DNA from: Candidatus Binatia bacterium | Lineage (GTDB): Bacteria > Desulfobacterota > Binatia > DP-6 | Assembly: GCA_046327955.1 (NCBI GenBank) | Contig: JAXLXP010000005.1 | Span: 228,136-292,135 of the forward strand | Reading direction: 5' to 3' | DNA: 64,000 nt | Shown here: in pieces, positions 1 through 64,000 of the stretch | How the letters are laid out: each line of letters begins with the position of its first letter | Position numbering within the stretch: the stretch's first letter is position 1 | The notes under the pieces: model-generated | Database searches by the model: none | Told to the model about the DNA's origin: nothing | The model's input: the letters and a program-made list of their open reading frames with translations, nothing else | Program-made: the position numbers and the translations under genes

Positions 1-127
1 TCACGCCGACCTGCCATCACCAGTGTGCAGCCAGCTGCACGGCTCGCCTCGCCGTTGTGCGGTTCCTCGCGCAAACGGCCTGCCGGCGATCAGCCGCGCA
101 GGCCTCTCCCGCTTCTCCCGGGCCGCC

Positions 128-1654
128 TCACGAAGCCGCCGACAGCGTGACGACCAGGGCCTGGCCGCACGCCCCGGGAACCTTCGGATGCCGGCGGCGT
201 CCGTGACGAGCGATCGCGGCACGGACCGCCTTCAGCCGCCGCTGCACCCTCTTCGCCAGCAGCTTCTGTTGCTTCGCCGTGTTTGCGGCGGCCGCGCGCT
301 CGGCCAGATTAACGAGCCCTTCGATATCCTTCCGCAGCCGCGCCGGCAGCTTCACTCCCGGGCACGCGGTGGCCAGCGTCTCCTGCAGCCTGCACCGGAG
401 ACCTTCGCAGGGGCCGGTCGGCGGCGGCCCGGCCTCGCCCCGGGCGTGAGCGAAGAAGACCTGCTTCGTCAGGCTCGTCTGCCAGACGGCCATCCAGCCC
501 CCGGCACCGTCAGGCGTCACCGCATGGTACCAGCCATCGCGGCTGCCGGTCTGCGCCCACGTCTGCCCGTCGGTCGACGCGAGCACGTTGTCCCGTGGCC
601 TCGGCCCGCCCCAGAGGATCAGCCACCGGCCCACGCCGCCGTTGGCAACGAACGGCGCGGCGCCGTTGAAGACGAAGCCGCTCGGGGTGGGCAACGCGGT
701 CGGTGGGGACCATGTCGCACCGTCCGCAGAGCTGGCAGCGAAAATCTGCTGGTCCACCCGCCAGGTCGCCACCAGCCGCCCGGCGGGATCCGCGGCGAGC
801 GTCGCTCTGGCGTGGTCGTTGAAGCTCTCTCGGCGGTCGATGAGCACGCTCGCGGAGCCCGCGAAGCGGCCATCCGCACCCGCCCTGACCGCCCGCAGCT
901 CGCTCGGGGTCGACCCGTCCAGTGCGGTCGCGATCAGCCCCACGGGCCGCCGCTCGCAGCTCGCAAGGGCAATCAACCCCGTGGGCGCGGCCTCGGTTCC
1001 CCACGTCTGGCCGCCGTCCACCGAGCGTGCGATCTGCGCCGCGCCGTCCTGCGGGACCACGACCAGCCACGTGCCGCGGCCGTCGCTGCAGGCGGCGAGC
1101 CGCCCGTTGTTCGAGAGCAGCTGTCCGCCCGCGTCGCCCACCGCGCCGAGCCGGACCGGCCGGGACCACGTCGCGCCGGCGTCGATCGAGCGCGCGGCGA
1201 ACACTCCGTCCGGGTTCGACGGCCCCGCAGAGAGCCAGCGCACCCAGAGCGCGAGCCACGTTCCCTGACCGTCGGTGAGGATGCGCGGCAACACCTCGCC
1301 GGTTCCGACCGAGTCGCTGGCAGCCGCGGGGTCGATCAGCGCGGGCGCGCTCCACGTGGCGCCGCCATCGGTCGAGCGCGCGAGCACCACGTCCGCGTCA
1401 CGACCGAAGGGGCTGTCATCGTTGTCGATCCACCACGTGACGACCACGTTTCCCCGTCCGTCGGTTGCTACGTCGGCGTTGTCGCCCCGGGTCCCCGGCG
1501 TGGTGAGGTCGAGGGCCGGCTCGAACGATTGCGCTCCCGCGGCGACGGCCGCGAGCACACCTCCAACGGCGGCCAAGGCGCGAACCCTTGCGCCCAGACC
1601 ACGCGGTCTCCTCCGATTGCTCACCCAGGGGACTCGAAGCGAGCCAGTCGCCAT
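128..1654 (-). CDS. Secreted BNR/Asp-box repeat protein (sialidase-like beta-propeller) with a C-terminal Lys/Ala-rich helical module
   Basis: Five Asp-box (S-x-D-x-G-x-T-W) repeats: STDGGATWS, SIDAGATWS, SVDGGQTWG, SADGATWS, STDGQTWA. N-terminal signal peptide (MATGSLRV...LAAVAAGAQS). Strong SD GAGGAGGAAG just before the ATG at 1654. C-terminal CR-L...K/A-rich tail is shared with the proteins at 16799 and 41175. Confidence 0.75.
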   Translation of the reverse strand: MATGSLRVPWVSNRRRPRGLGARVRALAAVGGVLAAVAAGAQSFEPALDLTTPGTRGDNADVATDGRGNVVVTWWIDNDDSPFGRDADVVLARSTDGGATWSAPALIDPAAASDSVGTGEVLPRILTDGQGTWLALWVRWLSAGPSNPDGVFAARSIDAGATWSRPVRLGAVGDAGGQLLSNNGRLAACSDGRGTWLVVVPQDGAAQIARSVDGGQTWGTEAAPTGLIALASCERRPVGLIATALDGSTPSELRAVRAGADGRFAGSASVLIDRRESFNDHARATLAADPAGRLVATWRVDQQIFAASSADGATWSPPTALPTPSGFVFNGAAPFVANGGVGRWLILWGGPRPRDNVLASTDGQTWAQTGSRDGWYHAVTPDGAGGWMAVWQTSLTKQVFFAHARGEAGPPPTGPCEGLRCRLQETLATACPGVKLPARLRKDIEGLVNLAERAAAANTAKQQKLLAKRVQRRLKAVRAAIARHGRRRHPKVPGACGQALVVTLSAAS

Positions 1655-1869
1655 GCGGCTTCCTCCTCTGCTTGGGCGCGTGCACCGCCGTGCGCGGAGT
1701 GCAGGAACCATACCGGCAGGGGAGGCGATCCCGAGCGCAGGCGTGCGGCGGGACGGTGATGCCGTCGTGCAGGTGGTCGCACAGCGCGGATCGAAGCTGC
1801 GCGGCTGCCTGCACACCGCGCCGGGAGCTGCCACGCGCGCCCGGCGGCCGCGACCGGCGCGGAGCGCGC

Positions 1870-3294
1870 TCAGTGCGTGGTGCGCAGCCCGTACTTCTGG
1901 AGCTTGTCGATCAGAGCACGGCGGGAGAGCCCGAGGTCGGCTGCCGTCCGGGTCTGGTTGCCGTCGCGCTGGGCGAGCGCGTCGCGGATCAGCTGTGCCT
2001 CGTACCGCTCGAGGGCCTGGCGCAGCGGCCCGTTGGGCGCGGGAACGCCGGGGCCCGCCCCGTTGAACTTGGGAGAGAGCAGATCCCCGGTGATGTACCC
2101 ATCGTCGTCGGCCAAGGTGACGGCGCGTTCGATCTCGTTCTCGAGCTCGCGGACGTTCCCGGGGAAGTCGTACGCGGCCAGCGCCTCGAGGGCAGCCGGC
2201 GTGACCCCCCGGATGGGACGGCCACGGGCGTGCCGGTCGAGGAACGACTGGACGAGGGCGGGAATGTCTTCCTTGCGCTCCCGAAGCGGCGGCAGCGTGA
2301 TGCCCACGACGCTCAGGCGGTAGAACAGGTCCTTTCGGAACGTGCCCTCGGCCACGTCGTGCTCGAGGTCGTGATGGGTCGCGGCGATCACCCGGACGTC
2401 GACGCGCGTCGGCCGGCTGTCGCCCATCCGCCGGATCTCCCCTTGGTCGAGCACGCGCAGCAGGCGAGTCTGCAAGTCCGGCGGGCAGTCACCGATCTCG
2501 TCGAGGAAGATCGTGCCGCCGTCGGCTGCCTCGAAGAGCCCCTTGCGGTCGTTGATGGCGCCGGTGAACGCGCCGCGCCGGTGCCCGAAGAGCTCGCTCG
2601 TCAGCACGTCGGGCCCGATCGCGCCGCAGTTCTCGCTGATGAACGGGCGCTCGGCCCGCGGGCCATTGTAGTGAATCGCGCGGGCGACCAGCTCCTTGCC
2701 GGTGCCGGTTTCGCCGAGGAGCAGCACGGTGCAGTCGCGCGGCACCACGCGCTCGACGAGATCCAGCGCGCGCCGCAGCGCCGCGCTGGTGCCGATGATC
2801 TGGTCGAACCCGTAGCATGCGCGCACCTCGCGCCGCAGCCGGACGTTCTCGGCTTGCAGGCGGGCATTCGCCACGCGCAGCTCCTCCTGCAGCCGCCGGT
2901 TCTCGCGCGCGAGCTGGTACACCTCGACGCCCTGCCGCGTGGTGGCCACCAGCTCGTCCTTGTGCCAGGGCTTCGTCAGGTAGCGGTAGACGTGCCCGGC
3001 GTTGATCGCCTGGATGAGCGCCTCGACGTCGGTGTAGCCGGTGAGGATGATGCAGACGATGTCGGGATGGCTCGCCGCCATCTGCTCGATCAGCTGCGTG
3101 CCGGTCATGCCGGGCATGCGCTGGTCGATGATCGCGACGCCGATCTCCGGATGCGCCTCGAGCAGCCGCAGCGCGGTCGGGCCGTCGGTCGCCGTGTGGA
3201 CGGTGTGCTCCCGCCCGAGCGTGATTCGCAGGAGGTCGACGCTCGCCGCCTCGTCGTCCACGACGAGGATCGCGGGGGCGCACTCGGGTGCCAC
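1870..3294 (-). CDS. Sigma-54-dependent response regulator (NtrC family: REC + AAA+ + Fis HTH)
   Basis: Receiver domain (VVDDE...D...LTKP). Sigma-54 interaction domain with Walker [15 protein letters not shown] and ESELFGH motifs. C-terminal HTH ([22 protein letters not shown]). Confidence 0.9.
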
Positions 3295-3435
3295 GGGGCC
3301 AACGGTAGCGCAATCCCCCGTGCGCGGCCAAGCTCACTGGTCCCATGCGCTGCGCCTTGCCGCTGGGATCGATACCCGCTAGCAGTCCCCCGTCGCGGCC
3401 TCGGGACCGGACCGCGACTACGGGACGGGAGGGAC

Positions 3436-4611
3436 ATGTTCGTCGACGAGACCCCGGAGCAGACGGCGCTGCGCGCCGAGCTTCGCGCGTACTTCGACAG
3501 GCTGATGACGCCGGAAGCGCGCGCGGCCACGCGCGGCATCGAGAGCGGAGAAGTCTACCACCGGCTCATCCGCCAGATGGGCCGGGATGGCTGGCTCGGC
3601 ATCGGGTGGCCGAAGGAGTACGGCGGCCAGGGCCGCTCGGCGAGCGAGCAGCTCGTCTTCTTCGAGGAGGCGCTGCTCGCGGGCGCTCCGCTCCCGTTCG
3701 TGACGCTCAACACCGTGGGGCCCGCGCTCATGGCGCTCGGCTCCGACGAGCACAAGCGGCGGTTCCTGCCCGGGATCCTGCGCGGCGAGATCCACTTCGC
3801 GATCGGCTACTCGGAGCCGGGCGCGGGGACCGACCTCGCGTCGCTCGCGACCACCGCCGTCCGCGACGGCGACGACTGGGTCGTCAACGGCACCAAGTCG
3901 TTCACCAGCGGCGCCGAGGGGGCCGACTTCGTCTGGCTCGCGGCGCGCACCGATCCGGAGGCGCCGAAGCACAAGGGCCTCACGATCCTCATCGTCGACA
4001 CCACGCTCCCCGGGTTCTCGGTTGCACCCATCCACACGGTCGGCGGCATGCGCACGAACATGACCTACTACGACAACGTGCGCGTCCCCGTCGCCATGAC
4101 CGTCGGGGCCGTGAACGGCGGCTGGCAGCTCATCACCGCGCAGCTCAACCACGAGCGCATCGGGCTGGCGGCGTTCGGCGTGAAGGCGCTCGGGCTCTAC
4201 AACGCGACGCTCGCGTGGGCGCGCGCCACCCTCGACGCCGACGGCCGGCCCGTGATCGAAGAGCCGTGGGTCCAGACCTCGCTCGCCGAGGCGTACTGCC
4301 GGCTGAAGGCGATGCGGGTGATGAACGCGCGGATGGCGTGGGAGCTGGAGCAGGGGAAGGTCGACCCGGCGCGCGCCTCGGCCGCGAAGGTGTACGGCAC
4401 GGAGTGCGTGATCGAGGTCTGCCGCCTCCTGCTCCAGGTGGTCGGGCCGCTCGGCGCGCTGCAGGCGGACTCGCCCGGTGCCGCGCTGCACGGCGAGCTG
4501 GAGCAGCAGTATCGCCTCTGCCAGATCAACACGTTCGGCGGCGGCGTCAACGAGATCCAACGCGAGATCGTCGCCATGCTCGGCTTGCGCATGCCGCGCG
4601 TCCCGCGGTGA
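3436..4611 (+). CDS. Acyl-CoA dehydrogenase
   Basis: ACAD family signatures (GWLGIGWPKEYGG, YSEPGAGTDLASLAT, GTKSFTSGA, C-terminal QINTFGGGVNEIQREIVA). ATG at 3436. Only the C-terminal 391 aa of the long six-frame ORF 1588..4611 are real. Confidence 0.9.
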   Translation: MFVDETPEQTALRAELRAYFDRLMTPEARAATRGIESGEVYHRLIRQMGRDGWLGIGWPKEYGGQGRSASEQLVFFEEALLAGAPLPFVTLNTVGPALMALGSDEHKRRFLPGILRGEIHFAIGYSEPGAGTDLASLATTAVRDGDDWVVNGTKSFTSGAEGADFVWLAARTDPEAPKHKGLTILIVDTTLPGFSVAPIHTVGGMRTNMTYYDNVRVPVAMTVGAVNGGWQLITAQLNHERIGLAAFGVKALGLYNATLAWARATLDADGRPVIEEPWVQTSLAEAYCRLKAMRVMNARMAWELEQGKVDPARASAAKVYGTECVIEVCRLLLQVVGPLGALQADSPGAALHGELEQQYRLCQINTFGGGVNEIQREIVAMLGLRMPRVPR

Positions 4612-4621
4612 GGGAAGATCG

Positions 4622-5737
4622 ATGGACTTTGCATTCAGCGACGATCAGCGCGCGATTCGGGATCTCGCGGAACGGATCTTCCAGGATCACGTCACGCCGA
4701 AGCGGCTGCTGGAGGTCGAGGCGGGCAGCGAGGGCATCGATCGCGAGCTGTGGCGCCGGCTGGCAGAGGCGAGTCTCCTCGGCGCGGCGTTGCCGGAGCG
4801 CGTCGGTGGCAGCGGCCTCGGGCTCTTCGAGCTGTGCCTCGTCCTCGAGCAGGCGGGTCGCCGCGTGGCGCCCGTGCCGCTCGTACCGGCCGTCGTGCTG
4901 GCCGCGCTGCCGATCGCGACGTTCGGCAGCGGCGCGCAGCAGGCGGCGTATCTCCCGCGGCTCGCCGCCGGTGAGACGCTGCTCAGCGCCGCGCTGGTGG
5001 AGGAGGGCGGATCGGATCCGATGCGCCCGCGCACCACGGCGCGTCGCGACGGCGCCGCGTGGCGTCTCGACGGCGAGAAGCACTGCGTCCCGATCGGCCG
5101 GCTCGCCGAGCGCGTCCTGGTGCCCGCTCGCACCGCCGACGGCGTCGGCGTCTTCTTGCTCGATCCCGCGGCGTCCGGCGTCAGCTGCGAGCGGCAGCGC
5201 GCGACGAACCGCGAGCCGCTGGCGCGCTTGACGCTCGCCGGGGCGCGGGTCGATGGCACCGACCTGCTCGGCACGCCGGCCGAGGGCGCCGCGATCGTCC
5301 ACTGGATCGCGGCGCGGGCCGCGCTCGCGCTCTGCGCCGTGCAGCTCGGCGTCGCCGAGGAGGCCGTGCGCCTGACGGCCGAGTATACCGCGACCCGCCA
5401 GCAGTTCGGGCGACCGATCGGCAGCTTCCAGGGCGTGGCGCTGCGCGCCGCCGACGCCTACATCGACGTCGAGGCCATGCGCTCGGTGCTCTGGGAGGCG
5501 GCGTGGCGCGTGGGCGAGGGCCGCCCGGCCGCGGGCGAAATCGCCACGGCGACGTGGTGGGCGTGTACCGCCGGACAGCGCGTCGTGCACACCGCGCAGC
5601 ACCTCCACGGCGGTATCGGTGCGGACGTGGACTACCCCATCCACCGCTACTTCCTGTGGGCGAAGCAGATCGAGCTGGCGCTGGGCGGGGCCGGCCGGCA
5701 GCTCGCCCGCCTCGGCGCGGAGCTGCCGAGCCTGTAA
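4622..5737 (+). CDS. Acyl-CoA dehydrogenase, second tandem paralogue
   Basis: ACAD-like sequence (...QQFGRPIGSFQGVALRAADAYIDVEAMR...HLHGGIGADVDYPIHRYF). Starts 11 nt after the previous stop, consistent with an operon. Confidence 0.85.
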   Translation: MDFAFSDDQRAIRDLAERIFQDHVTPKRLLEVEAGSEGIDRELWRRLAEASLLGAALPERVGGSGLGLFELCLVLEQAGRRVAPVPLVPAVVLAALPIATFGSGAQQAAYLPRLAAGETLLSAALVEEGGSDPMRPRTTARRDGAAWRLDGEKHCVPIGRLAERVLVPARTADGVGVFLLDPAASGVSCERQRATNREPLARLTLAGARVDGTDLLGTPAEGAAIVHWIAARAALALCAVQLGVAEEAVRLTAEYTATRQQFGRPIGSFQGVALRAADAYIDVEAMRSVLWEAAWRVGEGRPAAGEIATATWWACTAGQRVVHTAQHLHGGIGADVDYPIHRYFLWAKQIELALGGAGRQLARLGAELPSL

Positions 5738-5741
5738 GCCC

Positions 5742-6593
5742 ATGGAGCGCAAGGTCGCGTTCGTCACCGGCGCGAGCCGCGGCATCGGCAAGGCGTCGGC
5801 GCTCGCGCTCGCCGAGGTCGGCTACGACGTGGTCGTCACCGCGCGCACGGTCGAGGAGGGCGAGCGCTACGACTACGGTCCCAGCCTCGCGCAGTCGGGC
5901 GAGCGCGCGATGCCCGGCAGCCTGCGCGTCACCGCCGAGGAGATCCGCCGGCGCGGTCGGGCGGCGCTGCCGATCCGCCTCGACCTGCTCGACCGGGGCT
6001 CGATCGACGCGGCGGTCGATCGGGCGTTGCGGGAGTGGGGCCACGTCGACCTTCTGCTGAACAACGGCATCTATCAGGGGCCGGGCCTCATGGACCGCCT
6101 GCTCGACCTCTCCGACGAGATGGTGCGCACGGTGTTCGAGGGCAACGTCTTCGCGCAGATCCACCTCACGCAGCGGGTCGTGCGCGCGATGCTCGACCGC
6201 GGCCGGGGCGTCGTCGTCAACGTGACGTCCAACGCGGGGCTTGCCGATCCCCCTGGGCCGGCGGGCGAGGGCGGGTGGGGATTCGCGTACGGCGCGTCGA
6301 AAGGCGCGTTCCATCGGATGGCGGGCATCCTGCACGTCGAGCTGCGCGACCGTGGCATCCGAGCGTACAACGTCGAGCCCGGACTCATCCTGACGGAAGC
6401 GCAGAAGGTCCTCTTCGGCGACGACAGCGACCTGGTGCGCCACTACCGCGGCGCGCCGCCGGCGGTGCCGGCCGCCGTCGTGGCCTGGCTCGCGACCGAT
6501 CCCGAGGCCGTGGCGATGAGCGGCCAGACGATCGCCGCGCAGCCGTTCTGCAAGCAGCGAGGGCTCGTGGCGGGCTGGCCGCCAGCGCGCTGA
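5742..6593 (+). CDS. Short-chain dehydrogenase/reductase (SDR)
   Basis: TGASRGIGKA Rossmann motif, NNG motif, and YGASK catalytic Y-x3-K. ATG 5 nt after the upstream stop. Confidence 0.85.
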   Translation: MERKVAFVTGASRGIGKASALALAEVGYDVVVTARTVEEGERYDYGPSLAQSGERAMPGSLRVTAEEIRRRGRAALPIRLDLLDRGSIDAAVDRALREWGHVDLLLNNGIYQGPGLMDRLLDLSDEMVRTVFEGNVFAQIHLTQRVVRAMLDRGRGVVVNVTSNAGLADPPGPAGEGGWGFAYGASKGAFHRMAGILHVELRDRGIRAYNVEPGLILTEAQKVLFGDDSDLVRHYRGAPPAVPAAVVAWLATDPEAVAMSGQTIAAQPFCKQRGLVAGWPPAR

Positions 6594-6648
6594 GGGCGCC
6601 GCTACTTCCGGGGAACGCAGACCGGACGTTTCGCCCGCCGCGTGGCGA

Positions 6649-7668
6649 TCACTCGTGGCACGTGAGCCGCGACGGCGTCGCGACGCAGGTTGGGAGGTCG
6701 TCCGTGCGCCTGGCGCCCGTCGGGTCGGTGAGCGTCAGCGAGACGGGTCCGGTGACCGGGCCGGTGCCCGCACCCGGGCGCCAGTCGAGGATGAAGCGCC
6801 AATCGAGGCTCCCTGGTGCGGGCGTAAGGCGCAGCGTCGGGCCTCCGATCCCTGCGCTGCACGTGCTTCGTTGCGGAGGACGGTCGACGCAGGCCACGGC
6901 CTGCTCGGCGTTGCTCGTCGGCTGGACCGTGACGGCGGCGATGCCGGCCGCGACCGTCCTGGCGTCCATCGTGCCCCGCAGGTGCACGTGCCCGTTGCGA
7001 AGTCGGATCCGTGCCTGCGAGAGTCGCAGTGAGCCGGCGGGGTGGCATGGGTCGGTCTGCGCCGGGTCATAGACGGCCGGGCAGTCGTCGTGTCCGTCGC
7101 ACACGCCGTCGAAGTCCGCGTCGATCAGGTGGCACGTGGCGGAGCAGCAGCCGTCGGTGCCGTTGGCGGGCCCATCGTCACAGGTCTCGCCCAGATCGAC
7201 GTCGCCGTCGCCGCACACGACGAGGGCGCTGCGGGCGCCGCGGGCGGGGAGGTCGATGCCGAACCACGGGAAGATGGAGGAGTTGATGGGTGGAGTGAGC
7301 TTGATGAAGTACTCAACGAAGATGGCGTCGAAGGTGTTGCCATCAGCGCTCACCATCCCGTGGCCCGAGGGCGCCGGCGACGGCCCGTAGGGCAGCGATC
7401 CCATCGGTACCGCGAGGATGCCTCCCGGGTACGGTGTGCCCACCAGCGAGAAGGCGCCGCTCGCCGAATCGATGGTGCCGGTGTAGGGATCGCCGTCCTC
7501 CGTCCCGTACGTGAGCGACGTACCGCTCTGCGTGATGGTGACCGGGACGAGGCTTCCGAATACCTCGACGATCCATGACCCAGTGAGGTTGACGGTCGCA
7601 CGCCCGGGGTGCGGCAAGGCGGCCAAGAGGAACGCCAGCAGGAGCAGTCGGAGTCGCGGCGGCGTCAT
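6649..7668 (-). CDS. Secreted protein with Myxococcales cysteine-rich repeat (TIGR02232-like)
   Basis: Signal peptide MTPPRLRLLLLAFLLAALPHPGRA. Repeat CGDGDVDLGETCDDGPANGTDGCCSATC. GGGAGG SD 6 nt before the ATG at 7668. Confidence 0.75.
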   Translation of the reverse strand: MTPPRLRLLLLAFLLAALPHPGRATVNLTGSWIVEVFGSLVPVTITQSGTSLTYGTEDGDPYTGTIDSASGAFSLVGTPYPGGILAVPMGSLPYGPSPAPSGHGMVSADGNTFDAIFVEYFIKLTPPINSSIFPWFGIDLPARGARSALVVCGDGDVDLGETCDDGPANGTDGCCSATCHLIDADFDGVCDGHDDCPAVYDPAQTDPCHPAGSLRLSQARIRLRNGHVHLRGTMDARTVAAGIAAVTVQPTSNAEQAVACVDRPPQRSTCSAGIGGPTLRLTPAPGSLDWRFILDWRPGAGTGPVTGPVSLTLTDPTGARRTDDLPTCVATPSRLTCHE

Positions 7669-7813
7669 GTGGCCTCCCATTGTCGTGACGGAGTCCGGAG
7701 CGTACGGCGGTGCCATCTCCCGGGTCAAGGGTGCCGCATCCGGGCTCGGTCCCTGCCTGGCCGCCGCGTCTCACGCACCAGCGCCACGCCAGGGTGCGGC
7801 CAGAGCCGAGAAA

Positions 7814-7909
7814 TGGCGGAGAAGGGAAGGAGTCGAACCTTCCGTCCCCCGCGAGGAGGGACGACGCGGTTTTGAAGACCGGCCGGGCCACCGGGCCCGT
7901 TCCTTCTCC
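7814..7909 (-). tRNA. selC: tRNA-Sec (selenocysteine, anticodon UCA)
   Basis: Reverse complement reads GGAGAAGG-AA-CGGGCC-CGGT-GGCCCG-...CT-TCA-AA...long variable arm...GAAGG-TTCGACT-CCTTC-CCTTCTCC-G-CCA. That gives an 8-bp acceptor stem, a 6-bp D stem with a 4-nt loop, a 5-bp T stem, a UCA anticodon and a long variable arm: the canonical bacterial 8/5 tRNA-Sec architecture. Confidence 0.85.
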
Positions 7910-8011
7910 AGCTCCAGTCGCCGGTGGGCGCGAAGGCTAGCAGGTCGTCGCGCTTCTGCAAGGCGGCGACGGCCTGGCGCCGACCCGCCCGGCCGTGCGA
8001 GGGTCGGCTCC

Positions 8012-8650
8012 ATGCTGGTCGGCCACTACGCGCCCGCGTTCGTCGCCAAGGGGATCGCGCCGCGCGTCCCGCTCTGGACGCTCGTGGCCGCGGTGCAGCT
8101 CGTCGACATCGCGTGGGGGCTGCTCGTGCTGCTCGGCGTCGAGCAGGTGCGAATCGTGCCGGGGCTGCCGTCGAATCCGCTCGACCTCGTGTACATGCCG
8201 TACACGCACAGCTTGCTGGCGGCGGTCGGTTGGTCGGCGCTCGCCTTCGTGCTCGGACGCCTCGTGCTCGGCGCGGGTGGCGGCGCGATCGTGCTCGCGC
8301 TGGCGGTGGCGTCGCACTGGGTGCTCGACCTCGTCGTTCACCGGCCCGACCTCCCGCTCGCTTTCGGGCCCGAGCGGCTCGGGCTCGCGCTGTGGAACCG
8401 GCCGGTCCTCGCCTACGTCGTCGAAGTGGGCCTGCTCGCTTCGGCGGTCGCGTTCTGGGCGTCGCGCTGCCGGCCCGCGGGTCTCGCGCGGCGCACGGCG
8501 ACCCGGCTCGTCGCGGCGCTCGTCGTGGTGCAGACGCTCGTCGTGTTCGTGCCGTTGCCGCCGTCGATCCCGGTGCCGGTGATCGTGCTGTCGCTGCTCG
8601 GGCTGTTCCTCGCCGTCGTGTGGGCGGCGGCGCGCGTCGAAGCGACGTGA
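8012..8650 (+). CDS. Integral membrane protein (metal-dependent hydrolase-like, YdjM-type), hypothetical
   Basis: ATG at 8012. Multiple hydrophobic helices with conserved His/Asp (HWVLDLVVHRPDLPL). Six-frame ORF 7511..8650 extends spuriously upstream over the tRNA. Confidence 0.55.
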   Translation: MLVGHYAPAFVAKGIAPRVPLWTLVAAVQLVDIAWGLLVLLGVEQVRIVPGLPSNPLDLVYMPYTHSLLAAVGWSALAFVLGRLVLGAGGGAIVLALAVASHWVLDLVVHRPDLPLAFGPERLGLALWNRPVLAYVVEVGLLASAVAFWASRCRPAGLARRTATRLVAALVVVQTLVVFVPLPPSIPVPVIVLSLLGLFLAVVWAAARVEAT

Positions 8651-8674
8651 CGTCTGCCGGCCGGCTCGCCCTGC

Positions 8675-9586
8675 TCAGCGTGCCGGCGCGGCCGGCGGGC
8701 TCAGGGCCAGCCAGCGGACGAGCCAGTCGATCGCCGGCTGTCGCTCCCGCTCCGCGATTGCGTGTCCCTGGTTCTCGAAGACGATCAGCGCGAAGCGCTC
8801 GGGCGTACCCGCCCGTGTGTACGCCTCGCGCAGGACGCGCGCGGTCGAATCGACGCAGCGCATGGGGACGTACTGGTCGGCCGTCCCGGCGACGAGCAGG
8901 ATGGCGGCGTGCAGGAGGCGCTCCGGGTGCAGGATGGGCGACTGTTCGCGCAGCCAGCGGTCGTAGCCGCGGTCGAGCGTCAGCGGACGTCCCTCCATGC
9001 CGAGGGGCGACCAGCGCAGGAAGGCGTGGAAGTCGGCGCACGTGAACTCGACGGCGGCCACCGCGAGACGCGGGTCGTTGGCGACCGCGCGCAGCGCGAT
9101 GAACCCGTTGGTCGAGCCGCCCGTGATCGCGATGCGGCCGGGGTCGATCTCCGGGACCGTCGCGAGGTAGTCGACGACGCGCGGAAGGACCTTGGTGGCC
9201 GTCGCCGCGACGTGCTCGAAGTACTTGCGCCCGAGCACCTGCGCCGACGGCGACGCCAGGATGAGCTTGCCGACCGTCCGCTCGGACGGCGGCTGGCTGT
9301 TCGGCTTGTTCTCGTCCCAGCGTGCGCGGTATGAGACGGTCACCGCGCCCGAGGCGAGGAGCGCACTGCCCTCGCCGATGAAGGCGATGACGGCCGGCTT
9401 CGGGCCGGAAGGTTGGGCGGGGATCTGGAGCTGGACGTGGATGAAGCCGTCGTCGAGGTCGACGTCGCGGGTTTCTGCCGCGGGCGGCGCCGGGTCGGCC
9501 GCGACCGGGGGTGGCGGCGGGAGAGGGAGAGCCGGATGTCGGCACGCGAGCAGCGATACGGCGGCCAGCAGCAGAGGAGTTCGCAT
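8675..9586 (-). CDS. Alpha/beta-hydrolase fold lipoprotein (dienelactone hydrolase/peptidase S9-like)
   Basis: Lipoprotein signal MRTPLLLAAVSLLAC. Nucleophile-elbow-like ITGGSTNG. Conserved His near the C-terminus (ENQGHAI). ATG at 9586. Confidence 0.7.
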   Translation of the reverse strand: MRTPLLLAAVSLLACRHPALPLPPPPPVAADPAPPAAETRDVDLDDGFIHVQLQIPAQPSGPKPAVIAFIGEGSALLASGAVTVSYRARWDENKPNSQPPSERTVGKLILASPSAQVLGRKYFEHVAATATKVLPRVVDYLATVPEIDPGRIAITGGSTNGFIALRAVANDPRLAVAAVEFTCADFHAFLRWSPLGMEGRPLTLDRGYDRWLREQSPILHPERLLHAAILLVAGTADQYVPMRCVDSTARVLREAYTRAGTPERFALIVFENQGHAIAERERQPAIDWLVRWLALSPPAAPAR

Positions 9587-9625
9587 GAGCGGTGGACTTC
9601 CAGTGTACGTGAAACGCGCCACCGG

Positions 9626-10360
9626 GTGCCAGCGCGCGGATTGCTCGTTCTCGGCGCACTGCTCGCGCTCGGGTGTGCGCCGCGGCCGCTGATCGTCCAG
9701 GCGGTGCGCGCTCGCGGCGGGCCGCTGCACTCGCTGGTGCGCGAGGTCGACGCGCAGGTCCATGCCGGCTTTGCCCTCGGCAGTTGGGAGTGGCGCACCG
9801 CCTTCATGGTGCCCGACCAGTATGCGTGGACCATCGCCACGTACGCAGAGCCGAATCATTATCTCTTCGACGGGACCACGATGCGGAGCTTCATGGGAGT
9901 TCGCGAAGTGGCGGCGGAGGCCGAGCAGGCGGCGCCGCTGCGCAGCCACGCGCGCTTCACCGCGGTCGTGAACCTCGACGCGCTCCTGCTGCCCGGCGTC
10001 CAGCTCGCACCGCTGGCTGCCGCGTCGCTGCCTCCCGGGCTCGCCATGGGCTTGGAGGCGGTCTTTGCCGACGACGGTGCGCGCTACCGCCTGGGCTTCG
10101 ATGCCGGCGGTCTGCTCGCGTGGGCCTCCGGGCCGCTCGTCGTTCCGCCGTTCGGGCTCCGGGAGGCGACGGTCCGCTTCGGCGAGTTCCGTCCGACGGG
10201 CCGTTGGACGCTTCCGTACAGCGCGGCCTACTCCTTCGGCGGTGAGCCGCTCGCCGACGAGCACGTGCGCGCGGCGTGCCCGGACGACCCGCGCCTCTCC
10301 GCCGACGCCTTTCGCCGTCCGGGTCTCGTCCCGCCCTGCGGCGGCAACCGCCCGGGTTGA
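9626..10360 (+). CDS. Hypothetical lipoprotein
   Basis: Candidate GTG start giving the signal/lipobox ...LLVLGALLALGCAPRP. Coding-like composition throughout. The start codon is uncertain (GTG 9626 or TTG 9641). Confidence 0.45.
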   Translation: MPARGLLVLGALLALGCAPRPLIVQAVRARGGPLHSLVREVDAQVHAGFALGSWEWRTAFMVPDQYAWTIATYAEPNHYLFDGTTMRSFMGVREVAAEAEQAAPLRSHARFTAVVNLDALLLPGVQLAPLAAASLPPGLAMGLEAVFADDGARYRLGFDAGGLLAWASGPLVVPPFGLREATVRFGEFRPTGRWTLPYSAAYSFGGEPLADEHVRAACPDDPRLSADAFRRPGLVPPCGGNRPG

Positions 10361-10378
10361 GGCCGCCGTGCCGGCTCC

Positions 10379-11323
10379 CTATTGCAGCCCGAGCGCCCGC
10401 ACCGGAACCGCCCGCCCGAGGAGGCCGTCGAGGTACCCGCGGACGAGCAACGTCACGACGCGCGTCTCGCCGTGGCGCCAGCGCCGCGCGAGCTCGAGCG
10501 GGAGGCTCGCGGTGATCGTGACCGCGAGGCGGAGCCACTGCCCCGGCCGCGCGTGCTTGCGCGCGAACAGCACCGTGTTGCGCGCCGCCAGGTAGCGGAC
10601 CGGGTTCGCCGGCCCGCGCGGTGCGAGGCTGCCCTCGCCCTGGTGTACGACGCGCGCCGCCGGGGCGAACAGCACGTGCCACCCGCGTGCGCGTGCCGAC
10701 GTACACCAGTCGACGTCCTCGTGGTACGCGAAGAACCGATCGTCGAGCAGCCCGATGTCCTCGAGCGCCGCGCGCGCGAGGAGCATCGCGCAGCCCGGGA
10801 CCCAGTCGACCTCGCGGACCGCGGCGAACGCCGGACCGTCGGGCACGCCGTTGCCGACGCGTTCGACCAGCGCGGCGCCGTACGTGAGCCGGCCCCACGC
10901 CACCCACAGCCGCGAGGGATCCTTGCCCCACAGCACCTTCGCGCCGACCGCCGCCACGCGCGAGCGGCTCTGCGCGACGCGCACCAGCTCACCGAGGCAG
11001 TCGCGATCGAGCACGGCGTCGTTGTTGAGCAGCACCACCCACTCGGCGCCCGCCGCCAGCGCGCGGCGGATGGCGACGTTGTTGCCCCCGGTGAAGCCCA
11101 GGTTCTCCGGCAGCGCGATCAGCTCGGCGCCCGGTGCCGCCGCCGCGACCTCGGCCGGTGCGAGCGCCCCCGTCCCGTTGTCGACGACGAGCAACGCGCG
11201 TGGCGGAACACTCGAGCCGGCGACGCTGCGCAGGCAGGCGAGCGTATCGGCCTTCGATCCCCAGTGCAGCACGATGACGGCCGCGGCAGGGTCGCTCGCC
11301 ACGAGCCCGGGCGTCGCGCTCAC
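10379..11323 (-). CDS. Family-2 glycosyltransferase
   Basis: GT-A fold motifs (VIVLHWG..., LLVVDNGT, DAV/DxD-like LLNNDAVLD, ...FFAYHEDVDWC). The GTG start overlaps the upstream stop as GTGA. Confidence 0.8.
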   Translation of the reverse strand: MSATPGLVASDPAAAVIVLHWGSKADTLACLRSVAGSSVPPRALLVVDNGTGALAPAEVAAAAPGAELIALPENLGFTGGNNVAIRRALAAGAEWVVLLNNDAVLDRDCLGELVRVAQSRSRVAAVGAKVLWGKDPSRLWVAWGRLTYGAALVERVGNGVPDGPAFAAVREVDWVPGCAMLLARAALEDIGLLDDRFFAYHEDVDWCTSARARGWHVLFAPAARVVHQGEGSLAPRGPANPVRYLAARNTVLFARKHARPGQWLRLAVTITASLPLELARRWRHGETRVVTLLVRGYLDGLLGRAVPVRALGLQ

Positions 11324-13026
11324 GCCTGGCCCACGGGACCCGGCGGCTTCTTCAACCGGCGCAGCCGCCGCCACACCGTCGTGCGGTTGACGCCGAGCGC
11401 GCGCGCCGCGCGCGAGCGATTGCCCTCGTGCTGCGAGAGCGCGGCGAGCGTGCGCTCGACGTCGTTGACGCGCGCCGGCAGCGGCTCGGTGAGCACCGGA
11501 CGCACGAAGCTGCGCGGCAGCGCGTCGACATCGATCACGTTCCCGCGGGCGCACACCGCGGCATGCTCGAGCGTGGTCTCGAGCTCGCGGACGTTGCCCG
11601 GCCACGCGTGGCGCAGGAACATGTCCATGACGTCGGCGCTCGCGGTGCGCACGCCGATGCCGCGGTCACCGAGCCGCCCGAGCAGGTGCTGGACGAGCAG
11701 GGGGAGGTCGCCGCGGCGCTCGCGCAGGGGCGGCAGCGCGATCGGGAGGGCGTGCAGCCGGTAGTAGAGGTCGGTGCGGAACTGGCCGAGACGCACCGCC
11801 TCGTGGAGGTCGCGGCTGGTGGTGGCGATGACGCGAACGTCGACGCGTGCCGTGTGGGCGCTTCCCACGCGCTCGAGCTCGTGCGTTTCGAGGAAGCGGA
11901 GGAGCTTTGCCTGCATCGTCGGAGACAGGTCGCCGACTTCGTCGAGGACCACGGTGCCGCCGTCGGCGACCTCGAACCGGCCCGCCATGTCGCGCGCGGC
12001 TCCCGGGAACGCGCCCCGCACGTGGCCGAAGAGCTCGCTCTCGAGGAGCCCCTCCGGGAGCGCCGCGCAGTGCACCGTGACGAGCGGCTTCTTCGCACGC
12101 GGGCCGAGGCGGTGGATCGTCTCCGCAAGAAGGCTCTTGCCGGTGCCGCTCTCTCCCTCCAGCAGGAGCGTGGCGTCGTTGTCCTTGACCGCCGCAACGA
12201 GCTCGGCGACCCGCCGCATGTGCGGGCTCGTGCCGAGGAGGATGCTCGACGGGTCGCTCGCGGGCGCGGCGAGCGCGCGGCGGTCGCGGACGGCCTCGAT
12301 CGCGCCGGTGACGCGCCCGTGCTCGTCGCGCAGCGGTGCGACGCTGATGCGGACGGGCAGGGGACGACCGGCGCGATCGCGAAAGTCGGTCTCGAAGTCC
12401 GTGACGACGCCGCCCTCCGCGGCGGCGCGGACGGCGGGGCAGGTGGGTGACCGCCCACCGGCGCAGCCGAGGGCGTCCGTACACGGCCGGCCGACGAGAT
12501 CGCGCTCACCGCGGCCGAGGAGCTGCTCGGCGGCGCGGTTCGCGGCCGCCACCGTGCCGTCGGCGGTGAGGGTGACGACGCCGTCGCCGATGCTGTCGAG
12601 CACGGCCTGGGTACGGTTGCGTTCGCGCTCGACGAGATCGCTCTTCGTGCGGAGCGCGCCGAACAGGCCGACCAGGTGCCCGATTGGCCGCACGCATTCG
12701 AGGACGCCCACGGGCTCTGCTCGGCCGTCGAGACGCAGCGGCGCCGTGTGCAGACGGACGGGCTCACGGCCCTGGCGCCCGGTGAGCGCGACGTTGAAGG
12801 TCGACACCGCTTCGTCGCGCTCGAGCGCGACGTCGAGTGGGCAGCGGTCGCCGCAGGCGTCGCAGCGCAGGACCTCGTGGCAGGGCAGCCCGCGCGCCGT
12901 CGCACTGTCGAGGCCCGTGAGCGCCGCTGCCGCGCCGTTCATCGTCAGCAGTCGCTTGTCGACCGAGATGGCGAACGCCGGCTCGGGCAGGCTCTCGAGG
13001 AGCGCGACGGGGACGGCGACGGTCAC
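11320..13026 (-). CDS. Sigma-54-dependent transcriptional activator with N-terminal Cys-rich PAS-like sensor domains
   Basis: AAA+ sigma-54 interaction domain (GESGTGKS, GAFPGA, ESELFGH). C-terminal HTH (RAARALGVNRTTVWRRL). N-terminal Cys clusters CHEVLRCDACGDRCP and CTDALGCAGGRSPTC. Confidence 0.9.
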   Translation of the reverse strand: MTVAVPVALLESLPEPAFAISVDKRLLTMNGAAAALTGLDSATARGLPCHEVLRCDACGDRCPLDVALERDEAVSTFNVALTGRQGREPVRLHTAPLRLDGRAEPVGVLECVRPIGHLVGLFGALRTKSDLVERERNRTQAVLDSIGDGVVTLTADGTVAAANRAAEQLLGRGERDLVGRPCTDALGCAGGRSPTCPAVRAAAEGGVVTDFETDFRDRAGRPLPVRISVAPLRDEHGRVTGAIEAVRDRRALAAPASDPSSILLGTSPHMRRVAELVAAVKDNDATLLLEGESGTGKSLLAETIHRLGPRAKKPLVTVHCAALPEGLLESELFGHVRGAFPGAARDMAGRFEVADGGTVVLDEVGDLSPTMQAKLLRFLETHELERVGSAHTARVDVRVIATTSRDLHEAVRLGQFRTDLYYRLHALPIALPPLRERRGDLPLLVQHLLGRLGDRGIGVRTASADVMDMFLRHAWPGNVRELETTLEHAAVCARGNVIDVDALPRSFVRPVLTEPLPARVNDVERTLAALSQHEGNRSRAARALGVNRTTVWRRLRRLKKPPGPVGQA

Positions 13027-13502
13027 GACACCACCCCTGGCGCCGTGGCGGCGGTGGCCAGGGTGGCGCGTGCGCGCGCGAGGCGCGCGTGGTGCCGATC
13101 GTCGAACCAGTCGCCGGCCAGCGGGACGAGGCGCGAGAAGTCGACGCCGGCGCGCTCGAGCACGAGGCGGGTGAGCAGGTTCAGCTCCGAGCGCTCGATC
13201 TCCTCCGCGCGCGCGAGCGCGGCCGTGGGGGATATCCCGGCGCGGGCCTCGTCCTCGACGCGATCGAGGAGAGTCGTCACCGCGGCGAGCTGGCGCTCCC
13301 AGTCGCCCCCCGGCGCTGCCATCGAGGGAGGGAAGACCTCACGCGCCGCGGTGACCAGCAGCGCGTGCAGCTCCTCGTCGGCCGCCATCTCGCGCCAGAA
13401 CGCCGCGGTGGGTGGCAGGTGCTGTGCGGCCTCGGCGAAGCGGCCGTACAGCGCCCCGGTGCGCCGCTCGAGGTCGGCGATCCGCTCGATGAGCGCCCAC
13501 AT
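13023..13502 (-). CDS. Hypothetical ferritin-like/rubrerythrin-like four-helix protein
   Basis: About 160 aa with ExxH/ExxE-type motifs (AADEELHALL, AEEIERSELNLL). Its stop overlaps the start of the sigma-54 activator (ATGA). The start at MWALIER is tentative. Confidence 0.45.
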   Translation of the reverse strand: MWALIERIADLERRTGALYGRFAEAAQHLPPTAAFWREMAADEELHALLVTAAREVFPPSMAAPGGDWERQLAAVTTLLDRVEDEARAGISPTAALARAEEIERSELNLLTRLVLERAGVDFSRLVPLAGDWFDDRHHARLARARATLATAATAPGVVS

Positions 13503-13677
13503 GGGCGGGCCGTCGTGGTGGTGTTGCACGCGTTGCGGACATTGTCGCCTGCGCTCCGGCCCAGGGTCAAACCAGCGCGCGCCGTTGTGCGGGCGGTGCG
13601 GTCGTGGCCGGCGCACCGACCGGAGCGCCGCAACTCGCCTTGACGCCGAGCGCGCCTGCGCGGTAGGCGGCTCGGTC

Positions 13678-15528
13678 ATGATGCGCACGATCGTCGTCCT
13701 CACCGTGCTCCTGGCCGTCGCAGCGGCGCCTGCGGGCGCGACCTCCCAGGAGCAGCGCTGCGAGGCGGCCGCCTCGGCGGGGCTCGGCACCTGTGTCCGC
13801 AAGGTCGGGGAGCGCATGCGGCACTGCTACCTCGACGACGGCGGCCCTTGTGCCCCCGGCGACGAGGACGTCGCCACGCACCTCGCCCGACTCGAGCAGA
13901 AGGTGCTGGCTCACTGTCCCAGCTCGACCGTCGTGCAGGCGGCGGGCTATGGCACCCATGCGACGCCATCCGACCTGGTTGCTCGGTTGAAGGAGTCCTG
14001 CACGGGCGAGCCGGCGTCGATCGCGGCCCGGACCTTCGGCGGGCCGCAGGGGGCCGTGCTGGCGGCGGCCGGGGCGGCCACCCGGACGTGCCTCGGCACC
14101 GCGGCGAAAGAGGCGATCAGGATGTTGCCGTTGCAACTCCGGCTCTACAGCAGCTGCCTCAAGAGGTTGCACAAGCCGACGATCGGGAGCTGTCCCGTCT
14201 CGAGGACGAATGCCAAGGTCGCCGCGACCGAGGCCGAGATGGTCCGCAAGGTGACGGCCGCGTGTCCCGACCTTCCGGCCACGCTCGGCATGACCACCGC
14301 CGACTACGCGCACCGGACCAGCGCGCAGGCGCAGTGCATGACGACGACCGCCAACGGCGGCGACGAGTTGGCGCTCGACTGCGGCAAGGTGAGCACGCTG
14401 CCGGCGCTGGGGACGTGGACGCAGATCACGCTGTCGTCGTCGTCGGGTGCGCTCTGTGGCGACGGCAGCCCCTACGCCTTCTGGCTCAAGCTGTCGCCGG
14501 ATGTCGCGCTGCTGGATCACGTGGTGGTCGACTTCGAGGGCGGTGGGGTGTGCCTGACCGAGACCGGTCCGGCGCCCTGTGCCAGCGTTCCCACCAGTCT
14601 CTTCCAGGCGATCGACAACGGGCAGCCGACCGGCGGCTACATGTCGAACAACCCACTCGTCAACCCGTTCGCCGACTGGACGCAGATCTTCCTGCCGTAC
14701 TGCACCCAGGACGTGCACATCGGTGGCGGCGGCCAGAGCGTGTTCACGAGCCTCACGGTCAACCGCTACGGTGCGCTCAACGCGCGCGCGGCCCTGCGCT
14801 ACCTTCGTGGCGCGCTGTGGAACGTGCTCGAGCAGTCGACCGCGCAGGGCTACCGGCCCGACCGCATGACGGTGCTGCTCGGCGGCGAGTCCGCGGGGGC
14901 CTTCGGCGTGCAGTACAACTATCACTACGTACTCGACGATCTGCGTTGGATCCACACGACGGCGGCACCGGACGCGGGGTTGGCGCTCGACAACGGGACT
15001 GCCCTCAGCGTGCGCTCGTTCGGCACCGTGGTCATCGACAGCCTACCGCCGTCGTCGTTCGCGTGGCTGACGAAGACGGTCCTGCCGACGTACTGCCTGA
15101 GCGGCAGCTGTGCCGTTGGCCCGGAGCTGCAGGCGGCCACGTCGGTGCGTCTGAAGGCCGTACCCGACCAGCAGATCCTCAACATCTCCAACCAAGTCGA
15201 CGACGGGCAGGTGGGCACGACGTTCTTCACGAGCACCGCCGGCTGGATCAACGCCGCGCGCGCGGCCTACTGCACCAACCGGGGGCTCAACGGCATCCAT
15301 GCCTGGCTGCCCGCGCAGACGGCGTCGTACCACACGATCCTGCGCACCGACTCGCGCTTCACGACCGTCACGGCGGGCGGCGTGACGGTGCGCGACTGGC
15401 TCGCGGACGCGATCGCGAATCCCGCGGCGGTCGTCGATCGCGTCGACGAGGGGACGCTCGTCGCCGACTACCCCGGGGTCGCTCCGATCGCGTGCATCTC
15501 CTCGGCGAGCGGGGCGTTCGTCGACTGA
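13678..15528 (+). CDS. Secreted Cys-rich protein with esterase-like GxSxG motif (pectin-acetylesterase/Notum-like)
   Basis: Signal peptide MMRTIVVLTVLLAVAAAPAGA. LLGGESAGAFGV nucleophile elbow. Many paired cysteines. Confidence 0.6.
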   Translation: MMRTIVVLTVLLAVAAAPAGATSQEQRCEAAASAGLGTCVRKVGERMRHCYLDDGGPCAPGDEDVATHLARLEQKVLAHCPSSTVVQAAGYGTHATPSDLVARLKESCTGEPASIAARTFGGPQGAVLAAAGAATRTCLGTAAKEAIRMLPLQLRLYSSCLKRLHKPTIGSCPVSRTNAKVAATEAEMVRKVTAACPDLPATLGMTTADYAHRTSAQAQCMTTTANGGDELALDCGKVSTLPALGTWTQITLSSSSGALCGDGSPYAFWLKLSPDVALLDHVVVDFEGGGVCLTETGPAPCASVPTSLFQAIDNGQPTGGYMSNNPLVNPFADWTQIFLPYCTQDVHIGGGGQSVFTSLTVNRYGALNARAALRYLRGALWNVLEQSTAQGYRPDRMTVLLGGESAGAFGVQYNYHYVLDDLRWIHTTAAPDAGLALDNGTALSVRSFGTVVIDSLPPSSFAWLTKTVLPTYCLSGSCAVGPELQAATSVRLKAVPDQQILNISNQVDDGQVGTTFFTSTAGWINAARAAYCTNRGLNGIHAWLPAQTASYHTILRTDSRFTTVTAGGVTVRDWLADAIANPAAVVDRVDEGTLVADYPGVAPIACISSASGAFVD

Positions 15529-15571
15529 GCCCGAGGGGCGCTGTCGGTTGCGGTCGCGCGGTGCCCGTGGC

Positions 15572-16555
15572 TCAGGGCGCCTTCGCCGTGCCGCGTACCG
15601 CTCGCACCCGTTTCGCGAAGCTCGTGGCGGCGCAGAAGCTGGCGCCCGGCACCGCGAAGCGGTAGCCGCTGGCGCTGACGCCGAGCGGGCAACAGCAGTA
15701 CTGCCCACTCCAGTAGTCGTCGTCGGCGTTCGGTTCGAGCGCCGCGTCGATGCAGGTGGTCCCCGAGATGCAGTTGAAGATGGTCGCCAGCTCGTCGAAC
15801 GAGGGGAGGCGCCAGTCCTGGTGGCCCCCCAGCGCTGCGGCGTTCACGCGTGGGATGAAGTCCGACAACGCGTCGGGGAAGGTGTACGTGTCGCTCACGC
15901 AGTGGATCGAGCCGGCAAAGCAGCTGACGACGTCGCTGGTCTTCTTCTCCCACTGCAGCTCCGTCTGACCGTCCGTGATCGTGCCGTCCCCGTTGTCGAC
16001 GAACCGGGACGTCGCGCATCCGCTCGTGTCCCACCGGCAGGAGGCGTCGCAGTGAAGGGTGCCGGCGAGGAACCCGACGTTGGCACAGCTCAAGTGCCGG
16101 AGGTCGTTCCCGTCACACTCCTCGTCGGCTTCGGCCACGCCGTCGCCGCACGCGATCGGCTGACACCGGCTTTCGTCGAACGTGCAGAGGGCCGTGCACC
16201 CGAGCGTGCCGCCGGGGAAGCCACGTGCGACACAGCTCTGGCCACCCAGGTTCGCGCCGTCGCACGACTCGCCGCCGTCGATCCGATCGTCTCCGCAGTA
16301 CGTCGCGCACGCGCCGGTCCCTTCTCGCTTGCACCGTTGGAGCACTGCCTTTCGGCAGCCCTTGCGCAAATCGCCGAATCCGTTGGCAGAGGCGCTGCCG
16401 ACGCAGTCCGCGATCAGCCCGTCGCAGGCCCGGCGACACTGCTTGGCCTTGGCGCGCGGCACCGCGGGCGGACCACCACGTGCCACGGTGCCGCCCGCGA
16501 CCAGAAGCCCGACCAGTATGGGAATGGCGAGGAACGTCTTGGAGCCGCCGACCAT
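15572..16555 (-). CDS. Secreted protein: two Myxococcales Cys-rich repeats plus a DUF1566-like (Lcl) C-terminal domain
   Basis: Signal peptide MVGGSKTFLAIPILVGLLVAGG. Repeats CGDDRIDGGESCDGANLGGQSC and CGDGVAEADEECDGNDLRHLSC. C-terminal ...TELQWEKK...DWRLPSFDELATIF, typical of DUF1566. Confidence 0.75.
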   Translation of the reverse strand: MVGGSKTFLAIPILVGLLVAGGTVARGGPPAVPRAKAKQCRRACDGLIADCVGSASANGFGDLRKGCRKAVLQRCKREGTGACATYCGDDRIDGGESCDGANLGGQSCVARGFPGGTLGCTALCTFDESRCQPIACGDGVAEADEECDGNDLRHLSCANVGFLAGTLHCDASCRWDTSGCATSRFVDNGDGTITDGQTELQWEKKTSDVVSCFAGSIHCVSDTYTFPDALSDFIPRVNAAALGGHQDWRLPSFDELATIFNCISGTTCIDAALEPNADDDYWSGQYCCCPLGVSASGYRFAVPGASFCAATSFAKRVRAVRGTAKAP

Positions 16556-16798
16556 GGGTGCGCCTTGGTGCCCGTGTTCCCACGGACGTGGGCACCCTGC
16601 AACCCACGGGTACCGGCGCCCGCTACGCGAAGCGGAAGATGTGAGAAGAGCGGCCCTGCGCGAGGGACGCGTCGCTTCATCGAGCGTATCTCGTCTGCCG
16701 CGCCAGCTGTGCTGGCCGCGGCATGCCGGCGGCGCGTCCCACGGACGCGACACGCTCGCGTCCTCCCCCGAGCCACGCCGTAGTCTCGGCTCGGGCTC

Positions 16799-18184
16799 CT
16801 ACACCTGCGAGCGCAAGGTCTGCACGTCGGGCGCGATGTTCGCGCCAGCCTTCTGGAACTCCGTGCGCAGCGTGTCGGGGATCTTCCGCCGCGCCGCCTG
16901 GGTGCCGAGGCGGTGCACGTACTGCGAGAGCGCCTTGGCCGCCTGCTTGAGCAGGGTGCGCGCCTTCTTGCTGCTGCCGAGCCCGCGCGCTTTCGCGGTC
17001 AGCGATTTCGCCTGCTCGAGGTTCTTGGCGAGCTTCGACTGGAAGCTGCCGAGGCCGGGCTCGGCGCGAACGCGGGCGAGGAGCGCATCGACGCGACAGG
17101 CGACGGAATCGAACGTCGCGGCGGCCGGTGTGCCGCCGCACCCGGTGGGCTGGGTCGTGGTCGTCGTCGTGATGGTGGTGGTCGACGTGGTGGTCCCGCA
17201 CACGGGCACGCCGCAGATGCCGGCGCCGTCGCAGACGTCGTCGGTGCAGGAATCGCCGTCGTCGGTGCAGGCGGTGCCGGCATCGAGCGGCGCGCACACC
17301 GACGGTGTGCCGCTGCACTGCCAGCACTCCTCGACCGCGCAGCTGGCGGAGCAGCCGTCCCCGGAGGTCGCGTTGCCGTCGTCGCAGGCCTCGGTCCCGG
17401 CGACGAGGCCGTCGCCGCACGACACCGCGTCGCAGATCGTCGCCAAGCTGTCGGCGACCTCCTGCGTGGTCATCACCGTGTCGCGGACCTGGAGGTACGC
17501 GATCACCCCAGGGTCGGTTTCGCTGATCGCCGCGCTGCCCGTGGTGTTGTCCATGAGGAAGTACACCGCCGTCGCGCTCGGCGCGTACAGGTTGCCGGTG
17601 TCGGTGTAGGTCCCCGACGGCGTGCCGTTGATGTAGAGCGACACGAGCTTGGTTCCCGCGTTGCGCGTGATCGTCACGAAGACGTCCTGGTTCTGCACGA
17701 ACGAGCCCGCCGCGTAGGTTCCGACGGGATAGAAGCTCACGCCGTTGCCGAGCTTGTAGATGCCGGTGTCCTGCGTGGAGTTGGAGAAGTCGATGAGCCG
17801 CGCGTACCCCGTGTCCATGGGGTTGTAACGCAAGAGCATCGAGATCGAGTACGAGCCCGTCACGACGCTCGGTGTCGCGTTGGCGTGCCGCAGCCCGCCG
17901 CTGATCGGGAACGACCACGCCCGCACGGTCGGCGTCGACGCACACGCGGACGCGCTGATGCTCTCCGTGACGAACGTGCCGTTCACGAAGTTCGGCCCGC
18001 TGGTGACGATGGTCGCGGTCTTGTTCGACACCGGGACGAGGACGTTCCCGGCACCTTCGATGGGCGCGAACGAGTCGCGAAAGAGGTAGGTCTCCGTCGT
18101 CAGCGCCCCGGCACGTCCGACGTGCAGCCCGAGTACCAGTGCCAGCTGCAGTGCAACGGCAAGAATGTGCCACCGATTTCTCAT
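16799..18184 (-). CDS. Secreted protein: LamG/concanavalin-like N-terminal domain, Myxococcales Cys-rich repeat, Thr-rich linker, and C-terminal Lys/Ala-rich helical module
   Basis: Signal peptide MRNRWHILAVALQLALVLGL. Repeat CGDGLVAGTEACDDGNATSGDGCSASC. TTTSTTTITTTTTT linker. C-terminal ACRVDALLARV...KKARTLLKQAAKALSQYV tail homologous to the tails of the genes at 128 and 41175. Confidence 0.75.
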   Translation of the reverse strand: MRNRWHILAVALQLALVLGLHVGRAGALTTETYLFRDSFAPIEGAGNVLVPVSNKTATIVTSGPNFVNGTFVTESISASACASTPTVRAWSFPISGGLRHANATPSVVTGSYSISMLLRYNPMDTGYARLIDFSNSTQDTGIYKLGNGVSFYPVGTYAAGSFVQNQDVFVTITRNAGTKLVSLYINGTPSGTYTDTGNLYAPSATAVYFLMDNTTGSAAISETDPGVIAYLQVRDTVMTTQEVADSLATICDAVSCGDGLVAGTEACDDGNATSGDGCSASCAVEECWQCSGTPSVCAPLDAGTACTDDGDSCTDDVCDGAGICGVPVCGTTTSTTTITTTTTTQPTGCGGTPAAATFDSVACRVDALLARVRAEPGLGSFQSKLAKNLEQAKSLTAKARGLGSSKKARTLLKQAAKALSQYVHRLGTQAARRKIPDTLRTEFQKAGANIAPDVQTLRSQV

Positions 18185-18638
18185 GTGCCGACCTCCCGTG
18201 TCGCGCGCCGGGCGGTTCCCGGTCGCGACGAAGCTGCGGACATTCCCATTCCCGGTACTCGTGTGTCAACGCACCCGCGCAGGTGTTGTGCACGTGGGTC
18301 GTCCCGGTCCGCCAGTGACCGAGGAGGAAGACCGGGGAGGGATGGATCGTGGTACGGTCGACGACGCGCTCGTAGAGTCCGCAGCGGGCTCGTCCGCAGC
18401 GTCGAGCACGAGGCGGCCAGGGGCCGCGGCAGGGTCGCTGGGTCGATGCCGTCGCTGCTGCGGGCGAGGCGGCCCCAGCTTCGAAACGACCCCAGCGCCA
18501 GGGGGTGCTCGATGACGGAGGCACGCTCGGGCCCCGTGCCGACGCGCGTCATCAGGCGCGCACATCCTGGATCGCCGGCCGGCGTTCCACCGGTGTCGCC
18601 TCAAGTTTCGGGCGCACCCGGCCGATCGTGAGAGGGAC

Positions 18639-20198
18639 ATGAAACCCATGCATCACCGGTCGCTTCGATGGCTGCTCGTCGTCGCTGCGCTCCTGGCCTC
18701 GACCGGGGCGGCCTCGTCGGGCGTGCGTCCGATCACCGGGAAGCTCCCCGGCGCCGGCTACTCGGTGATCGCGATCGGATACAACGGCAAGGCGACCACG
18801 TCGGCCGCGCGATCGTTCCGCATCGTCCCGCCCGATTCGCGCGTGACGCTCCATCTTCGCGACGGGAATGGAAAGTACGCGGGCCCGATCGTGGTCGGCG
18901 GCTCGGCGAGTCGCGCGATCATCGGCGTGCGCGCCGGAGCGAAGCTCGGCCGCATCAAGATCCTCGGTGGCTATGGACGCGCGCGCGTGCCGGCGCGACT
19001 TCGCGACGCGGAACGCGTGGCGCAGGCGGTGGGCGGTGTCCCCCTCGGGAACGGGCGCAACTTCGGGCTGGTGCGTTCGACGGCGCAGAGTTCGGCCGGC
19101 CCGGGTCTCGACCAGGATGGCGACGGCGTGCCGGATGCGCTCGACATCGACGCGAACGGCGATCTGGTGCTGAACGCCCTCGACCGCTCGCCGGCGAGCG
19201 CGGCGCGGACCACGAGCGGCGAGCCGCTCCCCCCGACGTTCTCCAACTTCTCGCAGCTCTTTCTGACCGTCGACCAGACCGTCAACGCGGACGCGGCTGC
19301 GGTCACCGACGCCGCCATCGATCAGGTCGTCGCCGACCGCCTCAGCCTGGTTCTCCTGAACGTCCCGGCCGCCACCGACCTCGACTGCGGGCACCTCGCC
19401 TACTGCTCGGCCGGTGGCACCGGGCAGGTCGAGTCCACGACCGGGCCACCGGGACCCGGCACCCCGTTCCCCGGGTGTTGCGACGCCGACGGCGACGGCA
19501 TCGGCACGATGCCGCTCAACGCGACCGGCGAGTTCCGCCTCGACCCGCATGCGACGAGCCGGCAGATCGGTTCGGGTGACACGTTCATCCTGCGCCAGAC
19601 GAGTGATGGGATGGTGAGCGAGGTCGCCGAGTCGCTCAACTTCGTGTTCACCACGACCCCCGCCGTGCAGTCGTGGCAGGACGGATCGGGTGCTTCCGGG
19701 ACGATCACGTATCCCGCGGCTGCCGCCGCCCCGGGGACGCAGGCGAACCCGATTCCGCTCGCCGCCGACGGGAGCGGCCACTACGTCGTCACGCTGACGC
19801 TGTGGCGCCCACAGCGGCGGGCGATCTCGGACGCCGGCGAAGGCGAGGGGTACATCGACATCGGCGGCCTCGACTACGAGGCGAACGTGCCGAACGTGCC
19901 GGGTCGACCGCCAGGTGCGGCGACGTCTCCGCAGTGTCCGGCTGCCGCGCTCTCCAGCGCGGACGCCAACCTGACGATCATCGACGGTCCGGCCGGCGGT
20001 CACGCGACCGACGGTGCCCCGTCGGTGCCTGCCGACCCCGCCAACACCCTGACGTTCACCGTCGATCTGTCGACCTGTGCGACGCTCAAGGGCGGCACGC
20101 TCGGCTCCGGCGACACGTTGAACATGGACATCGCGGCCAACGCGCCGTCGCCCTCGCACGACCACGCGAACCAGATCGTCTACGTGCGGATGCAGTAG
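18639..20198 (+). CDS. Secreted hypothetical protein (Asp/Gly-rich, possibly Ca-binding)
   Basis: SD GAGAGGGA, then ATG. Signal peptide MKPMHHRSLRWLLVVAALLASTGAASS. DQDGDGVPDALDIDANGD thrombospondin-type-3/Ca-binding-like motif. Confidence 0.65.
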   Translation: MKPMHHRSLRWLLVVAALLASTGAASSGVRPITGKLPGAGYSVIAIGYNGKATTSAARSFRIVPPDSRVTLHLRDGNGKYAGPIVVGGSASRAIIGVRAGAKLGRIKILGGYGRARVPARLRDAERVAQAVGGVPLGNGRNFGLVRSTAQSSAGPGLDQDGDGVPDALDIDANGDLVLNALDRSPASAARTTSGEPLPPTFSNFSQLFLTVDQTVNADAAAVTDAAIDQVVADRLSLVLLNVPAATDLDCGHLAYCSAGGTGQVESTTGPPGPGTPFPGCCDADGDGIGTMPLNATGEFRLDPHATSRQIGSGDTFILRQTSDGMVSEVAESLNFVFTTTPAVQSWQDGSGASGTITYPAAAAAPGTQANPIPLAADGSGHYVVTLTLWRPQRRAISDAGEGEGYIDIGGLDYEANVPNVPGRPPGAATSPQCPAAALSSADANLTIIDGPAGGHATDGAPSVPADPANTLTFTVDLSTCATLKGGTLGSGDTLNMDIAANAPSPSHDHANQIVYVRMQ

Positions 20199-20272
20199 GC
20201 CCGGACGCGGCGCGTGTTGCGCAGCCATCGACGCGGCGTCGGCCGTCGCGTACAAGACTCCCCGGATCGTCG

Positions 20273-21289
20273 ATGAGCCGGACCCACAAGCGCATCATCG
20301 TCTGCCGCCGGGGTGGACCACAGGTGCTCCGCCTCCACGAGGAGCCCGTGCCGGTGCCGCGGCCCGGCGAGGTCCGCGTCAAGGTGCTGGCGGCGGGCGT
20401 CGCCTTCGCGGACGTGCTGATGCGCGAGGGCCTGTACCCCGGCACGCCGCGGCCCCCCTTCACACCGGGCTACGACGTTGCCGGCGTGGTCGACGGCGAC
20501 GCGCCGGGGTGGAGCGCCGGGCAGCCGGTTGTCGCCCTCACGCGGGTCGGCGGCTATGCCGAGTACGTGTGCGTCCCCGAGGCCAGCCTCGTCCCGGCGC
20601 CGGCCGGTCTCGATCCCGCCGAGACCGTGAGCCTCGTCCTCAACTACCTGACCGCGTACCAGATGGTGCATCGCATGGCGCGCCTCACCGCGGGCGAGCG
20701 CATCCTGATCCACGGCGCGGGCGGCGGGGTCGGTACCGCGCTCCTCGAGCTCGGCAGGCTCGCGCGGCTCGAGACGTACGGCACCGCCTCGCGCCGCAAG
20801 CACCCGCTCGTCGAGTCGCTGGGCGGCGTCGCCATCGACTACCAGGCGACCGACTTCGTCGCGCGCATCCGCGAGCTCACCGGGGACGGGGTCGACGCGG
20901 TCTTCGACGCGGTCGGCGGCAAGCAATGGCGCCGCTCCTACCAGGCGCTGCGCGGCGGCGGCCGGCTGATCGGCTACGGTTTCTCTGCCGCCACGACGGG
21001 CGGCCGGCGCGACCTGCGGAAGGCTCTGCTCGCGGTCGTGCAGATGCCGCGCTTCGCGCCGCTGTCGATGATGGACGTGAACAAGCAGGTCGCCGGGTAC
21101 AACGTCGATCGCCTGCGGGCACAGCGCCCCGAGTGGTACCGCGCCGACCTCGCCGCGCTCGTCGAGATGCTGGCGTCGCATCGCGTCCGACCGGTGATCG
21201 CTGCCCGTTTGCCGCTCGCCGAAGCGCAGCGTGCGCACGAGATGATCGGCGCTGCCGAGGCATCGGGGAAGATCGTCCTGGTCAACTGA
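20273..21289 (+). CDS. Zn-dependent/medium-chain dehydrogenase-reductase family quinone oxidoreductase
   Basis: MDR superfamily (GxGxxG as IHGAGGGVGTA; EVRVKVLAAGV; ...ASGKIVLV C-terminus). Confidence 0.85.
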   Translation: MSRTHKRIIVCRRGGPQVLRLHEEPVPVPRPGEVRVKVLAAGVAFADVLMREGLYPGTPRPPFTPGYDVAGVVDGDAPGWSAGQPVVALTRVGGYAEYVCVPEASLVPAPAGLDPAETVSLVLNYLTAYQMVHRMARLTAGERILIHGAGGGVGTALLELGRLARLETYGTASRRKHPLVESLGGVAIDYQATDFVARIRELTGDGVDAVFDAVGGKQWRRSYQALRGGGRLIGYGFSAATTGGRRDLRKALLAVVQMPRFAPLSMMDVNKQVAGYNVDRLRAQRPEWYRADLAALVEMLASHRVRPVIAARLPLAEAQRAHEMIGAAEASGKIVLVN

Positions 21290-21310
21290 AGCGCGCATCC
21301 CGGCCGGGTC

Positions 21311-22843
21311 TCACCGCCGGTCGAGCCACCGCTCCGCGTTGCGCAGCGCGAGCGCGATGATCGTCTCCTGCGGGTTCACGCCGATCGACGACGGCAGCAG
21401 GCTCGCGTCGGCGACGACCAGCCCCGCGACGTCGCGCACGCGACCGGCGGCGTCGGTGGCGCCGCGTGCCGGGTCGGTCGCCATGCGGGCGGTGCCCATG
21501 ATGTGGACGGTCATGAGCTCGATCGTGTCGGCGACGCGCGGCCGCGCATGGACGCGCGCGATCTCGCCAGGGTCGCCGAGCCGCGGCAGGTCGGCGAACG
21601 GGAGCAGGACCTCGCGCGCGCCGGCGGCGAAGAGCAGCTCGGCGGTGAGCGCGACGCCGCGGTGGATGCGCTCGACGTCGGCGGGCAGCAGCGACTGCAC
21701 CAGGTAGGGCTGCCGGTCGAGACCCATGACGACGCGGCCCTCGCCCTCGTCCTCGACGAGCGGCGCCGCGGTGAGCATGTGGTTGTAGCGCGCCATCCGC
21801 TCGGCGTGCTCCGTCCCCATGCCGGGAATCGCGCCGGCGAGCAGCCCGGGCGGCACTGCGGCATAGCCGATGAGGATCCCCTCATCGAGGAACTTGTGGA
21901 TGTGGAACGCCTGGTGCGTGCCGGCCCACGCGTCGATCCGCTGCGCGAAGATGCCGACGCACTTGGCGTTCGGGTGCGTGTGCAGCCCGCGGCCGATCTG
22001 GCGCGCGCGCAGCCGGCTGCGCTTGAGAATCCCGGGCGTGTGGCGCGCCCCCGCCGCCAGCACGACGAGCGGTGCACGCACCTCGAAGCGGTGGCGCCGC
22101 CGCCCGTGCGCGCCGACGAGCCAGCCGCGCACGCCCGCCGCGCGCCCGCCGCGGAAGAGCACGCGCTCGACGCGCGCGTCGGTGACCAGCGCCGCGCCGG
22201 CGTGGAGCGCGCGCGGCACCTCGGTGACGTGCATGGCCTGCTTGGCGCCCGTCGGACAGCCGAGCGCGCAGTTGTTGAGCCCGACGCAGCGGCGCATGTT
22301 GCGCGGCGCGCGCGCCAGCGGCCAGCCGAGGGCGCGGGCGCCGGCGGCGAAGAGGTGGGTGTTCTGCCCGAACGTGTCCTCGGCGTTCGGCTCGACGTGC
22401 AGGATGCGCTCGGCGGCGGCGAAGTAGGGCTCCATCGCCTGCGGTCCGGTGCCGTCGAGGCCGAGGTCCCGCTCCCAGTGCTCGAGCACCTTGGCGGGTG
22501 TGCGCCACGACATGCCGCCGTTGATGACGGTCGAGCCGCCGACGCAGCGGCCCTCGGCGAAGAGGATCGGCGGCCTGCCGAAGATCATCGACGTGCCGGC
22601 GTCGCGGTAGAGGCGCTGGATCATCGTCGCCGGATCGGTGGAGAAGCTCTCGACGCGGTGCAGGCCGCCCTCCTCGAGCAGGAGCACGTCGAGCCCCGCA
22701 TCGCGGAGCCGGGCGGCGGTGGTGGCGCCGCCCGCGCCCGTGCCGACGACGACGGCGTCCGCGGTCCAGGTCGTGGCGCGGCCGAGGGCCGCGCCGACCG
22801 TCACGTTCGGATACGTGAGCGCGCGTTCAGGCGGGACGTTCAT
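21311..22843 (-). CDS. GMC-family FAD-dependent oxidoreductase
   Basis: N-terminal FAD-binding GTGAGG. GMC C-terminal active-site region (...HIMGTARMATDP...). The six-frame ORF extends to 23077, but the real start is M79 (22843). Confidence 0.85.
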   Translation of the reverse strand: MNVPPERALTYPNVTVGAALGRATTWTADAVVVGTGAGGATTAARLRDAGLDVLLLEEGGLHRVESFSTDPATMIQRLYRDAGTSMIFGRPPILFAEGRCVGGSTVINGGMSWRTPAKVLEHWERDLGLDGTGPQAMEPYFAAAERILHVEPNAEDTFGQNTHLFAAGARALGWPLARAPRNMRRCVGLNNCALGCPTGAKQAMHVTEVPRALHAGAALVTDARVERVLFRGGRAAGVRGWLVGAHGRRRHRFEVRAPLVVLAAGARHTPGILKRSRLRARQIGRGLHTHPNAKCVGIFAQRIDAWAGTHQAFHIHKFLDEGILIGYAAVPPGLLAGAIPGMGTEHAERMARYNHMLTAAPLVEDEGEGRVVMGLDRQPYLVQSLLPADVERIHRGVALTAELLFAAGAREVLLPFADLPRLGDPGEIARVHARPRVADTIELMTVHIMGTARMATDPARGATDAAGRVRDVAGLVVADASLLPSSIGVNPQETIIALALRNAERWLDRR

Positions 22844-23255
22844 CGAGGAGCTGGGCGCGACGGCGGGTGAGGGCGGTGGCGCGGCCGGCCCAGTCCACCT
22901 CCAGGTGCGCGAGCACGGTCGGGTGCTGATAGAAGGCGAGGAACACGAGGGTGCGCAGCCCGAGCACGAGCGCGGCGAAGGGTCCGCCGAGCGTGTGGAG
23001 GTGCTCGAGGTAGCGCTGCGCGTCGGCGGGCGGCATGCGCGTGAAGCGGCGCCACCCGCCACCGAGCGCCGGGGCACCGAGCTCGATCAGCAGCAGGCCG
23101 AGCGGGAACGAGCGCCGCAACGGCGCGGGGAGGTAGGGGAAGAAGCGGTCGACGTCGCGCAGCACGTCGGCGTCGATCGGCTGGTCGAAGCCGTGGCCGC
23201 GCGGACGGATGGCGGCGATCGTCGCGGCGAGGATGCGGGTCGTGAGACGGCTCAT
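22827..23255 (-). CDS. Small partner subunit of GMC oxidoreductase (gluconate 2-dehydrogenase subunit-3-like), hypothetical
   Basis: Sits directly upstream of, and overlaps, the GMC gene start. N-terminal MSRLTTRILAATIAAIRP resembles Tat-type signals of this subunit family. Weak. Confidence 0.4.
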   Translation of the reverse strand: MSRLTTRILAATIAAIRPRGHGFDQPIDADVLRDVDRFFPYLPAPLRRSFPLGLLLIELGAPALGGGWRRFTRMPPADAQRYLEHLHTLGGPFAALVLGLRTLVFLAFYQHPTVLAHLEVDWAGRATALTRRRAQLLDERPA

Positions 23256-23332
23256 CGGCGGCTCGCTCCTGCCCATGCCACGAACGACGATGGATTGCAC
23301 CGGGCGCGCGGCGGCACGTATCATCCCGCCCC

Positions 23333-23926
23333 ATGGCGACTGCCGCGCGACGACTCCGCGAGCTGCTCGAAGCCCAGCCGCCCGACGCGGCCGCGATCCG
23401 CGCCTTCTTGGACGGCCTCTCCCACGCCGAACGGCTCGAGGCGATTCGCGCGCTCGGTGGCGCCGGGGTCCAGCGCCGGCTCTGGGAAGCGGCGAAGGAC
23501 GCGCCGCGCGTGACCCTCGATCAGCTCGTGCCGCGCGACGCGGGACCCCTGCGCGAGGTGATCTGGCACGGCAAGAACTCGCTGCCGGCGTTCACGCGCT
23601 TCCAGAAGCGGTTCTGTCGTCCGGCGCGCGGCGACGGCACGCTCTGGGGCTACAACGAGCAGCGGCTCGTGCGCGTCGTCGGGCCGGGCTACTTCGTCGT
23701 GCACGAGGACGCCACGCGCGGCGCCGCGATCGACTACCGCGAGGTCCCACCCCAGGGCGCACCGGGCTGGCCGCCGGTCACGCCGAACGACGCCGGCCTC
23801 TCGTACTTCGTGTACCGCGACATGGTGGACTACCTGCGCCGCGTGTCGGCGCACGTGTTGATCGGCCGCGCGACCAAGCACGGCAAGGACCTCGAGAACT
23901 ACTTCGTGCTCTGCCGCGAGCCGTAG
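23333..23926 (+). CDS. Hypothetical protein
   Basis: ORF with GC3-biased, non-Arg-rich composition (MATAARRLRELLEAQPPDAA...FVLCREP). No family recognised. Confidence 0.45.
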   Translation: MATAARRLRELLEAQPPDAAAIRAFLDGLSHAERLEAIRALGGAGVQRRLWEAAKDAPRVTLDQLVPRDAGPLREVIWHGKNSLPAFTRFQKRFCRPARGDGTLWGYNEQRLVRVVGPGYFVVHEDATRGAAIDYREVPPQGAPGWPPVTPNDAGLSYFVYRDMVDYLRRVSAHVLIGRATKHGKDLENYFVLCREP

Positions 23927-25093
23927 GCGGGTGCGGGGTGGTCGTCGCCGTCGAGCAGCCGGTCGCGCAGCGGCCGGTCGGCGGCCAGGTCGATCGCCGT
24001 CCAGGCCATCGCGAGCGCGCCCTCGAGCGTCGCGCGGTCGGCGGCGGGCGTCACGCAGTGGGCGGCGAACGCGGGCTGATGATTCACGGCCGGCAGCGAG
24101 TCGATGCCGATCAGCGGGTGGATCGCGGGGAGTGCGAGCGAGACGTTGCCCATGTCGGTCGAGCCCGCGCCGCGCTCGAGCGCCGGCCCGAGGTCCGGGA
24201 AGCGGCGGCCGAGCACCTCGGCGTTGCGGCGGTAGCAGGCGGCGATCGCCGGATCGTGGCGCACCTCGGCGTAGGGGGTGGCTCGGGCGCACGTCGAGCG
24301 TCGAGCCGGTGGCGAGCGCGCCCGCCTCGAAGCAGTGCTGGACCTTGGTGCGCACGTCGGCGAGGTCGGCGAGCGTCCGGGCGCGGATCATGTACGTGCC
24401 CGCGGTGTGTGCCGGGACGACGTTCGGTGCGTCGCCGCCGTGCGTGACGATCCCGTGCACGCGGTCGGTCGGGCGCAGGTGCTGGCGCAGCAGGCCGATT
24501 GCCGTCTGTGCCACGGTGAGCGCATCGGCGGCGTTGACGCCGAGTTCCGGGAAGGCGGACGCGTGTGCCTCCCGGCCGGTGAACCGCACGTCGAACTGCT
24601 CGAGCGCGAGGAACACGGGCTCGACGGCGTCGACCGGGGCCGGGTGGACCATCATCGCCGCATGGACGCCGGCGAACGCGCCGCGGTCGAGGAGGATCTT
24701 GCCGCCACCGTTCTCCTCGGCGGGGGTGCCCACGACGGTGACGGTGAGCCCGACGTCGTCGGCCACGCGGGCCGCGGCGACCGCGGCCCCGACCGCCATC
24801 GCGGCGATCAGGTTGTGGCCGCACGCGTGGCCGATGCCGGGTAGGGCATCGTACTCGGCGCAGATCGCCACGTGCAGCGGGCCCGTTCCGGCGCGGGCCA
24901 GGAACGCCGTCGGCAGACCGAAGGCGCGGCGTTCGACGCGGAACCCTGCCGCGTCGAGGTGCTCGCCGAGCCAGGCCGCCGCATGCTCCTCCTCGAAGCC
25001 GATCTCGGGGCGCGCGTGGATGCGGTGCGAGAGGGCGACCAAGGCGTCCCCCGCCGCGTCGAGGCGCTCGCGAGCCGCGGCCTTCGGGTCCAT
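23899..25093 (-). pseudogene. M20-family amidohydrolase (hippurate hydrolase/aminoacylase-like) carrying a -1/+1 frameshift in a C5 run (~24265-24280)
   Basis: N-terminal 270 aa (ATG 25093) show M20D motifs (HARPEIGFEE, ICAEYDALPGIGHACGHN, GTPAEE). The conserved C-terminus (YRRNAEVLGRRF...GSTDMGNVSL...) continues in another frame (ORF 23899..24264). The two join at agccaCCCCCtac. Confidence 0.7.
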
Positions 25094-25105
25094 GGCGGTT
25101 GGCTA

Positions 25106-25942
25106 TCACGCCCGGGCGGACGCGAGCCAGACCGCGGCGAGCATCAAGGCGCCGCCGACCAGCGTGTGCGGCGCGGGCACCGCGCCGAGCCACGCGGCTT
25201 CGCAGATCGCTGCGGTGATCACGCTCGCCGCGGCGGCGAGGCTGCCGGTCGTCGGCGTCGTGAAGCCGAGCCCGTGGTGGAGGAGCCACTGTCCCACGGC
25301 CGAGGTGACGATCATCACGGCGAGCGCGGCCACGACCGGGGTCGAGAGGGGCGGCACCCCCCCGACCAGCGACGGCGCGGTGACCAGCGCACCGACCGCC
25401 ATGAAGTAGAGCGTGATGACGGACGCCCGTTCCGTCCGGCGCAGGAGCCCCGCGGTGGTCACCGCACCGCCCGCGAGGATCGCGGCGCCGAGCGCGAACA
25501 GCGCCCCGCGTACGACGTCGGGTCCGAGGCGTGCGCCCGGCCCGATCACGATCGCCACGCCGGCCAGATCGAGCACGAGCGCGACCAGGACCGGCACCGT
25601 CACCCGTTCGCGCAGGATGGTCCCGGCGATGAGCGCCGTGAACACCGGGTGCGTGTTCTGCACGAGCGTGGCCACTGCCGCGCCGGCGTCGCGAATGCCG
25701 ACGAAGTAGCAGACGATCGCCGCCGCCCCGATGAGACCGCGCAGCACGAGCGCGCCGATCGAGGCCGTCCGCGGTCCGAGCCCGCCGCCGCGGCTCCCGA
25801 TCAGCAGCACGAGGAAGGAGCCCACGAAGCGGATGCCCGCGATCTGCATCGCGGACAGCGCGGGGCCGACGCAGCGCACGGCCACCGCCATCACGCCGAA
25901 ACAGACCGAGGCGAGCAGGATCGGACCGGCGCCGCGCATCAT
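25106..25942 (-). CDS. DMT-superfamily (EamA-like) transporter
   Basis: Ten predicted hydrophobic helices with duplicated EamA-like halves. Confidence 0.8.
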   Translation of the reverse strand: MMRGAGPILLASVCFGVMAVAVRCVGPALSAMQIAGIRFVGSFLVLLIGSRGGGLGPRTASIGALVLRGLIGAAAIVCYFVGIRDAGAAVATLVQNTHPVFTALIAGTILRERVTVPVLVALVLDLAGVAIVIGPGARLGPDVVRGALFALGAAILAGGAVTTAGLLRRTERASVITLYFMAVGALVTAPSLVGGVPPLSTPVVAALAVMIVTSAVGQWLLHHGLGFTTPTTGSLAAAASVITAAICEAAWLGAVPAPHTLVGGALMLAAVWLASARA

Positions 25943-25990
25943 CGCCGGCCCTCCTTACCGGAGCGCTCCCGCCGGGGGAATCTCGGGTGC

Positions 25991-26010
25991 CGGAATTCCA
26001 CATGGAATTC
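25991..26010. promoter_or_regulatory. Tandem GGAATTCC palindromic boxes (GGAATTCCACATGGAATTCC) in a divergent promoter
   Basis: AT-enriched 20-mer in an otherwise >70% GC intergenic region between the DMT transporter (minus) and the LuxR response regulator (plus). Each 8-mer is self-complementary. Confidence 0.35.
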
Positions 26011-26054
26011 CACCTCGGTTGACGCCGGTGGGCGGGGGGCGGGATAGTCCGCCG

Positions 26055-26714
26055 ATGCCTGCGGCGGCGCCGTACCGCGTCGTGGTGGTCGAGGACCACC
26101 CGATTTTTCTCGAGGGGCTCGTGCGATGCCTCGACGCCGAGGAGGATTTCACGGTGGCCGCGCAGTTCACCGACGGGCGCCTCGATGCGGCCGCGGTCGC
26201 CGCCGCGGCGCCCGATCTCGTGCTGATGGACGTCGAGCTGCCGGGAGAGAGCGGGGTCGACGTCACCCGCCGCCTGCGGGCGGCGCTGCCGGGCCTGGCG
26301 GTCGTCATGCTCACCGCGTTCGCCGACCAGGACCTCCTGTTCGCCGCGACGCAGGCCGGGGCGCGCGCGTACGTCCTCAAACACACGCCGATCCCCGAGA
26401 TGGTCGAGACCCTGCGCCGCGTGCTGGCCGGCGAGCCGTCGCTGAGCCCGGCGCTCGCATCCCGGGCGCTGCGCGAGTTCCAAGCGCGGCGGGGTCGTGC
26501 GCGCGACCCGCGGCTCGATCTGCTGTCGGTCCGCGAGGAGGAGGTGCTGCGTCTCCTCGCGACGGGCGAGACCAACCGGCAGATCGCCACGCGGCTCTCC
26601 GTGAGCGACGAGACGGTCAAGTCGCACGTGGCCGCGATCTTCCGCAAGCTCGAGGTGTCGGACCGCACGCGGGCCGCGGTCCTTGCCGTGCGCGCCGGGC
26701 TGGTCGACCGGTAG
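26055..26714 (+). CDS. LuxR/NarL-family two-component response regulator
   Basis: Receiver domain (VVVVEDHPIF...LMDVELPGESG...). C-terminal LuxR HTH (EEEVLRLLATGETNRQIATRLSVSDETVKSHV). Confidence 0.9.
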   Translation: MPAAAPYRVVVVEDHPIFLEGLVRCLDAEEDFTVAAQFTDGRLDAAAVAAAAPDLVLMDVELPGESGVDVTRRLRAALPGLAVVMLTAFADQDLLFAATQAGARAYVLKHTPIPEMVETLRRVLAGEPSLSPALASRALREFQARRGRARDPRLDLLSVREEEVLRLLATGETNRQIATRLSVSDETVKSHVAAIFRKLEVSDRTRAAVLAVRAGLVDR

Positions 26715-26719
26715 GTCGC

Positions 26720-28191
26720 TTGGCGCTTCCTGCGGTGCCCCCCCGCCTCGCGTGGCTCCGGTTCCTGAACGTCCCGCTGACGCTCGTCGGCTTCGCGGGT
26801 TTCCGGAGCGGGGACGTGCTCGCCTACGTCGTGCTCACGGTGCTGCTCACGGCCGAGTGGCCGTTCTGCATCCAGCTCGCCGAGGGCGTGGAGGTCTATC
26901 TCCCCGTGACGTGGAGCGCCGCGGCGGCCGCCTACGTGCTCGGGCCGATGATCCTGCCGGTCGTGTTCGTGGCCGCGACGGCCGGATTCTTTCTCGTCGC
27001 CGCCCTCGATGGCATGCAGATCGTCGAGGCGAAGGGCCTCGCGGGCGAGGCGCTGCGGCGCCTGCGCGGGCTGCCGTCCGCGCCGGGCAGTCACATCGAC
27101 GGGCTGCTGCGGCAGTTCGTCTACCTGAGCGGTCATGCGGTGCGCGTCGCGCTCGCGTGGGCGTTGCCCGAGGCGTGGGGGTTCTTCGGCCGCGTGGCGG
27201 CGGCGGAATTGGGGGCGCAGCTGTGGGTCCGCGCGATCCCGATCGCGGGGCAGATGGCGGAGGCGCGCGTGCAGGGGCGCTTTGCGGCTGCGCTCGGCCT
27301 CGAGGCCCTGTTCGCGACCCGGATCCTCCACGTCGCCGTCGTGGCGGCGCTGCTGCTCGCGTACCGCGAGGGGGGCCTTGCCGCGTTCGTCGTGGCGAGC
27401 CTGTCGACCATCGCGTTGCACGTGATCCTCCACGGGCTCAACCAGACGAGGGTCGAGAGCGAGCGCCGCCGCCTCGAGCTGGCGGCGATGCGGGAGGAGC
27501 TCGATCGTCGCGAGCGGTTGGCCGCCATCGGCCAGACCGCGTCGACGATCTTCCACCAGATCGGTCGCCAGCACGGGGTCATCGGCATGTTCGCGCACCT
27601 GCTCGCGCGTGACCCGGGCCCGGCGGGCGAGGACGTCGCCGGCTGGCGGGCGCAGGTCCGGGCGCACGCGCAGCGCATCCTCGGCAGCGTCGAGGAAGCC
27701 AACCGGGTCATCGACGAGCTGCGGCGCTTCAGTGAGGACCGCGCGCTCAACCTCTACGCGCACGCCGTCGTGGCACTCGCCGAGGAGTGCGTCGCGGAAT
27801 GCCTGCCCCGGGCACGCCGCACCGGGGTCAGCGTTCGCGTGACGGCGCCCGCCGACGCGCTGGTGCTCCTCGACAAGCACAAGCTCCGGCAGGCGCTCGG
27901 CAACCTGATCGACAACGCGATCGATGCGTCGCCGCCTGGCGCCGTGGTGGAGCTCGGGGTCGTCGTCGAGGCCGCGCGCGTGGTCCTGCGCGTGCGGGAC
28001 CACGGGACCGGCGTGGCGCCGCACGTTCGCGCGCGGCTCTTCACGCCCTTCTGCACGACCAAGCGGGACGGGATCGGCCTCGGCCTCGCGCTGGCACGGA
28101 GATCGTCGAGGCGCACGACGGGACGATCTCCTGGATGGCCGCCGACCCGGGCACGACGTTTCAGATCTCGCTGCCGCGCGCGCCGCGCTGA
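26720..28191 (+). pseudogene. Membrane sensor histidine kinase with an apparent 1-nt frameshift near 28105
   Basis: HisKA (ERLAAIGQTASTIFHQIGRQH) and HATPase (LGNLIDNAIDAS, DHGTGVAP, GIGLGLALAR) motifs. The last ~30 aa (EIVEAHDGTISWMAADPGTTFQISLPRAPR*) lie in frame +1 (ORF 27787..28191). The junction ctggcacgGagatc lacks one G. Start TTG 26720 or GTG 26735. Confidence 0.65.
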
Positions 28192-28197
28192 GCGGCG

Positions 28198-28857
28198 TCA
28201 CGTCGACCGGCCTGCGCGTGCGCGCACGGCGGCGGAGGGCGTCACGCCCGCGCCGAGGTCGGGAGCCGGCACCGGCGCGCCCGGCGCGAGCGCGAGCGGG
28301 ATCACCCCCGCCCAGCACGCGAGCCCGAGATCCTCCTCGTCGTCGAGCGGCGGGCCCGTGCGCACCTTGGCCGATGCCTCGACGAGCGGCACGGCGAGGA
28401 CGCGCGTGGCACGCAGCTCCTTCGGGCTGGGCGGCCGGACCTCGGCGCTGCGCGCGGGGACCACGTGGTCGACGATCGCGGTGAGCGCGGCCAGACGCTC
28501 GTCGGGATCGACGACCTCGGTCGCCCGGCCGAGAAGCACCACCGAGCGGTAGTTCATCGAATGGTGGAACGCGGAGCGGGCGAGGACCAGGCCGTCGAGG
28601 AGCGTCACCGTCACGCAGACGGGAACGCCGCCGGCGAGCGTGCGGAGCATGCGGCTCGCGGCCGATCCGTGCACGTAGAGGCGGTCGCCGACGCGGGCGT
28701 AGGCGGTCGGCAGCACGAACGGCTGGTCGCCGTCGAGGAAGGCCACGTGGCAGACCAGACCCTCGTCGAGGATCGCCTCGACGGTGGCGCGGTCGTAGGT
28801 GGCGCGCGCCGGAAGGCGGCGAACGCGTGTACGCTCGGTGGGGACGAAGGTATCCAT
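28198..28857 (-). CDS. Pyridoxamine 5'-phosphate oxidase family protein (FMN-binding split barrel)
   Basis: PNPOx-like architecture (LVCHVAFLDGDQPFVLPTAYARVGDRLYVHGS...). ATG at 28857. The long ORF 28198..29994 has an Arg-rich spurious N-terminal extension. Confidence 0.75.
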   Translation of the reverse strand: MDTFVPTERTRVRRLPARATYDRATVEAILDEGLVCHVAFLDGDQPFVLPTAYARVGDRLYVHGSAASRMLRTLAGGVPVCVTVTLLDGLVLARSAFHHSMNYRSVVLLGRATEVVDPDERLAALTAIVDHVVPARSAEVRPPSPKELRATRVLAVPLVEASAKVRTGPPLDDEEDLGLACWAGVIPLALAPGAPVPAPDLGAGVTPSAAVRARAGRST

Positions 28858-28904
28858 GGGAGGCTCCTCTTGCGCAGCGGTTCGATATGTTCTAGTACAA
28901 ACAC
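28858..28904. promoter_or_regulatory. AT-rich divergent promoter/operator region with GTACAA direct repeats
   Basis: ttcgatatgttcTAGTACAAacacatgaagGTACAAGTACAAtatg lies between the PNPOx-family gene and the MocR regulator. It is the lowest-GC stretch nearby. GTACAA occurs three times. Confidence 0.35.
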
Positions 28905-30221
28905 ATGAAGGTACAAGTACAATATGGCCTCGCTGGCGACAGCGCAAGCACGATCGCGCGCAGCCTGGAGGATGCCGTGCGCGCGGGCCGGATCGCGCCG
29001 GGCGCGGCGATGCCGACCGTGCGGGCGCTGGCCGCAGCGCTCGGCGTAAGCCCGGCCACGGTCGCCGCCGCCTATCGCACGGCGCGGACGCGCGGTCTGC
29101 TCTCCGCCGCGGGGAGGCGGGGCACGCGCGTGAATCCGCGGCCGGCGCTCGCGGTGCCGCCGCCGGCGCCGGTGCCCGCGCACCTGCGCAACCTCGCCGA
29201 CGGGAATCCCGACCCGGCGCTGCTCCCGCCGCTCGCGATCGCGCGCCCGGTGCGGCCGCGGCTCTACGGCGAAGCCATGAACGATCCCGCGCTGCTCGCC
29301 CTGGCCGCACGCGGCTTCGCGGCGGACGGCATTGCGACCGGCGCGCTCGGCGTCGTGGGCGGCGCGCTCGACGGGATCGAGCGGGTGCTCGGCGCATGGC
29401 TGCGGCCCGGCGATCGGGTGGCCATCGAGGACCCGGGGTTCGTCGGCGTGCTCGATCTGGTCGGGGCGCTCGGGCTCGTCGCCGAGCCGGTGGCGGTCGA
29501 CGACGCCGGACCGCGGCCCGACGCGCTGGCGGCGGCGGTGCGCGCCGGGGCCCGCGCGCTGATCGTGACGCCGCGCGCCCAGAATCCCACGGGCGCCGCG
29601 CTCGACGTCGAGCGCGTGCGCGCGCTTGGGCGCGTCTTGGAGCGGGCGCCCGAGTTGCTCGTGATCGAGGACGATCACGTCGGCGCGGTGGCGGGCCAAC
29701 CGGCCCACACGCTCGGCGGCCGGCGGGAACGATGGGCGGTCGTGCGGTCCGTGTCCAAGTGGCTGGGACCGGATCTTCGCGTCGCCGTGCTGGCGGGCGA
29801 TGCGACGACCGTCGCGCGCGTGGAGGGCCGCCAGCGGCTCGGCGTGGGATGGGTGAGCCATCTGCTCCAGACCGCGGTGGCGCGGCTGTGGTCGGATCGG
29901 GGGACGCAGGCGCTCTTGCGCGCGGCGACGGCGGCCTATGCCCGCCGCCGGCGCACGCTGGTCGCCGCGCTCGCGCACCAGGGCGTCGCGGCACACGCCC
30001 GCTCGGGCCTCAACGTCTGGGTGCCGGTTGCGGACGAGGAGCGGGTCGTGGCGGGGCTCGCGGAGAGGGGCTGGGCGGTGCGCGGCGGGGCGCGGTTTCG
30101 CCTGCGGACGCCGCCGGCGATCCGCGTGACGGTTGCCACGCTGCGCTCCGACGAGGCTGCCCGCTTCGCGATGGACCTGGCGCGCACGCTCCAACCGGCG
30201 GGACACACGCGCGCCGGGTGA
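28905..30221 (+). CDS. MocR/GabR-family transcriptional regulator (GntR HTH + PLP aminotransferase-like domain)
   Basis: N-terminal GntR HTH (STIARSLEDAVRAGRIAPGAAMPTVRALAAALGVSPATVAAAY). C-terminal class-I aminotransferase fold with SVSKWLGPDLRVAVL (PLP-Lys). Confidence 0.85.
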   Translation: MKVQVQYGLAGDSASTIARSLEDAVRAGRIAPGAAMPTVRALAAALGVSPATVAAAYRTARTRGLLSAAGRRGTRVNPRPALAVPPPAPVPAHLRNLADGNPDPALLPPLAIARPVRPRLYGEAMNDPALLALAARGFAADGIATGALGVVGGALDGIERVLGAWLRPGDRVAIEDPGFVGVLDLVGALGLVAEPVAVDDAGPRPDALAAAVRAGARALIVTPRAQNPTGAALDVERVRALGRVLERAPELLVIEDDHVGAVAGQPAHTLGGRRERWAVVRSVSKWLGPDLRVAVLAGDATTVARVEGRQRLGVGWVSHLLQTAVARLWSDRGTQALLRAATAAYARRRRTLVAALAHQGVAAHARSGLNVWVPVADEERVVAGLAERGWAVRGGARFRLRTPPAIRVTVATLRSDEAARFAMDLARTLQPAGHTRAG

Positions 30222-30271
30222 CCTCGATTCGGGTGCGGCCCCGCACGAAGTGGGTTATAGCGGGTCTGACG

Positions 30272-31372
30272 ATGATTCCTGCCGAGCAGACGATCGCCTT
30301 CACGCGCGGCATTCCTGCCGACGACAGCTTCGCCACCGACGAGATCGCGGACTGTGCCGCGGCCGCCATTCGCAGCCCGCTGGCCGTCCAGGTGCTGCAG
30401 TACGGCAGCAGCCTCGGCTTCGCGCCGCTGCGCGAGTGGCTCGCCGCGCGCCACGACGTGACGCCCGACCAGATCCTGCTCGGCAACGGTTCGCTGCAGC
30501 TCGTCGACCTGATGGGCTGGGGGCTGCTCGAGCCGGGCGACGCGGTCTTCGTCGAGTCTCCCACCTACGACCGCGTGATCACCTTGCTGCGCCGCCACCG
30601 GGTGGAGGTCGTGGGCATCCCGCTCACGACCAGCGGCCCCGACCTGGCCGCGCTCGATGCGGCGCTCGGCCGCACAACGCCCAAGTTCTTCTACACGATT
30701 CCCGACTTCCAGAACCCGTCGGGCGTGACCGCCACGCGGGCGACGCGCGAGAGGGTCGTCGAGCTCTGTACCCGCCACGGCGTGCGGATCGTCGAGGACG
30801 GCGCGTATCGCCACCTGCGCTACCGTGGCGCGCAGCTCCCGGCCTACGGGGAGATTGCCCGGGACCGCACGCTCCAGCTCTCTTCGTTCACCAAGCAGGT
30901 CGCGCCGGGCCTGCGCGTCGGCTACCTCATCGCCGACGCCGCCACCGTGGCGCGTGTCGCCAAGGTGGCCGAGGACACCTACATCACGCCCAACCTGCTC
31001 GGCGAGGCGACGGTGTGGGAGCTCTGCCGCCGCGGCCGCCTCGAGCCGCAGCACGCGCGCCTGCGGGCGCTCTACGCTCCCAAGCTCGATGCGGCGCTCG
31101 CCGCGTTGCGGACGCACCTGCCCGAGGCCCACGCGGTCGAGCCCGAAGGCGGTTTTTTCGTCTCGGTCACGCTCCCCGATGGTGTCACCAACGCGGCGTT
31201 GCGCCAGCGGGCGGCCGAGCTCGGCCTCGGGCTGACCGATGGCCGGGGCTTCTTTCCGAACCCCGCCGACGGCGAGCGTTTCCTGCGCCTCCCCTTCTGC
31301 GCGCTCACGCCCGAGGAGATCGAGGAAGGCTTCCGCCGCCTCGCCCGCGCCGTCGCCGCGACGAGGCGCTGA
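30272..31372 (+). CDS. PLP-dependent aminotransferase (class I/II, 2-aminoadipate/Lys-N-like)
   Basis: Aminotransferase fold with SSFTKQVAPGLRVGY (PLP-binding Lys). Confidence 0.8.
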   Translation: MIPAEQTIAFTRGIPADDSFATDEIADCAAAAIRSPLAVQVLQYGSSLGFAPLREWLAARHDVTPDQILLGNGSLQLVDLMGWGLLEPGDAVFVESPTYDRVITLLRRHRVEVVGIPLTTSGPDLAALDAALGRTTPKFFYTIPDFQNPSGVTATRATRERVVELCTRHGVRIVEDGAYRHLRYRGAQLPAYGEIARDRTLQLSSFTKQVAPGLRVGYLIADAATVARVAKVAEDTYITPNLLGEATVWELCRRGRLEPQHARLRALYAPKLDAALAALRTHLPEAHAVEPEGGFFVSVTLPDGVTNAALRQRAAELGLGLTDGRGFFPNPADGERFLRLPFCALTPEEIEEGFRRLARAVAATRR

Positions 31373-31424
31373 CTCCCCTCAAGCGCGGCGGCTCCCCGGC
31401 CGATAGTCGAGCGAGGGGGTTCGC

Positions 31425-32576
31425 ATGTCGCAATTCCTCGAGGTCATCGAGTGGGTGGACGGTGGGGGCGAGGAGATCGTCCACCGCGTCCCGTCCGAGG
31501 GGTCGGGAGAGACCAAGCTCGGCGCGCAGCTCGTCGTGCGCGACAACCAGGCGGCGGTGTTCTTCCGCGGTGGGCGCGGGCTCGATGTCTTCGGTCCCGG
31601 GCGGCACACCCTCGCCACGGCGAACCTGCCCGTGCTCACCAAGGTGCTCTCCCTGCCGTGGGGGTTCACGAGCCCCTTCCGCTGCGAGGTCTACTTCGTC
31701 TCGACGCGGGTTTTCACCCAGCTCCGGTGGGGAACGAAGGACCCCGTCGCCTTCCGCGACCGCGAGCTCGGCCTCGTCCGGCTGCGGGCGTTCGGCGCGT
31801 TCACGATGCGGGTCACGCAGCCGCTCTTGTTCGTGAACCAGATCGTCGGCAGCACGCAGGCGACTTTCGCAACCGCCGACATCGAGGACTACCTGCGCGA
31901 GGTGATCGTCTCGCGCCTCAACGACTTCCTGGGCGAGTCCGTCGACACGCTGCTCGACCTCCCGAAGCACTACGACGAGCTGGCAGTTCGGGTGAAGGCC
32001 CGCCTGGTCGAGGATTTCCAGAAGTACGGCGTCGAGCTGGTGGACCTCTACGTCAACCGGATCACGCCCCCCGAAGACGTGCAGCGGGTCCTCGACGAGC
32101 GGACCGGCATGGCGGCGGTCGGCGACCTGGAAGCGTACCTCAAGTACAAGGCGGCGACGGCCCTCGGCGACGCGGCCCGCAACGGCGGCAACGGGGGCGC
32201 CGCGGGTCTCGGGGTGGGCGTGGGTGCGGGGCTCGGCGTGATGCTGCCCGGGATGCTCTTCGGCGGGCGGACGGAGCACCTCTCGCTCGACCAGGTCGTG
32301 CAGCGCGGCGTCGTCGCCTGCCCGGCGTGTCATGGCGACGTCACCGTCACGAGCCGCTTCTGCGCCCACTGCGGCCAGCAGATGGTGGTGATCCGGAAGT
32401 GCTCGCGCTGCGATCGCAACGTCTCGGCCGACGCGCGCTTCTGTGCGTCCTGCGGCCTCGACCTCGGCGCCGCGCAGCACGCCTGTGGCAAGTGCGGGGC
32501 GACGCTCCCGCCGGGTACCCGCTTCTGCACGAGCTGCGGCGAGAAGGTCGCGGGCCCGGGCGGCGGGCCCGTCTGA
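31425..32576 (+). CDS. SPFH/band-7-like domain protein with C-terminal double zinc ribbon
   Basis: GAGGGGG SD before the ATG. N-terminal SPFH-like (virion-core-like) domain. C-terminal CPACHGD...CAHCGQQ...CSRCDRNVSADARFCASCG...CGKCG...CTSCG zinc ribbons. Confidence 0.75.
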   Translation: MSQFLEVIEWVDGGGEEIVHRVPSEGSGETKLGAQLVVRDNQAAVFFRGGRGLDVFGPGRHTLATANLPVLTKVLSLPWGFTSPFRCEVYFVSTRVFTQLRWGTKDPVAFRDRELGLVRLRAFGAFTMRVTQPLLFVNQIVGSTQATFATADIEDYLREVIVSRLNDFLGESVDTLLDLPKHYDELAVRVKARLVEDFQKYGVELVDLYVNRITPPEDVQRVLDERTGMAAVGDLEAYLKYKAATALGDAARNGGNGGAAGLGVGVGAGLGVMLPGMLFGGRTEHLSLDQVVQRGVVACPACHGDVTVTSRFCAHCGQQMVVIRKCSRCDRNVSADARFCASCGLDLGAAQHACGKCGATLPPGTRFCTSCGEKVAGPGGGPV

Positions 32577-32589
32577 GCGCAGGGTGCCG

Positions 32590-33918
32590 ATGTCTCCGTC
32601 CCCACTGGTCGTGGCGACGGCCTGCCCGACCTGCTCGGCGCCGCTCGACTTCCACGAGGGCGCGAGCAGCGTGCGCTGTGCGCACTGTGGCTCGCGGTTG
32701 CTGCTCACCGGTCGTGGGCAGGTGCTCGCGTACCACGTCTCGCCGCACGTCGATTCCGCACGTGCGCTCGCCGCGGCGCGGGCGCTCGCGGCCCGCCCCC
32801 GCGACCCGCTGCTCTGCTTTCTGCCGTACTACCGTCTCACCGCGCAGGAGTTCTGCTGGGAGCGACCAGAGCCGCCACCGGGGAAGCGGACGCCGCGCAC
32901 CGAGGAGCCGGAAGACCCGCACGTGCTGCCGGAACTCGAGGAGCGCTGGATCGAGCGCAACTTCCTCGCCTGCGCGTGGGACGGGCTGGGGCTCTACTCG
33001 CTCGGGGTGCGTCCGGGCGTGCTCCGGCTCGAGCTCTTCCGGCGCGAGGCCCTTGCTCCCACGGGGCACATCGTCGCCGCCGACATGGCGCCGGCCGCCG
33101 CGTTGGCCCACGCGCTGCGTCCCGCAGATCCGCGCCGCCTCGTCCACCGGGCCGTGGTGGCGCGTGTCCTCTCCCTCGTACACTTCCCGTTCTGGGCGGT
33201 GACGCTCGCGGATGGTGCTTCGCCGCGGATCGGGCTCGTCGACGGCGTCTCCGGCAACGTGGCCGTGGCCGAAGTGCCGCCGGACCTGCGTGCGCGGCTG
33301 GCGGGCAACGACGGCGCCGACCTCGTGACGGTCGGCTTCCGACCGCTCGTCTGTCCGAACTGCGGCTGGGACCTGGCCGACGAGCCGACGCACGTCGTCT
33401 TCCTCTGCGGCAGCTGCCGGCGGGCGTGGCAGGTCGATGGCGATCGGTTGATGCCGATCGCCTGCACGATCGCGCAGGCGCCGCCGGCCGCGCGTGGCCC
33501 GGTCCGTCACCTGCCGATGTGGATGGTCGGCGTGCGCGGTGCGTCCAGGCTGCCGGAGCGGATCGTCGTGCCGGCCTTTCGCTACCGGGGGCTCGCGCTC
33601 CTCCTCGGCCTGGCCACCCGACTCTCGCGCTCCGGCGCGACGCTGCCGGCCGCGGGGGAGGAGCGGGTGGAGGCGGAGGGCGCGCACCTCGATCGCGAGG
33701 ACGCGGCCGCGCTCGCCCGGTTCATCGCGACCGGGATCGACCGGCATGCCGCGGCGGAGATGGAGATCGTCGGTGCGGAGCTGGTGTGGTGGCCGTTCGG
33801 GGTGATGGCCGGCTCGCTGCGGGAGCCCGTGACGGGATTTGCGCTACCCGAACGCCTCTTGCTTCGCCAGGCCGGTACGTCATTCTGCCGCGTTGACGAT
33901 CGTGCGGACGCGGTATAG
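32590..33918 (+). CDS. Hypothetical protein with two zinc-ribbon motifs (operonic partner of the SPFH protein)
   Basis: Starts 14 nt after the previous stop. CPTCSAPLDF...CAHCGS and CPNCGWDL...CGSCRRAW motifs. Confidence 0.6.
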   Translation: MSPSPLVVATACPTCSAPLDFHEGASSVRCAHCGSRLLLTGRGQVLAYHVSPHVDSARALAAARALAARPRDPLLCFLPYYRLTAQEFCWERPEPPPGKRTPRTEEPEDPHVLPELEERWIERNFLACAWDGLGLYSLGVRPGVLRLELFRREALAPTGHIVAADMAPAAALAHALRPADPRRLVHRAVVARVLSLVHFPFWAVTLADGASPRIGLVDGVSGNVAVAEVPPDLRARLAGNDGADLVTVGFRPLVCPNCGWDLADEPTHVVFLCGSCRRAWQVDGDRLMPIACTIAQAPPAARGPVRHLPMWMVGVRGASRLPERIVVPAFRYRGLALLLGLATRLSRSGATLPAAGEERVEAEGAHLDREDAAALARFIATGIDRHAAAEMEIVGAELVWWPFGVMAGSLREPVTGFALPERLLLRQAGTSFCRVDDRADAV

Positions 33919-34008
33919 GCGACCTCTGCCAGAGAGGTCCGTCCGGCAGGAACAGGGATGGTTCTCGACACCACGTCCCGCCCCGACAGGGCGGGCGAGG
34001 AGGATCGG

Positions 34009-35883
34009 ATGTCAGAGAGGGCAGTTGGATCGAAGCGCGTCGAGTCGCGCGAAGGGGTGGTCATCCGCTTCGCGGGCGACTCGGGCGACGGCATGCAGGT
34101 CACCGGCATGCAGTTCACCGCCGAGACCGCGCTGGCCGGCAACGACCTCGCCACGCTGCCCGACTTCCCGGCCGAGATCCGCGCTCCCGCCGGCACGCTC
34201 GCCGGGGTGAGCGCGTTCCAGCTCAACTTCTCGTCGCACGAGGTCTTCACGCCCGGGGACGATCTCGACGTGCTGGTGGCGATGAACCCCGCGGCGCTCA
34301 AGATGAATCTCGGCGACCTGAAGACGGGCGGCATCCTCATCGTCGACCGCGAGGGCTTCAACGACTCGAACCTGCAGAAGGCCGAGTTCGCCTCCAGCCC
34401 CCTCGAGGACGGCTCGCTCGCCAAGTATCAGCTCTTCCAGGTCGACGTGACCAAACTCACGACCGCGGCGCTGCGCGACCTGGGTCTCTCGTCGCGCGCC
34501 GTGTTCCGCTGCCGGAACTTCTTCTGCCTCGGGATGGTCTCGTGGCTGTATCACCGGCCGATCGAACCCTCGGAGCAGTGGATCAAGGACCGCTTCAAGA
34601 AGACGCCCGAGCTGGTCGAGGCCAACCTGCGCTCGTTGCGTGCCGGCTGGGCCTTCGCGGAGACGGCGGAGCTGTTCGCGGTCTCGTACGAGATCAAGCC
34701 GGCGGCCATCACGCCCGGCGTCTATCGCAACATCACCGGCAACACCGCCACGGCCCTCGGCTTGGTGGCGGCGGCACAGAAGGCGGGTCGGCCGCTCTTC
34801 CTCGGCACCTACCCGATCACCCCCGCGAGCGACGTGCTCCACGAGCTCTCGGGGCTCAAGCACTTCGGGGTCTACACCTTTCAGGCCGAGGACGAGATCG
34901 CCGGCATCGGCTCGGCGCTCGGGGCCGCGTTCGGCGGCGCGATCGCGGTCACGACCACCAGCGGCCCCGGCATGAACCTCAAGGCGGAGACGATGGGGCT
35001 CGCGCTCGCGGTGGAGCTGCCGCTCGTCATCGTCGACGTCCAGCGTGCGGGGCCGTCGACCGGCATGCCGACCAAGCCCGAGCAGACCGACCTCCTCATG
35101 GCGGTCTACGGCCGTCACGGCGAGGCGCCGGTGCCGGTACTCGCCGCCGCGACCCCGTCGGACTGCTTCATGATGGCGTTCGAGGCGGTCCGGATCGCGG
35201 TCAAGTACATGACGCCCGTGATCCTCCTGACGGACGGGTTCCTCGCCAACGGCGCCGAGCCTTGGCTGATCCCCGATCCGGCGACGCTGCCCGAGATCCC
35301 GGTCCACTTCCGCACCGATCCGCAGGGCTTCTTCCCGTACCTGCGCGACGAGGAGACCCTGGCACGCCCGTGGGCGATCCCGGGCACGCCTGGGCTGGAG
35401 CACCGCGTCGGCGGCCTCGAGAAGGACGCGCTCACCGGCAACGTGAGCTACGCGCCGCTCAACCACGAGCAGATGACCCGCACGCGCGCCCGGAAGGTCG
35501 CCGGTATCGCACGCGACATCCCGCCGACGGAGGTCTTCGGCCCCACGCAGGGCGATCTCCTCGTCCTCGGCTGGGGGGGCACGTACGGCCCGCTGCGGGA
35601 AGCGGCTCGCCAGCTCCAGGCCGAGGGCCGCAAGGTCGCGCACGTGCACCTCCGCCACCTGAATCCGTTGCCGGCGGACCTGGGCGCGATCCTCGGCCGC
35701 TACCGTCACGTGCTCGTTCCCGAGATGAACCTGGGGCAGCTCGTCCGCCTCGTGCGGGCCGAGTACCTCGTCGACGCAGTGGGCTTCGGCAAGGTCCACG
35801 GCCGGCCGTTCAAGATTTCGGAGATCGTCGCCCGCGCCCAGAAGCTGCTCGAGGAGCGGGGCGCGCAGAAGAGGTCCGCATGA
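34009..35883 (+). CDS. korA: 2-oxoacid:ferredoxin oxidoreductase, alpha subunit (fused gamma-alpha type)
   Basis: GAGGAGGA SD before the ATG at 34009. POR N-terminal/gamma-like and alpha domains (YPITPASDVLHEL, TTSGPGMNLKAE). Confidence 0.85.
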   Translation: MSERAVGSKRVESREGVVIRFAGDSGDGMQVTGMQFTAETALAGNDLATLPDFPAEIRAPAGTLAGVSAFQLNFSSHEVFTPGDDLDVLVAMNPAALKMNLGDLKTGGILIVDREGFNDSNLQKAEFASSPLEDGSLAKYQLFQVDVTKLTTAALRDLGLSSRAVFRCRNFFCLGMVSWLYHRPIEPSEQWIKDRFKKTPELVEANLRSLRAGWAFAETAELFAVSYEIKPAAITPGVYRNITGNTATALGLVAAAQKAGRPLFLGTYPITPASDVLHELSGLKHFGVYTFQAEDEIAGIGSALGAAFGGAIAVTTTSGPGMNLKAETMGLALAVELPLVIVDVQRAGPSTGMPTKPEQTDLLMAVYGRHGEAPVPVLAAATPSDCFMMAFEAVRIAVKYMTPVILLTDGFLANGAEPWLIPDPATLPEIPVHFRTDPQGFFPYLRDEETLARPWAIPGTPGLEHRVGGLEKDALTGNVSYAPLNHEQMTRTRARKVAGIARDIPPTEVFGPTQGDLLVLGWGGTYGPLREAARQLQAEGRKVAHVHLRHLNPLPADLGAILGRYRHVLVPEMNLGQLVRLVRAEYLVDAVGFGKVHGRPFKISEIVARAQKLLEERGAQKRSA

Positions 35884-36875
35884 GCACGCTCACGAGGAAA
35901 GACTTCGTCACCGACCAGGACGTCCGGTGGTGCCCGGGGTGCGGGGACTACTCGATCCTGGCGCAGGTCCAGAAGGTCCTGCCCGAGCTCGGCGTGCCGC
36001 GCGAGAACTTCGTCTTCGTCTCGGGCATCGGCTGCTCGAGCCGGTTCCCGTACTACATGAACACGTTCGGGTTTCACTCGATCCACGGCCGCGCGGCGGC
36101 GATCGCGAGCGGGCTCAAGATCTCCCGCCCCGAGCTGTCGGTCTGGGTGGCAACCGGCGACGGCGATGCCCTCTCGATCGGCGGCAACCACCTGATCCAC
36201 ATCCTGCGCCGCAACATCGACGTGAACATCCTCCTGTTCAACAACCGCATCTACGGGCTCACGAAGGGGCAGTATTCGCCGACGTCGGAGTTCGGGAAGG
36301 TCACGAAGTCGTCGCCGATCGGCTCCGTGGACCACCCGTTCGACCCGATCGCGCTCGCGCTCGGGGCCGACGCGAGCTTCGTCGCCCGCAGCGTCGACGT
36401 CGAGGCCAAGCACCTGCAGGACATCCTCCGTCGCGCGCACGCGCACCGCGGCGCGGCGTTCATCGAGATTCTCCAGAACTGCAACGTGTTCAACGACGGT
36501 GCCTTCAACGACATCACCGACAAGGCCCTCAAGGGGGACCATGTGCTGGTGCTCGAGCACGGCAAGCCGCTCGTCTTCGGCAAGGACCGCGACCGGGGCA
36601 TCCGTCTGCGCGGCTGGCAGTGCGAGGTCGTCCAGCTCGGCAACGGCGTCACGGAGAAGGATCTGCTCGTCCACGACGAGACAAATCCGTCGCTCGGCTA
36701 CCTGCTCTCGCGCCTCGGCCCGCCGGCGTTCCCCACGCCGATCGGCGTCTTCACCGTCGTCGAGCGCCCGAGCTACGACCGGGCGATGGCCGCCCAGCTC
36801 GAGGCGGCGCGCCAGAAGAGCGCGCCCGATCTGGCCGCCCTGCTCAAGCGCGGCGACACCTGGACGGTCGCCTGA
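35880..36875 (+). CDS. korB: 2-oxoacid:ferredoxin oxidoreductase, beta subunit (TPP-binding)
   Basis: WCPGCGDYSIL, GIGCSSRFPYY and ATGDGDALSIGGNHL TPP motifs. ATGA overlap with korA. Confidence 0.9.
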   Translation: MSTLTRKDFVTDQDVRWCPGCGDYSILAQVQKVLPELGVPRENFVFVSGIGCSSRFPYYMNTFGFHSIHGRAAAIASGLKISRPELSVWVATGDGDALSIGGNHLIHILRRNIDVNILLFNNRIYGLTKGQYSPTSEFGKVTKSSPIGSVDHPFDPIALALGADASFVARSVDVEAKHLQDILRRAHAHRGAAFIEILQNCNVFNDGAFNDITDKALKGDHVLVLEHGKPLVFGKDRDRGIRLRGWQCEVVQLGNGVTEKDLLVHDETNPSLGYLLSRLGPPAFPTPIGVFTVVERPSYDRAMAAQLEAARQKSAPDLAALLKRGDTWTVA

Positions 36876-36975
36876 TTCGTTGACGCCTTACCGCGCGGTC
36901 TGCGGGGCCAGGCGCGACCTCTCCGCTTCGGGTCCTCGGCGGGCCGGCACCGCCCTCGATCGCGCGGGCGTTCCG

Positions 36976-36996
36976 CCTCGGACAGGCGCTCCGAGG
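36976..36996. terminator. GC-rich hairpin (CCTCGGA-n7-TCCGAGG) between convergent korB and CBS genes
   Basis: 7-bp inverted repeat in the 157-nt convergent intergenic region. No U-tract, as is usual for this GC content. Confidence 0.3.
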
Positions 36997-37032
36997 TCCC
37001 GCCTGACCCCGCAGCCCGCGCGTCGAGACGCC

Positions 37033-37563
37033 TCAGCCGCCGTCGCGCCCGTGCCACACGCCCGCGCGTGCCGGGTCGGGCGGCACCGTCAACACCTCGT
37101 CGGGGAACAACTCGACCAGGTAGTCGACGATGTCCTTCACCGAGACGATGCCGACCGCGCGGCCGCGCGCATCCACGAGCGGGATGTGGCGGAAGCCGCC
37201 GACGCTCATCTTGTTGAGCGCATACACGATCGGGTCGCCGGGCCGGAGGACTTCGGGGTCGGGTGTCATGAGCTCCGCCACGTGCTGGTCGAAGTCGGGC
37301 CGGTCGAGCTTGAGGAGCAGGTCGCGCTCCGTGAGGATCCCGACCAACCGGTCGCGCTCGACCACGAGCACGCAGCCGACGCGGGCGCTGCGCATGAGGT
37401 GGATCGCTTCGAGCAGCGTCGCGCTCGGGGGTAGCGACAGCGGAGTGCGCGGCTGGAGCCGCCAGATGGGTTGGCGGAGCATGCGCCGGTCCAGCACCCG
37501 CTCGGCGGCGTCGGCCTCGACGCCGGCCTGACAGGCGAGATCTTCCTCGATCCACTCGTCCAT
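37033..37563 (-). CDS. CBS-domain pair protein
   Basis: Two CBS motifs (VGCVLVVERDRLVGILTERDLL; HIPLVDARGRAVGIVSVKDIV). GAGGGAGGAA SD before the ATG at 37563. Confidence 0.8.
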   Translation of the reverse strand: MDEWIEEDLACQAGVEADAAERVLDRRMLRQPIWRLQPRTPLSLPPSATLLEAIHLMRSARVGCVLVVERDRLVGILTERDLLLKLDRPDFDQHVAELMTPDPEVLRPGDPIVYALNKMSVGGFRHIPLVDARGRAVGIVSVKDIVDYLVELFPDEVLTVPPDPARAGVWHGRDGG

Positions 37564-37633
37564 GAGCGTTCCTCCCTCGGGACCGGGCCCGCGATGCGGG
37601 AGAACCGAGTGTCGGCCACATCGCGCGCCCCTG

Positions 37634-39253
37634 TCAAGACACGAGCGCGGGGCGCGTCGCGGCGCCCGCGACCGCGGCGGGCCCGCGATAGCTGCGGGCG
37701 AGCGTCCGCGCGAGCGCGTCGCGAATCGCGTGGTCCTCGGGGGCGAGGCGTGCGGCGGCGGCGTCGAACTGGACGGCGAACTCGGGCAGGCCCGCGGCCT
37801 CGAGCACGGCGCCCGCCTCGGTGGCCGCGGCCGCCAGACGCGGATCCTGCTCGAAGGCGCGCGTGTGGTACTCGAGCGCGGTCGCCGGCAGGTCGGCGCC
37901 GACCTGCCGGACGAGCCCCGCCGTGAACGGGTGACCCGCCTCGCGCAGCGCGACACCGAGGGCGTGCAGGCACGCGGGGTGGTCGATCCCGGCGGGCAGC
38001 GCCGCCTCGGCCGCCGCGCGGGTCGCGCTCGAGACGTGACGGGCGGATGCCAGGCCCTCGTGCGCGAGACGGGTGGCGGTCACGCTGTCGCCGCGGCGCA
38101 GCGCGATGCGCGAGGCCAGCAGCCACGCCCGCAGGTCGCCCGGGTCGATTCGGCGGCTCGCTCCGAGGATCGTGAGCGCGCCCTCGTCGCGCCCGACCCA
38201 GGCGAGCATCTCACCGACTGCGAGGCCGGCCTCCGCACGCCCGTCCTCGAGCAGCGCGGGGCGCAGCCGCTCGATGGCGACGCGGCACGCGGGCTCGGGG
38301 TCGACGAGGCCGCGGACCGCCATCCCGTGCGCGGCGAGACCCAGGTGGAGCGCCGCGTCCTGCCGCGTGTCGCGACGCGGGATGCCGTCCGCGACGAGCG
38401 CGACGACGTCCGCCATGCGGTGGGTCATCGTGTGCCGCCGGTGCACCTCGTCGGAGCCGCTGGCGGCGATGCGTGCGCGCTCGGCCGCGTGCCGGACGTA
38501 GTGGTCCGCCTTCGCCTCCAGGTCGTCGGGCCCGAAGACGTCGAGGTGAACGCCGGGCGTGAACAGGTCGGTGAGGCCGTTGCCGATGTGCTCGGTGAGC
38601 AGCATCGCGCCGCAGGCCATCGCCTCGAAGACGCGGAAGTTGAGATCGCCGAGGATGCACTCGTTGAGCGCAACCGCCGTCTGCGACAGTACCCACGCGA
38701 CGTCGCCCGGCGGCAGTCGCCGGGCGAGCGTCTCGCCGAACGTCGCGATCGCCATCCGGCGGCGGAGCCGCTCGATGATCGCCGTGCGCTTGGGGCGCGT
38801 GACGGGATCGACCAGCCCGACGAAGCTCACGGCGTGCGTGCGGGCGATGCCGAGGTCGCGGAAGACGGTTTCGTCGACGCCCCAGGGGAGCCAACGGGCC
38901 GGGATGCCGTCGGCGGCGAAGAACGGCACGTAGTCCCGCTGCGCGACCAGCGTGAGATCGAAGAGGTGCGCATAGTGGCGCTGCCAGAAGAAGTTGAGGT
39001 GGACGTCGATCGCCCAGTAGAGGCGCGGCGCGGTGATGGTCTCGACGCCGACGCCGAGGGGCTGGCGGCCGAGGGCGTCGGCGACGAAGAGCAGGTCGGC
39101 CGCGGGCGTGAGCCGGCGCCACAGGGCGCCCAGGTCGAACGGGCGACCCGCGACGACCACCTCGGGCGCGACCTCTGCCGCGGCGACGACCTCGTGCCCC
39201 AGGCGTCGCAGCGCGGGCACCACCGCGGGATGGCCGACGTGGAGGATGCGCAT
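37634..39253 (-). CDS. CgeB/DUF3880-like glycosyltransferase fused to a C-terminal TPR/helical-repeat domain
   Basis: N-terminal MRILHVGH... through ...LNECILGDLNFRVFEAMACGAMLLTE (GT-B C-terminal sugar-donor region), followed by Ala/Leu-rich repeats. Confidence 0.65.
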   Translation of the reverse strand: MRILHVGHPAVVPALRRLGHEVVAAAEVAPEVVVAGRPFDLGALWRRLTPAADLLFVADALGRQPLGVGVETITAPRLYWAIDVHLNFFWQRHYAHLFDLTLVAQRDYVPFFAADGIPARWLPWGVDETVFRDLGIARTHAVSFVGLVDPVTRPKRTAIIERLRRRMAIATFGETLARRLPPGDVAWVLSQTAVALNECILGDLNFRVFEAMACGAMLLTEHIGNGLTDLFTPGVHLDVFGPDDLEAKADHYVRHAAERARIAASGSDEVHRRHTMTHRMADVVALVADGIPRRDTRQDAALHLGLAAHGMAVRGLVDPEPACRVAIERLRPALLEDGRAEAGLAVGEMLAWVGRDEGALTILGASRRIDPGDLRAWLLASRIALRRGDSVTATRLAHEGLASARHVSSATRAAAEAALPAGIDHPACLHALGVALREAGHPFTAGLVRQVGADLPATALEYHTRAFEQDPRLAAAATEAGAVLEAAGLPEFAVQFDAAAARLAPEDHAIRDALARTLARSYRGPAAVAGAATRPALVS

Positions 39254-39405
39254 CGGTTCAGCACCGTGTCGGAGCAAGCCGTGTGCCGGCGCGCGTGATC
39301 GGGGGCGGGGATTGGCTCGGGTGAGGATGTCAGCGTGCTGACTCGACGCACGCGGCTGCTGACCACGGTTTGCCGTCGGGCTCAGAGGACGGTAGGCCGG
39401 CGGCG

Positions 39406-41100
39406 ATGGGTGACCTCCGCGCGGAGCTGCAGCGGATCGACGGCCGGCCGTATCCCGCGTACCGCGACCTGCGCGGCAGGACGTTCGTCGTCGGGCCCTG
39501 GCGGCTGACGTTGGAGCACGTGCAGGGCGATCCGTTCGCGTCGCCGAGCCGGCTGCGCGTCGACGTGCCGGCGAGCGTGCCGCGACTCGCCGAGGCGGCG
39601 CGGCGGACGGCGGACGCACGCCGCGCGGCGGCCGACTTCCTGCATCGCGCGCTCGCCGCGGCGCTCGGCGGGCGCCAGGGCGGTGGGAGTGGGAGGAGCG
39701 GGTTCGTGGACGTCGCCGCGGTGGGGCAGGAGGTGCTCGAACGGACCGCCGTGCGCGTCCTGCCGGACGGCGCGCTGGTGCTCCGCCTCACGGTCGGGCT
39801 TCCCGCGGCCGGGCGACGTATCCTCGGGCGCGAGGCGGCGACGGTGCTGGCGGAGCGGCTGCCGCGCGTGCTCGACGCGGCGGTGGGGGCGGTCGATGCG
39901 CCGGCGCTCGAGCATCACGTCGCGGTGGTGGAGGACCAGGTCGCGCTCCGCGCGCAACTCGCCGCGTCCGGGCTCGTTGCCTTCGTCGCGGAGGGAAGCC
40001 GACTCGCACGGCGGTCGGGCAGCGACGACCGACCGTTCGACGGCGGCGTGCCGCTCGCGGTGCCCGACGCGCTCGCCTGCACGCTCGACGCGCCGCACGC
40101 GGGCCGGCTGCGTGGCCTCGGCATCGCGGCGGGCGTGACGGTGATCGTGGGCGGGGGCTATCACGGCAAGTCGACGCTCCTCGATGCGCTCGCGCGCGGC
40201 GTCTACGATCACGTGCCGGGCGACGGCCGCGAGCGCTGCGTCACCGTCGGTGGTGCGGTGTCGGTGCGAGCGGAGGACGGACGTCCGGTGCGCGGCGTCG
40301 ACCTGCGGCCGTTCATCGGCAACCTCCCGCTCGGCCGCTCGACCGAGTGCTTCGAGACCGACGACGCCTCGGGCAGCACGTCGCAGGCGGCCAACATCGT
40401 CGAGGCGCTCGAGGCCGGTGCCACCGCGCTGCTGGTCGACGAGGACACCGCGGCCACCAACTTCATGGTGCGCGACGCGCGCATGCGCCGGCTCGTCCCG
40501 GGGACGGCGGAGCCGATCACCCCGTTCCTCGACCGCGTGCGGCAGCTCGCGACGGAACGGTGCGTGTCCTCGGTGCTCGTCGTGGGCGGTGCGGGCGACT
40601 GGCTCGACGTCGCCGACCGCGTGATCCGGATGACCGACTACGAGCCCGCCGACGTGACCGCCGCGGCGCGTGCGGTCGCGGCGGCGCTGCCGCTCGGTGC
40701 CGCGTCGCCGCAGGCGCCGGGTCCGTGGCCAACGGCGGCGCCGCGCCGGGTCGATCCGGTGAGCCTGGAGCCGCATCGGGGCGGCCGACCGCTGCGCGTG
40801 CGCGCGCGCCGGACGAATGCGATCGAGGTCGGCGACACCGAGGTCGACGTGTCGGCGCTCGCGCAGCTCGTCGATCCCGCGCAGTGCCGGATGATCGGCG
40901 ATGCGCTACTCGCGCTCGCGGGTACCTGCGACGGGCGGCGCAGTGTCGCGGAGGTGCTCGACCTGCTCGAGGCACGAATCGCCGCGTCCGGGCTCGAGGC
41001 GATCACCGCGCCCGGCTTCGGCGATCGCGCGCGGGCCCGGCGCTTCGAGGTTGCGGCCGCGCTCAACCGCTTGCCGGGCCTTCGTCTCCGCCACGGCTGA
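39406..41100 (+). CDS. ABC_ATPase-family (PF09818-like) predicted ATPase
   Basis: N-terminal ...YPAYRDLRG...LEHVQGDPFASPS. Walker A GGGYHGKSTLLDAL. Walker B-like ALLVDEDTAATNFM. Confidence 0.75.
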   Translation: MGDLRAELQRIDGRPYPAYRDLRGRTFVVGPWRLTLEHVQGDPFASPSRLRVDVPASVPRLAEAARRTADARRAAADFLHRALAAALGGRQGGGSGRSGFVDVAAVGQEVLERTAVRVLPDGALVLRLTVGLPAAGRRILGREAATVLAERLPRVLDAAVGAVDAPALEHHVAVVEDQVALRAQLAASGLVAFVAEGSRLARRSGSDDRPFDGGVPLAVPDALACTLDAPHAGRLRGLGIAAGVTVIVGGGYHGKSTLLDALARGVYDHVPGDGRERCVTVGGAVSVRAEDGRPVRGVDLRPFIGNLPLGRSTECFETDDASGSTSQAANIVEALEAGATALLVDEDTAATNFMVRDARMRRLVPGTAEPITPFLDRVRQLATERCVSSVLVVGGAGDWLDVADRVIRMTDYEPADVTAAARAVAAALPLGAASPQAPGPWPTAAPRRVDPVSLEPHRGGRPLRVRARRTNAIEVGDTEVDVSALAQLVDPAQCRMIGDALLALAGTCDGRRSVAEVLDLLEARIAASGLEAITAPGFGDRARARRFEVAAALNRLPGLRLRHG

Positions 41101-41174
41101 CGCGCGGGCGCCCTGTACGCACCGGCCGCGTCTGCTATGCTCGACGGCTCGCGGGAGGGGGAAAGGAGCGACAG

Positions 41175-41636
41175 ATGGATTCGGATGTGAGGAGGCGGAC
41201 GGCGGTCGGATGGCTCGCGGCGGTCGGACTGGCGCTCACCGCGGCCGCGGGTGCGGCCGACACGACCACCACCACGACGTCGACCAGCACGACCACCACG
41301 CTGGCGTGTACGGCGGAGGCGTCGATCCCGTCGGCGCAGTGTCGGCTGGGTCAGCTCGGTGACCTGCTCGCGGGGCGGGGGACGACGGCACCCGGCAACA
41401 CGGTGCTGTCGAACCAGATCGGCCGCGCGCTCAAGAACGTGAACCTCGCCAACGCGCTCACGGGCAAGAAGGCCAAGTCGAAGCTCAAGAGCGCGGTGGG
41501 CGCGCTCAAGTCGTTCAACGCGCGGCTGCGATCCGCCGCTGGCAAGAAGCAGGTCGACCCGACGACGCGTCAGGCGCTGCAGGCGATCTCCGGCCAGCTG
41601 CAGAAGGACCTCGATCAGCTCCGCCGCACGCCCTGA
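41175..41636 (+). CDS. Small secreted protein: Thr-rich linker plus the C-terminal Lys/Ala-rich helical module
   Basis: AAGGAG SD before the ATG. Signal peptide (AVGWLAAVGLALTAAAGAA). TTTTTTSTSTTTT linker. C-terminal AQCRLGQL...KKAKSKLKSAVGALKSF... tail homologous to the tails of the genes at 128 and 16799. Confidence 0.6.
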   Translation: MDSDVRRRTAVGWLAAVGLALTAAAGAADTTTTTTSTSTTTTLACTAEASIPSAQCRLGQLGDLLAGRGTTAPGNTVLSNQIGRALKNVNLANALTGKKAKSKLKSAVGALKSFNARLRSAAGKKQVDPTTRQALQAISGQLQKDLDQLRRTP

Positions 41637-41648
41637 CGCGGGGTCAGG
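41632..41648. terminator. Hairpin CCTGAC-GCGGG-GTCAGG spanning the convergent stop codons
   Basis: Perfect 6-bp inverted repeat that contains both the TGA of the 41175 gene and the TGA of aroD (minus). Confidence 0.3.
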
Positions 41649-42342
41649 CCGGGTAGAACCGATGCACGAGCCGGGCCAGCTCCGCGACGGGGAGCTGGCC
41701 CGGCGCCGTGGGCGCGCCGACGCAGCCGTAGGTGAGCAGGGATCCCGCGGCCGGGAAGAACACGCGCGAGAGCGCGCCGACTTCCCCCATCGACATGGTG
41801 ACGACGCCACGGTCCCGCGCCGCGAGGGTGACGCCGAGCAGCGTGCGCACGTCGTCGAGGTCCTGGGCGTAGGCGGCCAGCTTGACGACGTCGGCACCGA
41901 GCGCGCCGCCGCGATCGACCAGCGCCAGCAACTCGACGCGCGAGGGCGTGGCCGCGAGAAAGTGTGCCGAGAGCAGCAGCGTGCGTCCCTGGGCACGCGC
42001 GCGGTCGCCGACGTCGTGTACCAGCGCCAGCGAGGCGATTTCGAGGTCGATGGCGTCCGCGTGCGGCAAGCCGGCCTCGTAGAGCGCGCGCCGCTGGTCC
42101 TCCGGCATCGCGCGCCCCCCTTCGGCGCCGGCGCGCACGGTGAGCAGCAGCGGGCGGCCCGCGGACCGCAGCCGTCCGAGCGCCGCGACGATCGCCGCCG
42201 GCGTGGGAGTGCTGAACAGGTCCGCTCGCAGCTCGAGCACGTCCGCATCGCGCGCGGCTGCCAGCGCCTCGAGGTCGGCTTCGCCACCCGCGGCCACGAT
42301 CCGCGGCCGGCCCCCGAGCGTGAGCGACCCGATGCGAGGCAT
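41644..42342 (-). CDS. aroD: 3-dehydroquinate dehydratase, type I
   Basis: TIM-barrel DHQase-I-like (LELRADLF..., GADVVKLAA with catalytic Lys, MSMGEVGALSR). Only the C-terminal 232 aa of ORF 41644..43416 are real. Confidence 0.75.
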   Translation of the reverse strand: MPRIGSLTLGGRPRIVAAGGEADLEALAAARDADVLELRADLFSTPTPAAIVAALGRLRSAGRPLLLTVRAGAEGGRAMPEDQRRALYEAGLPHADAIDLEIASLALVHDVGDRARAQGRTLLLSAHFLAATPSRVELLALVDRGGALGADVVKLAAYAQDLDDVRTLLGVTLAARDRGVVTMSMGEVGALSRVFFPAAGSLLTYGCVGAPTAPGQLPVAELARLVHRFYPA

Positions 42343-43145
42343 CACGTGCCGAACCGCACGTGGGCGCCGGGCCGGACCAGCACCCGCCGGCCGATGAAGC
42401 TGCCCTGGTAGCGGCCGCCGGCGCCGAGGATCACGTCGCTGGTGGGTGCGTACACGACGCCGGAGAAGGTGCTGCCCGGGCCGGCGCGGAACGCCGGGCC
42501 GTGCGACCCGCCGACGACCTCGACGTGCAACGTGGCGGGGTGCGCCGTCTCCGCCGCGCGCACGGCGGCGTCTGCGCCGAGGCGGATGCGTCCGCCCACC
42601 GCGAGGTCGCACTCGGTCTGGCAGAGCACGCGCGCGTGGGGCCCGAGACGCATCGCGCGCACGTCGTAGCGCCCGCCCTTGAAGAGCAGATTGCCGTGCG
42701 CGGCGACCTGCACGGTCCCGTACGCACCCGGCTCGAGTGGCGCGGTGAACCCGCGCGCGGGCACGCGCACCTCGCTCGCTCCGGGCAGGACCTGCACGAG
42801 CGGGAGCGCCTCGGTGACGAGCGGGATCGTCACGTCGCGGCAGAAGGACTTCGATGGGCCGTCGAGGAAGAGGCAGAACAGCCGGCGCGCCACGACACCC
42901 GGGGCGACGCGCACGGAGTACGCCGCCGCCGACCCGGCGACCCGCGTCCCGGGGCCGAGGCGCACCGTGCCCAGGTTGGCGCCCACGTCGCCCGCCTCGA
43001 TCCGGACGTGGGCTTCGAGCACCACGCGCTCCACCCCGAACACCGCGTACTTGAACGGGGACGCCGCCGGCCCGCTCTGTGCCCGTGCCGGCGCTGCCAT
43101 GGCGAGCGCCGAGAGACACGCGAGGAGGAGACGGGCCCCGGGCAT
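42342..43145 (-). CDS. Secreted hypothetical protein (beta-helix/bactofilin-like repeats)
   Basis: Signal peptide MPGARLLLACLSALAMAAPARA. Repetitive Gly/Val-rich beta-strand segments. Its stop overlaps the aroD start (TGATG). Confidence 0.5.
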   Translation of the reverse strand: MPGARLLLACLSALAMAAPARAQSGPAASPFKYAVFGVERVVLEAHVRIEAGDVGANLGTVRLGPGTRVAGSAAAYSVRVAPGVVARRLFCLFLDGPSKSFCRDVTIPLVTEALPLVQVLPGASEVRVPARGFTAPLEPGAYGTVQVAAHGNLLFKGGRYDVRAMRLGPHARVLCQTECDLAVGGRIRLGADAAVRAAETAHPATLHVEVVGGSHGPAFRAGPGSTFSGVVYAPTSDVILGAGGRYQGSFIGRRVLVRPGAHVRFGT

Positions 43146-43231
43146 GGCGGGCGTCTACCACGGTGCCGCACGAGGGGCGAGCCGGGGGCGCTGGCCTCGG
43201 CCGGCGGCCGTGTATTAAGGTGCGGCCCCTC

Positions 43232-44632
43232 ATGGTCGGCATCACCCGCATCGCCCCGTACCTCCCGCGCCACCGGCTCGACCGTGCGCAGCTCGGCCAG
43301 GCGTGGGGCGGCCGCGCCGCCGGTCTGCGCACCTGCGCCGGCATCGACGAGGACGCGCTCACGCTCGCCTGCGACGCCGCGCTGGCCTGTGTGGGCGACG
43401 CGGCGCCGGCCGGCATCGACGCGCTCTACCTCGCTACGACCAGTGCTCCATATCGCGAGAAGCAGATCGCGAGCATGGTGGCCACGGCGCTCGATCTTCC
43501 CCGCACCGTCGCCGTCGCCGACTTCGGGGGCTCGGTGCGCGCAGGGACGACGGCGCTGCGTGCGGCGCTCGACGGCGTGCGGGCCGGAAGTCTCACCGGC
43601 GCGTTGGTCGTGGCGGCCGACGTCCGGCTCGCCGAGCCCGGCTCCGACGTCGAGGCGCTGCTCGGCGACGGGGCGTGTGCCGCGCTCGTCGGGTGCGACG
43701 GCGTGATCGCCGAGCTCGTCTCCTCGGCGGCGGTCAGCGAAGAGTTCACGTACGTCTTTCGCACCGACGAGCAGCGCTACGTGCAGGTCTCGGACATGCG
43801 CTTCGGCAGCACGTACGGCTACGCGCGCGATGTCGCGGAGGCGGTGGCGACGGCGCTGCGCAAGGCCGAGATCCCACCCGCCAATGTGGCGCGACTCGCG
43901 CTCGGTGCCCCCGACGCGCGCGCGGCGGCCGAGGCCGCCAAGAAGATCGGGGTCGACGCGAAGGTGCTCGTCGCGCCGCTGGTTGCCGAAGCCGGCGTGC
44001 TCGGTACTCCCGACCCGCTGGTTCTGCTCTCGCAGGCCCTCGAGACCGTGCGGCCCGGCGACTTCGTCGTGGTCGCCGCATACGGCGAAGGCGCCGACGC
44101 GCTCGTCTTCCGCGCCACGGAGCACCTTCCGGCGGCGCGTCCGCGCCCACTCGCCGAGGCGCTCGCGAGCGGCATCCCGCTCTCCTACCCGGTCTACCTG
44201 CGCAACCGCGGTGTGCTCCCATTCGAGGCGCCTACGCCCGGACCCGGGGAGCAGTACACGACCATGCTCGAGTGGCGGGAGCTCCGGCAGGACGTCCGCT
44301 TCTACGGCAGCCGGTGCGAGGCCTGCGGCCTGGTGCAGTATCCGCAGGCGCGGGTGTGTACGGGCTGCCGCGCGCAGGAGCGGATGACGGAGCACAAGCT
44401 CGCCAAGCGCGGGACGGTCTTCACCTACACGATCGACACCATCGCGCCCACGCTCGAGCACCCGGTCGGCATGGTGATCGTCGACCTCGATGGCGGCGGG
44501 CGGGTGTACGTGCAGACGACCGACGCGGCCGACGGCGAGATCGCGGTTGGCACGCCGGTCGTGCTCACCTACCGGCGCATCGGCGAGGGGCTCGGCAACC
44601 GCAACTATTACTGGAAGGCCCGGCCGGCCTGA
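43232..44632 (+). CDS. HMG-CoA synthase-like condensing enzyme fused to a C-terminal DUF35 (OB-fold + Zn-ribbon) domain
   Basis: N-terminal thiolase-fold/HMGCS-like region (Cys in ...TTSAPYREK / ADFGGSVRAGT). C-terminal DUF35-like ...RFYGSRCEACGLVQYPQARVCTGCRAQE...GTVFTYTI. Confidence 0.75.
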   Translation: MVGITRIAPYLPRHRLDRAQLGQAWGGRAAGLRTCAGIDEDALTLACDAALACVGDAAPAGIDALYLATTSAPYREKQIASMVATALDLPRTVAVADFGGSVRAGTTALRAALDGVRAGSLTGALVVAADVRLAEPGSDVEALLGDGACAALVGCDGVIAELVSSAAVSEEFTYVFRTDEQRYVQVSDMRFGSTYGYARDVAEAVATALRKAEIPPANVARLALGAPDARAAAEAAKKIGVDAKVLVAPLVAEAGVLGTPDPLVLLSQALETVRPGDFVVVAAYGEGADALVFRATEHLPAARPRPLAEALASGIPLSYPVYLRNRGVLPFEAPTPGPGEQYTTMLEWRELRQDVRFYGSRCEACGLVQYPQARVCTGCRAQERMTEHKLAKRGTVFTYTIDTIAPTLEHPVGMVIVDLDGGGRVYVQTTDAADGEIAVGTPVVLTYRRIGEGLGNRNYYWKARPA

Positions 44633-44651
44633 CCACGGGGGAGTCCTGGCG

Positions 44652-45797
44652 ATGAAGGATCGCGTCGCCGTCATCGGCGCCGGGTGCACGAAGTTCGGGG
44701 ACCGCTACGACCGCACGTACGAGGACCTCATCTGCGACGCGGCGTTCGAGGCCTATGCGGACGCCGGCATCGACCCGGCCGACATCCAGGCCGCCTACCT
44801 GGGCACGTACATCCCGGGCGCGGGTGGCGGGAAATCCGCCACCGCGCTCGCCGATGCACTCAAGCTCTTCGGCCGCCCGATCACGCGCGTCGAGAACTAC
44901 TGTGCCACCGGCACCGACGCCTTTCGCAACGGCTGCATCGCGATCGCGTCGGGCCTCTACGACGTCGTGCTCGTGCTCGGGGCGGAGAAGCTGAAGGACC
45001 GCGGCGGCCGCGGGCTGCCGCGCTTCGGCCATCCGTTGCTCGCGCGTGGCAACTCGGCACCCGGCCTCTTCGCGCTCGCGGCCAACCGGTACATGCACAC
45101 CTTCGGGCTCGGCCGCGAGACGCTGGCCCGCGTCGCCGTGAAGAACCACCGCAACGGCAAGGACAACCCGCTCGCGCACCTGCGCATGGAGATCACCGTC
45201 GAGCAGGCGCTGAAGGCGCCGATCATCGCCTCGCCGTTCGGCCTCTTCGATTGCTGCCCGACGACCGACGGTGCCGCGGCGGTGATCCTCTGCCGTGCCG
45301 ACCTCGCGTCGCGCTTCAAGGGGACGGCGGTCACGGTGAAGGGCGTCGGCCTCGCGGTCGAGACCGGGCGGCCGTTCTTCGACCCGACGTTCGACTACCT
45401 CGGCTTCCGCTCGACGCAGGCGGCGGCGAAGCAGGCCTATGCGATGGCCGGCATCGGGCCGTCCGACGTCTCGCTCGCCGAGGTCCACGACTGCTTCACG
45501 TGGACGGAGATAGCGAACATCGAAGACCTGGGCTTCTGCGAGAAGGGGCAGGGCGGGAAGCTGGTCGACGAGGGGCGCACGGCGATCGGCGGCGACGTCC
45601 CGATCAACCCGAGCGGCGGGCTCAAGTCGTTCGGCCACCCGATCGGCGCGAGCGGCGTGCGCATGATCCACGAATGCGTGACGCAGCTTCGCGGCCAGGC
45701 TGGGCCGCGCCAGGTGCGGAACGCCGAGCTCGCGCTCGCGCACAACGTCGGCGGGCCGGGCGCGGTCGCGTGCGTGGTCGTGCTCGGCAACGCTTGA
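44652..45797 (+). CDS. Thiolase (SCP-x/nonspecific lipid-transfer-protein-type, archaeal-like)
   Basis: VIGAGCTKFGD, NYCATGTDAF (active-site Cys), CCPTTDGAAAV, and GHPIGASGVRM (GH motif). Confidence 0.85.
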   Translation: MKDRVAVIGAGCTKFGDRYDRTYEDLICDAAFEAYADAGIDPADIQAAYLGTYIPGAGGGKSATALADALKLFGRPITRVENYCATGTDAFRNGCIAIASGLYDVVLVLGAEKLKDRGGRGLPRFGHPLLARGNSAPGLFALAANRYMHTFGLGRETLARVAVKNHRNGKDNPLAHLRMEITVEQALKAPIIASPFGLFDCCPTTDGAAAVILCRADLASRFKGTAVTVKGVGLAVETGRPFFDPTFDYLGFRSTQAAAKQAYAMAGIGPSDVSLAEVHDCFTWTEIANIEDLGFCEKGQGGKLVDEGRTAIGGDVPINPSGGLKSFGHPIGASGVRMIHECVTQLRGQAGPRQVRNAELALAHNVGGPGAVACVVVLGNA

Positions 45798-45810
45798 GGG
45801 GCGCGACGCC

Positions 45811-46362
45811 GTGATCGGTCGCTGGATCGCACTCGGGTCGTACGCGGGCGCGATCTGGACGACGCTGGGCGTTGCGCCGCGGGTCGCCAACGCCGTGCTG
45901 GCCACGCCCGTCGGCGCGTGGATGGTCGGACGTGGCGCCTGGGTCCTCGCGGCGACGGCGATCGTCGTGCTCGCGCGCGGGTTTGCCTACCGCCGGGCGT
46001 CGTGGGGCGCGTGGGGGCTGCTGGGGATCGCGGGCGCGGGGTACGTGCTCGGCCTCGTCTGGCTGCGATCGCAGCGGATCGAACGCCTGCACCTTCCCGA
46101 GTACGGCGTCGCGGCGTGGCTCGCGTGGCGGGCGGTGGTCCTGATCGCCGGCGACGGCGCGGCGGGCTATGTCGCCGCGGTGCTCGTCGCGACGGGGATC
46201 GGCTGGAGCGACGAGCTGCTGCAGGCGCTCGTGCCGGGGCGCGTCTACGACCTGCGCGACGTCGTCGCCAACGCGCTCGGTGCGGCGTTGGGCGTGGTCG
46301 TCCTGGCAGCGGTGCGGATGGGAGGGCGCAGGACCCCTCAGTCGCAGACCGTGTGGCGGTAG
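45811..46362 (+). CDS. VanZ-like membrane protein
   Basis: Four hydrophobic helices. C-terminal SDELLQALVPGRVYDLRDVVANALGAALG, typical of the VanZ family. GTG start. Confidence 0.5.
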   Translation: MIGRWIALGSYAGAIWTTLGVAPRVANAVLATPVGAWMVGRGAWVLAATAIVVLARGFAYRRASWGAWGLLGIAGAGYVLGLVWLRSQRIERLHLPEYGVAAWLAWRAVVLIAGDGAAGYVAAVLVATGIGWSDELLQALVPGRVYDLRDVVANALGAALGVVVLAAVRMGGRRTPQSQTVWR

Positions 46363-46425
46363 CAGTCGCGCCCGTCGTCCCGCGCGACGCGGCGATGACG
46401 GTCCCGTTCGGAACCGTGCGCCGGT

Positions 46426-46881
46426 TCAGCGCCGGACGGTGAGGACGAAGATCACGACCAGGCCCGCGAGCATCAGGGCGATGAAGAACCCCGAGAACGT
46501 CCGGAAGCCGGAGACGTTCGAGTTCACCGTCTGGACGTCCTCACGGAGGCTGTCGATCTGTTGCTTGAGGGTCGAGTCTTCGACGTAGAGACCCTTCACC
46601 TCCTCGCGGAGCGCCTTCACTTCCTGCTCGACGCCGGCCGTGTCGTCCTTGCGCTCGGCGAGCCGCTCGGTGATCGCGTCGACGCGATCGCTGATCCCCT
46701 GCACCTGCTCGCCGAGGGTGCGCTGCGCCTCGGCCATCTGCCGCAGGAGCGCCGAGTCGTAGCCCTGGACGGCGGCCGTCGGGGCGGGGCGCGGGGCGCC
46801 GCCGACGGGCGTCGCCGCGACGAGGAGCGCGAGGTGGAGCGTGGCGGCCGCAGCCCGGAGCGTCATGAATCGCGAGTTCAT
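46426..46881 (-). CDS. Secreted coiled-coil protein with C-terminal transmembrane anchor
   Basis: Signal peptide. Heptad-like acidic/basic repeats. C-terminal FFIALMLAGLVVIFVLTVRR. Confidence 0.45.
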   Translation of the reverse strand: MNSRFMTLRAAAATLHLALLVAATPVGGAPRPAPTAAVQGYDSALLRQMAEAQRTLGEQVQGISDRVDAITERLAERKDDTAGVEQEVKALREEVKGLYVEDSTLKQQIDSLREDVQTVNSNVSGFRTFSGFFIALMLAGLVVIFVLTVRR

Positions 46882-46901
46882 AGATGGGGGCCCGGGGTCG
46901 G

Positions 46902-48206
46902 TCAAGGGTACATCCGCTCCAGCATGCGGGGGAACGGGATGGTCTCGCGGACGTGGTGGAGACCGCAGAGCCAGGTGACGCAGCGCTCGATTCCCATCCC
47001 GAAGCCTGCGTGCGGCACGGAGCCGTAGCGGCGCAGGTCGAGGTACCAGGAGAAGGCGTCGGGCGGGAGCTGGTGCTCGGCGATCCGGCGCTCGAGCGCG
47101 GCGAGGTCGTCCTCGCGCTGGCCGCCGCCGATGATCTCGCCGTAGCCCTCGGGCGCGAGCACGTCGACGCAGAGCGCGAGGCGCGCGTCGGCCGGGTCGG
47201 CCTTCATGTAGAAGGCCTTGCTCGCCAGCGGGTAACGGTGGACCAGCACGGGGCGGTCGAACTGGCTCGACAGCGTGGTTTCCTCGTCGCCGCCGAGGTC
47301 GTCCCCCCACGCGATCGCGACGCCCTTGGCGCGCAGCAGGTCGATGGCCTCGGTGTAGGTGATGCGTGGGAAGGGCTTCTGGATGCGGTCGAGCGCGGCG
47401 AGGTCGCGACCGAGGACCGCGAGCTCTGCCGCGCGCCGCTCGCGCACGCGACGGGCGACGTGCACGAGGAAGTCCTCGGCCAGGTCCATGTCCTCGGCGA
47501 GCCCCGCGAACGCCATCTCGGGCTCGACCATCCAGAACTCGGTGAGGTGGCGGCGCGTCTTCGATTTCTCGGCGCGGAACGTCGGACCGAAGCAGTAGAC
47601 CTTCCCGAGTGCGAGCGCGCCCGCTTCGCCGTAGAGCTGGCCGCTCTGGGTCAGGAACGCCGGCTCGCCGAAGTAGTCGACCGGAAAGAGCGTGGTCGTA
47701 CCCTCGCACGCGGCCGGGGTGAGGATCGGCCCGTCGAAGCAGACGAAGCCGTGCTCGTCGAGGTACTCACGGCAGGCGCGGATGACCTCCGCGCGCACGC
47801 GTAGGATCGCGTGCTGGCGCGACGAGCGGATCCACAGGTGGCGGTGCTCGAGGAGGAACGCGACGCCGTGCTCCTTGTTCGTGATCGGGTACTCGGCGCT
47901 CTCGGCGACCACGCGCAGGTCGGTGAGCCCCAGCTCGAAGCCGATCGGCGCGCGTGCGTCGGCGCGGACCACGCCGGTGACCTCCAGCGACGACTCCTGC
48001 GGCAGGTGATCGGCGCGTGCGAAGACCTCGGCCGGCACCTCGGCCTTCGCCATCACGCACTGGATGGTGCCGGTCCCGTCGCGGACCTGGAGGAAGTGGA
48101 GCTTGCCGCTCGAGCGCCGGTTCGCCAGCCATCCCCGCAGCGTGACCGCCTGACCCGCGAAGGCCCCGATCCCCTCCACCGTCGCCACCGCCATCGCCGC
48201 TGGCAT
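46902..48206 (-). CDS. asnS: Asparagine--tRNA ligase
   Basis: Class-II aaRS motif 2 [24 protein letters not shown] (Asn-specific FRAE). Motif 3 [11 protein letters not shown]-terminal OB anticodon-binding domain. Confidence 0.85.
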
Positions 48207-48253
48207 AGCAGACGGCGGGCGCCGCTGATAGATTCCGGGCGAGGAGGCCGTCG

Positions 48254-49393
48254 ATGCTGGGTTTTCGCCTGACCGAGGAGCAGGAGGCGTTTCGCGACGC
48301 GGTGCGGAGCTTCGCCGAGAAGTCGCTCGCGCCGCGGGTCGAACAGCTGGAAGCCGAGGAGAAGTTCCCGCTCGACCTGTTCCGCGAGCTCGGCCGGCTC
48401 GGCTACCTCGGCGTCGGCTACCCCGAGGAGTACGGCGGCAGCGGCGGCGACATGGTGATGCGCTGCCTGCTCATCGAGGAGATCGGGCGCGTGAACGCCG
48501 GATTCGCGGCCGCGCTGCTGGCGCACGTGGGGCTCGGTACCATCCCGATCCTCAAGTTCGGCACCGAGGCGCAGAAGAAGGGCTATCTCGTGCCGGCGCT
48601 GCGCGGCGAGAAGCTCGGCAGCCTCGGGCTCTCCGAGCCCGACGCGGGATCGGACGCGGCGTCGATCCGCACCACCGCGGTCCGCGAGGGCGACCACTAC
48701 GTGATCAACGGCTCGAAGATGTTCATCACCAACGGAAACATCGCCGACTACTGTATGGTGGCCGCCTACACCGACCGGTCGCGCCGCGGCGCCGGCATCA
48801 GCATGTTCATCGTCGACACGGCGACGCCGGGCTTCCACGTGTCGCGCAAGCTGAAGAAGCTCGGGCACCACACCTCGGAGACCGCGGCGCTCGCGTTCGA
48901 GGACATGAAGGTGCCGGCGCACGCGCTGCTCGGCGGCGTCGAGGGCGGCTTCAAGCAGGTGACCGGCACGCTCGAAGGCGGTCGCATCACGCACGCGGCG
49001 CGGTCGATCGGCATCGGCCAGGCGGCGTTCGACACCGCGCTGCAGTACGCGCGGGAGCGCGAGCAGTTCGGGCAGAAGATCGCCAAGTTCCAGGCGATCA
49101 AGTTCAAGCTCGCGCGCATGGCGATGGAGGTCGAGACGGCGCGCACGATGATGTGGCGCGCCGCGTGGCTCTTCGATCAGGGGGCCTGTATGCGCGAGGC
49201 GGCGATGGCGAAGCTCTACGCGTCGGAGATGGCCCAGCGGGTGACCTGGGAGGCGATCCAGATCCTCGGGGGCTATGGCTACATCACCGAGTTCCCGGTC
49301 GAGCGCTTCTGGCGCGACGCCCGCCTCATGACCATCACCGAGGGCACGAGCGAGATCCAGCTCACGATCATCGCGCGGGAGCTCGGCCTGTGA
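48254..49393 (+). CDS. Acyl-CoA dehydrogenase (short/branched-chain type)
   Basis: Canonical ACAD motifs ([58 protein letters not shown]). Confidence 0.9.
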
Positions 49394-49491
49394 GCGTTCG
49401 CGCGGCCCAGACTGCCCGCCCCGCGGCGGCGGGCGACCGGGCTCGGCGTGGGGGTGGCCGCTGGCGGTGGGGCGGGCTATACTCACGAGCC

Positions 49492-49863
49492 ATGCGGCGG
49501 CACGCGGGGATGGCGGCCTTGGCGGGAGTGGGGTTGGCGACGCTGTTCGTTCTCGGCGCATGCGGCGCGCTCGAGCGCGCCGCCCACGAGGACGACCGGG
49601 CCTTCGGTGCCCAGCACCTGGGTGACCCGTACGGCGAGCACGCGCTGGCCGACGTGCTGAGCCCCGAGCAACGGGAGGCGGCCGATCGGGTCGGGATCAG
49701 GGTCGGGGAGCCGGAGCTCGGCTCCGACGGCGAGGTCGACGGGCGTTCGGGCAACCTGGAGGGCGAGGAGTCGACCTCCGACACCGCCGGCCGCGTGGGG
49801 GTCACCGCGCTCAGCGTCGGGATGACGCTCGGGATGCTGGTGGCGCCGTTCTTCCTCTACTAG
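49492..49863 (+). CDS. Hypothetical lipoprotein/membrane protein
   Basis: Lipobox-like LATLFVLGAC. C-terminal hydrophobic segment. Weak. Confidence 0.35.
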   Translation: MRRHAGMAALAGVGLATLFVLGACGALERAAHEDDRAFGAQHLGDPYGEHALADVLSPEQREAADRVGIRVGEPELGSDGEVDGRSGNLEGEESTSDTAGRVGVTALSVGMTLGMLVAPFFLY

Positions 49864-49874
49864 GGAGCCACGCG

Positions 49875-50129
49875 GTGCGCATCCTGCGCGCGGTTGCCGC
49901 GGCGCTCGCGGCCGGCGGTCTGCTCTGGCTGATGCTCGACTCGCGGCTCGTCTCGCCCGAGCCGCCGCCGCCGGGGCTGTCGGCGGCGTTGGGCGCGCTG
50001 GGAGGGCTCTTCGGCCTCGGCGCCGTCGTCATGCAGCTCGGCGGACGGCCCGAACGTGCCCCGCTGCTCGCCGGCCTGGCCGCTGGGGTCGGCGGCTACG
50101 CGATCCTACGCTTGGTCGCGCTTCCGTAG
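49875..50129 (+). CDS. Small hydrophobic membrane protein (hypothetical)
   Basis: GTG start 12 nt after the previous gene. Two predicted transmembrane helices. Weak. Confidence 0.3.
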   Translation: MRILRAVAAALAAGGLLWLMLDSRLVSPEPPPPGLSAALGALGGLFGLGAVVMQLGGRPERAPLLAGLAAGVGGYAILRLVALP

Positions 50130-50163
50130 CCTGGCCACGCGCGCTTCTCCCCGCGTGGCCGGG

Positions 50164-51648
50164 CTACGGCCTGGCGTGCCCGCCCGGGGACGCGCCGCCC
50201 AGGGCCAGCTCGCGGGCGAGCGCCTGCGCCAAGTGGCTTCGGTGGCGGCCGTAGCCGAAGTAGATCGCGAGGCCGATCGCGAGCCAGACGACGAGCCGCA
50301 CCCAGTTCTCGAACGGCAGCGCGCACATCATCCCGAGGTTCGCCACGATGCCCAGGACCGGGAGGAGCGGCACGAGCGGCGTGCGGAAGGGGCGCGGCAG
50401 GTCGGGATTCGTGCGCCGCATGACGATCACGGCGGCGCACACGATGACGAACGCCATCAGCGTGCCGATGTTCACGAGCTCGGCGAGGATGTCGAGCGGG
50501 ACCAGCGCGGCGATCACCGCGACCAGCACCCCGGTGAGGATCGTCGCCTTGTGCGGCGTCCGGAAGCGCGGGTGGACGTCGCCGAAGAACTTGCTCGGAA
50601 TGAGGCCGTCGCGCGCCATCGCGAGGAGGACGCGGGCCTGGCTGAGCAGCAAAACGAGCAGGACGCTGGTGATGCCCGCCACCGCGGCCACCGAGATGAT
50701 GAACGTCGCGACCGGAAGCCCGCGCACGGCAAACGCGTTCGCGACCGGCGCGTGGATGTCGATCTGGTGGTACGGGACCATCCCCGTGAGCACCGCCGCG
50801 ACCAGGATGTAGAGTACCGTGCACAGCGCGAGCGAGATGATGATTCCGATCGGCACGTCGCGCTGCGGGTTGCACGCCTCCTCCGCGTGCGTCGAGACCG
50901 AGTCGAAGCCGATGTAGGCGAAGAAGACGTACGCTGCGCCCTTGAAGACCCCGGCCCACCCGTAGGGGAGGAACGGATGCCAGTTCTCGGTCTTCACGTA
51001 GCCGGCCCCGACGACGATCACGAACAGCACGATCGCGACCTTGAGGATCACCATGGCGGCGTTGAAGCGGGCGCTCTCGCGGATCCCCACGACCAGGATC
51101 ACGGTGATGAACAGCACGACGAGGGCCGCCGGGAGGTTGCAGACGGCACCGGTGACGAACCAGGTGTGTGTGTCGGGATGGAACCCGATCGGGTTGTTGG
51201 TCCAGGCCTCCGGGAGGGTGATGTCGAACGTCTTGAGGAGCGCGAGGAAGTAGTGCGACCAGCCGTGCGCCACCGTGCTCGACGCGACGCCGTACTCGAG
51301 GATGAGGTCCCAGCCGATGATCCAGGCGAACAGCTCGCCGAGCGTGGCGTAGGCGTACGCGTAGGCGCTGCCGGCGACCGGGACCATCGCCGCGAACTCG
51401 GCGTAGCAGAGCGCGGCGAGCGCGCAGCCGGTGCCCGCCACCACGAACGAGAGCATCAGGGCCGGTCCGGCCTTCTCGTTCGCGGCGAGGCCGGTGAGCA
51501 CGAAGATGCCCGCGCCGATGATGGCGCCGACGCCGAGCGCCGTCAGGCTCACCGGCCCGAGCACGCGCCGCAGCCGATGCTCACCGGCCAGCTCGGCCAG
51601 CAGCAGGTCGACCGATTTCACCGCGAACAGCTGCTTCCAAAGCGTCAT
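50164..51648 (-). CDS. APC-family amino-acid permease
   Basis: Twelve-transmembrane-segment amino-acid transporter signature (GAGIFVLTG..., FAYIGFD). Confidence 0.9.
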   Translation of the reverse strand: MTLWKQLFAVKSVDLLLAELAGEHRLRRVLGPVSLTALGVGAIIGAGIFVLTGLAANEKAGPALMLSFVVAGTGCALAALCYAEFAAMVPVAGSAYAYAYATLGELFAWIIGWDLILEYGVASSTVAHGWSHYFLALLKTFDITLPEAWTNNPIGFHPDTHTWFVTGAVCNLPAALVVLFITVILVVGIRESARFNAAMVILKVAIVLFVIVVGAGYVKTENWHPFLPYGWAGVFKGAAYVFFAYIGFDSVSTHAEEACNPQRDVPIGIIISLALCTVLYILVAAVLTGMVPYHQIDIHAPVANAFAVRGLPVATFIISVAAVAGITSVLLVLLLSQARVLLAMARDGLIPSKFFGDVHPRFRTPHKATILTGVLVAVIAALVPLDILAELVNIGTLMAFVIVCAAVIVMRRTNPDLPRPFRTPLVPLLPVLGIVANLGMMCALPFENWVRLVVWLAIGLAIYFGYGRHRSHLAQALARELALGGASPGGHARP

Positions 51649-51739
51649 CCCCGCACCTCCATGCGCCAGGCGCCCCAGGGCCCGCGCTAACAGCTTTCTC
51701 CCCGGCCGGCAAAACGCCCGGTGCGGGCCGGTCGAACGC

Positions 51740-52600
51740 TCAGCGCCGGATTGCCGCCGCGACCCGTCGCGCGTAGCATTCCTGGAGCCGGCGTGTCACC
51801 GCTCCGGGCGCTCCCGTGCCGATGGCGCGGCCGTCGAGGCGGACGATCGGCATCACCTCGATCGACGAGCCGGTGACGAACACCTCGTGCGCGCGGCGTA
51901 GCCGTCGCACCGTGAGGCGCTCCTCGCGCACCCGCAGCCCCGCGCGGCGCGCAAGCGTCAGCACGAGGTCGCGCGTCACCCCGGGCAGGATGCCCGCGGC
52001 GAGCGGCGGCGTAACGACCGTCTCGCGCTCGACGACGAAGAGGTTCGACGTCGTGCCCTCGGTGACCTCGCCGCGCTCGGTGACGTAGAGCCCCTCGGCC
52101 GCGCGGCGGCGCGCGACGAGCAGGCGACCCAGCACCGCGCTCGGATGGCCGACGAACTTCCGGTTGCCCCAGAGGCCGTCCGCGTCGCGCGGGAAGGGCA
52201 GGAGGACGGCCCTGATGCCGCGAGCCTGGCGGACGCCGAGGTCGGACGGAAGTGCCCGGACCGTGAGCAGCAGGGTCGCCGGCGCATCGCCGTGGGGTGC
52301 CAGATCGAGCCCGCGCGCACCGCGCGTGATGGTGAGCCGTGCGGCGGCGTCGGGCAGGCGGTTGCGGCGGACGAGCGTGCGCGTGCGTTCCTCCCAGTCA
52401 CGGGCCGGTCCGGGAGCGGGCAGTGCCATGAGGCGCGCGACCTCGGCCAGGCGGCGCAGGTGCGCGGGCACGGCGAAGGGCTCGCCGCCGTACGTGCGCC
52501 ACGTGTCGTACACGCCGTCGCCGTGCAGCAGGCCACGGTCGAGCACCGAGACGCGAGCCCGCTCGCCGGGCACGACCCGACCGTTCAGCCAGACGAGCAC
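51740..52600 (-). CDS. pabC: Aminodeoxychorismate lyase / class-IV aminotransferase
   Basis: Fold-type IV PLP enzyme (GLLHGDGVYDT, EGTTSNLFVV, GILPGVTR). The GTG start overlaps the pabB 3' end. Confidence 0.7.
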   Translation of the reverse strand: MLVWLNGRVVPGERARVSVLDRGLLHGDGVYDTWRTYGGEPFAVPAHLRRLAEVARLMALPAPGPARDWEERTRTLVRRNRLPDAAARLTITRGARGLDLAPHGDAPATLLLTVRALPSDLGVRQARGIRAVLLPFPRDADGLWGNRKFVGHPSAVLGRLLVARRRAAEGLYVTERGEVTEGTTSNLFVVERETVVTPPLAAGILPGVTRDLVLTLARRAGLRVREERLTVRRLRRAHEVFVTGSSIEVMPIVRLDGRAIGTGAPGAVTRRLQECYARRVAAAIRR

Positions 52601-53919
52601 TGGCCCCCGGTGCGGAGGTCGCCGCCGAGCGCGAGGCGCAGCGCGGCGGTCTTGAGCCAGGCCTCGGCGAGCTCGCGCTCGGCGTCCGAGTCGACCACGA
52701 TGCCGCCGCCCGCGTGCCACCAGACGACGCCATCGCGCACGATCGCGGTGCGGATCGGGAGCCCGAGCTCGAGGTCGCCGCGCGGGTCGATCAGGCCGAG
52801 CGCGCCGGTGTAGAAGCTCCGTGGCCACGGCTCGAGCTCGGCGATGACCTCCATGGCGCGTCGCTTGGGAGCGCCGGTGATCGAGCCGCCGGGAAACGTC
52901 GCGGCCAGCAGCTCGGCGAGCCCGACGTCGTCGCGCAGGCGCCCGGTCACGGTCGAGACGAGGTGGTGCACGGTCGGGTGCGTCTCGACGCGCGCGAAGC
53001 CCTCGACCGCGACCGACCCGAAGGCGCACACGCGCCCCAGGTCGTTGCGCTCGAGGTCGACGATCATCACGTGCTCCGCCCGCTCCTTGGGATCGCGCGC
53101 GAGCTCGGCGGCGAGCGCGACGTCGCGTGCCGGATCGGCGCCGCGCGGGCGGGTGCCCTTGATCGGCCGGGTCTCGATGCGGGCGCCGCGGCGACGGAGC
53201 AGGAGCTCGGGCGAGTTGGCGACGATCTGGCGGTCACCGAGATCGAGGTACGCGCCGTACGGCGCCGGGTGCTCGGTCGCGAGCCGCTGGTAAAGCACCC
53301 ACGCCGGCGCGGCCAGCGGCGTCGCGAACGGCTGCGTCAGGTTCACCTGGTAGACGTCGCCCGCGCGCAGGTACTCGTGGATGCGGGCCACCGCGGCGAG
53401 ATAGTCGGCGCGAAGGCGGCGCGCGGCGAGTGGGGCGTGCGCGAGCGGGCCGGTCGGTGGGACGGTCGCGGGTGCGGCGAGCCGCTCGAGCCACGCCGCG
53501 CACAGGGCGGCGTGCTCGCTCGCGAGGAGATGGTACTGCCCGCGGGCGACGTCGAGCACGACGAGCGGGTCGTAGCGCCGCAGCACGGCGAGGGGCTCGG
53601 CGGACGCGCGCGGCGCCGGGAGCCGCGCTCCCACGGTCGCGTGCCCCAGCTCGTAGGCGAGCGCGGCGATCACGCCGCCACCGAGCGGGAACGGCACGTC
53701 GGGAGGCGACGGCGGTGTCGCGGCGACGAACGCCGCGACCGCGGCGAGCGGGTCCGCCGTGCTCGCGGCGATGCGGAGCTCGGCGACCGGCCGGCAGCCG
53801 AGCAGCACGGCCGGCCGTTCGGGGTCGGGGACCTCGAGCAGGACCGCGTCGGGTTCGCCCGCAAGCCGCGCGAGCACCTCGAGAGGCGGCTGGCGGAGGG
53901 CGAGAGGCACGAGCGCCAT
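52585..53919 (-). CDS. pabB: Aminodeoxychorismate/anthranilate synthase component I family
   Basis: Chorismate-binding domain (SPELLLRR, IKGTRPRG, MIVDLERNDL, FPGGSITGAPKRRAME). Confidence 0.85.
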   Translation of the reverse strand: MALVPLALRQPPLEVLARLAGEPDAVLLEVPDPERPAVLLGCRPVAELRIAASTADPLAAVAAFVAATPPSPPDVPFPLGGGVIAALAYELGHATVGARLPAPRASAEPLAVLRRYDPLVVLDVARGQYHLLASEHAALCAAWLERLAAPATVPPTGPLAHAPLAARRLRADYLAAVARIHEYLRAGDVYQVNLTQPFATPLAAPAWVLYQRLATEHPAPYGAYLDLGDRQIVANSPELLLRRRGARIETRPIKGTRPRGADPARDVALAAELARDPKERAEHVMIVDLERNDLGRVCAFGSVAVEGFARVETHPTVHHLVSTVTGRLRDDVGLAELLAATFPGGSITGAPKRRAMEVIAELEPWPRSFYTGALGLIDPRGDLELGLPIRTAIVRDGVVWWHAGGGIVVDSDAERELAEAWLKTAALRLALGGDLRTGGQCSSG

Positions 53920-53983
53920 CGGCGCGCGAGCCTAGGAAGCGGTCCGGGCCGCGTCAAGCGCGCGGCCCGGACCGGAGACCGTC

Positions 53984-55510
53984 TCAGTACCGGTACGCCA
54001 GCTCGACGTAGCCGTAGTTGCCCTGGTTGCCGCTGAACGTCTTCTTGACCACGCCCTCACCGAAGGCGTGACCGTAGTACGCATACGCGCTCACCTGCTT
54101 GAAGATCTGCAGGGTCGCGCCCAGATCCACGAGGTGCGCGAGCTCGTGGTGGCTGTTGGCCGGGATGCCGGAGAAGCCGAAGATGTCGTCGTTGCCGGCA
54201 CCGCCGCCCGCGTACCAGAGGTCCTTGTCCGAGTTGAGCCGCAGCCAGTGGTAGTCGAACCGCATCGTCAGGCGCGAGTGCGGCTTGACGATGAGCTGCG
54301 TGAACGTGTCCTGGCTGTTCATCAGGTTGTAGAACGGGAACTGCGCATAGATGCGCGCGGTCGGGATCATCTGGAAGAACGTGTCGTGGTTGTGGTCGGT
54401 CGGGTCGTGGTCGCCGGACGAGTAGTCGTAGCCGGCGCGCAGCCACGGTGACCACGGCTGATCCGGGAACTGATAGCCGGTCTCGACGGCATAGGCCCAT
54501 CCGTGGTGGTTCTGCCGGCCCCAGTTGCCGGTCTGGATCGTGCCCCAGACGAGCCCGTCGACGCGGCCCGGGCCGGCGTTGATGACCGTGATCGCGTGCC
54601 CGCCGAAGGTGTGGATGTTGAGGCTGTCGGTGTCGGCGACCCGATCGGGCAGCGGCCGGTTGTCGACCTTGATCGGCGGCTTGTTCTTGGGATCGGTGTG
54701 ATCGGCGAACCGGCGGTCCTGGTAGTAGAAGTAGAAGGCGCGCACGTCGATCGGGGCCAGCTCCTCGATCTTCTTGAGCGTCCCGGTGATCCCGGCGATG
54801 CCGACGTTGCCCATCTCGCGCGTGCCGCTGGCCTCGAACCCGCCGTGCGTGGGACGGAACGCGATCGTCGTGATGTTGAAGAGCGGCTGGTCGTACACGA
54901 GCCGCAGCCCGTCGAATGCACGCCCGTAGTGCGTGTAGCCGAACGGGCCGATCAGGCGCTCGCCGAGCCGGGCCTTCTTGAGCCACTGGAGTGCGGGGTC
55001 CTGCGGCATGACCTCGAGCGCGTCGCTGTACTCGAAGCGGCCGCCGGTGAGCGCCAGGCCGTCGACCCCGGGCGGGTCGGCCAGCGTGGCGTAGGCCTGT
55101 TTCAGGATGGTCTCACCCTGGCTCGTGTCCTTGTCGAGCCCGTGCGTGTTCGCGTAGTAGAGCGCGCCCGGACCGAGGTTCCCCTGCGGCGGCGCCAGGC
55201 TCGCGTCGTCGGGCAGGCCGGCGAGGCGGACGTCCTGCAGCTCCGAGTAGACCGTCACGTGTGGCCACGTGCTCTTGATCCCGAATCGGAGCTGGTTGGC
55301 GAAGAAGTTGTACCGATTGGCGCCCGGATCCGTGACACCCTGCGGCGGACGGAACCAATCCACGAACTCGCCGCGGATTCGGTCGCTCAACGTGAAGCTG
55401 AAGTGACTGCTGAGCGCTTTGATGCGCTCGGTTGCCGCGTCGTCGGCCCGCGCGGTGCCTCCCAGCGCCAGCACGAGCAAGGCCACCATCCTCCATCGCG
55501 TCGGTCTCAT
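53984..55510 (-). CDS. Outer-membrane beta-barrel protein (alginate-export/OprB-like porin)
   Basis: Signal peptide MRPTRWRMVALLVLALGGTARA. Aromatic-rich alternating strands. C-terminal ...YVELAYRY ending in an aromatic residue. Confidence 0.7.
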   Translation of the reverse strand: MRPTRWRMVALLVLALGGTARADDAATERIKALSSHFSFTLSDRIRGEFVDWFRPPQGVTDPGANRYNFFANQLRFGIKSTWPHVTVYSELQDVRLAGLPDDASLAPPQGNLGPGALYYANTHGLDKDTSQGETILKQAYATLADPPGVDGLALTGGRFEYSDALEVMPQDPALQWLKKARLGERLIGPFGYTHYGRAFDGLRLVYDQPLFNITTIAFRPTHGGFEASGTREMGNVGIAGITGTLKKIEELAPIDVRAFYFYYQDRRFADHTDPKNKPPIKVDNRPLPDRVADTDSLNIHTFGGHAITVINAGPGRVDGLVWGTIQTGNWGRQNHHGWAYAVETGYQFPDQPWSPWLRAGYDYSSGDHDPTDHNHDTFFQMIPTARIYAQFPFYNLMNSQDTFTQLIVKPHSRLTMRFDYHWLRLNSDKDLWYAGGGAGNDDIFGFSGIPANSHHELAHLVDLGATLQIFKQVSAYAYYGHAFGEGVVKKTFSGNQGNYGYVELAYRY

Positions 55511-55803
55511 CCGGTACCCCCCCATACGTCGACCTCGCCAGGTTGCCCCGGCGGCGCGGTACCGCCTGGCACGAGGTATTGAAGTGCGCAAGCCCCCCGC
55601 GTGCTCCATCAGATTGCCCTGCGGCTTCTCGCGGCGGCCGAGGACACGGAGCGTTTGCTGCGATCGCGTCGAGCGCCTCGACGCCGGTCGGGTCAGCGAG
55701 CTGACACCATCGCGGTGGCGGATTTGCTGGGTGGTGCGGGACGCCTCCTCAAGTGTCGGCGCCTTCTGGCCGATACCCCCGTCGTGCTCCACGTGTGCGC
55801 GAC

Positions 55804-56199
55804 ATGGTGACCGGCACCACGGGGACGCGGGCGGGCGAAAGCCTCTACGCGCAGCTTGGCGGCGCGCCGGCGATCGGCGCGGCGGTGGATCAGCTGGTCC
55901 GCCGTGTGCTCGCCGACCGGGAGCTGGTGTCGTTCTTCCTCGGCGTCGACATGGGAATCCAACGCCGCAAGCTGGAGCAGTTCCTCACGACGGCTCTCGG
56001 CGGACCGGCGATCTACCGGGGGCCGTCGATGCGAAAGGCACACGAGAACCTGCGGATCGAGAGTCGCCACTTCGACCTCATGGCGGGCCACCTCAAGGCG
56101 ACCCTCGAGGCGCTGGGCGTCCCGGCCGGGCTGGTGGCGCAGACCATCGCCGCGGTAGCGCCGTTCAAGAACGAGGTCGTGAGCGCGCCGCGCGCGTGA
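55804..56199 (+). CDS. glbN: Truncated haemoglobin (group I, 2/2 Hb)
   Basis: SLYAQLGG...VDQLVRRVLAD..., with the proximal-His region (MRKAHENLRI) typical of trHbN. Confidence 0.8.
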   Translation: MVTGTTGTRAGESLYAQLGGAPAIGAAVDQLVRRVLADRELVSFFLGVDMGIQRRKLEQFLTTALGGPAIYRGPSMRKAHENLRIESRHFDLMAGHLKATLEALGVPAGLVAQTIAAVAPFKNEVVSAPRA

Positions 56200-56227
56200 G
56201 CGTGCCGGAGGACGAGGGAGTCGGTCG

Positions 56228-56539
56228 ATGGCGATCAACGTGAAGACCCAGGTGCAGGCCGGGAAGGGGACCATCGCGCTCGAGGGGCGCTTCGACTTCA
56301 CCGCGCACCGCGAGTTCCGTGCCGGCTACGAGCAGGTGCTGAGCGGGGAAAGCGTCAAGAGCCTGGACATCGACCTGCATCAGGTGTCGCACATGGACAG
56401 CTCGGCGCTCGGGATGCTGCTGCTGGTGCGCGAGCGGACCGACGCGGTGAAGTGCGAGATCGCGCTCATCAACTGCCCGCCCTCCGTCCGCAAGGTGCTC
56501 GAGATCGCGAACTTCCAGAAGCTCTTCCGCATCACCTGA
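56228..56539 (+). CDS. STAS-domain anti-sigma-factor antagonist (SpoIIAA/RsbV-like)
   Basis: 103 aa with a conserved phosphorylatable Ser in HMDSSALGMLLLV. Confidence 0.85.
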   Translation: MAINVKTQVQAGKGTIALEGRFDFTAHREFRAGYEQVLSGESVKSLDIDLHQVSHMDSSALGMLLLVRERTDAVKCEIALINCPPSVRKVLEIANFQKLFRIT

Positions 56540-56559
56540 CGCGGACGCCTGGGGGCCCC

Positions 56560-58263
56560 GTGACTCGTCGTCTGAGGATCCTCTGCGCCGACGACGATCG
56601 GATCGTGCTGGTCACGGTCCGCCGGATGATCGAGCGCTTCGGTCACGAGGCGATCGTGGTCGCGAATGGCCGCGAGGCCGTCGACCGCTTCGGCGTCGAG
56701 CAGCCCGACGTCGTGCTGCTCGACGTGTCGATGCCCGTGATGGACGGCTACGACGCCTGCGCCGAGATCCGGCGCCTGTGCGGCGACCGGTGGGTACCGG
56801 TGGTGTTCCTGTCGAGCGCGTCGGAGAGCCGGGACCAGGCGCGTGGTCTCGATGCCGGCGGTGACGACTACCTCATCAAGCCGGTCGATCCCGTGCTGCT
56901 CGCGGCCAAGCTCCGTGCGATGGCGCGGATCGCGGACCTCCAGCAGACGCTGCGCGATCACGCGGAAGCGCTGGCGCGCTACCGGGCGGAGACCGAGGAG
57001 GAACAACGCCTGGGGCGCCACCTCATGGAGCGTCTCGTGCGCGTCGATCGCCTCAACGGGGGCGCCGTGCGGGCGTGGATCATGCCGGCGCTCGAGTTCA
57101 GCGGCGACGTGGTCTGCGCGGCTCGCACGCCGTCCGGCGTCCTGCACGTGTTGCTGGCGGACGGGACGGGGCATGGCCTCGGCGCGGCGCTCTCGGTGAT
57201 GCCGGTCGTCGAGGCGTTCTACGACCTCACCGAGAAGGGCTTCTGGATCGAGACGCTGATCCGGCGCCTCAACAGCCAGGTGAAGACCCTGCTGCCGCTC
57301 GGGCGATTCGTCGCGGCGACGGTGGCCGCGATCGACGAGAGCCAGCGCACGATTCGCGTGTGGAACGGCGGCAACCCGCTGGCCGTGTTCGTCGCGAGCA
57401 GCGGGGTGGTGCTGTGTCGCTTCGAGTCGCGGCATCCGGCCCTCGGGATCTTCGGCGACGATCGGCTGGATACCACGACCGAGAGCTACTCCTGGACGGA
57501 GCCGGGCGAGTTCTTTCTCTGGTCGGACGGGCTCAGCGAGGCCGAGAACGTGGCCGGCGAGCAGCTCGGCCTGCCCGCGATCCTCTCGACCCTCGCGCAG
57601 GTGGGGACCACCGATCGGTTCGACGATCTCGTTGCCCGAGTCCAGCGCCACCTCCTCGGGCAGGTGGGCCAGGACGACGTGTCGGTGCTGCGGGTCGCGT
57701 GCGGGACGAGCCCGAGCTTCTTGGAGGCCGGGCCGGCGCCGGCGCCGGCCGAGGCCCCGGCCGCGACCGGCGACAGCCGCCTGGCGTTGCACGTCGGCGG
57801 CGGGAATCTCGCGAGCGCCGACGTGCTTCCGGTCGTGATCTTGTGGTTGGAGCAGCTCGGGGTCGGCCGACAGCATCGCGCCGAGTTCGGTCTGGTGGTG
57901 GCCGAGCTGCTGACGAACGCGCTGGACCACGGTGTCCTCGGCCTCGAGTCGGCGCTCAAGGCGGAGCCGGACGGGTTTGCGCGGTACGTCGAGCTACGCG
58001 AGCAGCGGCTCGAGGCGCTGCGGAGTGGGGCGGTGATGGTCGTCGTCGAGGCGCACGTCACGGCCGACGAGTCCCTGCTCGAGGTCTGGGTGCAGGACAC
58101 CGGCCCCGGCTTCGACCACAGGCGGCTCGGGGTCGCCGAGGCGGCGCTCGATGCCGTCCAGCAGCGGTCCGGTCGCGGCATGGCGCTCGTGCGGCGGCTC
58201 TGCGAGCGGCTCGAGTACCTCGGGACGGGCAACGAGGTGCGCGCGGTCTACCGGTTGCGGTAA
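56560..58263 (+). CDS. Fusion protein: response-regulator receiver + PP2C/SpoIIE phosphatase + RsbW-like HATPase anti-sigma kinase
   Basis: REC (ILCADDD...DVVLLDVSMPVMDGY...KP). PP2C region (LLADGTGHGLGAA...VWNGGNP...FLWSDGL). C-terminal GHKL ATPase (ELLTNALDHG...DTGPGF). Confidence 0.85.
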   Translation: MTRRLRILCADDDRIVLVTVRRMIERFGHEAIVVANGREAVDRFGVEQPDVVLLDVSMPVMDGYDACAEIRRLCGDRWVPVVFLSSASESRDQARGLDAGGDDYLIKPVDPVLLAAKLRAMARIADLQQTLRDHAEALARYRAETEEEQRLGRHLMERLVRVDRLNGGAVRAWIMPALEFSGDVVCAARTPSGVLHVLLADGTGHGLGAALSVMPVVEAFYDLTEKGFWIETLIRRLNSQVKTLLPLGRFVAATVAAIDESQRTIRVWNGGNPLAVFVASSGVVLCRFESRHPALGIFGDDRLDTTTESYSWTEPGEFFLWSDGLSEAENVAGEQLGLPAILSTLAQVGTTDRFDDLVARVQRHLLGQVGQDDVSVLRVACGTSPSFLEAGPAPAPAEAPAATGDSRLALHVGGGNLASADVLPVVILWLEQLGVGRQHRAEFGLVVAELLTNALDHGVLGLESALKAEPDGFARYVELREQRLEALRSGAVMVVVEAHVTADESLLEVWVQDTGPGFDHRRLGVAEAALDAVQQRSGRGMALVRRLCERLEYLGTGNEVRAVYRLR

Positions 58264-58272
58264 GACTACCGC

Positions 58273-59778
58273 ATGACCGAGGACACGACGCCGATCCTGA
58301 TCGGCGGAGGACAGATCACGCAGCGGGACGTGGACCCCGCGGGGGCCCTCGAGCCCCTCGATCTCATGGCGGAGGCGGCCCGGCGGGCGGCGGTGAACGC
58401 GGGCTCGGGTCCGGGGATCCTCCACGGGCTCGATACGATCGCCGTCGTCAACGTGTTCTGCTGGGACTACGGCAACGCGCCCCGACTCCTGGCCGAGCGT
58501 GTCGGCGCGCATCCGACGCGCGAGATGTACACGACGATCGGTGGCAATTCGCCACAATGGATCGTGAACGAGCTCGCGGGACAGGTCGCGGCGGGAACGG
58601 TGCGGTTGGCGCTCGTGGCCGGGGCCGAGGCGGTCTACACGCTCGCGCGATCGCGTCGGACGCAGGCGCGGCTGGCGTGGGCCAGCCACGCCGGGGAGCA
58701 CGCGACCAGCGTGGGCGGGACCCAGCTCGGTACGAACGACTACGAGCTCACGCACAACCTCCAGTTGCCCGTGCAGATCTATCCGTTCTTCGAGAATGCG
58801 ATCCGGGCCGCGCGGGGGTGGAGCCTGGCGCAGCACCGCCACGAGCTGGGCGCGCTCTGCGCGCGGTTCTCGGCGGTGGCGGCCGAGAACCCGCACGCGT
58901 GGTTCCCGCAGGCGCGGACCGCGGAAGAGATCGCCACCGTGACGCCCGACAACCGGATGATCGCGTTCCCGTACCCGAAGCGGATGAACGCGATCATCGA
59001 CGTCGACCAGGGTGCGGCGGCGCTCGTCACGTCCGTGGCGACCGCCCGGGCGCTCGGGATCCCGCAGGAGCGCTGGGTCTATCTGCGCGGCGTCGCGGAC
59101 GCGCACGACCACTGGTACGTGTCGGAGCGGGTGAGCTACCACACCTCGCCCGCGATCCGCGCCGCGGGGCAGGCCGCGCTCGCCATGGCGGGGCTCGACG
59201 TCGGGGAGGTCGACCACTTCGACCTCTACAGCTGCTTCCCGTCGGCCGTGCAGATCGGCCGCGACATGCTCGGCATCCCGCGCGACGATCCACGTCCGCT
59301 CACGGTGACCGGCGGCCTGCCGTACTTCGGCGGCCCCGGCAACAACTACTCGCTGCACGCCATCGTCACGATGCTCGACCGCGTACGCGATCGCCGTGGC
59401 AGCACCGGGCTCGTCAGCGCGCTCGGTTGGTTCCTCACCAAGCACTCGATCGGCGTGTACTCCGCCGCACCGCCGGCGGGTCCGTGGCGCCGGCCCGACC
59501 CGGCGGCTCCGCAGCGGCTGGTCGATGCGGACCCGAAGCCCGTACTCTGCATGGAGCCGAGCGGCGCGGCGACGATCGAGACGTACACCGTCGTCTACGG
59601 CCGGGACGGGACGCCGCTCGTCGGGCTCGTCATCGGCCGCCTCGCCGACGGGCGCCGCTTTCTGGCGTCGGCCCCCGACGACCGGGACGTGCTCGAGTCG
59701 CTGACGACCCGCGAGGCCGTCGGGCTTCCCGGTCACGCGTCGTGCCACGACCGCGTCGGGCGATTCGATCCGGCGTAG
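58273..59778 (+). CDS. Thiolase-like protein (acetyl-CoA acetyltransferase-like, ~500 aa)
   Basis: Thiolase-fold N- and C-domains with a C-terminal extension. Starts 10 nt after the upstream stop. Confidence 0.7.
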   Translation: MTEDTTPILIGGGQITQRDVDPAGALEPLDLMAEAARRAAVNAGSGPGILHGLDTIAVVNVFCWDYGNAPRLLAERVGAHPTREMYTTIGGNSPQWIVNELAGQVAAGTVRLALVAGAEAVYTLARSRRTQARLAWASHAGEHATSVGGTQLGTNDYELTHNLQLPVQIYPFFENAIRAARGWSLAQHRHELGALCARFSAVAAENPHAWFPQARTAEEIATVTPDNRMIAFPYPKRMNAIIDVDQGAAALVTSVATARALGIPQERWVYLRGVADAHDHWYVSERVSYHTSPAIRAAGQAALAMAGLDVGEVDHFDLYSCFPSAVQIGRDMLGIPRDDPRPLTVTGGLPYFGGPGNNYSLHAIVTMLDRVRDRRGSTGLVSALGWFLTKHSIGVYSAAPPAGPWRRPDPAAPQRLVDADPKPVLCMEPSGAATIETYTVVYGRDGTPLVGLVIGRLADGRRFLASAPDDRDVLESLTTREAVGLPGHASCHDRVGRFDPA

Positions 59779-59787
59779 TCCTTTCGC

Positions 59788-60597
59788 TCAGCCCGGTTTC
59801 CGCGCCGAGACGGCGATGCTGGCCGCGGTCGTTGCCAGCTGCCGGGCGCCTTCGAGGCCGCCGACCGCCTTCAGGATGTCCGCGACCAACGGATCGTTGC
59901 AGTCGGCGCCCGCGATCAACGCACTGGCATCGGTGTCGCGGACGACCTCGACGTCGCAGAAGCCCGCGTCGGCGAGCAGGCGGAGGTAGTCGTCGCGCAG
60001 CGCCGCGCCGGCGACGCAGCCGACGTACGCTTCGATGCTGGTGCGCAGCGCCTCGGGGAGCGGGGCGTTCAGGACGATGTCGGACACGAGCAGCCGTCCG
60101 CCCGGCTTGAGCACGCGGTGGGCTTCGCGGAAGACCCGCGCCTTCTCGGGTGAGAGGTTGATCACGCAGTTCGAGATGATCGCGTCGACCGTGGCGCTCT
60201 CCACCGGAAGCGCCTCGATCATGCCCTGACGAAACTCGACGTTGGTCAGGCCGGCCCGCCGGGCGTTGTCGGTGGCCTTCGCGATCATCTCGGGGGTCAT
60301 GTCGACGCCGATCACGCGGCCGGCGGGGCCGACGGCCGCGGCAACGAGGAACGCGTCGAAGCCGGCGCCGGAGCCGAGGTCGAGGACGGTGTCACCGGGA
60401 CGCAGCGTGGCGAGCGCGGTCGGGTTGCCGCAGCCGAGGCCGAGGTTGGCGCCGGTCGGCACGGCCGCGATCTCGGCGTCGCCGTAGCCGATCGCGCGGG
60501 CCACCGCGGCGGGGTCGGGCCCGCAGCAGGACGTCGCTCGTTCGCCGTACCGCTTTCGAACGGCGACGCGGATCGTGTCGGGATGGAGCTCGGACAT
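59788..60597 (-). CDS. arsM: Arsenite S-adenosylmethionine methyltransferase
   Basis: Conserved Cys pairs (SCCGPD; GLGCGNP; NCVINLS). SAM motif [11 protein letters not shown]. Confidence 0.85.
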
Positions 60598-60615
60598 CGG
60601 GAACCTCCTTTTCCG

Positions 60616-60948
60616 TCAGCAGCACCCACAGCAGTCGAGGAAGGCCCGCAGCTGGTCGAGCAGGCGTCGGAGGCGCACGCCGTCGAGGCCGTAGTAGCGC
60701 TCGCGGCCGCGCTTGTCGTCGGTCACCAGCCCCGCCGTGTGCAGCACCTTCAGGTGGTGCGACACCGCCGGCCTCGTGAGGTGGAACTCGGCAGCGAGCT
60801 CCCCCACGTTGGCCTCACGGCAGCGCCCGCCCAGCAGGAACAGGATGCGCTGCCGGACGGGATCGCCGAGTGCTTGCAGGGCGCGCGCGAGATCGTGCAG
60901 CAGATCTGCGGGGGGCTCGGCAGCAGCGGTGGTGCGACGGGACGCCAT
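60616..60948 (-). CDS. arsR: ArsR-family metalloregulator with C-terminal Cys cluster
   Basis: Winged HTH (VGELAAEFHLTRPAVSHHLKVLHTAGLV). C-terminal LDCCGCC As(III)-binding-type Cys cluster. Real start at M19 (60948). Confidence 0.8.
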   Translation of the reverse strand: MASRRTTAAAEPPADLLHDLARALQALGDPVRQRILFLLGGRCREANVGELAAEFHLTRPAVSHHLKVLHTAGLVTDDKRGRERYYGLDGVRLRRLLDQLRAFLDCCGCC

Positions 60949-60966
60949 GGGTGCTCGGGTCAATGT

Positions 60967-60982
60967 GTTTAAGTATTTAAAC
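60967..60982. promoter_or_regulatory. Perfect palindrome GTTTAAGTATTTAAAC upstream of arsR (candidate ArsR operator)
   Basis: AT-rich 16-mer with a 6-bp inverted repeat (GTTTAA/TTAAAC), 19 nt upstream of the arsR ATG, in a 70% GC background. Confidence 0.45.
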
Positions 60983-61036
60983 CAATCGTCTCGTTCGTGC
61001 AAGCCCCCCGCGGTCCGGGCGTCGGCCGCGCGGGGA

Positions 61037-62461
61037 TCACGGTCCGGTCGGTGCGATCGCGAGCACGTCGAGCGCGAGCGGTCCGCTGCAGCGGGTCCCG
61101 AGCCGGACGAGGCCGGACGCGTCCCCGGCGGGCGTGCCCGCCGGGACGATCACGAGCCCCGCCGCCGCGGCCCGCGCCGCTGCGCCGAGCGCCGCTTTGT
61201 CGGCGCCGCGCGGGCGCAGCGCGAAGCGCGTGCCGCAAACCCAGGCGATCCGCCCGTCGTCGGCGAGGATGGCCGGCGGCGGCGTGCTGCTGCGGGTCGC
61301 GACGAACGCGCAGACGTCGCGGTAGCACGCCTCCTCGTCGCGCTGCGGTGGCCACAGGTCCTGTGCGAGGAGCCCCGCGACGACCGCACCCGCGACGCCG
61401 TAGCGGGCGGCGGCCGGCAGCCCGCCGGCGCGCGCGGCCGCCGCGAGACGTGCGAGCCCCGGCGTCACCCACGGCAGCAGCAGGGGGACGAGCGGCACGA
61501 CGTATCGCTTGCCCGGTGCGAGGATCGGGATGCCGAGTGTGAACACGGCGAGCGTCGCGAGCACGAGGCCGCGCGCGCGCCGGGTCGCCGGGACCGAGGC
61601 CGCGAGCCCGAGCGCGAGCGGCACGACGAGCACCCAGTGCGTCGCACCGAGGTCGTACTCGATCTGCCGGGCGAGGGCGCGTGGGTACACCGCGAGAAAG
61701 GCCCCCGGGTGGTGGACGAGCAGGGCGGCGATCCCGCCGGCCGCGACCCCGTACTTGCGCAGCACGACCGGGGCCTCCTTCCCCGACACGGCCCACGTTC
61801 CGGTGTCGAGACGCACCGCGAGCACGACCGGGAGCGCGACCAGCGCTGCGGCGGCGAGCGGCACGAGCGCGCGACGCAGGCGTGCGCCGCTCGCGGCACC
61901 CCACGCGCCCGCCAGCGCGGCGAGCGGCACGAGCGCGATCCCCTCGGCGCGGGCGAGCGCCGCGACGGCGCCGACGAAGCCGCCGAGCGCGAGCCGCACC
62001 GTTGCGGGGGCCGCACCCGGGAGCACCAGGAGCGCCCAGAGACCGACCAGCGCCGCGTAGAGGCTCTCGGCCAGCACCTCGGCGCTCGCGTGGACGAGGC
62101 CGGGATGCACGGCCGCCAGTGCCGCCGCTCCAATGCCGGCCCCGTCTCCGAGGATCGCAGTACCGAGGCCGCCGGCGAGGGCGACGGTCGCGACACCGGC
62201 GGTGTACGACACTGCGCGCCCCGCGGTGTCCCACTCGAGACCGAGCGTGTGGGCCGCGCGAACTGCCGCCGGGTAGAGCGGCGGGTAGTATCCCGCAAGC
62301 GCCGCACGCCAGTGGCCGGCGCCGATCTCGTCGCGGGCGATGCGCAGCAGCGCGGGGCTGTCGGCGTGGAGGAAGGGCGCCTCGAGGAGGCGCGCGCCGC
62401 GCACGCCGGCACCCGCGAGCACGCAGGCGAGGAGTGCGGCGCGCCGGCGTCCGGCGGTCAC
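61037..62461 (-). CDS. Integral membrane glycosyltransferase (family 39/ArnT/PMT-like)
   Basis: About 12 predicted transmembrane helices. An N-terminal loop with Asp/Arg-containing DE-type motifs is typical of GT-C enzymes. The start is uncertain (GTG ~62461, or ATG 62719). Confidence 0.55.
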   Translation of the reverse strand: MTAGRRRAALLACVLAGAGVRGARLLEAPFLHADSPALLRIARDEIGAGHWRAALAGYYPPLYPAAVRAAHTLGLEWDTAGRAVSYTAGVATVALAGGLGTAILGDGAGIGAAALAAVHPGLVHASAEVLAESLYAALVGLWALLVLPGAAPATVRLALGGFVGAVAALARAEGIALVPLAALAGAWGAASGARLRRALVPLAAAALVALPVVLAVRLDTGTWAVSGKEAPVVLRKYGVAAGGIAALLVHHPGAFLAVYPRALARQIEYDLGATHWVLVVPLALGLAASVPATRRARGLVLATLAVFTLGIPILAPGKRYVVPLVPLLLPWVTPGLARLAAAARAGGLPAAARYGVAGAVVAGLLAQDLWPPQRDEEACYRDVCAFVATRSSTPPPAILADDGRIAWVCGTRFALRPRGADKAALGAAARAAAAGLVIVPAGTPAGDASGLVRLGTRCSGPLALDVLAIAPTGP

Positions 62462-62558
62462 GCGGCTTGCGGCGCGGGACGGCGCGACATGTCGGCCCCC
62501 TATAGCGGCGATCCCGCGTCGCCCGCAACCCTTGAATCCCCGGTGAGCAGCGTCTAGC

Positions 62559-63464
62559 GTGTCCGCGGTGAACGCTTCGACCGCGCTCCTGGGACGATCA
62601 CTCCCCGCGCTCGTACACGTGCAGGCCGAGATCCCCGAGACGCATCCGTCCGCGTCGGTGCTCGGCACGACGCGCATGGGCTCGGGTACGGTCGTCGACT
62701 CCGCGGGCCTCGTGCTCACGGTGAGCTACGTCGTGCTCGGCGCGCGGGAGGTGCGCGTCGTCTTCCTCGATCAGTCGAGCCACGTTGCCGAGGTCGTGCG
62801 CTGGGACGTCGTCTCGGGGCTGGCGCTGCTGCGGCTGCCCGAGAGCGGGGTGCCCGCGTTGCCGATCGGCCGCTCGACCGACCTCCAGCTCGGGGACGAC
62901 GTGTTCATCCTCGCGAGCGTCGGCCCCGACGGCGCCCGCGTGTCGACCGGCAACGTCACCTACCTCGGCCCCTACGACGCGAACTGGGAGTACGTGCTCG
63001 ACCGCGCCGTCATGGCGAGCGCGATGAACCCGGGCCTCGGCGGCGGGCCGTTGCTCGACCGGCGCGGGACGGTCGTCGGCGTCGTCTCGCTCAACCTGAA
63101 CGACATCGGCCGCTTCTCCCTCGCGATTCCCGCCGAGTGCTACGGCGACGCCCGCGACGCGTTCGCGAGCGGCGACGGGCAGGCAATGCGCACGCGGCCG
63201 TGGCTCGGGATCTTCTGCCAGATGCTCAACCATCACGTCGTGATCGCCGGGCTGCTCCCGGGAGGCCCCGGGGAGCAGGCCGGGCTGCGCATGGGGGACG
63301 TCATCCTCGCGGTGGACGGCCAAGACGTTGCGGACCGCGCGACGCTCTACCGCCGGCTCTGGGCGCGGCGGCCGGGCGAGTCGGTGACGCTCCGGGTGCA
63401 CCGCGGCCGGACCGAAACCGACGTGACGTTCGCCTGCGGCGACGTCGCGGAGTTCTTCGCGTAG
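62559..63464 (+). CDS. Trypsin-like serine protease with C-terminal PDZ domain (HtrA/DegP-like)
   Basis: S1 fold with GSGTVVD (His region), D... and GLGGGPLLD (GxSGGP-like around the catalytic Ser). PDZ (GLRMGDVILAVDGQDV). GTG start. Confidence 0.7.
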   Translation: MSAVNASTALLGRSLPALVHVQAEIPETHPSASVLGTTRMGSGTVVDSAGLVLTVSYVVLGAREVRVVFLDQSSHVAEVVRWDVVSGLALLRLPESGVPALPIGRSTDLQLGDDVFILASVGPDGARVSTGNVTYLGPYDANWEYVLDRAVMASAMNPGLGGGPLLDRRGTVVGVVSLNLNDIGRFSLAIPAECYGDARDAFASGDGQAMRTRPWLGIFCQMLNHHVVIAGLLPGGPGEQAGLRMGDVILAVDGQDVADRATLYRRLWARRPGESVTLRVHRGRTETDVTFACGDVAEFFA

Positions 63465-63479
63465 GCCGTGCGGGCCTCG

Positions 63480-64000
63480 ATGCCGCTCGGCGACTTCGTC
63501 GTCGCCTACCTCCAGAAGATCGGCGTCACGCACCTCTTCGGGATTCCCGGCGACCTCGTCCTGCGACTCTTTTTGCGGTTCGCCAAGCCGCGCGGGCTCG
63601 ACGTCGTCACGCTCTCACACGAGCCGGGCGTCGGCTTCGCCGCCGACGGATACGCACGGGCGACCGGCCGCATCGGCGTCGCCTGCGTCACGTACGGTGC
63701 CGGCGGGCACAACATGGTGAACCCGGTCGCCGGCTCGTTCTCCGAGCGGGTGCCGGTCCTCGTCGTCAGCGGTGGTCCGGGCGAGGAGGAGCGGCGCGTC
63801 TCACTCATCCACCATCAGGCGAAGGAGGTCGAGTCCCAGTACCGTATCTTCCGGGAGGTCACCTGCGCGGCGGCGGTCCTCGACGACCCACGCACCGCGG
63901 CGGAGATCGTGCACCGGGTCGTCGACACGGTCTGGCGGGAGCAGCGACCCGGCTACCTCGAGATCCACCGCGACATGGTCGAGCGCCGCGTTCCGGTGCC
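63480..64000 (+). CDS. Thiamine-diphosphate enzyme (acetolactate synthase/benzoylformate decarboxylase family), 5' partial
   Basis: N-terminal TPP_enzyme_N motifs (HLFGIPGD, SHEPGVGFAADGYAR, YGAGGHNMVNPVAGSFSERVPVLVVSG). Runs off the window end. Confidence 0.8.
   Translation, partial: MPLGDFVVAYLQKIGVTHLFGIPGDLVLRLFLRFAKPRGLDVVTLSHEPGVGFAADGYARATGRIGVACVTYGAGGHNMVNPVAGSFSERVPVLVVSGGPGEEERRVSLIHHQAKEVESQYRIFREVTCAAAVLDDPRTAAEIVHRVVDTVWREQRPGYLEIHRDMVERRVPV

Follow-up and report, generated by a model that had tools for sequence, protein, structure and literature searches.

The C-terminal tails of two proteins encoded in the 64-kb window, the whole stretch of DNA analysed here, belong to a real, uncurated family of C-terminal domains. 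One tail ends a LamG protein (gene B) and the other a small Thr-rich protein (gene C), with the following features, the linkers being read from the sequence:

16799..18184, (-) strand: gene B; signal peptide, LamG-like domain, Cys-rich acidic repeat, Thr-rich linker and C-terminal domain
17144..17197, (-) strand: Thr-rich linker of B, GTTTSTTTITTTTTTQPT, residues 330-347
16802..17143, (-) strand: C-terminal domain of B, a predicted four-helix bundle, residues 348-461 (family HMM and AF2)
41175..41636, (+) strand: gene C, 153 aa; signal peptide, Thr-rich linker and domain only
41256..41303, (+) strand: Thr-rich linker of C, ADTTTTTTSTSTTTTL, residues 28-43
41304..41633, (+) strand: C-terminal domain of C, residues 44-153, with C45 and C56-R-L

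These two ORFs, and that of a third, sialidase-like protein (gene A), were confirmed at the coordinates and with the ends that a first-pass annotation of this DNA had given. The annotation had also taken the three proteins to be secreted, and all three have Sec-type N-termini on inspection. Upstream of its tail, the gene B product matches Pfam DUF4215 and NCBIfam TIGR02232 (52.8 bits), and falls just short of Pfam Laminin_G_3 (25.7 bits against a cut-off of 27.6 bits, E=1.4e-5). Binatia are an uncultured, abundant soil lineage whose cell surface is almost uncharacterised. A single module marks beta-helix, LamG, propeller, PMP-repeat and sialidase-like exported proteins of this lineage, and therefore gives a starting point for delimiting its surface or secreted proteome at the sequence level. 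A common mechanism of retention or targeting is also suggested; the practical return will stay modest as long as neither a ligand nor a partner is identified.

Detection, extent and distribution of the family

At E≤1e-3, a profile built from four tail sequences (A1) matched 381 of the 1.84 billion proteins searched, 54 of them at E≤1e-10; nearly all matches cover profile positions 3-106. From 107 of these matches we built a family HMM that contains no window-derived sequence. When this HMM was run against all 572 six-frame ORFs of the window, tail B scored 148.9 bits (E=2.5e-45); tail C, scored among the same ORFs with C, P0001 and P0002 left out of the model, reached 83.6 bits (E=3.8e-25), and no further copy of the domain was found in this set. 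BLASTP with tail B returned 106 of the 109 family domains (E<1e-3), and tail C matched 61 of them. The first-pass annotation had described the three tails as clearly homologous and had taken a pairwise E>0.01 to refute this. Composition-corrected BLASTP gave E=3.9 for A/B, 0.10 for B/C and 2.1 for A/C, none of them significant, so that the homology is not readable from the three sequences alone; the description holds for B and C by virtue of the family HMM, fails pairwise, and is unproven for A.

Searches that started from tail B alone were uninformative, the word-indexed search finding nothing and the DNA pattern giving 508 matches with none confirmed. The latter was replaced by a hand-designed degenerate DNA pattern, whose matches were confirmed by the HMM in 10 of 11 GTDB and 70 of 72 metagenome cases (80/83 true). 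One entry in the match list, P0135, was rejected as a TPR-repeat false positive. No NCBIfam model matched 43 trimmed domains or the three tails at E≤1. The tails are at present annotated as nothing because the family lies outside NCBIfam and is essentially missed by Pfam.

The conserved unit is some 105-120 aa long, so the 80-90 aa originally proposed was an under-call. It starts at a Cys about 14 residues N-terminal of the C-R-[LV] motif, and in the consensus a poly-Thr run followed by LPggC stands ahead of it. A Thr/Ser/Pro-rich linker precedes the domain in 63 of 116 cases; within the window the linker is Thr-rich in B and C, as had been noted, and Pro-rich in A. Its position is almost invariably C-terminal: 145 of the 150 best matches end no more than 20 residues past the domain end, and in the retrieved loci the stop codon follows within 13 residues for 81 of 83 domains. 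The N-terminal partners are diverse (Beta_helix, Chlam_PMP, Laminin_G_3, NosD, TSP_3, PD40, Vgb_lyase and others), and Sec-type N-termini were seen in every complete family protein inspected. Position and partners together bear out the earlier suggestion of a portable C-terminal module on unrelated exported proteins. Stand-alone forms, consisting of signal peptide, linker and domain, are represented by protein C, P0011, P0019 and P0046, and argue against a pure secretion tag. Protein C has an identical copy on a Logan contig, and P0002 is a 52%-identical homolog with the same layout.

All occurrences found came from high-GC MAGs or soil metagenomes that carry the label Binatia or "delta proteobacterium". 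More than one paralog can occur per genome: the window has two to three, one Binatia MAG has two, on different contigs, and locus L061 has a tandem pair. No neighbour gene is conserved across 80 related loci, where only small clusters were seen, each in at most 6 of the 80; the top cluster was discarded as antisense ORFs overlapping the domain genes themselves. Dedicated secretion or processing genes, whose co-occurrence had been envisaged, were not found beside the domain genes in these 80 loci, and the neighbourhoods inspected, these loci included, revealed no gene resembling a sortase or exosortase.

The tail of the sialidase-like protein

The third tail possibly represents a distant, divergent relative of the family, its membership being unproven.

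128..1654, (-) strand: gene A; exported BNR/sialidase-like protein, ORF confirmed, Pfam BNR_2 and BNR
131..409, (-) strand: tail of A, helical, residues 416-508; possible divergent relative of the domain

The gene A product is identical to P0003, which carries the NCBI name 'MAG: sialidase family protein [Candidatus Binatia bacterium]'. Under default filters its tail lies below detection by the family HMM; with --max, and only then, the HMM without window sequences gives 8.7 bits (E=0.051), with the alignment in register. Profile-profile comparison by hhalign of A together with its 54%-identical ortholog P0151 against the family, linkers removed, scored 25.8 (P=5.9e-4), and none of 300 column shuffles exceeded this score (mean 12.0, maximum 22.5). 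The AF2 model of the tail has four helices at a pLDDT of 77.5. Its cysteines are laid out as C416, C421-R-L, C431 and C496, and the last helix is shortened in comparison with the family domain. The tail is atypical because the C1-C2 spacing is only 5 (C416/C421-R-L) and because P0151 has C-E-L at the motif. The linker of A is short and Pro-rich; that of P0151 is Thr-rich, and there the A-type module is internal, not terminal.

Predicted fold, cysteines and surface charge

The predicted fold of the domain is a compact bundle of four up-down helices, preceded by a short N-terminal extension. The AF2 model of the B domain has a pLDDT of 96.4 and a pTM of 0.88, with helices at 11-27, 34-55, 59-79, 90-101 and 104-113. 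A Foldseek search of the PDB with the domain model gave no significant match (best E-value 0.13), and sequence searches of the PDB with profiles A1 and A3 and with P0060 returned chance-level matches only. We also considered for B an apolipoprotein-like bundle that opens on lipid. The Pfam Apolipoprotein match (E=8.7e-4, against a 90-bit cut-off) is at the level of composition, and the idea was rejected because disulfide staples and a compact, confidently modelled bundle speak against opening.

The family carries a signature of the form C1...C2-R-[LV]-x2-L, with C1 about 11-14 residues upstream. C1 is present in 97% of members, C2 in 100%, the following R in 94% and the L in 87%. C1 belongs to the N-terminal extension, and C2 is part of the C-R-L motif with which helix 1 begins; both B (C349/C363-R-V) and C (C45/C56-R-L) carry this signature. 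A second pair consists of C3, in the loop between helices 2 and 3, and C4, in a C-terminal 'CP'. Both are present in 61 and both absent in 48 of 109 domains, with no discordant case; the domain of B is the two-Cys form, with C349 and C363-R-V. Conservation and co-occurrence suggest a C1-C2 disulfide and an optional C3-C4 disulfide.

The family domain is also strongly basic, with a mean net charge of +8.8, a median pI of 10.0, 7.4% K and 9.4% R; 88% of members have a net charge of at least +5, while about 12% are not strongly basic (lowest net charge -3). In contrast, the N-terminal parts of the same proteins contain 0.6% K and 2.9% R and have a net charge of -5.3 per 100 aa. Twenty-one alignment columns are at least 40% basic and six at least 40% acidic. 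Several polar residues occupy fixed positions, namely the R after C2, R111 and D124 (each ~94%), together with an HRL/ARKK segment. Such residues could reflect binding to one particular protein partner instead of an interaction through charge, or their role may be structural.

Candidate functions and comparison with known systems

Our preferred reading, which we put forward tentatively, is that the domain could serve as a non-catalytic binding or retention module that tethers exported proteins to an anionic polymer or to the envelope. After Sec export the domain would fold in the oxidising periplasm or outside the cell, where disulfides would staple the folded form. Its cationic surface, with a Lys/Arg patch at the start of helix 3 and the connection between helices 3 and 4, would bind the target, and the Thr-rich stalk would link an acidic passenger to the anionic polymer. 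Candidates for this polymer are the envelope or exopolysaccharide of the cell itself and anionic polymers that serve as substrate. The mode of action would resemble that of a carbohydrate-binding or cell-wall-binding module and not that of a cleavable sorting signal; stand-alone forms would address the same target with no cargo. More doubtful is the broader proposal that the domain might be the recognition or anchoring element of a Binatia-specific surface display system, that is, a new helical, disulfide-stapled, cationic class of retention domain by which dozens of different exported proteins in each genome would be docked to one defined component of the envelope, the receptor or secretion partner being encoded elsewhere in the genome.

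A docking or oligomerisation module, in which the bundle binds a specific surface receptor in the manner of dockerin and cohesin or self-assembles, so clustering or displaying its passengers, seems unlikely. The polar residues kept at set positions and the multiple paralogs per genome would suit such a role, as would the structural neighbours 2rld, 2gsc and Avd, four-helix bundles that oligomerise. However, no conserved neighbour gene turned up in the 80 loci, no candidate receptor was identified, and the conserved polar residues could be structural salt bridges. Less likely still is an export or sorting signal, a folded domain recognised by a secretion machinery in the style of a T9SS CTD or of type II secretion and perhaps then cleaved. 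The strict C-terminal position on very diverse passengers is what such a signal would show, and restriction to one lineage is usual for dedicated sorting systems. Against it stand the forms without cargo, a neighbourhood free of machinery genes, the failure of any known sorting-signal model to match, a helical soluble fold unlike beta-sandwich CTDs or transmembrane-type tags, and the internal A-type module of P0151.

It is decidedly improbable that the domain acts within its own polypeptide, as a tethered stabiliser, chaperone or auto-inhibitor comparable with the PMEI-like PRO region of plant pectin methylesterases: the passenger folds are unrelated and no single inhibitor or chaperone surface would suit them all, the stand-alone forms have no passenger, PMEI similarity is lacking at E≤10 and the fold is generic. 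Finally, that nothing real is shared, and that the likeness stems from the composition of Lys/Ala/Leu-rich amphipathic helices, is scarcely credible even with non-significant pairwise BLASTP and a borderline tail A, since HMM E-values of 1e-45 and 1e-25 against an independent family exclude it for B and C, as do full-length, position-specific matches, invariant cysteines, a co-varying Cys pair (features that equally refute generic coiled-coil or low-complexity hits), a pLDDT of 96 and the 80/83 success of the DNA pattern, and for tail A the hhalign score lies above all 300 shuffles.

For a binding or retention module, a comparable appendage is the C-terminal FHB of the GH92 alpha-1,2-mannosidase from the Firmicute Neobacillus novalis (PDB 7nsn; PMC10167667). 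Deletion of this FHB reduced binding to yeast cell walls by ~50% and the Tm by 7 C, with 81% of activity retained (PMC10167667). It provides the only experimental datum for a similar appendage. Its sequence relation to the present family is undetectable by HMMER; the paper mentions neither Cys staples nor a Thr linker (PMC10167667), a distinction that goes by description only. The PMEI/invertase inhibitors (PF04043; PDB 1x8z, 1xg2, 1rj1), to which the family shows no sequence similarity even at E≤10, are free-standing plant proteins acting on one enzyme class, whereas the domain described here is found attached to unrelated passengers of many kinds; the fold in common is a generic one (Foldseek E≥0.13).

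MYXO-CTERM, PEP-CTERM, LPXTG and the T9SS CTD resemble the family in being C-terminal, lineage-restricted and attached to diverse exported passengers. The first-pass annotation had set the tails apart from the first three of these, and rightly so: the tails show by eye no transmembrane segment, hydrophobic run or basic stub, match no NCBIfam model and are modelled as a soluble helical bundle. The T9SS CTD is a beta-sandwich, whereas our domain model is all-helical and soluble, and no T9SS CTD match was obtained in Pfam or NCBIfam for the three window proteins.

The closest known relative is FIMAH (PF22888), a helical domain of ~81 profile positions and the sole curated family that the tails match. 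Among Pfam families it ranks first for the set, matching 24 of 150 members at E≤1, and it also matches 15 of 43 trimmed domains. One member typical of the family, P0060, does reach the gathering cut-off, scoring 26.4 bits where 24.8 are required, over profile positions 8-79 of 81. The window proteins fall below it: protein C aligns residues 100-140 with profile positions 37-77 of 81 at 14.8 bits (E=0.045), and neither A nor B gives a FIMAH match. Judged by these profile matches, most of which stay under the threshold, the family is related to FIMAH distantly and at the superfamily level only. Literature searches on FIMAH and on Binatia C-terminal domains returned nothing relevant, and no function for FIMAH. 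Compared with FIMAH, the present family has in addition a Cys-stapled N-terminal extension that includes the C-R-L motif, a second disulfide predicted for some members, and strong basicity; it is strictly C-terminal after a Thr-rich linker and confined to Binatia-like genomes. A Pfam family with no function attached thereby gains a second and very different context, one that is Gram-negative, Cys-stapled and cationic.

Homology of the tails in the window

The first-pass annotation had ascribed clearly homologous tails of 80-90 aa, following a CR[LV] motif, to three proteins of the window, and the three ORFs exist as it described them:

128..1654, minus strand: gene A, an ORF with Pfam BNR_2 and BNR matches
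16799..18184, minus strand: gene B, an ORF with Laminin_G_3 (25.7 bits, just under the cut-off of 27.6 bits), DUF4215 and the TIGR02232 Cys-rich acidic repeat
41175..41636, plus strand: gene C, an ORF for a 153-aa Thr-rich protein

All three begin with Sec-type signal peptides, as read from the sequence. A protein identical to A, encoded on a contig of 711 kb, is listed at NCBI as 'MAG: sialidase family protein [Candidatus Binatia bacterium]'. The G+C content of the window is 72.5%, so that Lys-rich tails are conspicuous. Direct comparison failed to bear out the proposed homology. Composition-corrected BLASTP gave pairwise E-values of 3.9, 0.10 and 2.1, none of them significant and all beyond the limit (E = 0.01) that the annotation had set for its own claim; related sequences were therefore needed to settle the question.

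We aligned the three tails with P0002, the sole distant homolog of C found at that stage (52% identity); C, R and G are invariant in this alignment. When 1.84 billion representative proteins were searched exhaustively with the resulting profile (hmmsearch), 381 matched at E<=1e-3, and 54 of them reached E<=1e-10. Nearly all matches spanned profile positions of about 3-106 in proteins ranging from 100 to >1000 residues, and in 145 of the 150 best matches <=20 residues lay beyond the domain. One entry in the list, P0135, was rejected as a false positive consisting of TPR repeats. A family HMM was then built from 107 full-length matches, leaving out the window-derived P0001-P0003 to avoid circularity. 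Among all 572 six-frame ORFs of the window, this HMM detected tail B (148.9 bits, E=2.5e-45) and tail C (83.6 bits, E=3.8e-25) and no further ORF under default search settings. Tail B matched 106 of 109 family domains by BLASTP at E<1e-3 and tail C matched 61, and the two are thus linked via intermediates, although their direct similarity is not significant. The shared tail is real for B and C and longer than reported, since the unit starts ~14 residues ahead of the 'CR' and is about 105-120 aa in length; for A it is unproven.

Sequence, charge and predicted fold of the domain

The family consensus reads poly-Thr - L-P-g-g-C1 - x3 - p-x-a-P-T-F-x-S-I-x-C2-R-L-x-A-L ... L-G ... K-L ... K-A ... 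A-e-x2-C3-x4-5-K-K-A-k-k-r-L-K-q-A ... H-R-L-R-S-x2-A-R-K-k-i-p-x2-t-R-x2-L ... I-x2-D-x3-L-R-x2-L-x-C4-P. In 63 of 116 cases the domain follows a stretch rich in Thr/Ser/Pro. C1 is conserved in 97% of sequences and C2 in 100%. The frequency of C3 and of C4 is 56%; both are present in 61 sequences and both absent in 48, with no discordant case. Such perfect co-occurrence is characteristic of a C3-C4 disulfide, which by elimination would leave C1-C2 as the other pair. In both B and C the domain has the two-Cys form.

The domain is strongly basic, with a median pI of 10.0. Its Lys content is 7.4% compared with 0.6% in the N-terminal parts of the same proteins, and the corresponding values for Arg are 9.4% and 2.9%. 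Net charge averages +8.8 per domain (88% are at +5 or higher), as against -5.3 per 100 aa in the N-terminal parts. Twenty-one alignment columns are >=40% basic and six are >=40% acidic, the conserved basic columns being concentrated at the start of helix 3 and in the connection between helices 3 and 4. It is striking that the passengers of 67 family proteins (the parts ahead of the domain) are acidic and nearly Lys-free (0.6% K), with nearly all Lys residing in the ~110-aa tail.

An AlphaFold2 model of tail B, computed from a 43-sequence family alignment, reached a pLDDT of 96.4 and a pTM of 0.88. Helices are predicted at residues 11-27, 34-55, 59-79 and 90-113, the last being kinked at 102-103, and the modelled fold is an up-down four-helix bundle. 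The helix 2-3 loop carrying C3 is placed near the C-terminus carrying C4, and the N-terminal extension with C1 near the start of helix 1 with C2; this agrees, by topology only, with the disulfides suggested by co-occurrence. Foldseek searches with the tail B model returned no significant match (best E-value 0.13). As modelled, the fold is generic and gives no pointer to function.

With filters off, tail A aligned to the family HMM in register, matching at C-R-L, at the Lys-rich start of helix 3 and at 'K-[VI]-P', but scored 8.7 bits (E=0.051). Its only close relative, P0151 (54% identity), has the same module behind a Thr-rich linker. Comparison of the two A-type modules with the family by hhalign gave P=2.9e-6 with linkers included and P=5.9e-4 (score 25.8, probability 29%) with linkers removed, whereas 300 column shuffles gave a mean score of 12.0 +/- 2.5 and a maximum of 22.5. 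AlphaFold2, given two sequences only, predicted four helices with matching boundaries (pLDDT 77.5). Counting against A are the C-E-L of P0151 in place of C-R-L, a Cys spacing unlike that of the family, the internal position of the P0151 module, and a Pfam search in which tail A had no match to FIMAH. On balance tail A is probably, by a modest margin, a distant relative of the family, though unproven. In P0151 (634 aa, an ortholog of A) the helical module is followed by another Thr-rich linker and then by a C-terminal Cys-rich domain of ~120 aa. A (window 128..409, minus strand) stops within the last helix of the module (…QALVVTLSAAS, then the stop codon) and for this reason looks C-terminally truncated relative to P0151.

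Distribution, passengers and gene neighbourhood

Genomes and metagenomes were screened with a degenerate DNA pattern (F-x-S-[ILV]-x-C-R-[LV]-x2-L, 74 codons, then R-x2-[LF]-x9-D-x3-L). Of the 11 loci that it picked up in 185,579 GTDB species genomes, 10 proved true by HMM; their G+C contents are 64-73%. Their titles are Candidatus Binatia (two contigs, one MAG), 'uncultured delta proteobacterium' (three loci), Deltaproteobacteria bacterium and 'bacterium', and three further loci carry implausible labels. These three are MAG contigs with true domain copies, labelled Actinobacteria (L002), Solirubrobacterales (L009) and, at 70% G+C, Enterobacteriaceae (L010); the L009 protein is 75% identical to that of L006, an 'uncultured delta proteobacterium' MAG, and the labels are probably wrong or the contigs mis-binned. 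JGI and other metagenomes yielded 72 loci, 70 of which were true by HMM, and the HMM-positive loci of both sources together have 63-75% G+C.

Across these HMM-positive loci the domain ends <=13 residues from the stop codon in 81 of 83 instances, and similarity between loci is confined to the C-terminal ~110 residues. Passengers include Beta_helix, Chlam_PMP, Laminin_G_3, NosD, TSP_3, DUF4215, PD40, Vgb_lyase, NHL, BNR_2 and others. A stand-alone form comprising only signal peptide, Thr linker and domain is common (protein C, P0011, P0019, P0046). No neighbouring gene recurs among 80 loci; the largest clusters of flanking ORFs span only 6 of the 80, and the top cluster consists of antisense ORFs overlapping the domain genes. 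In one soil-metagenome contig (L061), adjacent genes at 3..839 and 1000..3027, both on the plus strand, each have a terminal domain (138 and 71 bits); a tandem arrangement of paralogs thus occurs.

Other genes noted in the window, some of them next to A, B or C, are as follows:

1870..3294, minus strand: sigma-54-dependent transcriptional activator, directly upstream of gene A
11320..13026, minus strand: second sigma-54-dependent transcriptional activator
12676..15528, plus strand: ORF of 950 aa, matching the pectinacetylesterase (PAE) domain at E=4e-12 and partly overlapping the opposite-strand 3' end of the activator ORF 11320..13026
15572..16753, minus strand: exported Cys-rich protein, encoded immediately after gene B in the same orientation
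42342..43145, minus strand, and 39370..41100, plus strand: neighbours of gene C

One of the two activators has a response-regulator receiver and the other PAS domains. The protein encoded at 15572..16753 contains Cys-rich repeats (CGDDRIDGGESCDG..., CGDGVAEADEECDG...) and a Pfam Lcl_C (DUF1566) match (E=2e-14), and has no C-terminal four-helix domain; its gene and B may form an operon of secreted proteins. Housekeeping-type genes flank gene C: an ABC_ATPase/MRB1590-like protein is encoded to one side of it, and a type I dehydroquinase and a DUF7305 protein to the other. By these neighbours, gene C does not lie within a secretion-related operon.

Proposed role and relation to known families

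The domain is an autonomous, exported, Cys-containing, cationic four-helix bundle that closes the protein after a flexible Thr-rich stalk, and its passengers are acidic, Lys-poor and of many folds, or missing altogether. No transmembrane segment, known sorting motif or conserved neighbour gene accompanies it. The earlier description of a portable C-terminal module distinct from known sorting signals is thus supported by its position, its diverse passengers and the lack of a known motif. We propose that the domain would serve, without catalytic activity, as a module for binding to or retention on an anionic polymer, which might belong to the cell itself (its envelope or exopolysaccharide) or be a substrate polymer. 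The main rival is docking to a specific protein, which stays plausible through the conservation of polar residues at specific positions. A specific inhibitor of the PMEI type would match in fold, but is opposed by the diversity of passengers. A pure secretion tag, or an intramolecular chaperone or inhibitor of the passenger, is made less likely by the stand-alone forms.

NCBIfam holds no model for the tails, and a sequence search of the PDB gave no related entry. The only recurrent Pfam match is FIMAH (PF22888), which 24 of 150 full-length members hit at lenient thresholds, as did 15 of 43 trimmed domains. P0060, a typical member (142 bits against the family HMM), scores 26.4 bits with FIMAH (E=1e-5) and so passes the gathering cut-off of 24.8 bits, in an alignment covering profile positions 8-79 of 81. 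The window tails fall under this cut-off, with 14.8 bits for C and no match for B. On these sequence matches the family is best classed, in our view, as a new variant restricted to its lineage, a divergent and uncurated branch with a relation to FIMAH, itself a function-less domain for which a literature search found no paper. It differs from FIMAH in its Cys-stapled C-R-L extension, its basicity, its strict C-terminal place after a Thr linker and its own taxonomic range. The only similar appendage with experimental information is the FHB domain in GH92 of N. novalis. When it was deleted, 81% of activity remained, the Tm fell by 7 C and binding to yeast cell wall was reduced by half; the authors were unable to give the domain a function (PMC10167667). 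The binding or retention role that we propose would follow the same logic as carbohydrate-binding and cell-wall-binding modules behind Thr/Pro linkers.

What the first reader, a model, noticed from the sequence alone, without database searches (positions are those of the whole stretch)
43232..45797. Archaeal-type thiolase / HMG-CoA-synthase / DUF35 module with HMGCS and DUF35 fused into one polypeptide
Gene 43232..44632 joins an HMG-CoA-synthase-like condensing-enzyme fold to a C-terminal DUF35 domain (Zn-ribbon CEACG...CTGC plus OB fold). It is followed 19 nt later by an SCP-x-type thiolase (NYCATGTDAF, GHPIGASG).

In archaea these three activities are separate proteins that form a channelling complex for acetoacetyl-CoA and HMG-CoA synthesis in the mevalonate pathway. 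A bacterial two-gene version with an HMGCS-DUF35 fusion suggests a covalently tethered complex. Myxobacteria use HMG-CoA chemistry for the alternative isovaleryl-CoA/leucine-independent branched-chain starter pathway. This pair, flanked by acyl-CoA dehydrogenases, may be a variant of that route or a beta-oxidation-like C-C bond thiolysis system.
Basis: partly seen in the sequence, partly recalled or inferred. Interest (0 to 1): 0.55.

Follow-up and report, generated by a model that had tools for sequence, protein, structure and literature searches.

The report
Thiolase with dead HMGS-DUF35 scaffold partner
This is a two-gene unit in which an intact thiolase sits beside a fusion protein that looks like HMG-CoA synthase but has lost all its catalytic residues; the arrangement is common, was described and tested in 2026, and most likely breaks down 3-ketoacyl-CoAs rather than making HMG-CoA.

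Summary
Gene 43232-44632 encodes an HMG-CoA-synthase (HMGS)-like thiolase-fold domain fused to a DUF35 module (Cys4 zinc ribbon plus OB fold). An SCP2-type thiolase gene follows 19 nt later at 44652-45797.

The HMGS-like domain has lost the whole E-C-H-N catalytic tetrad (T70/V102/G225/V256). None of 143 diverse full-length fusion homologs has the Glu, Cys or His either.

The thiolase keeps Cys84, the H279-D-C-F motif and the G-H329-P motif.

This architecture was published in Nat Commun 2026 (PMC12960953). The P. fluorescens ACAT/HMGS-DUF35 complex made no HMG-CoA or acetoacetyl-CoA but cleaved acetoacetyl-CoA thiolytically.

The window comes from a Candidatus Binatia MAG, not a myxobacterium. 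Only one acyl-CoA dehydrogenase gene is nearby.

Distant homologs in Rhodococcus, sphingomonads, Azoarcus, Streptomyces, Thermoleophilia and haloarchaea sit in beta-oxidation-like catabolic clusters.

Best reading: a degradative 3-ketoacyl-CoA thiolase held by a catalytically dead HMGS-like/DUF35 scaffold, substrate unknown. It is a new member of a known kind, of low interest.

The parts
43232..44632 (+). Gene for the 466-aa fusion protein: catalytically dead HMGS/PhlA-like thiolase-fold domain plus a C-terminal DUF35 module
   Evidence: ORF and translation. Pfam and NCBIfam hits. PDB hits to PhlA, archaeal HMGS and DUF35. An identical protein is annotated in a Candidatus Binatia MAG. The N-terminus matches homologs.
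43232..44221 (+). HMGS-like domain (aa 1-330). The tetrad positions are T70 (43439-43441), V102 (43535-43537), G225 (43904-43906) and V256 (43997-43999), replacing archaeal E82/C114/H238/N270
   Evidence: HMMER alignment to 6ESQ_I and PhlA. MAFFT column mapping, validated because PhlA gives C/G/Q/D, the same residues as the published mut4 variant. AF2 model and Foldseek give TM 0.85-0.87 to 5MG5_A and 6ESQ_I. Codon coordinates.
44288..44377 (+). Rubredoxin-like zinc ribbon of DUF35 (aa 353-382), with ligands C362, C365, C376 and C379
   Evidence: PF12172 at 25.3 bits against a cutoff of 23.2. The four Cys are 99-100% conserved in 143 diverse homologs.
44393..44569 (+). OB-fold domain of DUF35 (aa 388-446)
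   Evidence: PF01796 at 42.9 bits against a cutoff of 27.1. Aligns to the 6ESQ_E DUF35 chain at E 6e-15. This part of the AF2 model has low pLDDT.
44637..44643 (+). GGGGGAG Shine-Dalgarno-like sequence inside the 19-nt spacer before the thiolase gene
   Evidence: Read directly from the sequence. This suggests co-transcription and coupled translation, which is an inference.
44652..45797 (+). Gene for a 381-aa SCP2-type thiolase with an intact active site: C84 (44901-44903), H279-D-C281-F (45486-45497) and G-H329-P (45633-45641)
   Evidence: Pfam Thiolase_N and Thiolase_C_1. NCBIfam PRK06157 'acetyl-CoA acetyltransferase' at 472 bits, above the 403 cutoff. PDB 7YVY and the archaeal complex thiolase 6ESQ_A at E about 1e-71. 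The motifs are conserved in 23 of 24 partner thiolases.

Best explanation
The two genes most likely encode a heteromeric thiolase complex of the bacterial 'ACAT/HMGS-DUF35' type.

- The SCP2-type thiolase (gene 2) is the only catalyst. It uses Cys84 as the acyl-carrying nucleophile and the HDCF and GHP histidines.
- The fusion protein (gene 1) is a pseudoenzyme. It keeps the HMGS fold and the DUF35 zinc-ribbon/OB module that, in the solved archaeal, Phl and Muc complexes, clamp the thiolase and help form the interfacial CoA-binding chamber. It has lost the Glu-Cys-His-Asn tetrad, so it cannot form the acetyl-enzyme or perform the HMG-CoA condensation.
- The likely physiological reaction is thiolytic cleavage of a 3-ketoacyl-CoA (a retro-Claisen reaction yielding acetyl-CoA or a short acyl-CoA plus a shortened acyl-CoA) in a beta-oxidation-like route. 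The substrate in Binatia is unknown.

Shown here: the domain architecture, the loss of the tetrad, the retention of the thiolase motifs, conserved adjacency of the pair across phyla, and the catabolic context of distant homologs.

Inferred: complex formation, the direction of the reaction, and the substrate.
For: 1. The tetrad is lost. E82/C114/H238/N270 of 6ESQ HMGS align to T70/V102/G225/V256. Across 143 full-length fusion representatives, none has E, C or H at the three triad columns. The same holds for annotated homologs from Rhodococcus, Novosphingobium, Azoarcus, Streptomyces and two haloarchaea.
2. The dead domain is still under constraint. Binatia homologs share 64-72% identity. Family-wide conserved residues are the ones shared with HMGS and PhlA, such as the DED motif, P73, D97 and R/K103.
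3. The thiolase retains C84, HDCF and GHP. It scores above the NCBIfam PRK06157 cutoff and matches the archaeal complex thiolase at E 2.5e-71. The motifs are kept in 23 of 24 partner thiolases.
4. Fusion and thiolase genes are adjacent and co-oriented in Binatia and Thermoleophilia. On plasmids, the six homologs whose regions were opened (Rhodococcus, Novosphingobium, Azoarcus, Streptomyces, two haloarchaea) each lie next to a thiolase gene. The other plasmid hits, such as M. avium, Variovorax and Paraburkholderia, were not opened.
5. Published biochemistry covers the same architecture. P. fluorescens PfACAT/HMGS-DUF35 has a fused HMGS-DUF35, no tetrad, and an ACAT with Cys, HDxF and GHx. [quoted passage not shown] An H294Y change in the HDxF motif nearly abolished that activity (PMC12960953).
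6. Distant homologs lie among enoyl-CoA hydratases, acyl-CoA dehydrogenases, 3-hydroxyacyl-CoA dehydrogenases, SDRs, acyl-CoA ligases, Rieske dioxygenases, a P450 and FadD3.
Against: - Nothing was assayed for this protein.
- In the Binatia window the pair is not inside a beta-oxidation operon. Its conserved neighbours are DUF7305, VanZ, an aminoacyl-tRNA synthetase and one ACAD on a separate transcription unit.
- In several Binatia genomes an opposite-strand gene separates the two genes, so strict co-transcription is not universal.
- Thiolase reactions are reversible. In vitro thiolysis of acetoacetyl-CoA does not fix the in vivo direction or substrate.
- The authors of the 2026 paper themselves suggest such complexes may be evolutionary intermediates without a defined pathway.
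Confidence: 0.7

Rival explanations
1. One reading: a covalently tethered archaeal-type complex. The thiolase makes acetoacetyl-CoA and the fused HMGS domain converts it to HMG-CoA, for mevalonate or isovaleryl-CoA chemistry.
For: There is clear homology of all three modules to the 6ESQ complex. The thiolase is archaeal-ACAT-like and has the HDxF motif.
Against: All four HMGS catalytic residues are replaced, by T70/V102/G225/V256, and none of the 143 homologs has the Glu, Cys or His. The archaeal quadruple mutant E82C/C114G/H238Q/N270D and the P. fluorescens fused complex make no HMG-CoA. NCBIfam HMGS models score far below their cutoffs, at 156 vs 244 and 93 vs 353. The organism is a Binatia bacterium, not a myxobacterium.
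Confidence: 0.03
2. The complex works in the condensing direction in vivo. It would be a Claisen ketothiolase for reverse beta-oxidation, fatty-acid or storage-polymer synthesis, analogous to the archaeal KT/DUF35 fatty-acid synthase core. The dead HMGS domain would serve as a docking platform for the next enzyme.
For: The thiolase reaction is reversible. The archaeal KT/DUF35 pair of S. acidocaldarius acts biosynthetically and recruits a reductase and a dehydratase (bioRxiv 10.1101/2024.07.05.601840). The Binatia pair is not embedded in an obvious catabolic operon.
Against: The P. fluorescens complex gave no acetoacetyl-CoA from acetyl-CoA, although that could simply reflect thermodynamics. 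Homologs elsewhere sit with ACADs, acyl-CoA ligases and oxygenases, which are typical of catabolism. No reductase or dehydratase partner is encoded next to the pair in the window.
Confidence: 0.15
3. A PhlACB/MucABC-type CoA-independent or acetyl-CoA-dependent Friedel-Crafts C-acyltransferase acting on a phenolic or tetramic-acid acceptor.
For: The best PDB sequence and fold matches of the N-domain are to PhlA. PhlA and MucA also lack the tetrad.
Against: PhlC and MucB have lost the HDxF motif, whereas this thiolase keeps H279-D-C-F. The thiolase matches PhlC much more weakly (E 4e-32) than archaeal ACAT (E 2.5e-71). No type III PKS or NRPS-PKS gene was found in the genes scanned around the pair. 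PhlB is a separate protein in those systems.
Confidence: 0.04
4. A retro-aldolase of the Ltp2-ChsH2(DUF35)/Sal-Shy type, or a BbsAB-type benzoylsuccinyl-CoA thiolase acting on a bulky aromatic or steroid CoA ester.
For: DUF35-dependent SCP2-thiolase-fold enzymes do these jobs. Some plasmid homologs lie in steroid- or aromatic-degradation clusters.
Against: NCBIfam BbsB scores 213 against a 750 cutoff and BbsA scores 25 against 250. The Ltp2 chain 6OK1_A is a much weaker match (E 6e-31) than true thiolases. In those systems DUF35 is free or fused to a MaoC hydratase, not to an HMGS-like domain. The canonical thiolase residues are all retained here.
Confidence: 0.05

Closest known systems
PfACAT/HMGS-DUF35 complex of Pseudomonas fluorescens (Nat Commun 2026;17:2196, PMC12960953)
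   Same: A two-gene unit with a fused HMGS-DUF35 polypeptide. [quoted passage not shown] The partner ACAT keeps the catalytic Cys, HDxF and GHx motifs. There are no PKS or NRPS neighbours.
   Different: The lineage differs (Binatia) and the sequence is probably distant. Identity to proteobacterial fused homologs that could be retrieved is about 33-34%, and the P. fluorescens sequence itself was not available. The Binatia subfamily has Val/Thr/Ile/Ala at the Cys position, whereas most of the wider family has Leu. No biochemistry exists for this member.
[quoted passage not shown]
   Same: All three modules are homologous: thiolase at E 2.5e-71, DUF35 at E 6e-15, HMGS at E 1e-14, and fold TM 0.87. 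The thiolase retains the HDxF motif.
   Different: The archaeal HMGS is catalytically active (E82/C114/H238/N270) and is a separate polypeptide. Here the tetrad is gone and the HMGS-like domain is fused to DUF35, so HMG-CoA synthesis and intermediate channelling are not expected.
PhlACB (P. protegens, 5M3K/5MG5) and MucABC (S. macacae, 9VBO) Friedel-Crafts acyltransferases
   Same: A catalytically dead HMGS-like subunit (PhlA/MucA) gives the best sequence and fold match to the N-domain. Both also have a DUF35 subunit and an SCP2-type thiolase-fold catalytic subunit.
   Different: Those thiolase subunits have lost HDxF and acylate small-molecule acceptors. Their genes lie in PKS or NRPS clusters, and DUF35 is a separate protein.
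BbsAB benzoylsuccinyl-CoA thiolase (G. metallireducens, 7PXP) and archaeal KT/DUF35 pairs
   Same: An SCP2-type thiolase that depends on a DUF35 partner, with an HDxF-based mechanism.
   Different: No HMGS-like domain is involved. NCBIfam Bbs models score far below their cutoffs.

Membership tests
Bacterial ACAT/HMGS-DUF35 complexes (PfACAT/HMGS-DUF35 class, PMC12960953) | HMGS-like domain and DUF35 fused in one polypeptide | tested here: met
   A single 466-aa ORF. The HMGS-like region spans aa 1-330, with PF12172 at 353-382 and PF01796 at 388-446.
Bacterial ACAT/HMGS-DUF35 complexes (PfACAT/HMGS-DUF35 class, PMC12960953) | [quoted passage not shown] | tested here: met
   T70/V102/G225/V256 stand at the positions of E82/C114/H238/N270. 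The alignment is validated because PhlA gives C/G/Q/D, as in the published mut4 variant.
Bacterial ACAT/HMGS-DUF35 complexes (PfACAT/HMGS-DUF35 class, PMC12960953) | Adjacent ACAT/SCP2-type thiolase retaining the catalytic Cys, HDxF and GHx motifs | tested here: met
   C84 (in NYCATG), H279-D-C-F and G-H329-P. The gene starts 19 nt downstream.
Bacterial ACAT/HMGS-DUF35 complexes (PfACAT/HMGS-DUF35 class, PMC12960953) | No neighbouring PKS/NRPS biosynthetic genes | tested here: met
   Pfam scans of the likeliest (high-GC3) ORFs from about 29 kb to 63 kb of the window found none. Gene calls on the matching contig found none either.
Bacterial ACAT/HMGS-DUF35 complexes (PfACAT/HMGS-DUF35 class, PMC12960953) | Thiolytic cleavage of acetoacetyl-CoA with no HMG-CoA formation; physical complex of the two proteins | not testable with these tools
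   Needs protein expression and LC-MS assays.
Bacterial ACAT/HMGS-DUF35 complexes (PfACAT/HMGS-DUF35 class, PMC12960953) | Direct sequence relationship to the characterised P. fluorescens proteins | not tested
   The sequence and accession are not given in the held text and no supplements are held. Relationship to other proteobacterial fused homologs was shown at 33-34% identity over the full length.
Archaeal thiolase/HMGS/DUF35 mevalonate-entry complex (6ESQ) | Catalytically competent HMGS (Glu-Cys-His, plus Asn) | tested here: not met
   All four residues are substituted. NCBIfam PRK04262 scores 156 bits against a 244 cutoff, and TIGR00748 scores 93 against 353.
Archaeal thiolase/HMGS/DUF35 mevalonate-entry complex (6ESQ) | SCP2-type thiolase with Cys, HDxF and GHx, and a DUF35 zinc ribbon plus OB fold | tested here: met
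   However, NCBIfam AcCoTHIOL_METTL scores 343 bits against a 600 cutoff.
PhlACB/MucABC Friedel-Crafts acyltransferases | Thiolase subunit that has lost the HDxF motif and gained acceptor-binding residues | tested here: not met
   HDCF is retained. PhlC matches only at E 4e-32.
PhlACB/MucABC Friedel-Crafts acyltransferases | Location in a type III PKS or NRPS-PKS gene cluster | tested here: not met
   No such genes are in the window neighbourhood.
BbsAB benzoylsuccinyl-CoA thiolase | Scores above the NCBIfam equivalog cutoffs for BbsA and BbsB | tested here: not met
   BbsA scores 25 against 250. BbsB scores 213 against 750.
Myxobacterial alternative isovaleryl-CoA pathway (active MvaS-type HMGS) | Active HMG-CoA synthase in a myxobacterial genome | tested here: not met
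   The triad is absent. The source is a Candidatus Binatia MAG.

The most novel reading that the evidence does not exclude
In Binatia the dead HMGS-like/DUF35 scaffold may do more than stabilise the thiolase. It could keep a ligand- or CoA-binding pocket that gates substrate choice, or it could dock a further enzyme. That would give the complex a dedicated, still unknown substrate such as a branched or cyclic 3-oxoacyl-CoA, or a condensing role in vivo. The Binatia clade is highly conserved, with the thiolase at 78-84% and the fusion at 64-72% identity. It also has its own residue pattern at the former active site and a fixed non-beta-oxidation neighbourhood, which leaves room for a lineage-specific housekeeping function.
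Probability: 0.12. Interest if true: 0.4.

Novelty: new member of a known kind. Interest (0 to 1): 0.15.

Why it matters
Annotation pipelines label this protein 'HMG-CoA synthase' (JGI names; some RefSeq plasmid records). That label would wrongly imply a mevalonate or HMG-CoA route in Binatia and in many catabolic bacteria. Recognising it as a pseudoenzyme scaffold for an SCP2-type thiolase corrects pathway reconstructions.

The family is large: 493 representatives of 50%-identity clusters at E<=1e-30. It spans bacteria and haloarchaea. Its physiological substrate is unknown in every member, so the broader class remains a reasonable biochemical target. This particular locus adds no new principle.

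Tried and rejected
- Upstream GTG start at 43079 (517 aa). Rejected because all homologs begin at the MVGITR methionine.
- Active HMGS. Rejected by tetrad mapping.
- Myxobacterial origin. Rejected.
- 'Flanked by ACADs'. Only one ACAD lies nearby, on a separate unit.
- Scan of genome contigs. The peptide patterns reached only Binatia, Thermoleophilia and Rokubacteria relatives, so it could not retrieve the P. fluorescens locus.
- The listing of cluster members on 10 diverse representatives gave almost no taxonomy, because nearly all are metagenomic.
- The supplement of PMC12960953 and the Vogeli 2018 paper are not held. The P. fluorescens sequence and the original residue numbering therefore came only indirectly, from the 2026 paper's mut4 definition.
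- The AF2 model is confident only for the N-domain. The DUF35 part and the linker have pLDDT of 30-60, so nothing was inferred from domain packing.
- One Pfam call failed on a wrong frame, and one paper search had a term that was too short.
- Oestrogen-degradation paper PMC8913865. Its DUF35 protein is a MaoC fusion, not this architecture.
Full report
**Observation**

The window has about 72% G+C. GC3-based ORF selection picks out two co-oriented genes in the flagged region.

Gene 1 runs from ATG 43232 to TGA 44630-44632 and encodes 466 aa. A 19-nt spacer follows, containing GGGGGAG. Gene 2 runs from ATG 44652 to TGA 45795-45797 and encodes 381 aa.

In gene 1, Pfam detects the two halves of DUF35. 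These are zf-ChsH2 (PF12172) at aa 353-382 and OB_ChsH2_C (PF01796) at aa 388-446, both above their gathering scores. The N-terminal 330 residues give only a sub-threshold FabH C-terminal hit.

That N-terminal region is nevertheless clearly HMGS-like.
- NCBIfam archaeal HMGS PRK04262 aligns over residues 1-328 at 156 bits, well below its 244-bit cutoff.
- PDB sequence hits are PhlA (E about 2e-20), the archaeal complex HMGS 6ESQ_I (E 1e-14) and MucA 9VBO_A (E 6e-13).
- The C-terminus hits the 6ESQ DUF35 chain at E 6e-15.

An AlphaFold2 model has mean pLDDT 73. The N-domain is mostly at 80-97 and the DUF35 part is poor. Foldseek best matches are PhlA 5MG5_A (TM 0.85), 6ESQ_I (TM 0.87) and MucA.

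Gene 2 is an SCP2-type thiolase. It carries Thiolase_N and Thiolase_C_1 and scores 472 bits on NCBIfam PRK06157, above the 403 cutoff. Its best solved relatives are 7YVY and the archaeal complex thiolase 6ESQ_A, at E about 1e-71.

The anatomical observation is therefore confirmed, including the quoted motifs.

**Corrections to the peripheral statements**

The exact gene-1 protein is deposited as 'OB-fold domain-containing protein [Candidatus Binatia bacterium]' on a 711-kb MAG contig. The closest loci in a species-level genome collection are Binatia MAGs. The organism is therefore not a myxobacterium.

The neighbours are as follows.
- Upstream, on the minus strand: DUF7305 and a type I dehydroquinase.
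- Further upstream: an ABC_ATPase-family gene and a glycosyltransferase.
- Downstream: a VanZ gene 13 nt after the thiolase stop, an opposite-strand class II aminoacyl-tRNA synthetase, one acyl-CoA dehydrogenase at 48254-49393, and an amino-acid permease.

The pair is not flanked by ACADs. One ACAD lies 2.4 kb downstream on a separate transcription unit.

The 2026 paper defines the archaeal HMGS tetrad as E82/C114/H238/N270 in 6ESQ numbering. Counting through the HMMER alignment to 6ESQ_I reproduces those numbers and places T70, V102, G225 and V256 of the window protein opposite them.

An independent MAFFT alignment of the query, 6ESQ_I, PhlA and 143 full-length fusion representatives gives the same mapping. 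It also returns C/G/Q/D for PhlA. Those are exactly the substitutions of the published mut4 variant (E82C/C114G/H238Q/N270D), which validates the columns.

Across the 143 representatives the columns read as follows.
- Glu column: T in 123, never E.
- Cys column: L in 102, never C.
- His column: Y, S, P, A and others, never H.

Six annotated homologs also lack the Glu and the Cys. They come from Rhodococcus, Novosphingobium, Azoarcus, Streptomyces, Natronorubrum and Haladaptatus.

Within the close Binatia family, the former Cys position varies (V/T/I/A) and the former His position varies (G/A/S). Many other N-domain residues are invariant.

Residues conserved family-wide in the N-domain are mostly those shared with both HMGS and PhlA. 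Examples are the DED motif, P73, D97, R/K103, D130, E141 and the glycine-rich turns. The four zinc-ligand cysteines are 99-100% conserved.

The N-domain is therefore a conserved pseudoenzyme, not a decaying gene and not an HMG-CoA synthase.

**The thiolase is intact**

From the alignment to 6ESQ_A, where H284 of the HDxF motif reproduces the paper's numbering, the window thiolase has three intact motifs.
- C84 in NYCATG.
- H279-D-C281-F.
- G-H329-P.

Of 24 partner thiolases next to fusion genes in the loci retrieved, 23 keep N-x-C-A-[TS]-G, HDCF and GHP. The exception, L024, aligns only partially and may be damaged.

**How common it is, and where**

A word-indexed search found at least 776 homologs. 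The best 120 are 64-73% identical and almost all are about 465 aa. JGI names many of them '3-hydroxy-3-methylglutaryl CoA synthase/uncharacterized OB-fold protein'.

An exhaustive HMMER search of 1.84 billion 50%-identity cluster representatives gave 2,960 hits at E<=1e-3 and 493 at E<=1e-30. Nearly all of the top 150 are full-length fusions at 31-52% identity.

The fusion-thiolase pair is adjacent and co-oriented in Binatia and in Thermoleophilia (Patulibacter, Baekduia, Solirubrobacterales). One Baekduia contig carries two tandem pairs.

tblastn against plasmids finds full-length fused homologs at 27-35% identity in M. avium, Rhodococcus, Sphingobium, Novosphingobium, Sphingopyxis, Variovorax, Azoarcus, Paraburkholderia, Streptomyces and many haloarchaea. 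In the six regions that were opened, the fusion gene lies next to a thiolase gene. In the two haloarchaeal loci opened, the gene order is thiolase then fusion.

The contexts found were these.
- Rhodococcus: acyl-CoA ligase, Rieske dioxygenase alpha and beta subunits, the pair, enoyl-CoA hydratase, then ACAD.
- Novosphingobium ES2-1: ACAD, SDR, the pair, two hydratases, Ltp plus OB-fold, P450 and FadD3.
- Azoarcus: the pair followed by a CoA-transferase, with a classical thiolase, ETF and MaoC genes nearby.
- Streptomyces: an ABC importer, the pair, an SDR and two acyl-CoA ligases.
- Natronorubrum: the pair followed by 3-hydroxyacyl-CoA dehydrogenase and a hydratase.
- Thermoleophilia: hydratase, 3-hydroxyacyl-CoA dehydrogenase, SDR, acyl-CoA ligase and TetR.

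These are beta-oxidation-like catabolic settings.

**What is already known**

DUF35 fusions to thiolase-superfamily domains were noted in 2010, as was the active-plus-inactive thiolase logic of PhlABC (PMC2954200).

The decisive prior work is Nat Commun 2026;17:2196 (PMC12960953).
- The authors mined 1,030 bacterial loci with co-localised HMGS, ACAT and DUF35 genes. Of these, 1,001 had no secondary-metabolism neighbours.
- They chose a P. fluorescens representative with a fused HMGS-DUF35 protein.
- In vitro it made neither HMG-CoA nor acetoacetyl-CoA from acetyl-CoA, but it cleaved acetoacetyl-CoA thiolytically.
- An H294Y change in the HDxF motif nearly abolished this activity.

Every sequence-level feature of that class is met by the window's pair (see the membership table). 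The P. fluorescens sequence itself could not be retrieved for direct alignment.

**Mechanism proposed**

By homology with the solved archaeal, Phl and Muc assemblies, the HMGS-like subunit and DUF35 clamp the thiolase-fold subunit. An interfacial CoA chamber persists in those assemblies even when the HMGS site is dead.

On that basis the fusion protein is inferred to be a structural partner, and possibly a CoA-binding partner, of the thiolase. MucB, the thiolase-fold subunit in the Muc complex, is insoluble and inactive alone. This makes an obligatory scaffold role plausible here.

Catalysis would be ordinary SCP2-thiolase chemistry on C84 with the HDCF and GHP histidines. The degradative direction is favoured by the published assay and by the catabolic contexts of distant homologs. 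It is not proven for Binatia, where the neighbourhood is uninformative.

In four of the Binatia loci examined, an opposite-strand gene is inserted between the two genes. In L002, the one checked with Pfam, it encodes a REC-T2SSE ATPase.

**Rivals**

- HMG-CoA synthesis is excluded at the level sequence analysis allows.
- Friedel-Crafts acyl transfer is unlikely, because HDxF is retained and no PKS or NRPS genes are nearby.
- BbsAB and Ltp2-type roles fail the NCBIfam cutoffs and the architectural criteria.
- A condensing role in vivo, analogous to the archaeal KT/DUF35 fatty-acid synthase core, cannot be excluded and is the main residual alternative.

**Verdict**

The feature is real and its anatomy was correctly described. 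The architecture was published and biochemically characterised in 2026, and domain fusions of this general type were noted in 2010. This locus is a new member of a known kind, from an uncultured lineage. Interest is low (0.15). The main practical value is correcting the 'HMG-CoA synthase' annotation.

Noticed in passing
window 58273-59778 (+): A 501-aa TLP1-type thiolase-like protein (PF18313 TLP1_add_C plus Thiolase_C_1). It is a second unusual thiolase-superfamily gene in the same window.
   Followed up: no
L002 9403-11604 (-); also L005, L012 and L003 between the fusion and thiolase genes: In four of the Binatia loci examined, an insert of about 1.6-2.3 kb separates the fusion gene from its thiolase. 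In L002 the insert is an opposite-strand gene encoding a response-regulator receiver fused to a T2SS/T4P-type ATPase (T2SSE). The pair is therefore not always one operon.
   Followed up: partly
window 45811-46362 (+): A VanZ-family gene starts 13 nt after the thiolase stop codon. It is conserved in that position in several Binatia loci (L001, L004, L007, L008, L010, L011). No functional link to acyl-CoA chemistry is apparent.
   Followed up: partly
L026 10646-11392 (Patulibacter defluvii) and L029 6191-6934 (Azoarcus sp. KH32C plasmid): A Y_phosphatase3-type tyrosine phosphatase gene lies next to the fusion/thiolase pair in two unrelated phyla. This may be coincidence.
   Followed up: no
L020 2607-5091 and 5942-8484 (Baekduia sp. 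MAG): Two tandem copies of the fusion-plus-thiolase pair lie on one contig, at 36-38% and 42-46% identity to the window proteins. This suggests paralogous complexes with different substrates.
   Followed up: no
L031 (Natronorubrum aibiense plasmid) 3826-6422; L032 (Haladaptatus pallidirubidus plasmid) 3829-6416: Haloarchaeal plasmids carry the same dead-HMGS/DUF35 fusion (tetrad positions S/T/Q/D and T/T/H/D) but with the gene order reversed, thiolase first. 3-hydroxyacyl-CoA dehydrogenase, hydratase or ACAD genes lie next to them. RefSeq labels one of the fusions '3-hydroxy-3-methylglutaryl CoA synthase'.
   Followed up: partly
L027 (Rhodococcus qingshengii plasmid pdjl-6-4) 4103-10558: The gene order is acyl-CoA ligase, Rieske dioxygenase alpha/beta, a small ORF, the fusion, then the thiolase. 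From memory, this resembles the ipfF/ipfAB/ipfD/ipfE ibuprofen-degradation layout. L022 comes from Patulibacter medicamentivorans, which I recall as an ibuprofen degrader. Neither recollection was checked.
   Followed up: no
window 33958-35883 (+) and 31425-32576 (+): A 2-oxoacid:ferredoxin oxidoreductase-type protein (POR and POR_N domains), and an SPFH/Band-7 protein with C-terminal double zinc ribbons, lie upstream of the region.
   Followed up: no
L024 8001-10505 (uncultured delta proteobacterium MAG): The fusion homolog matches only residues 1-437 at 40% identity. The adjacent thiolase aligns partially, with HRLR in place of HDCF. This may be a frameshift or assembly error, or a decaying copy.
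   Followed up: no
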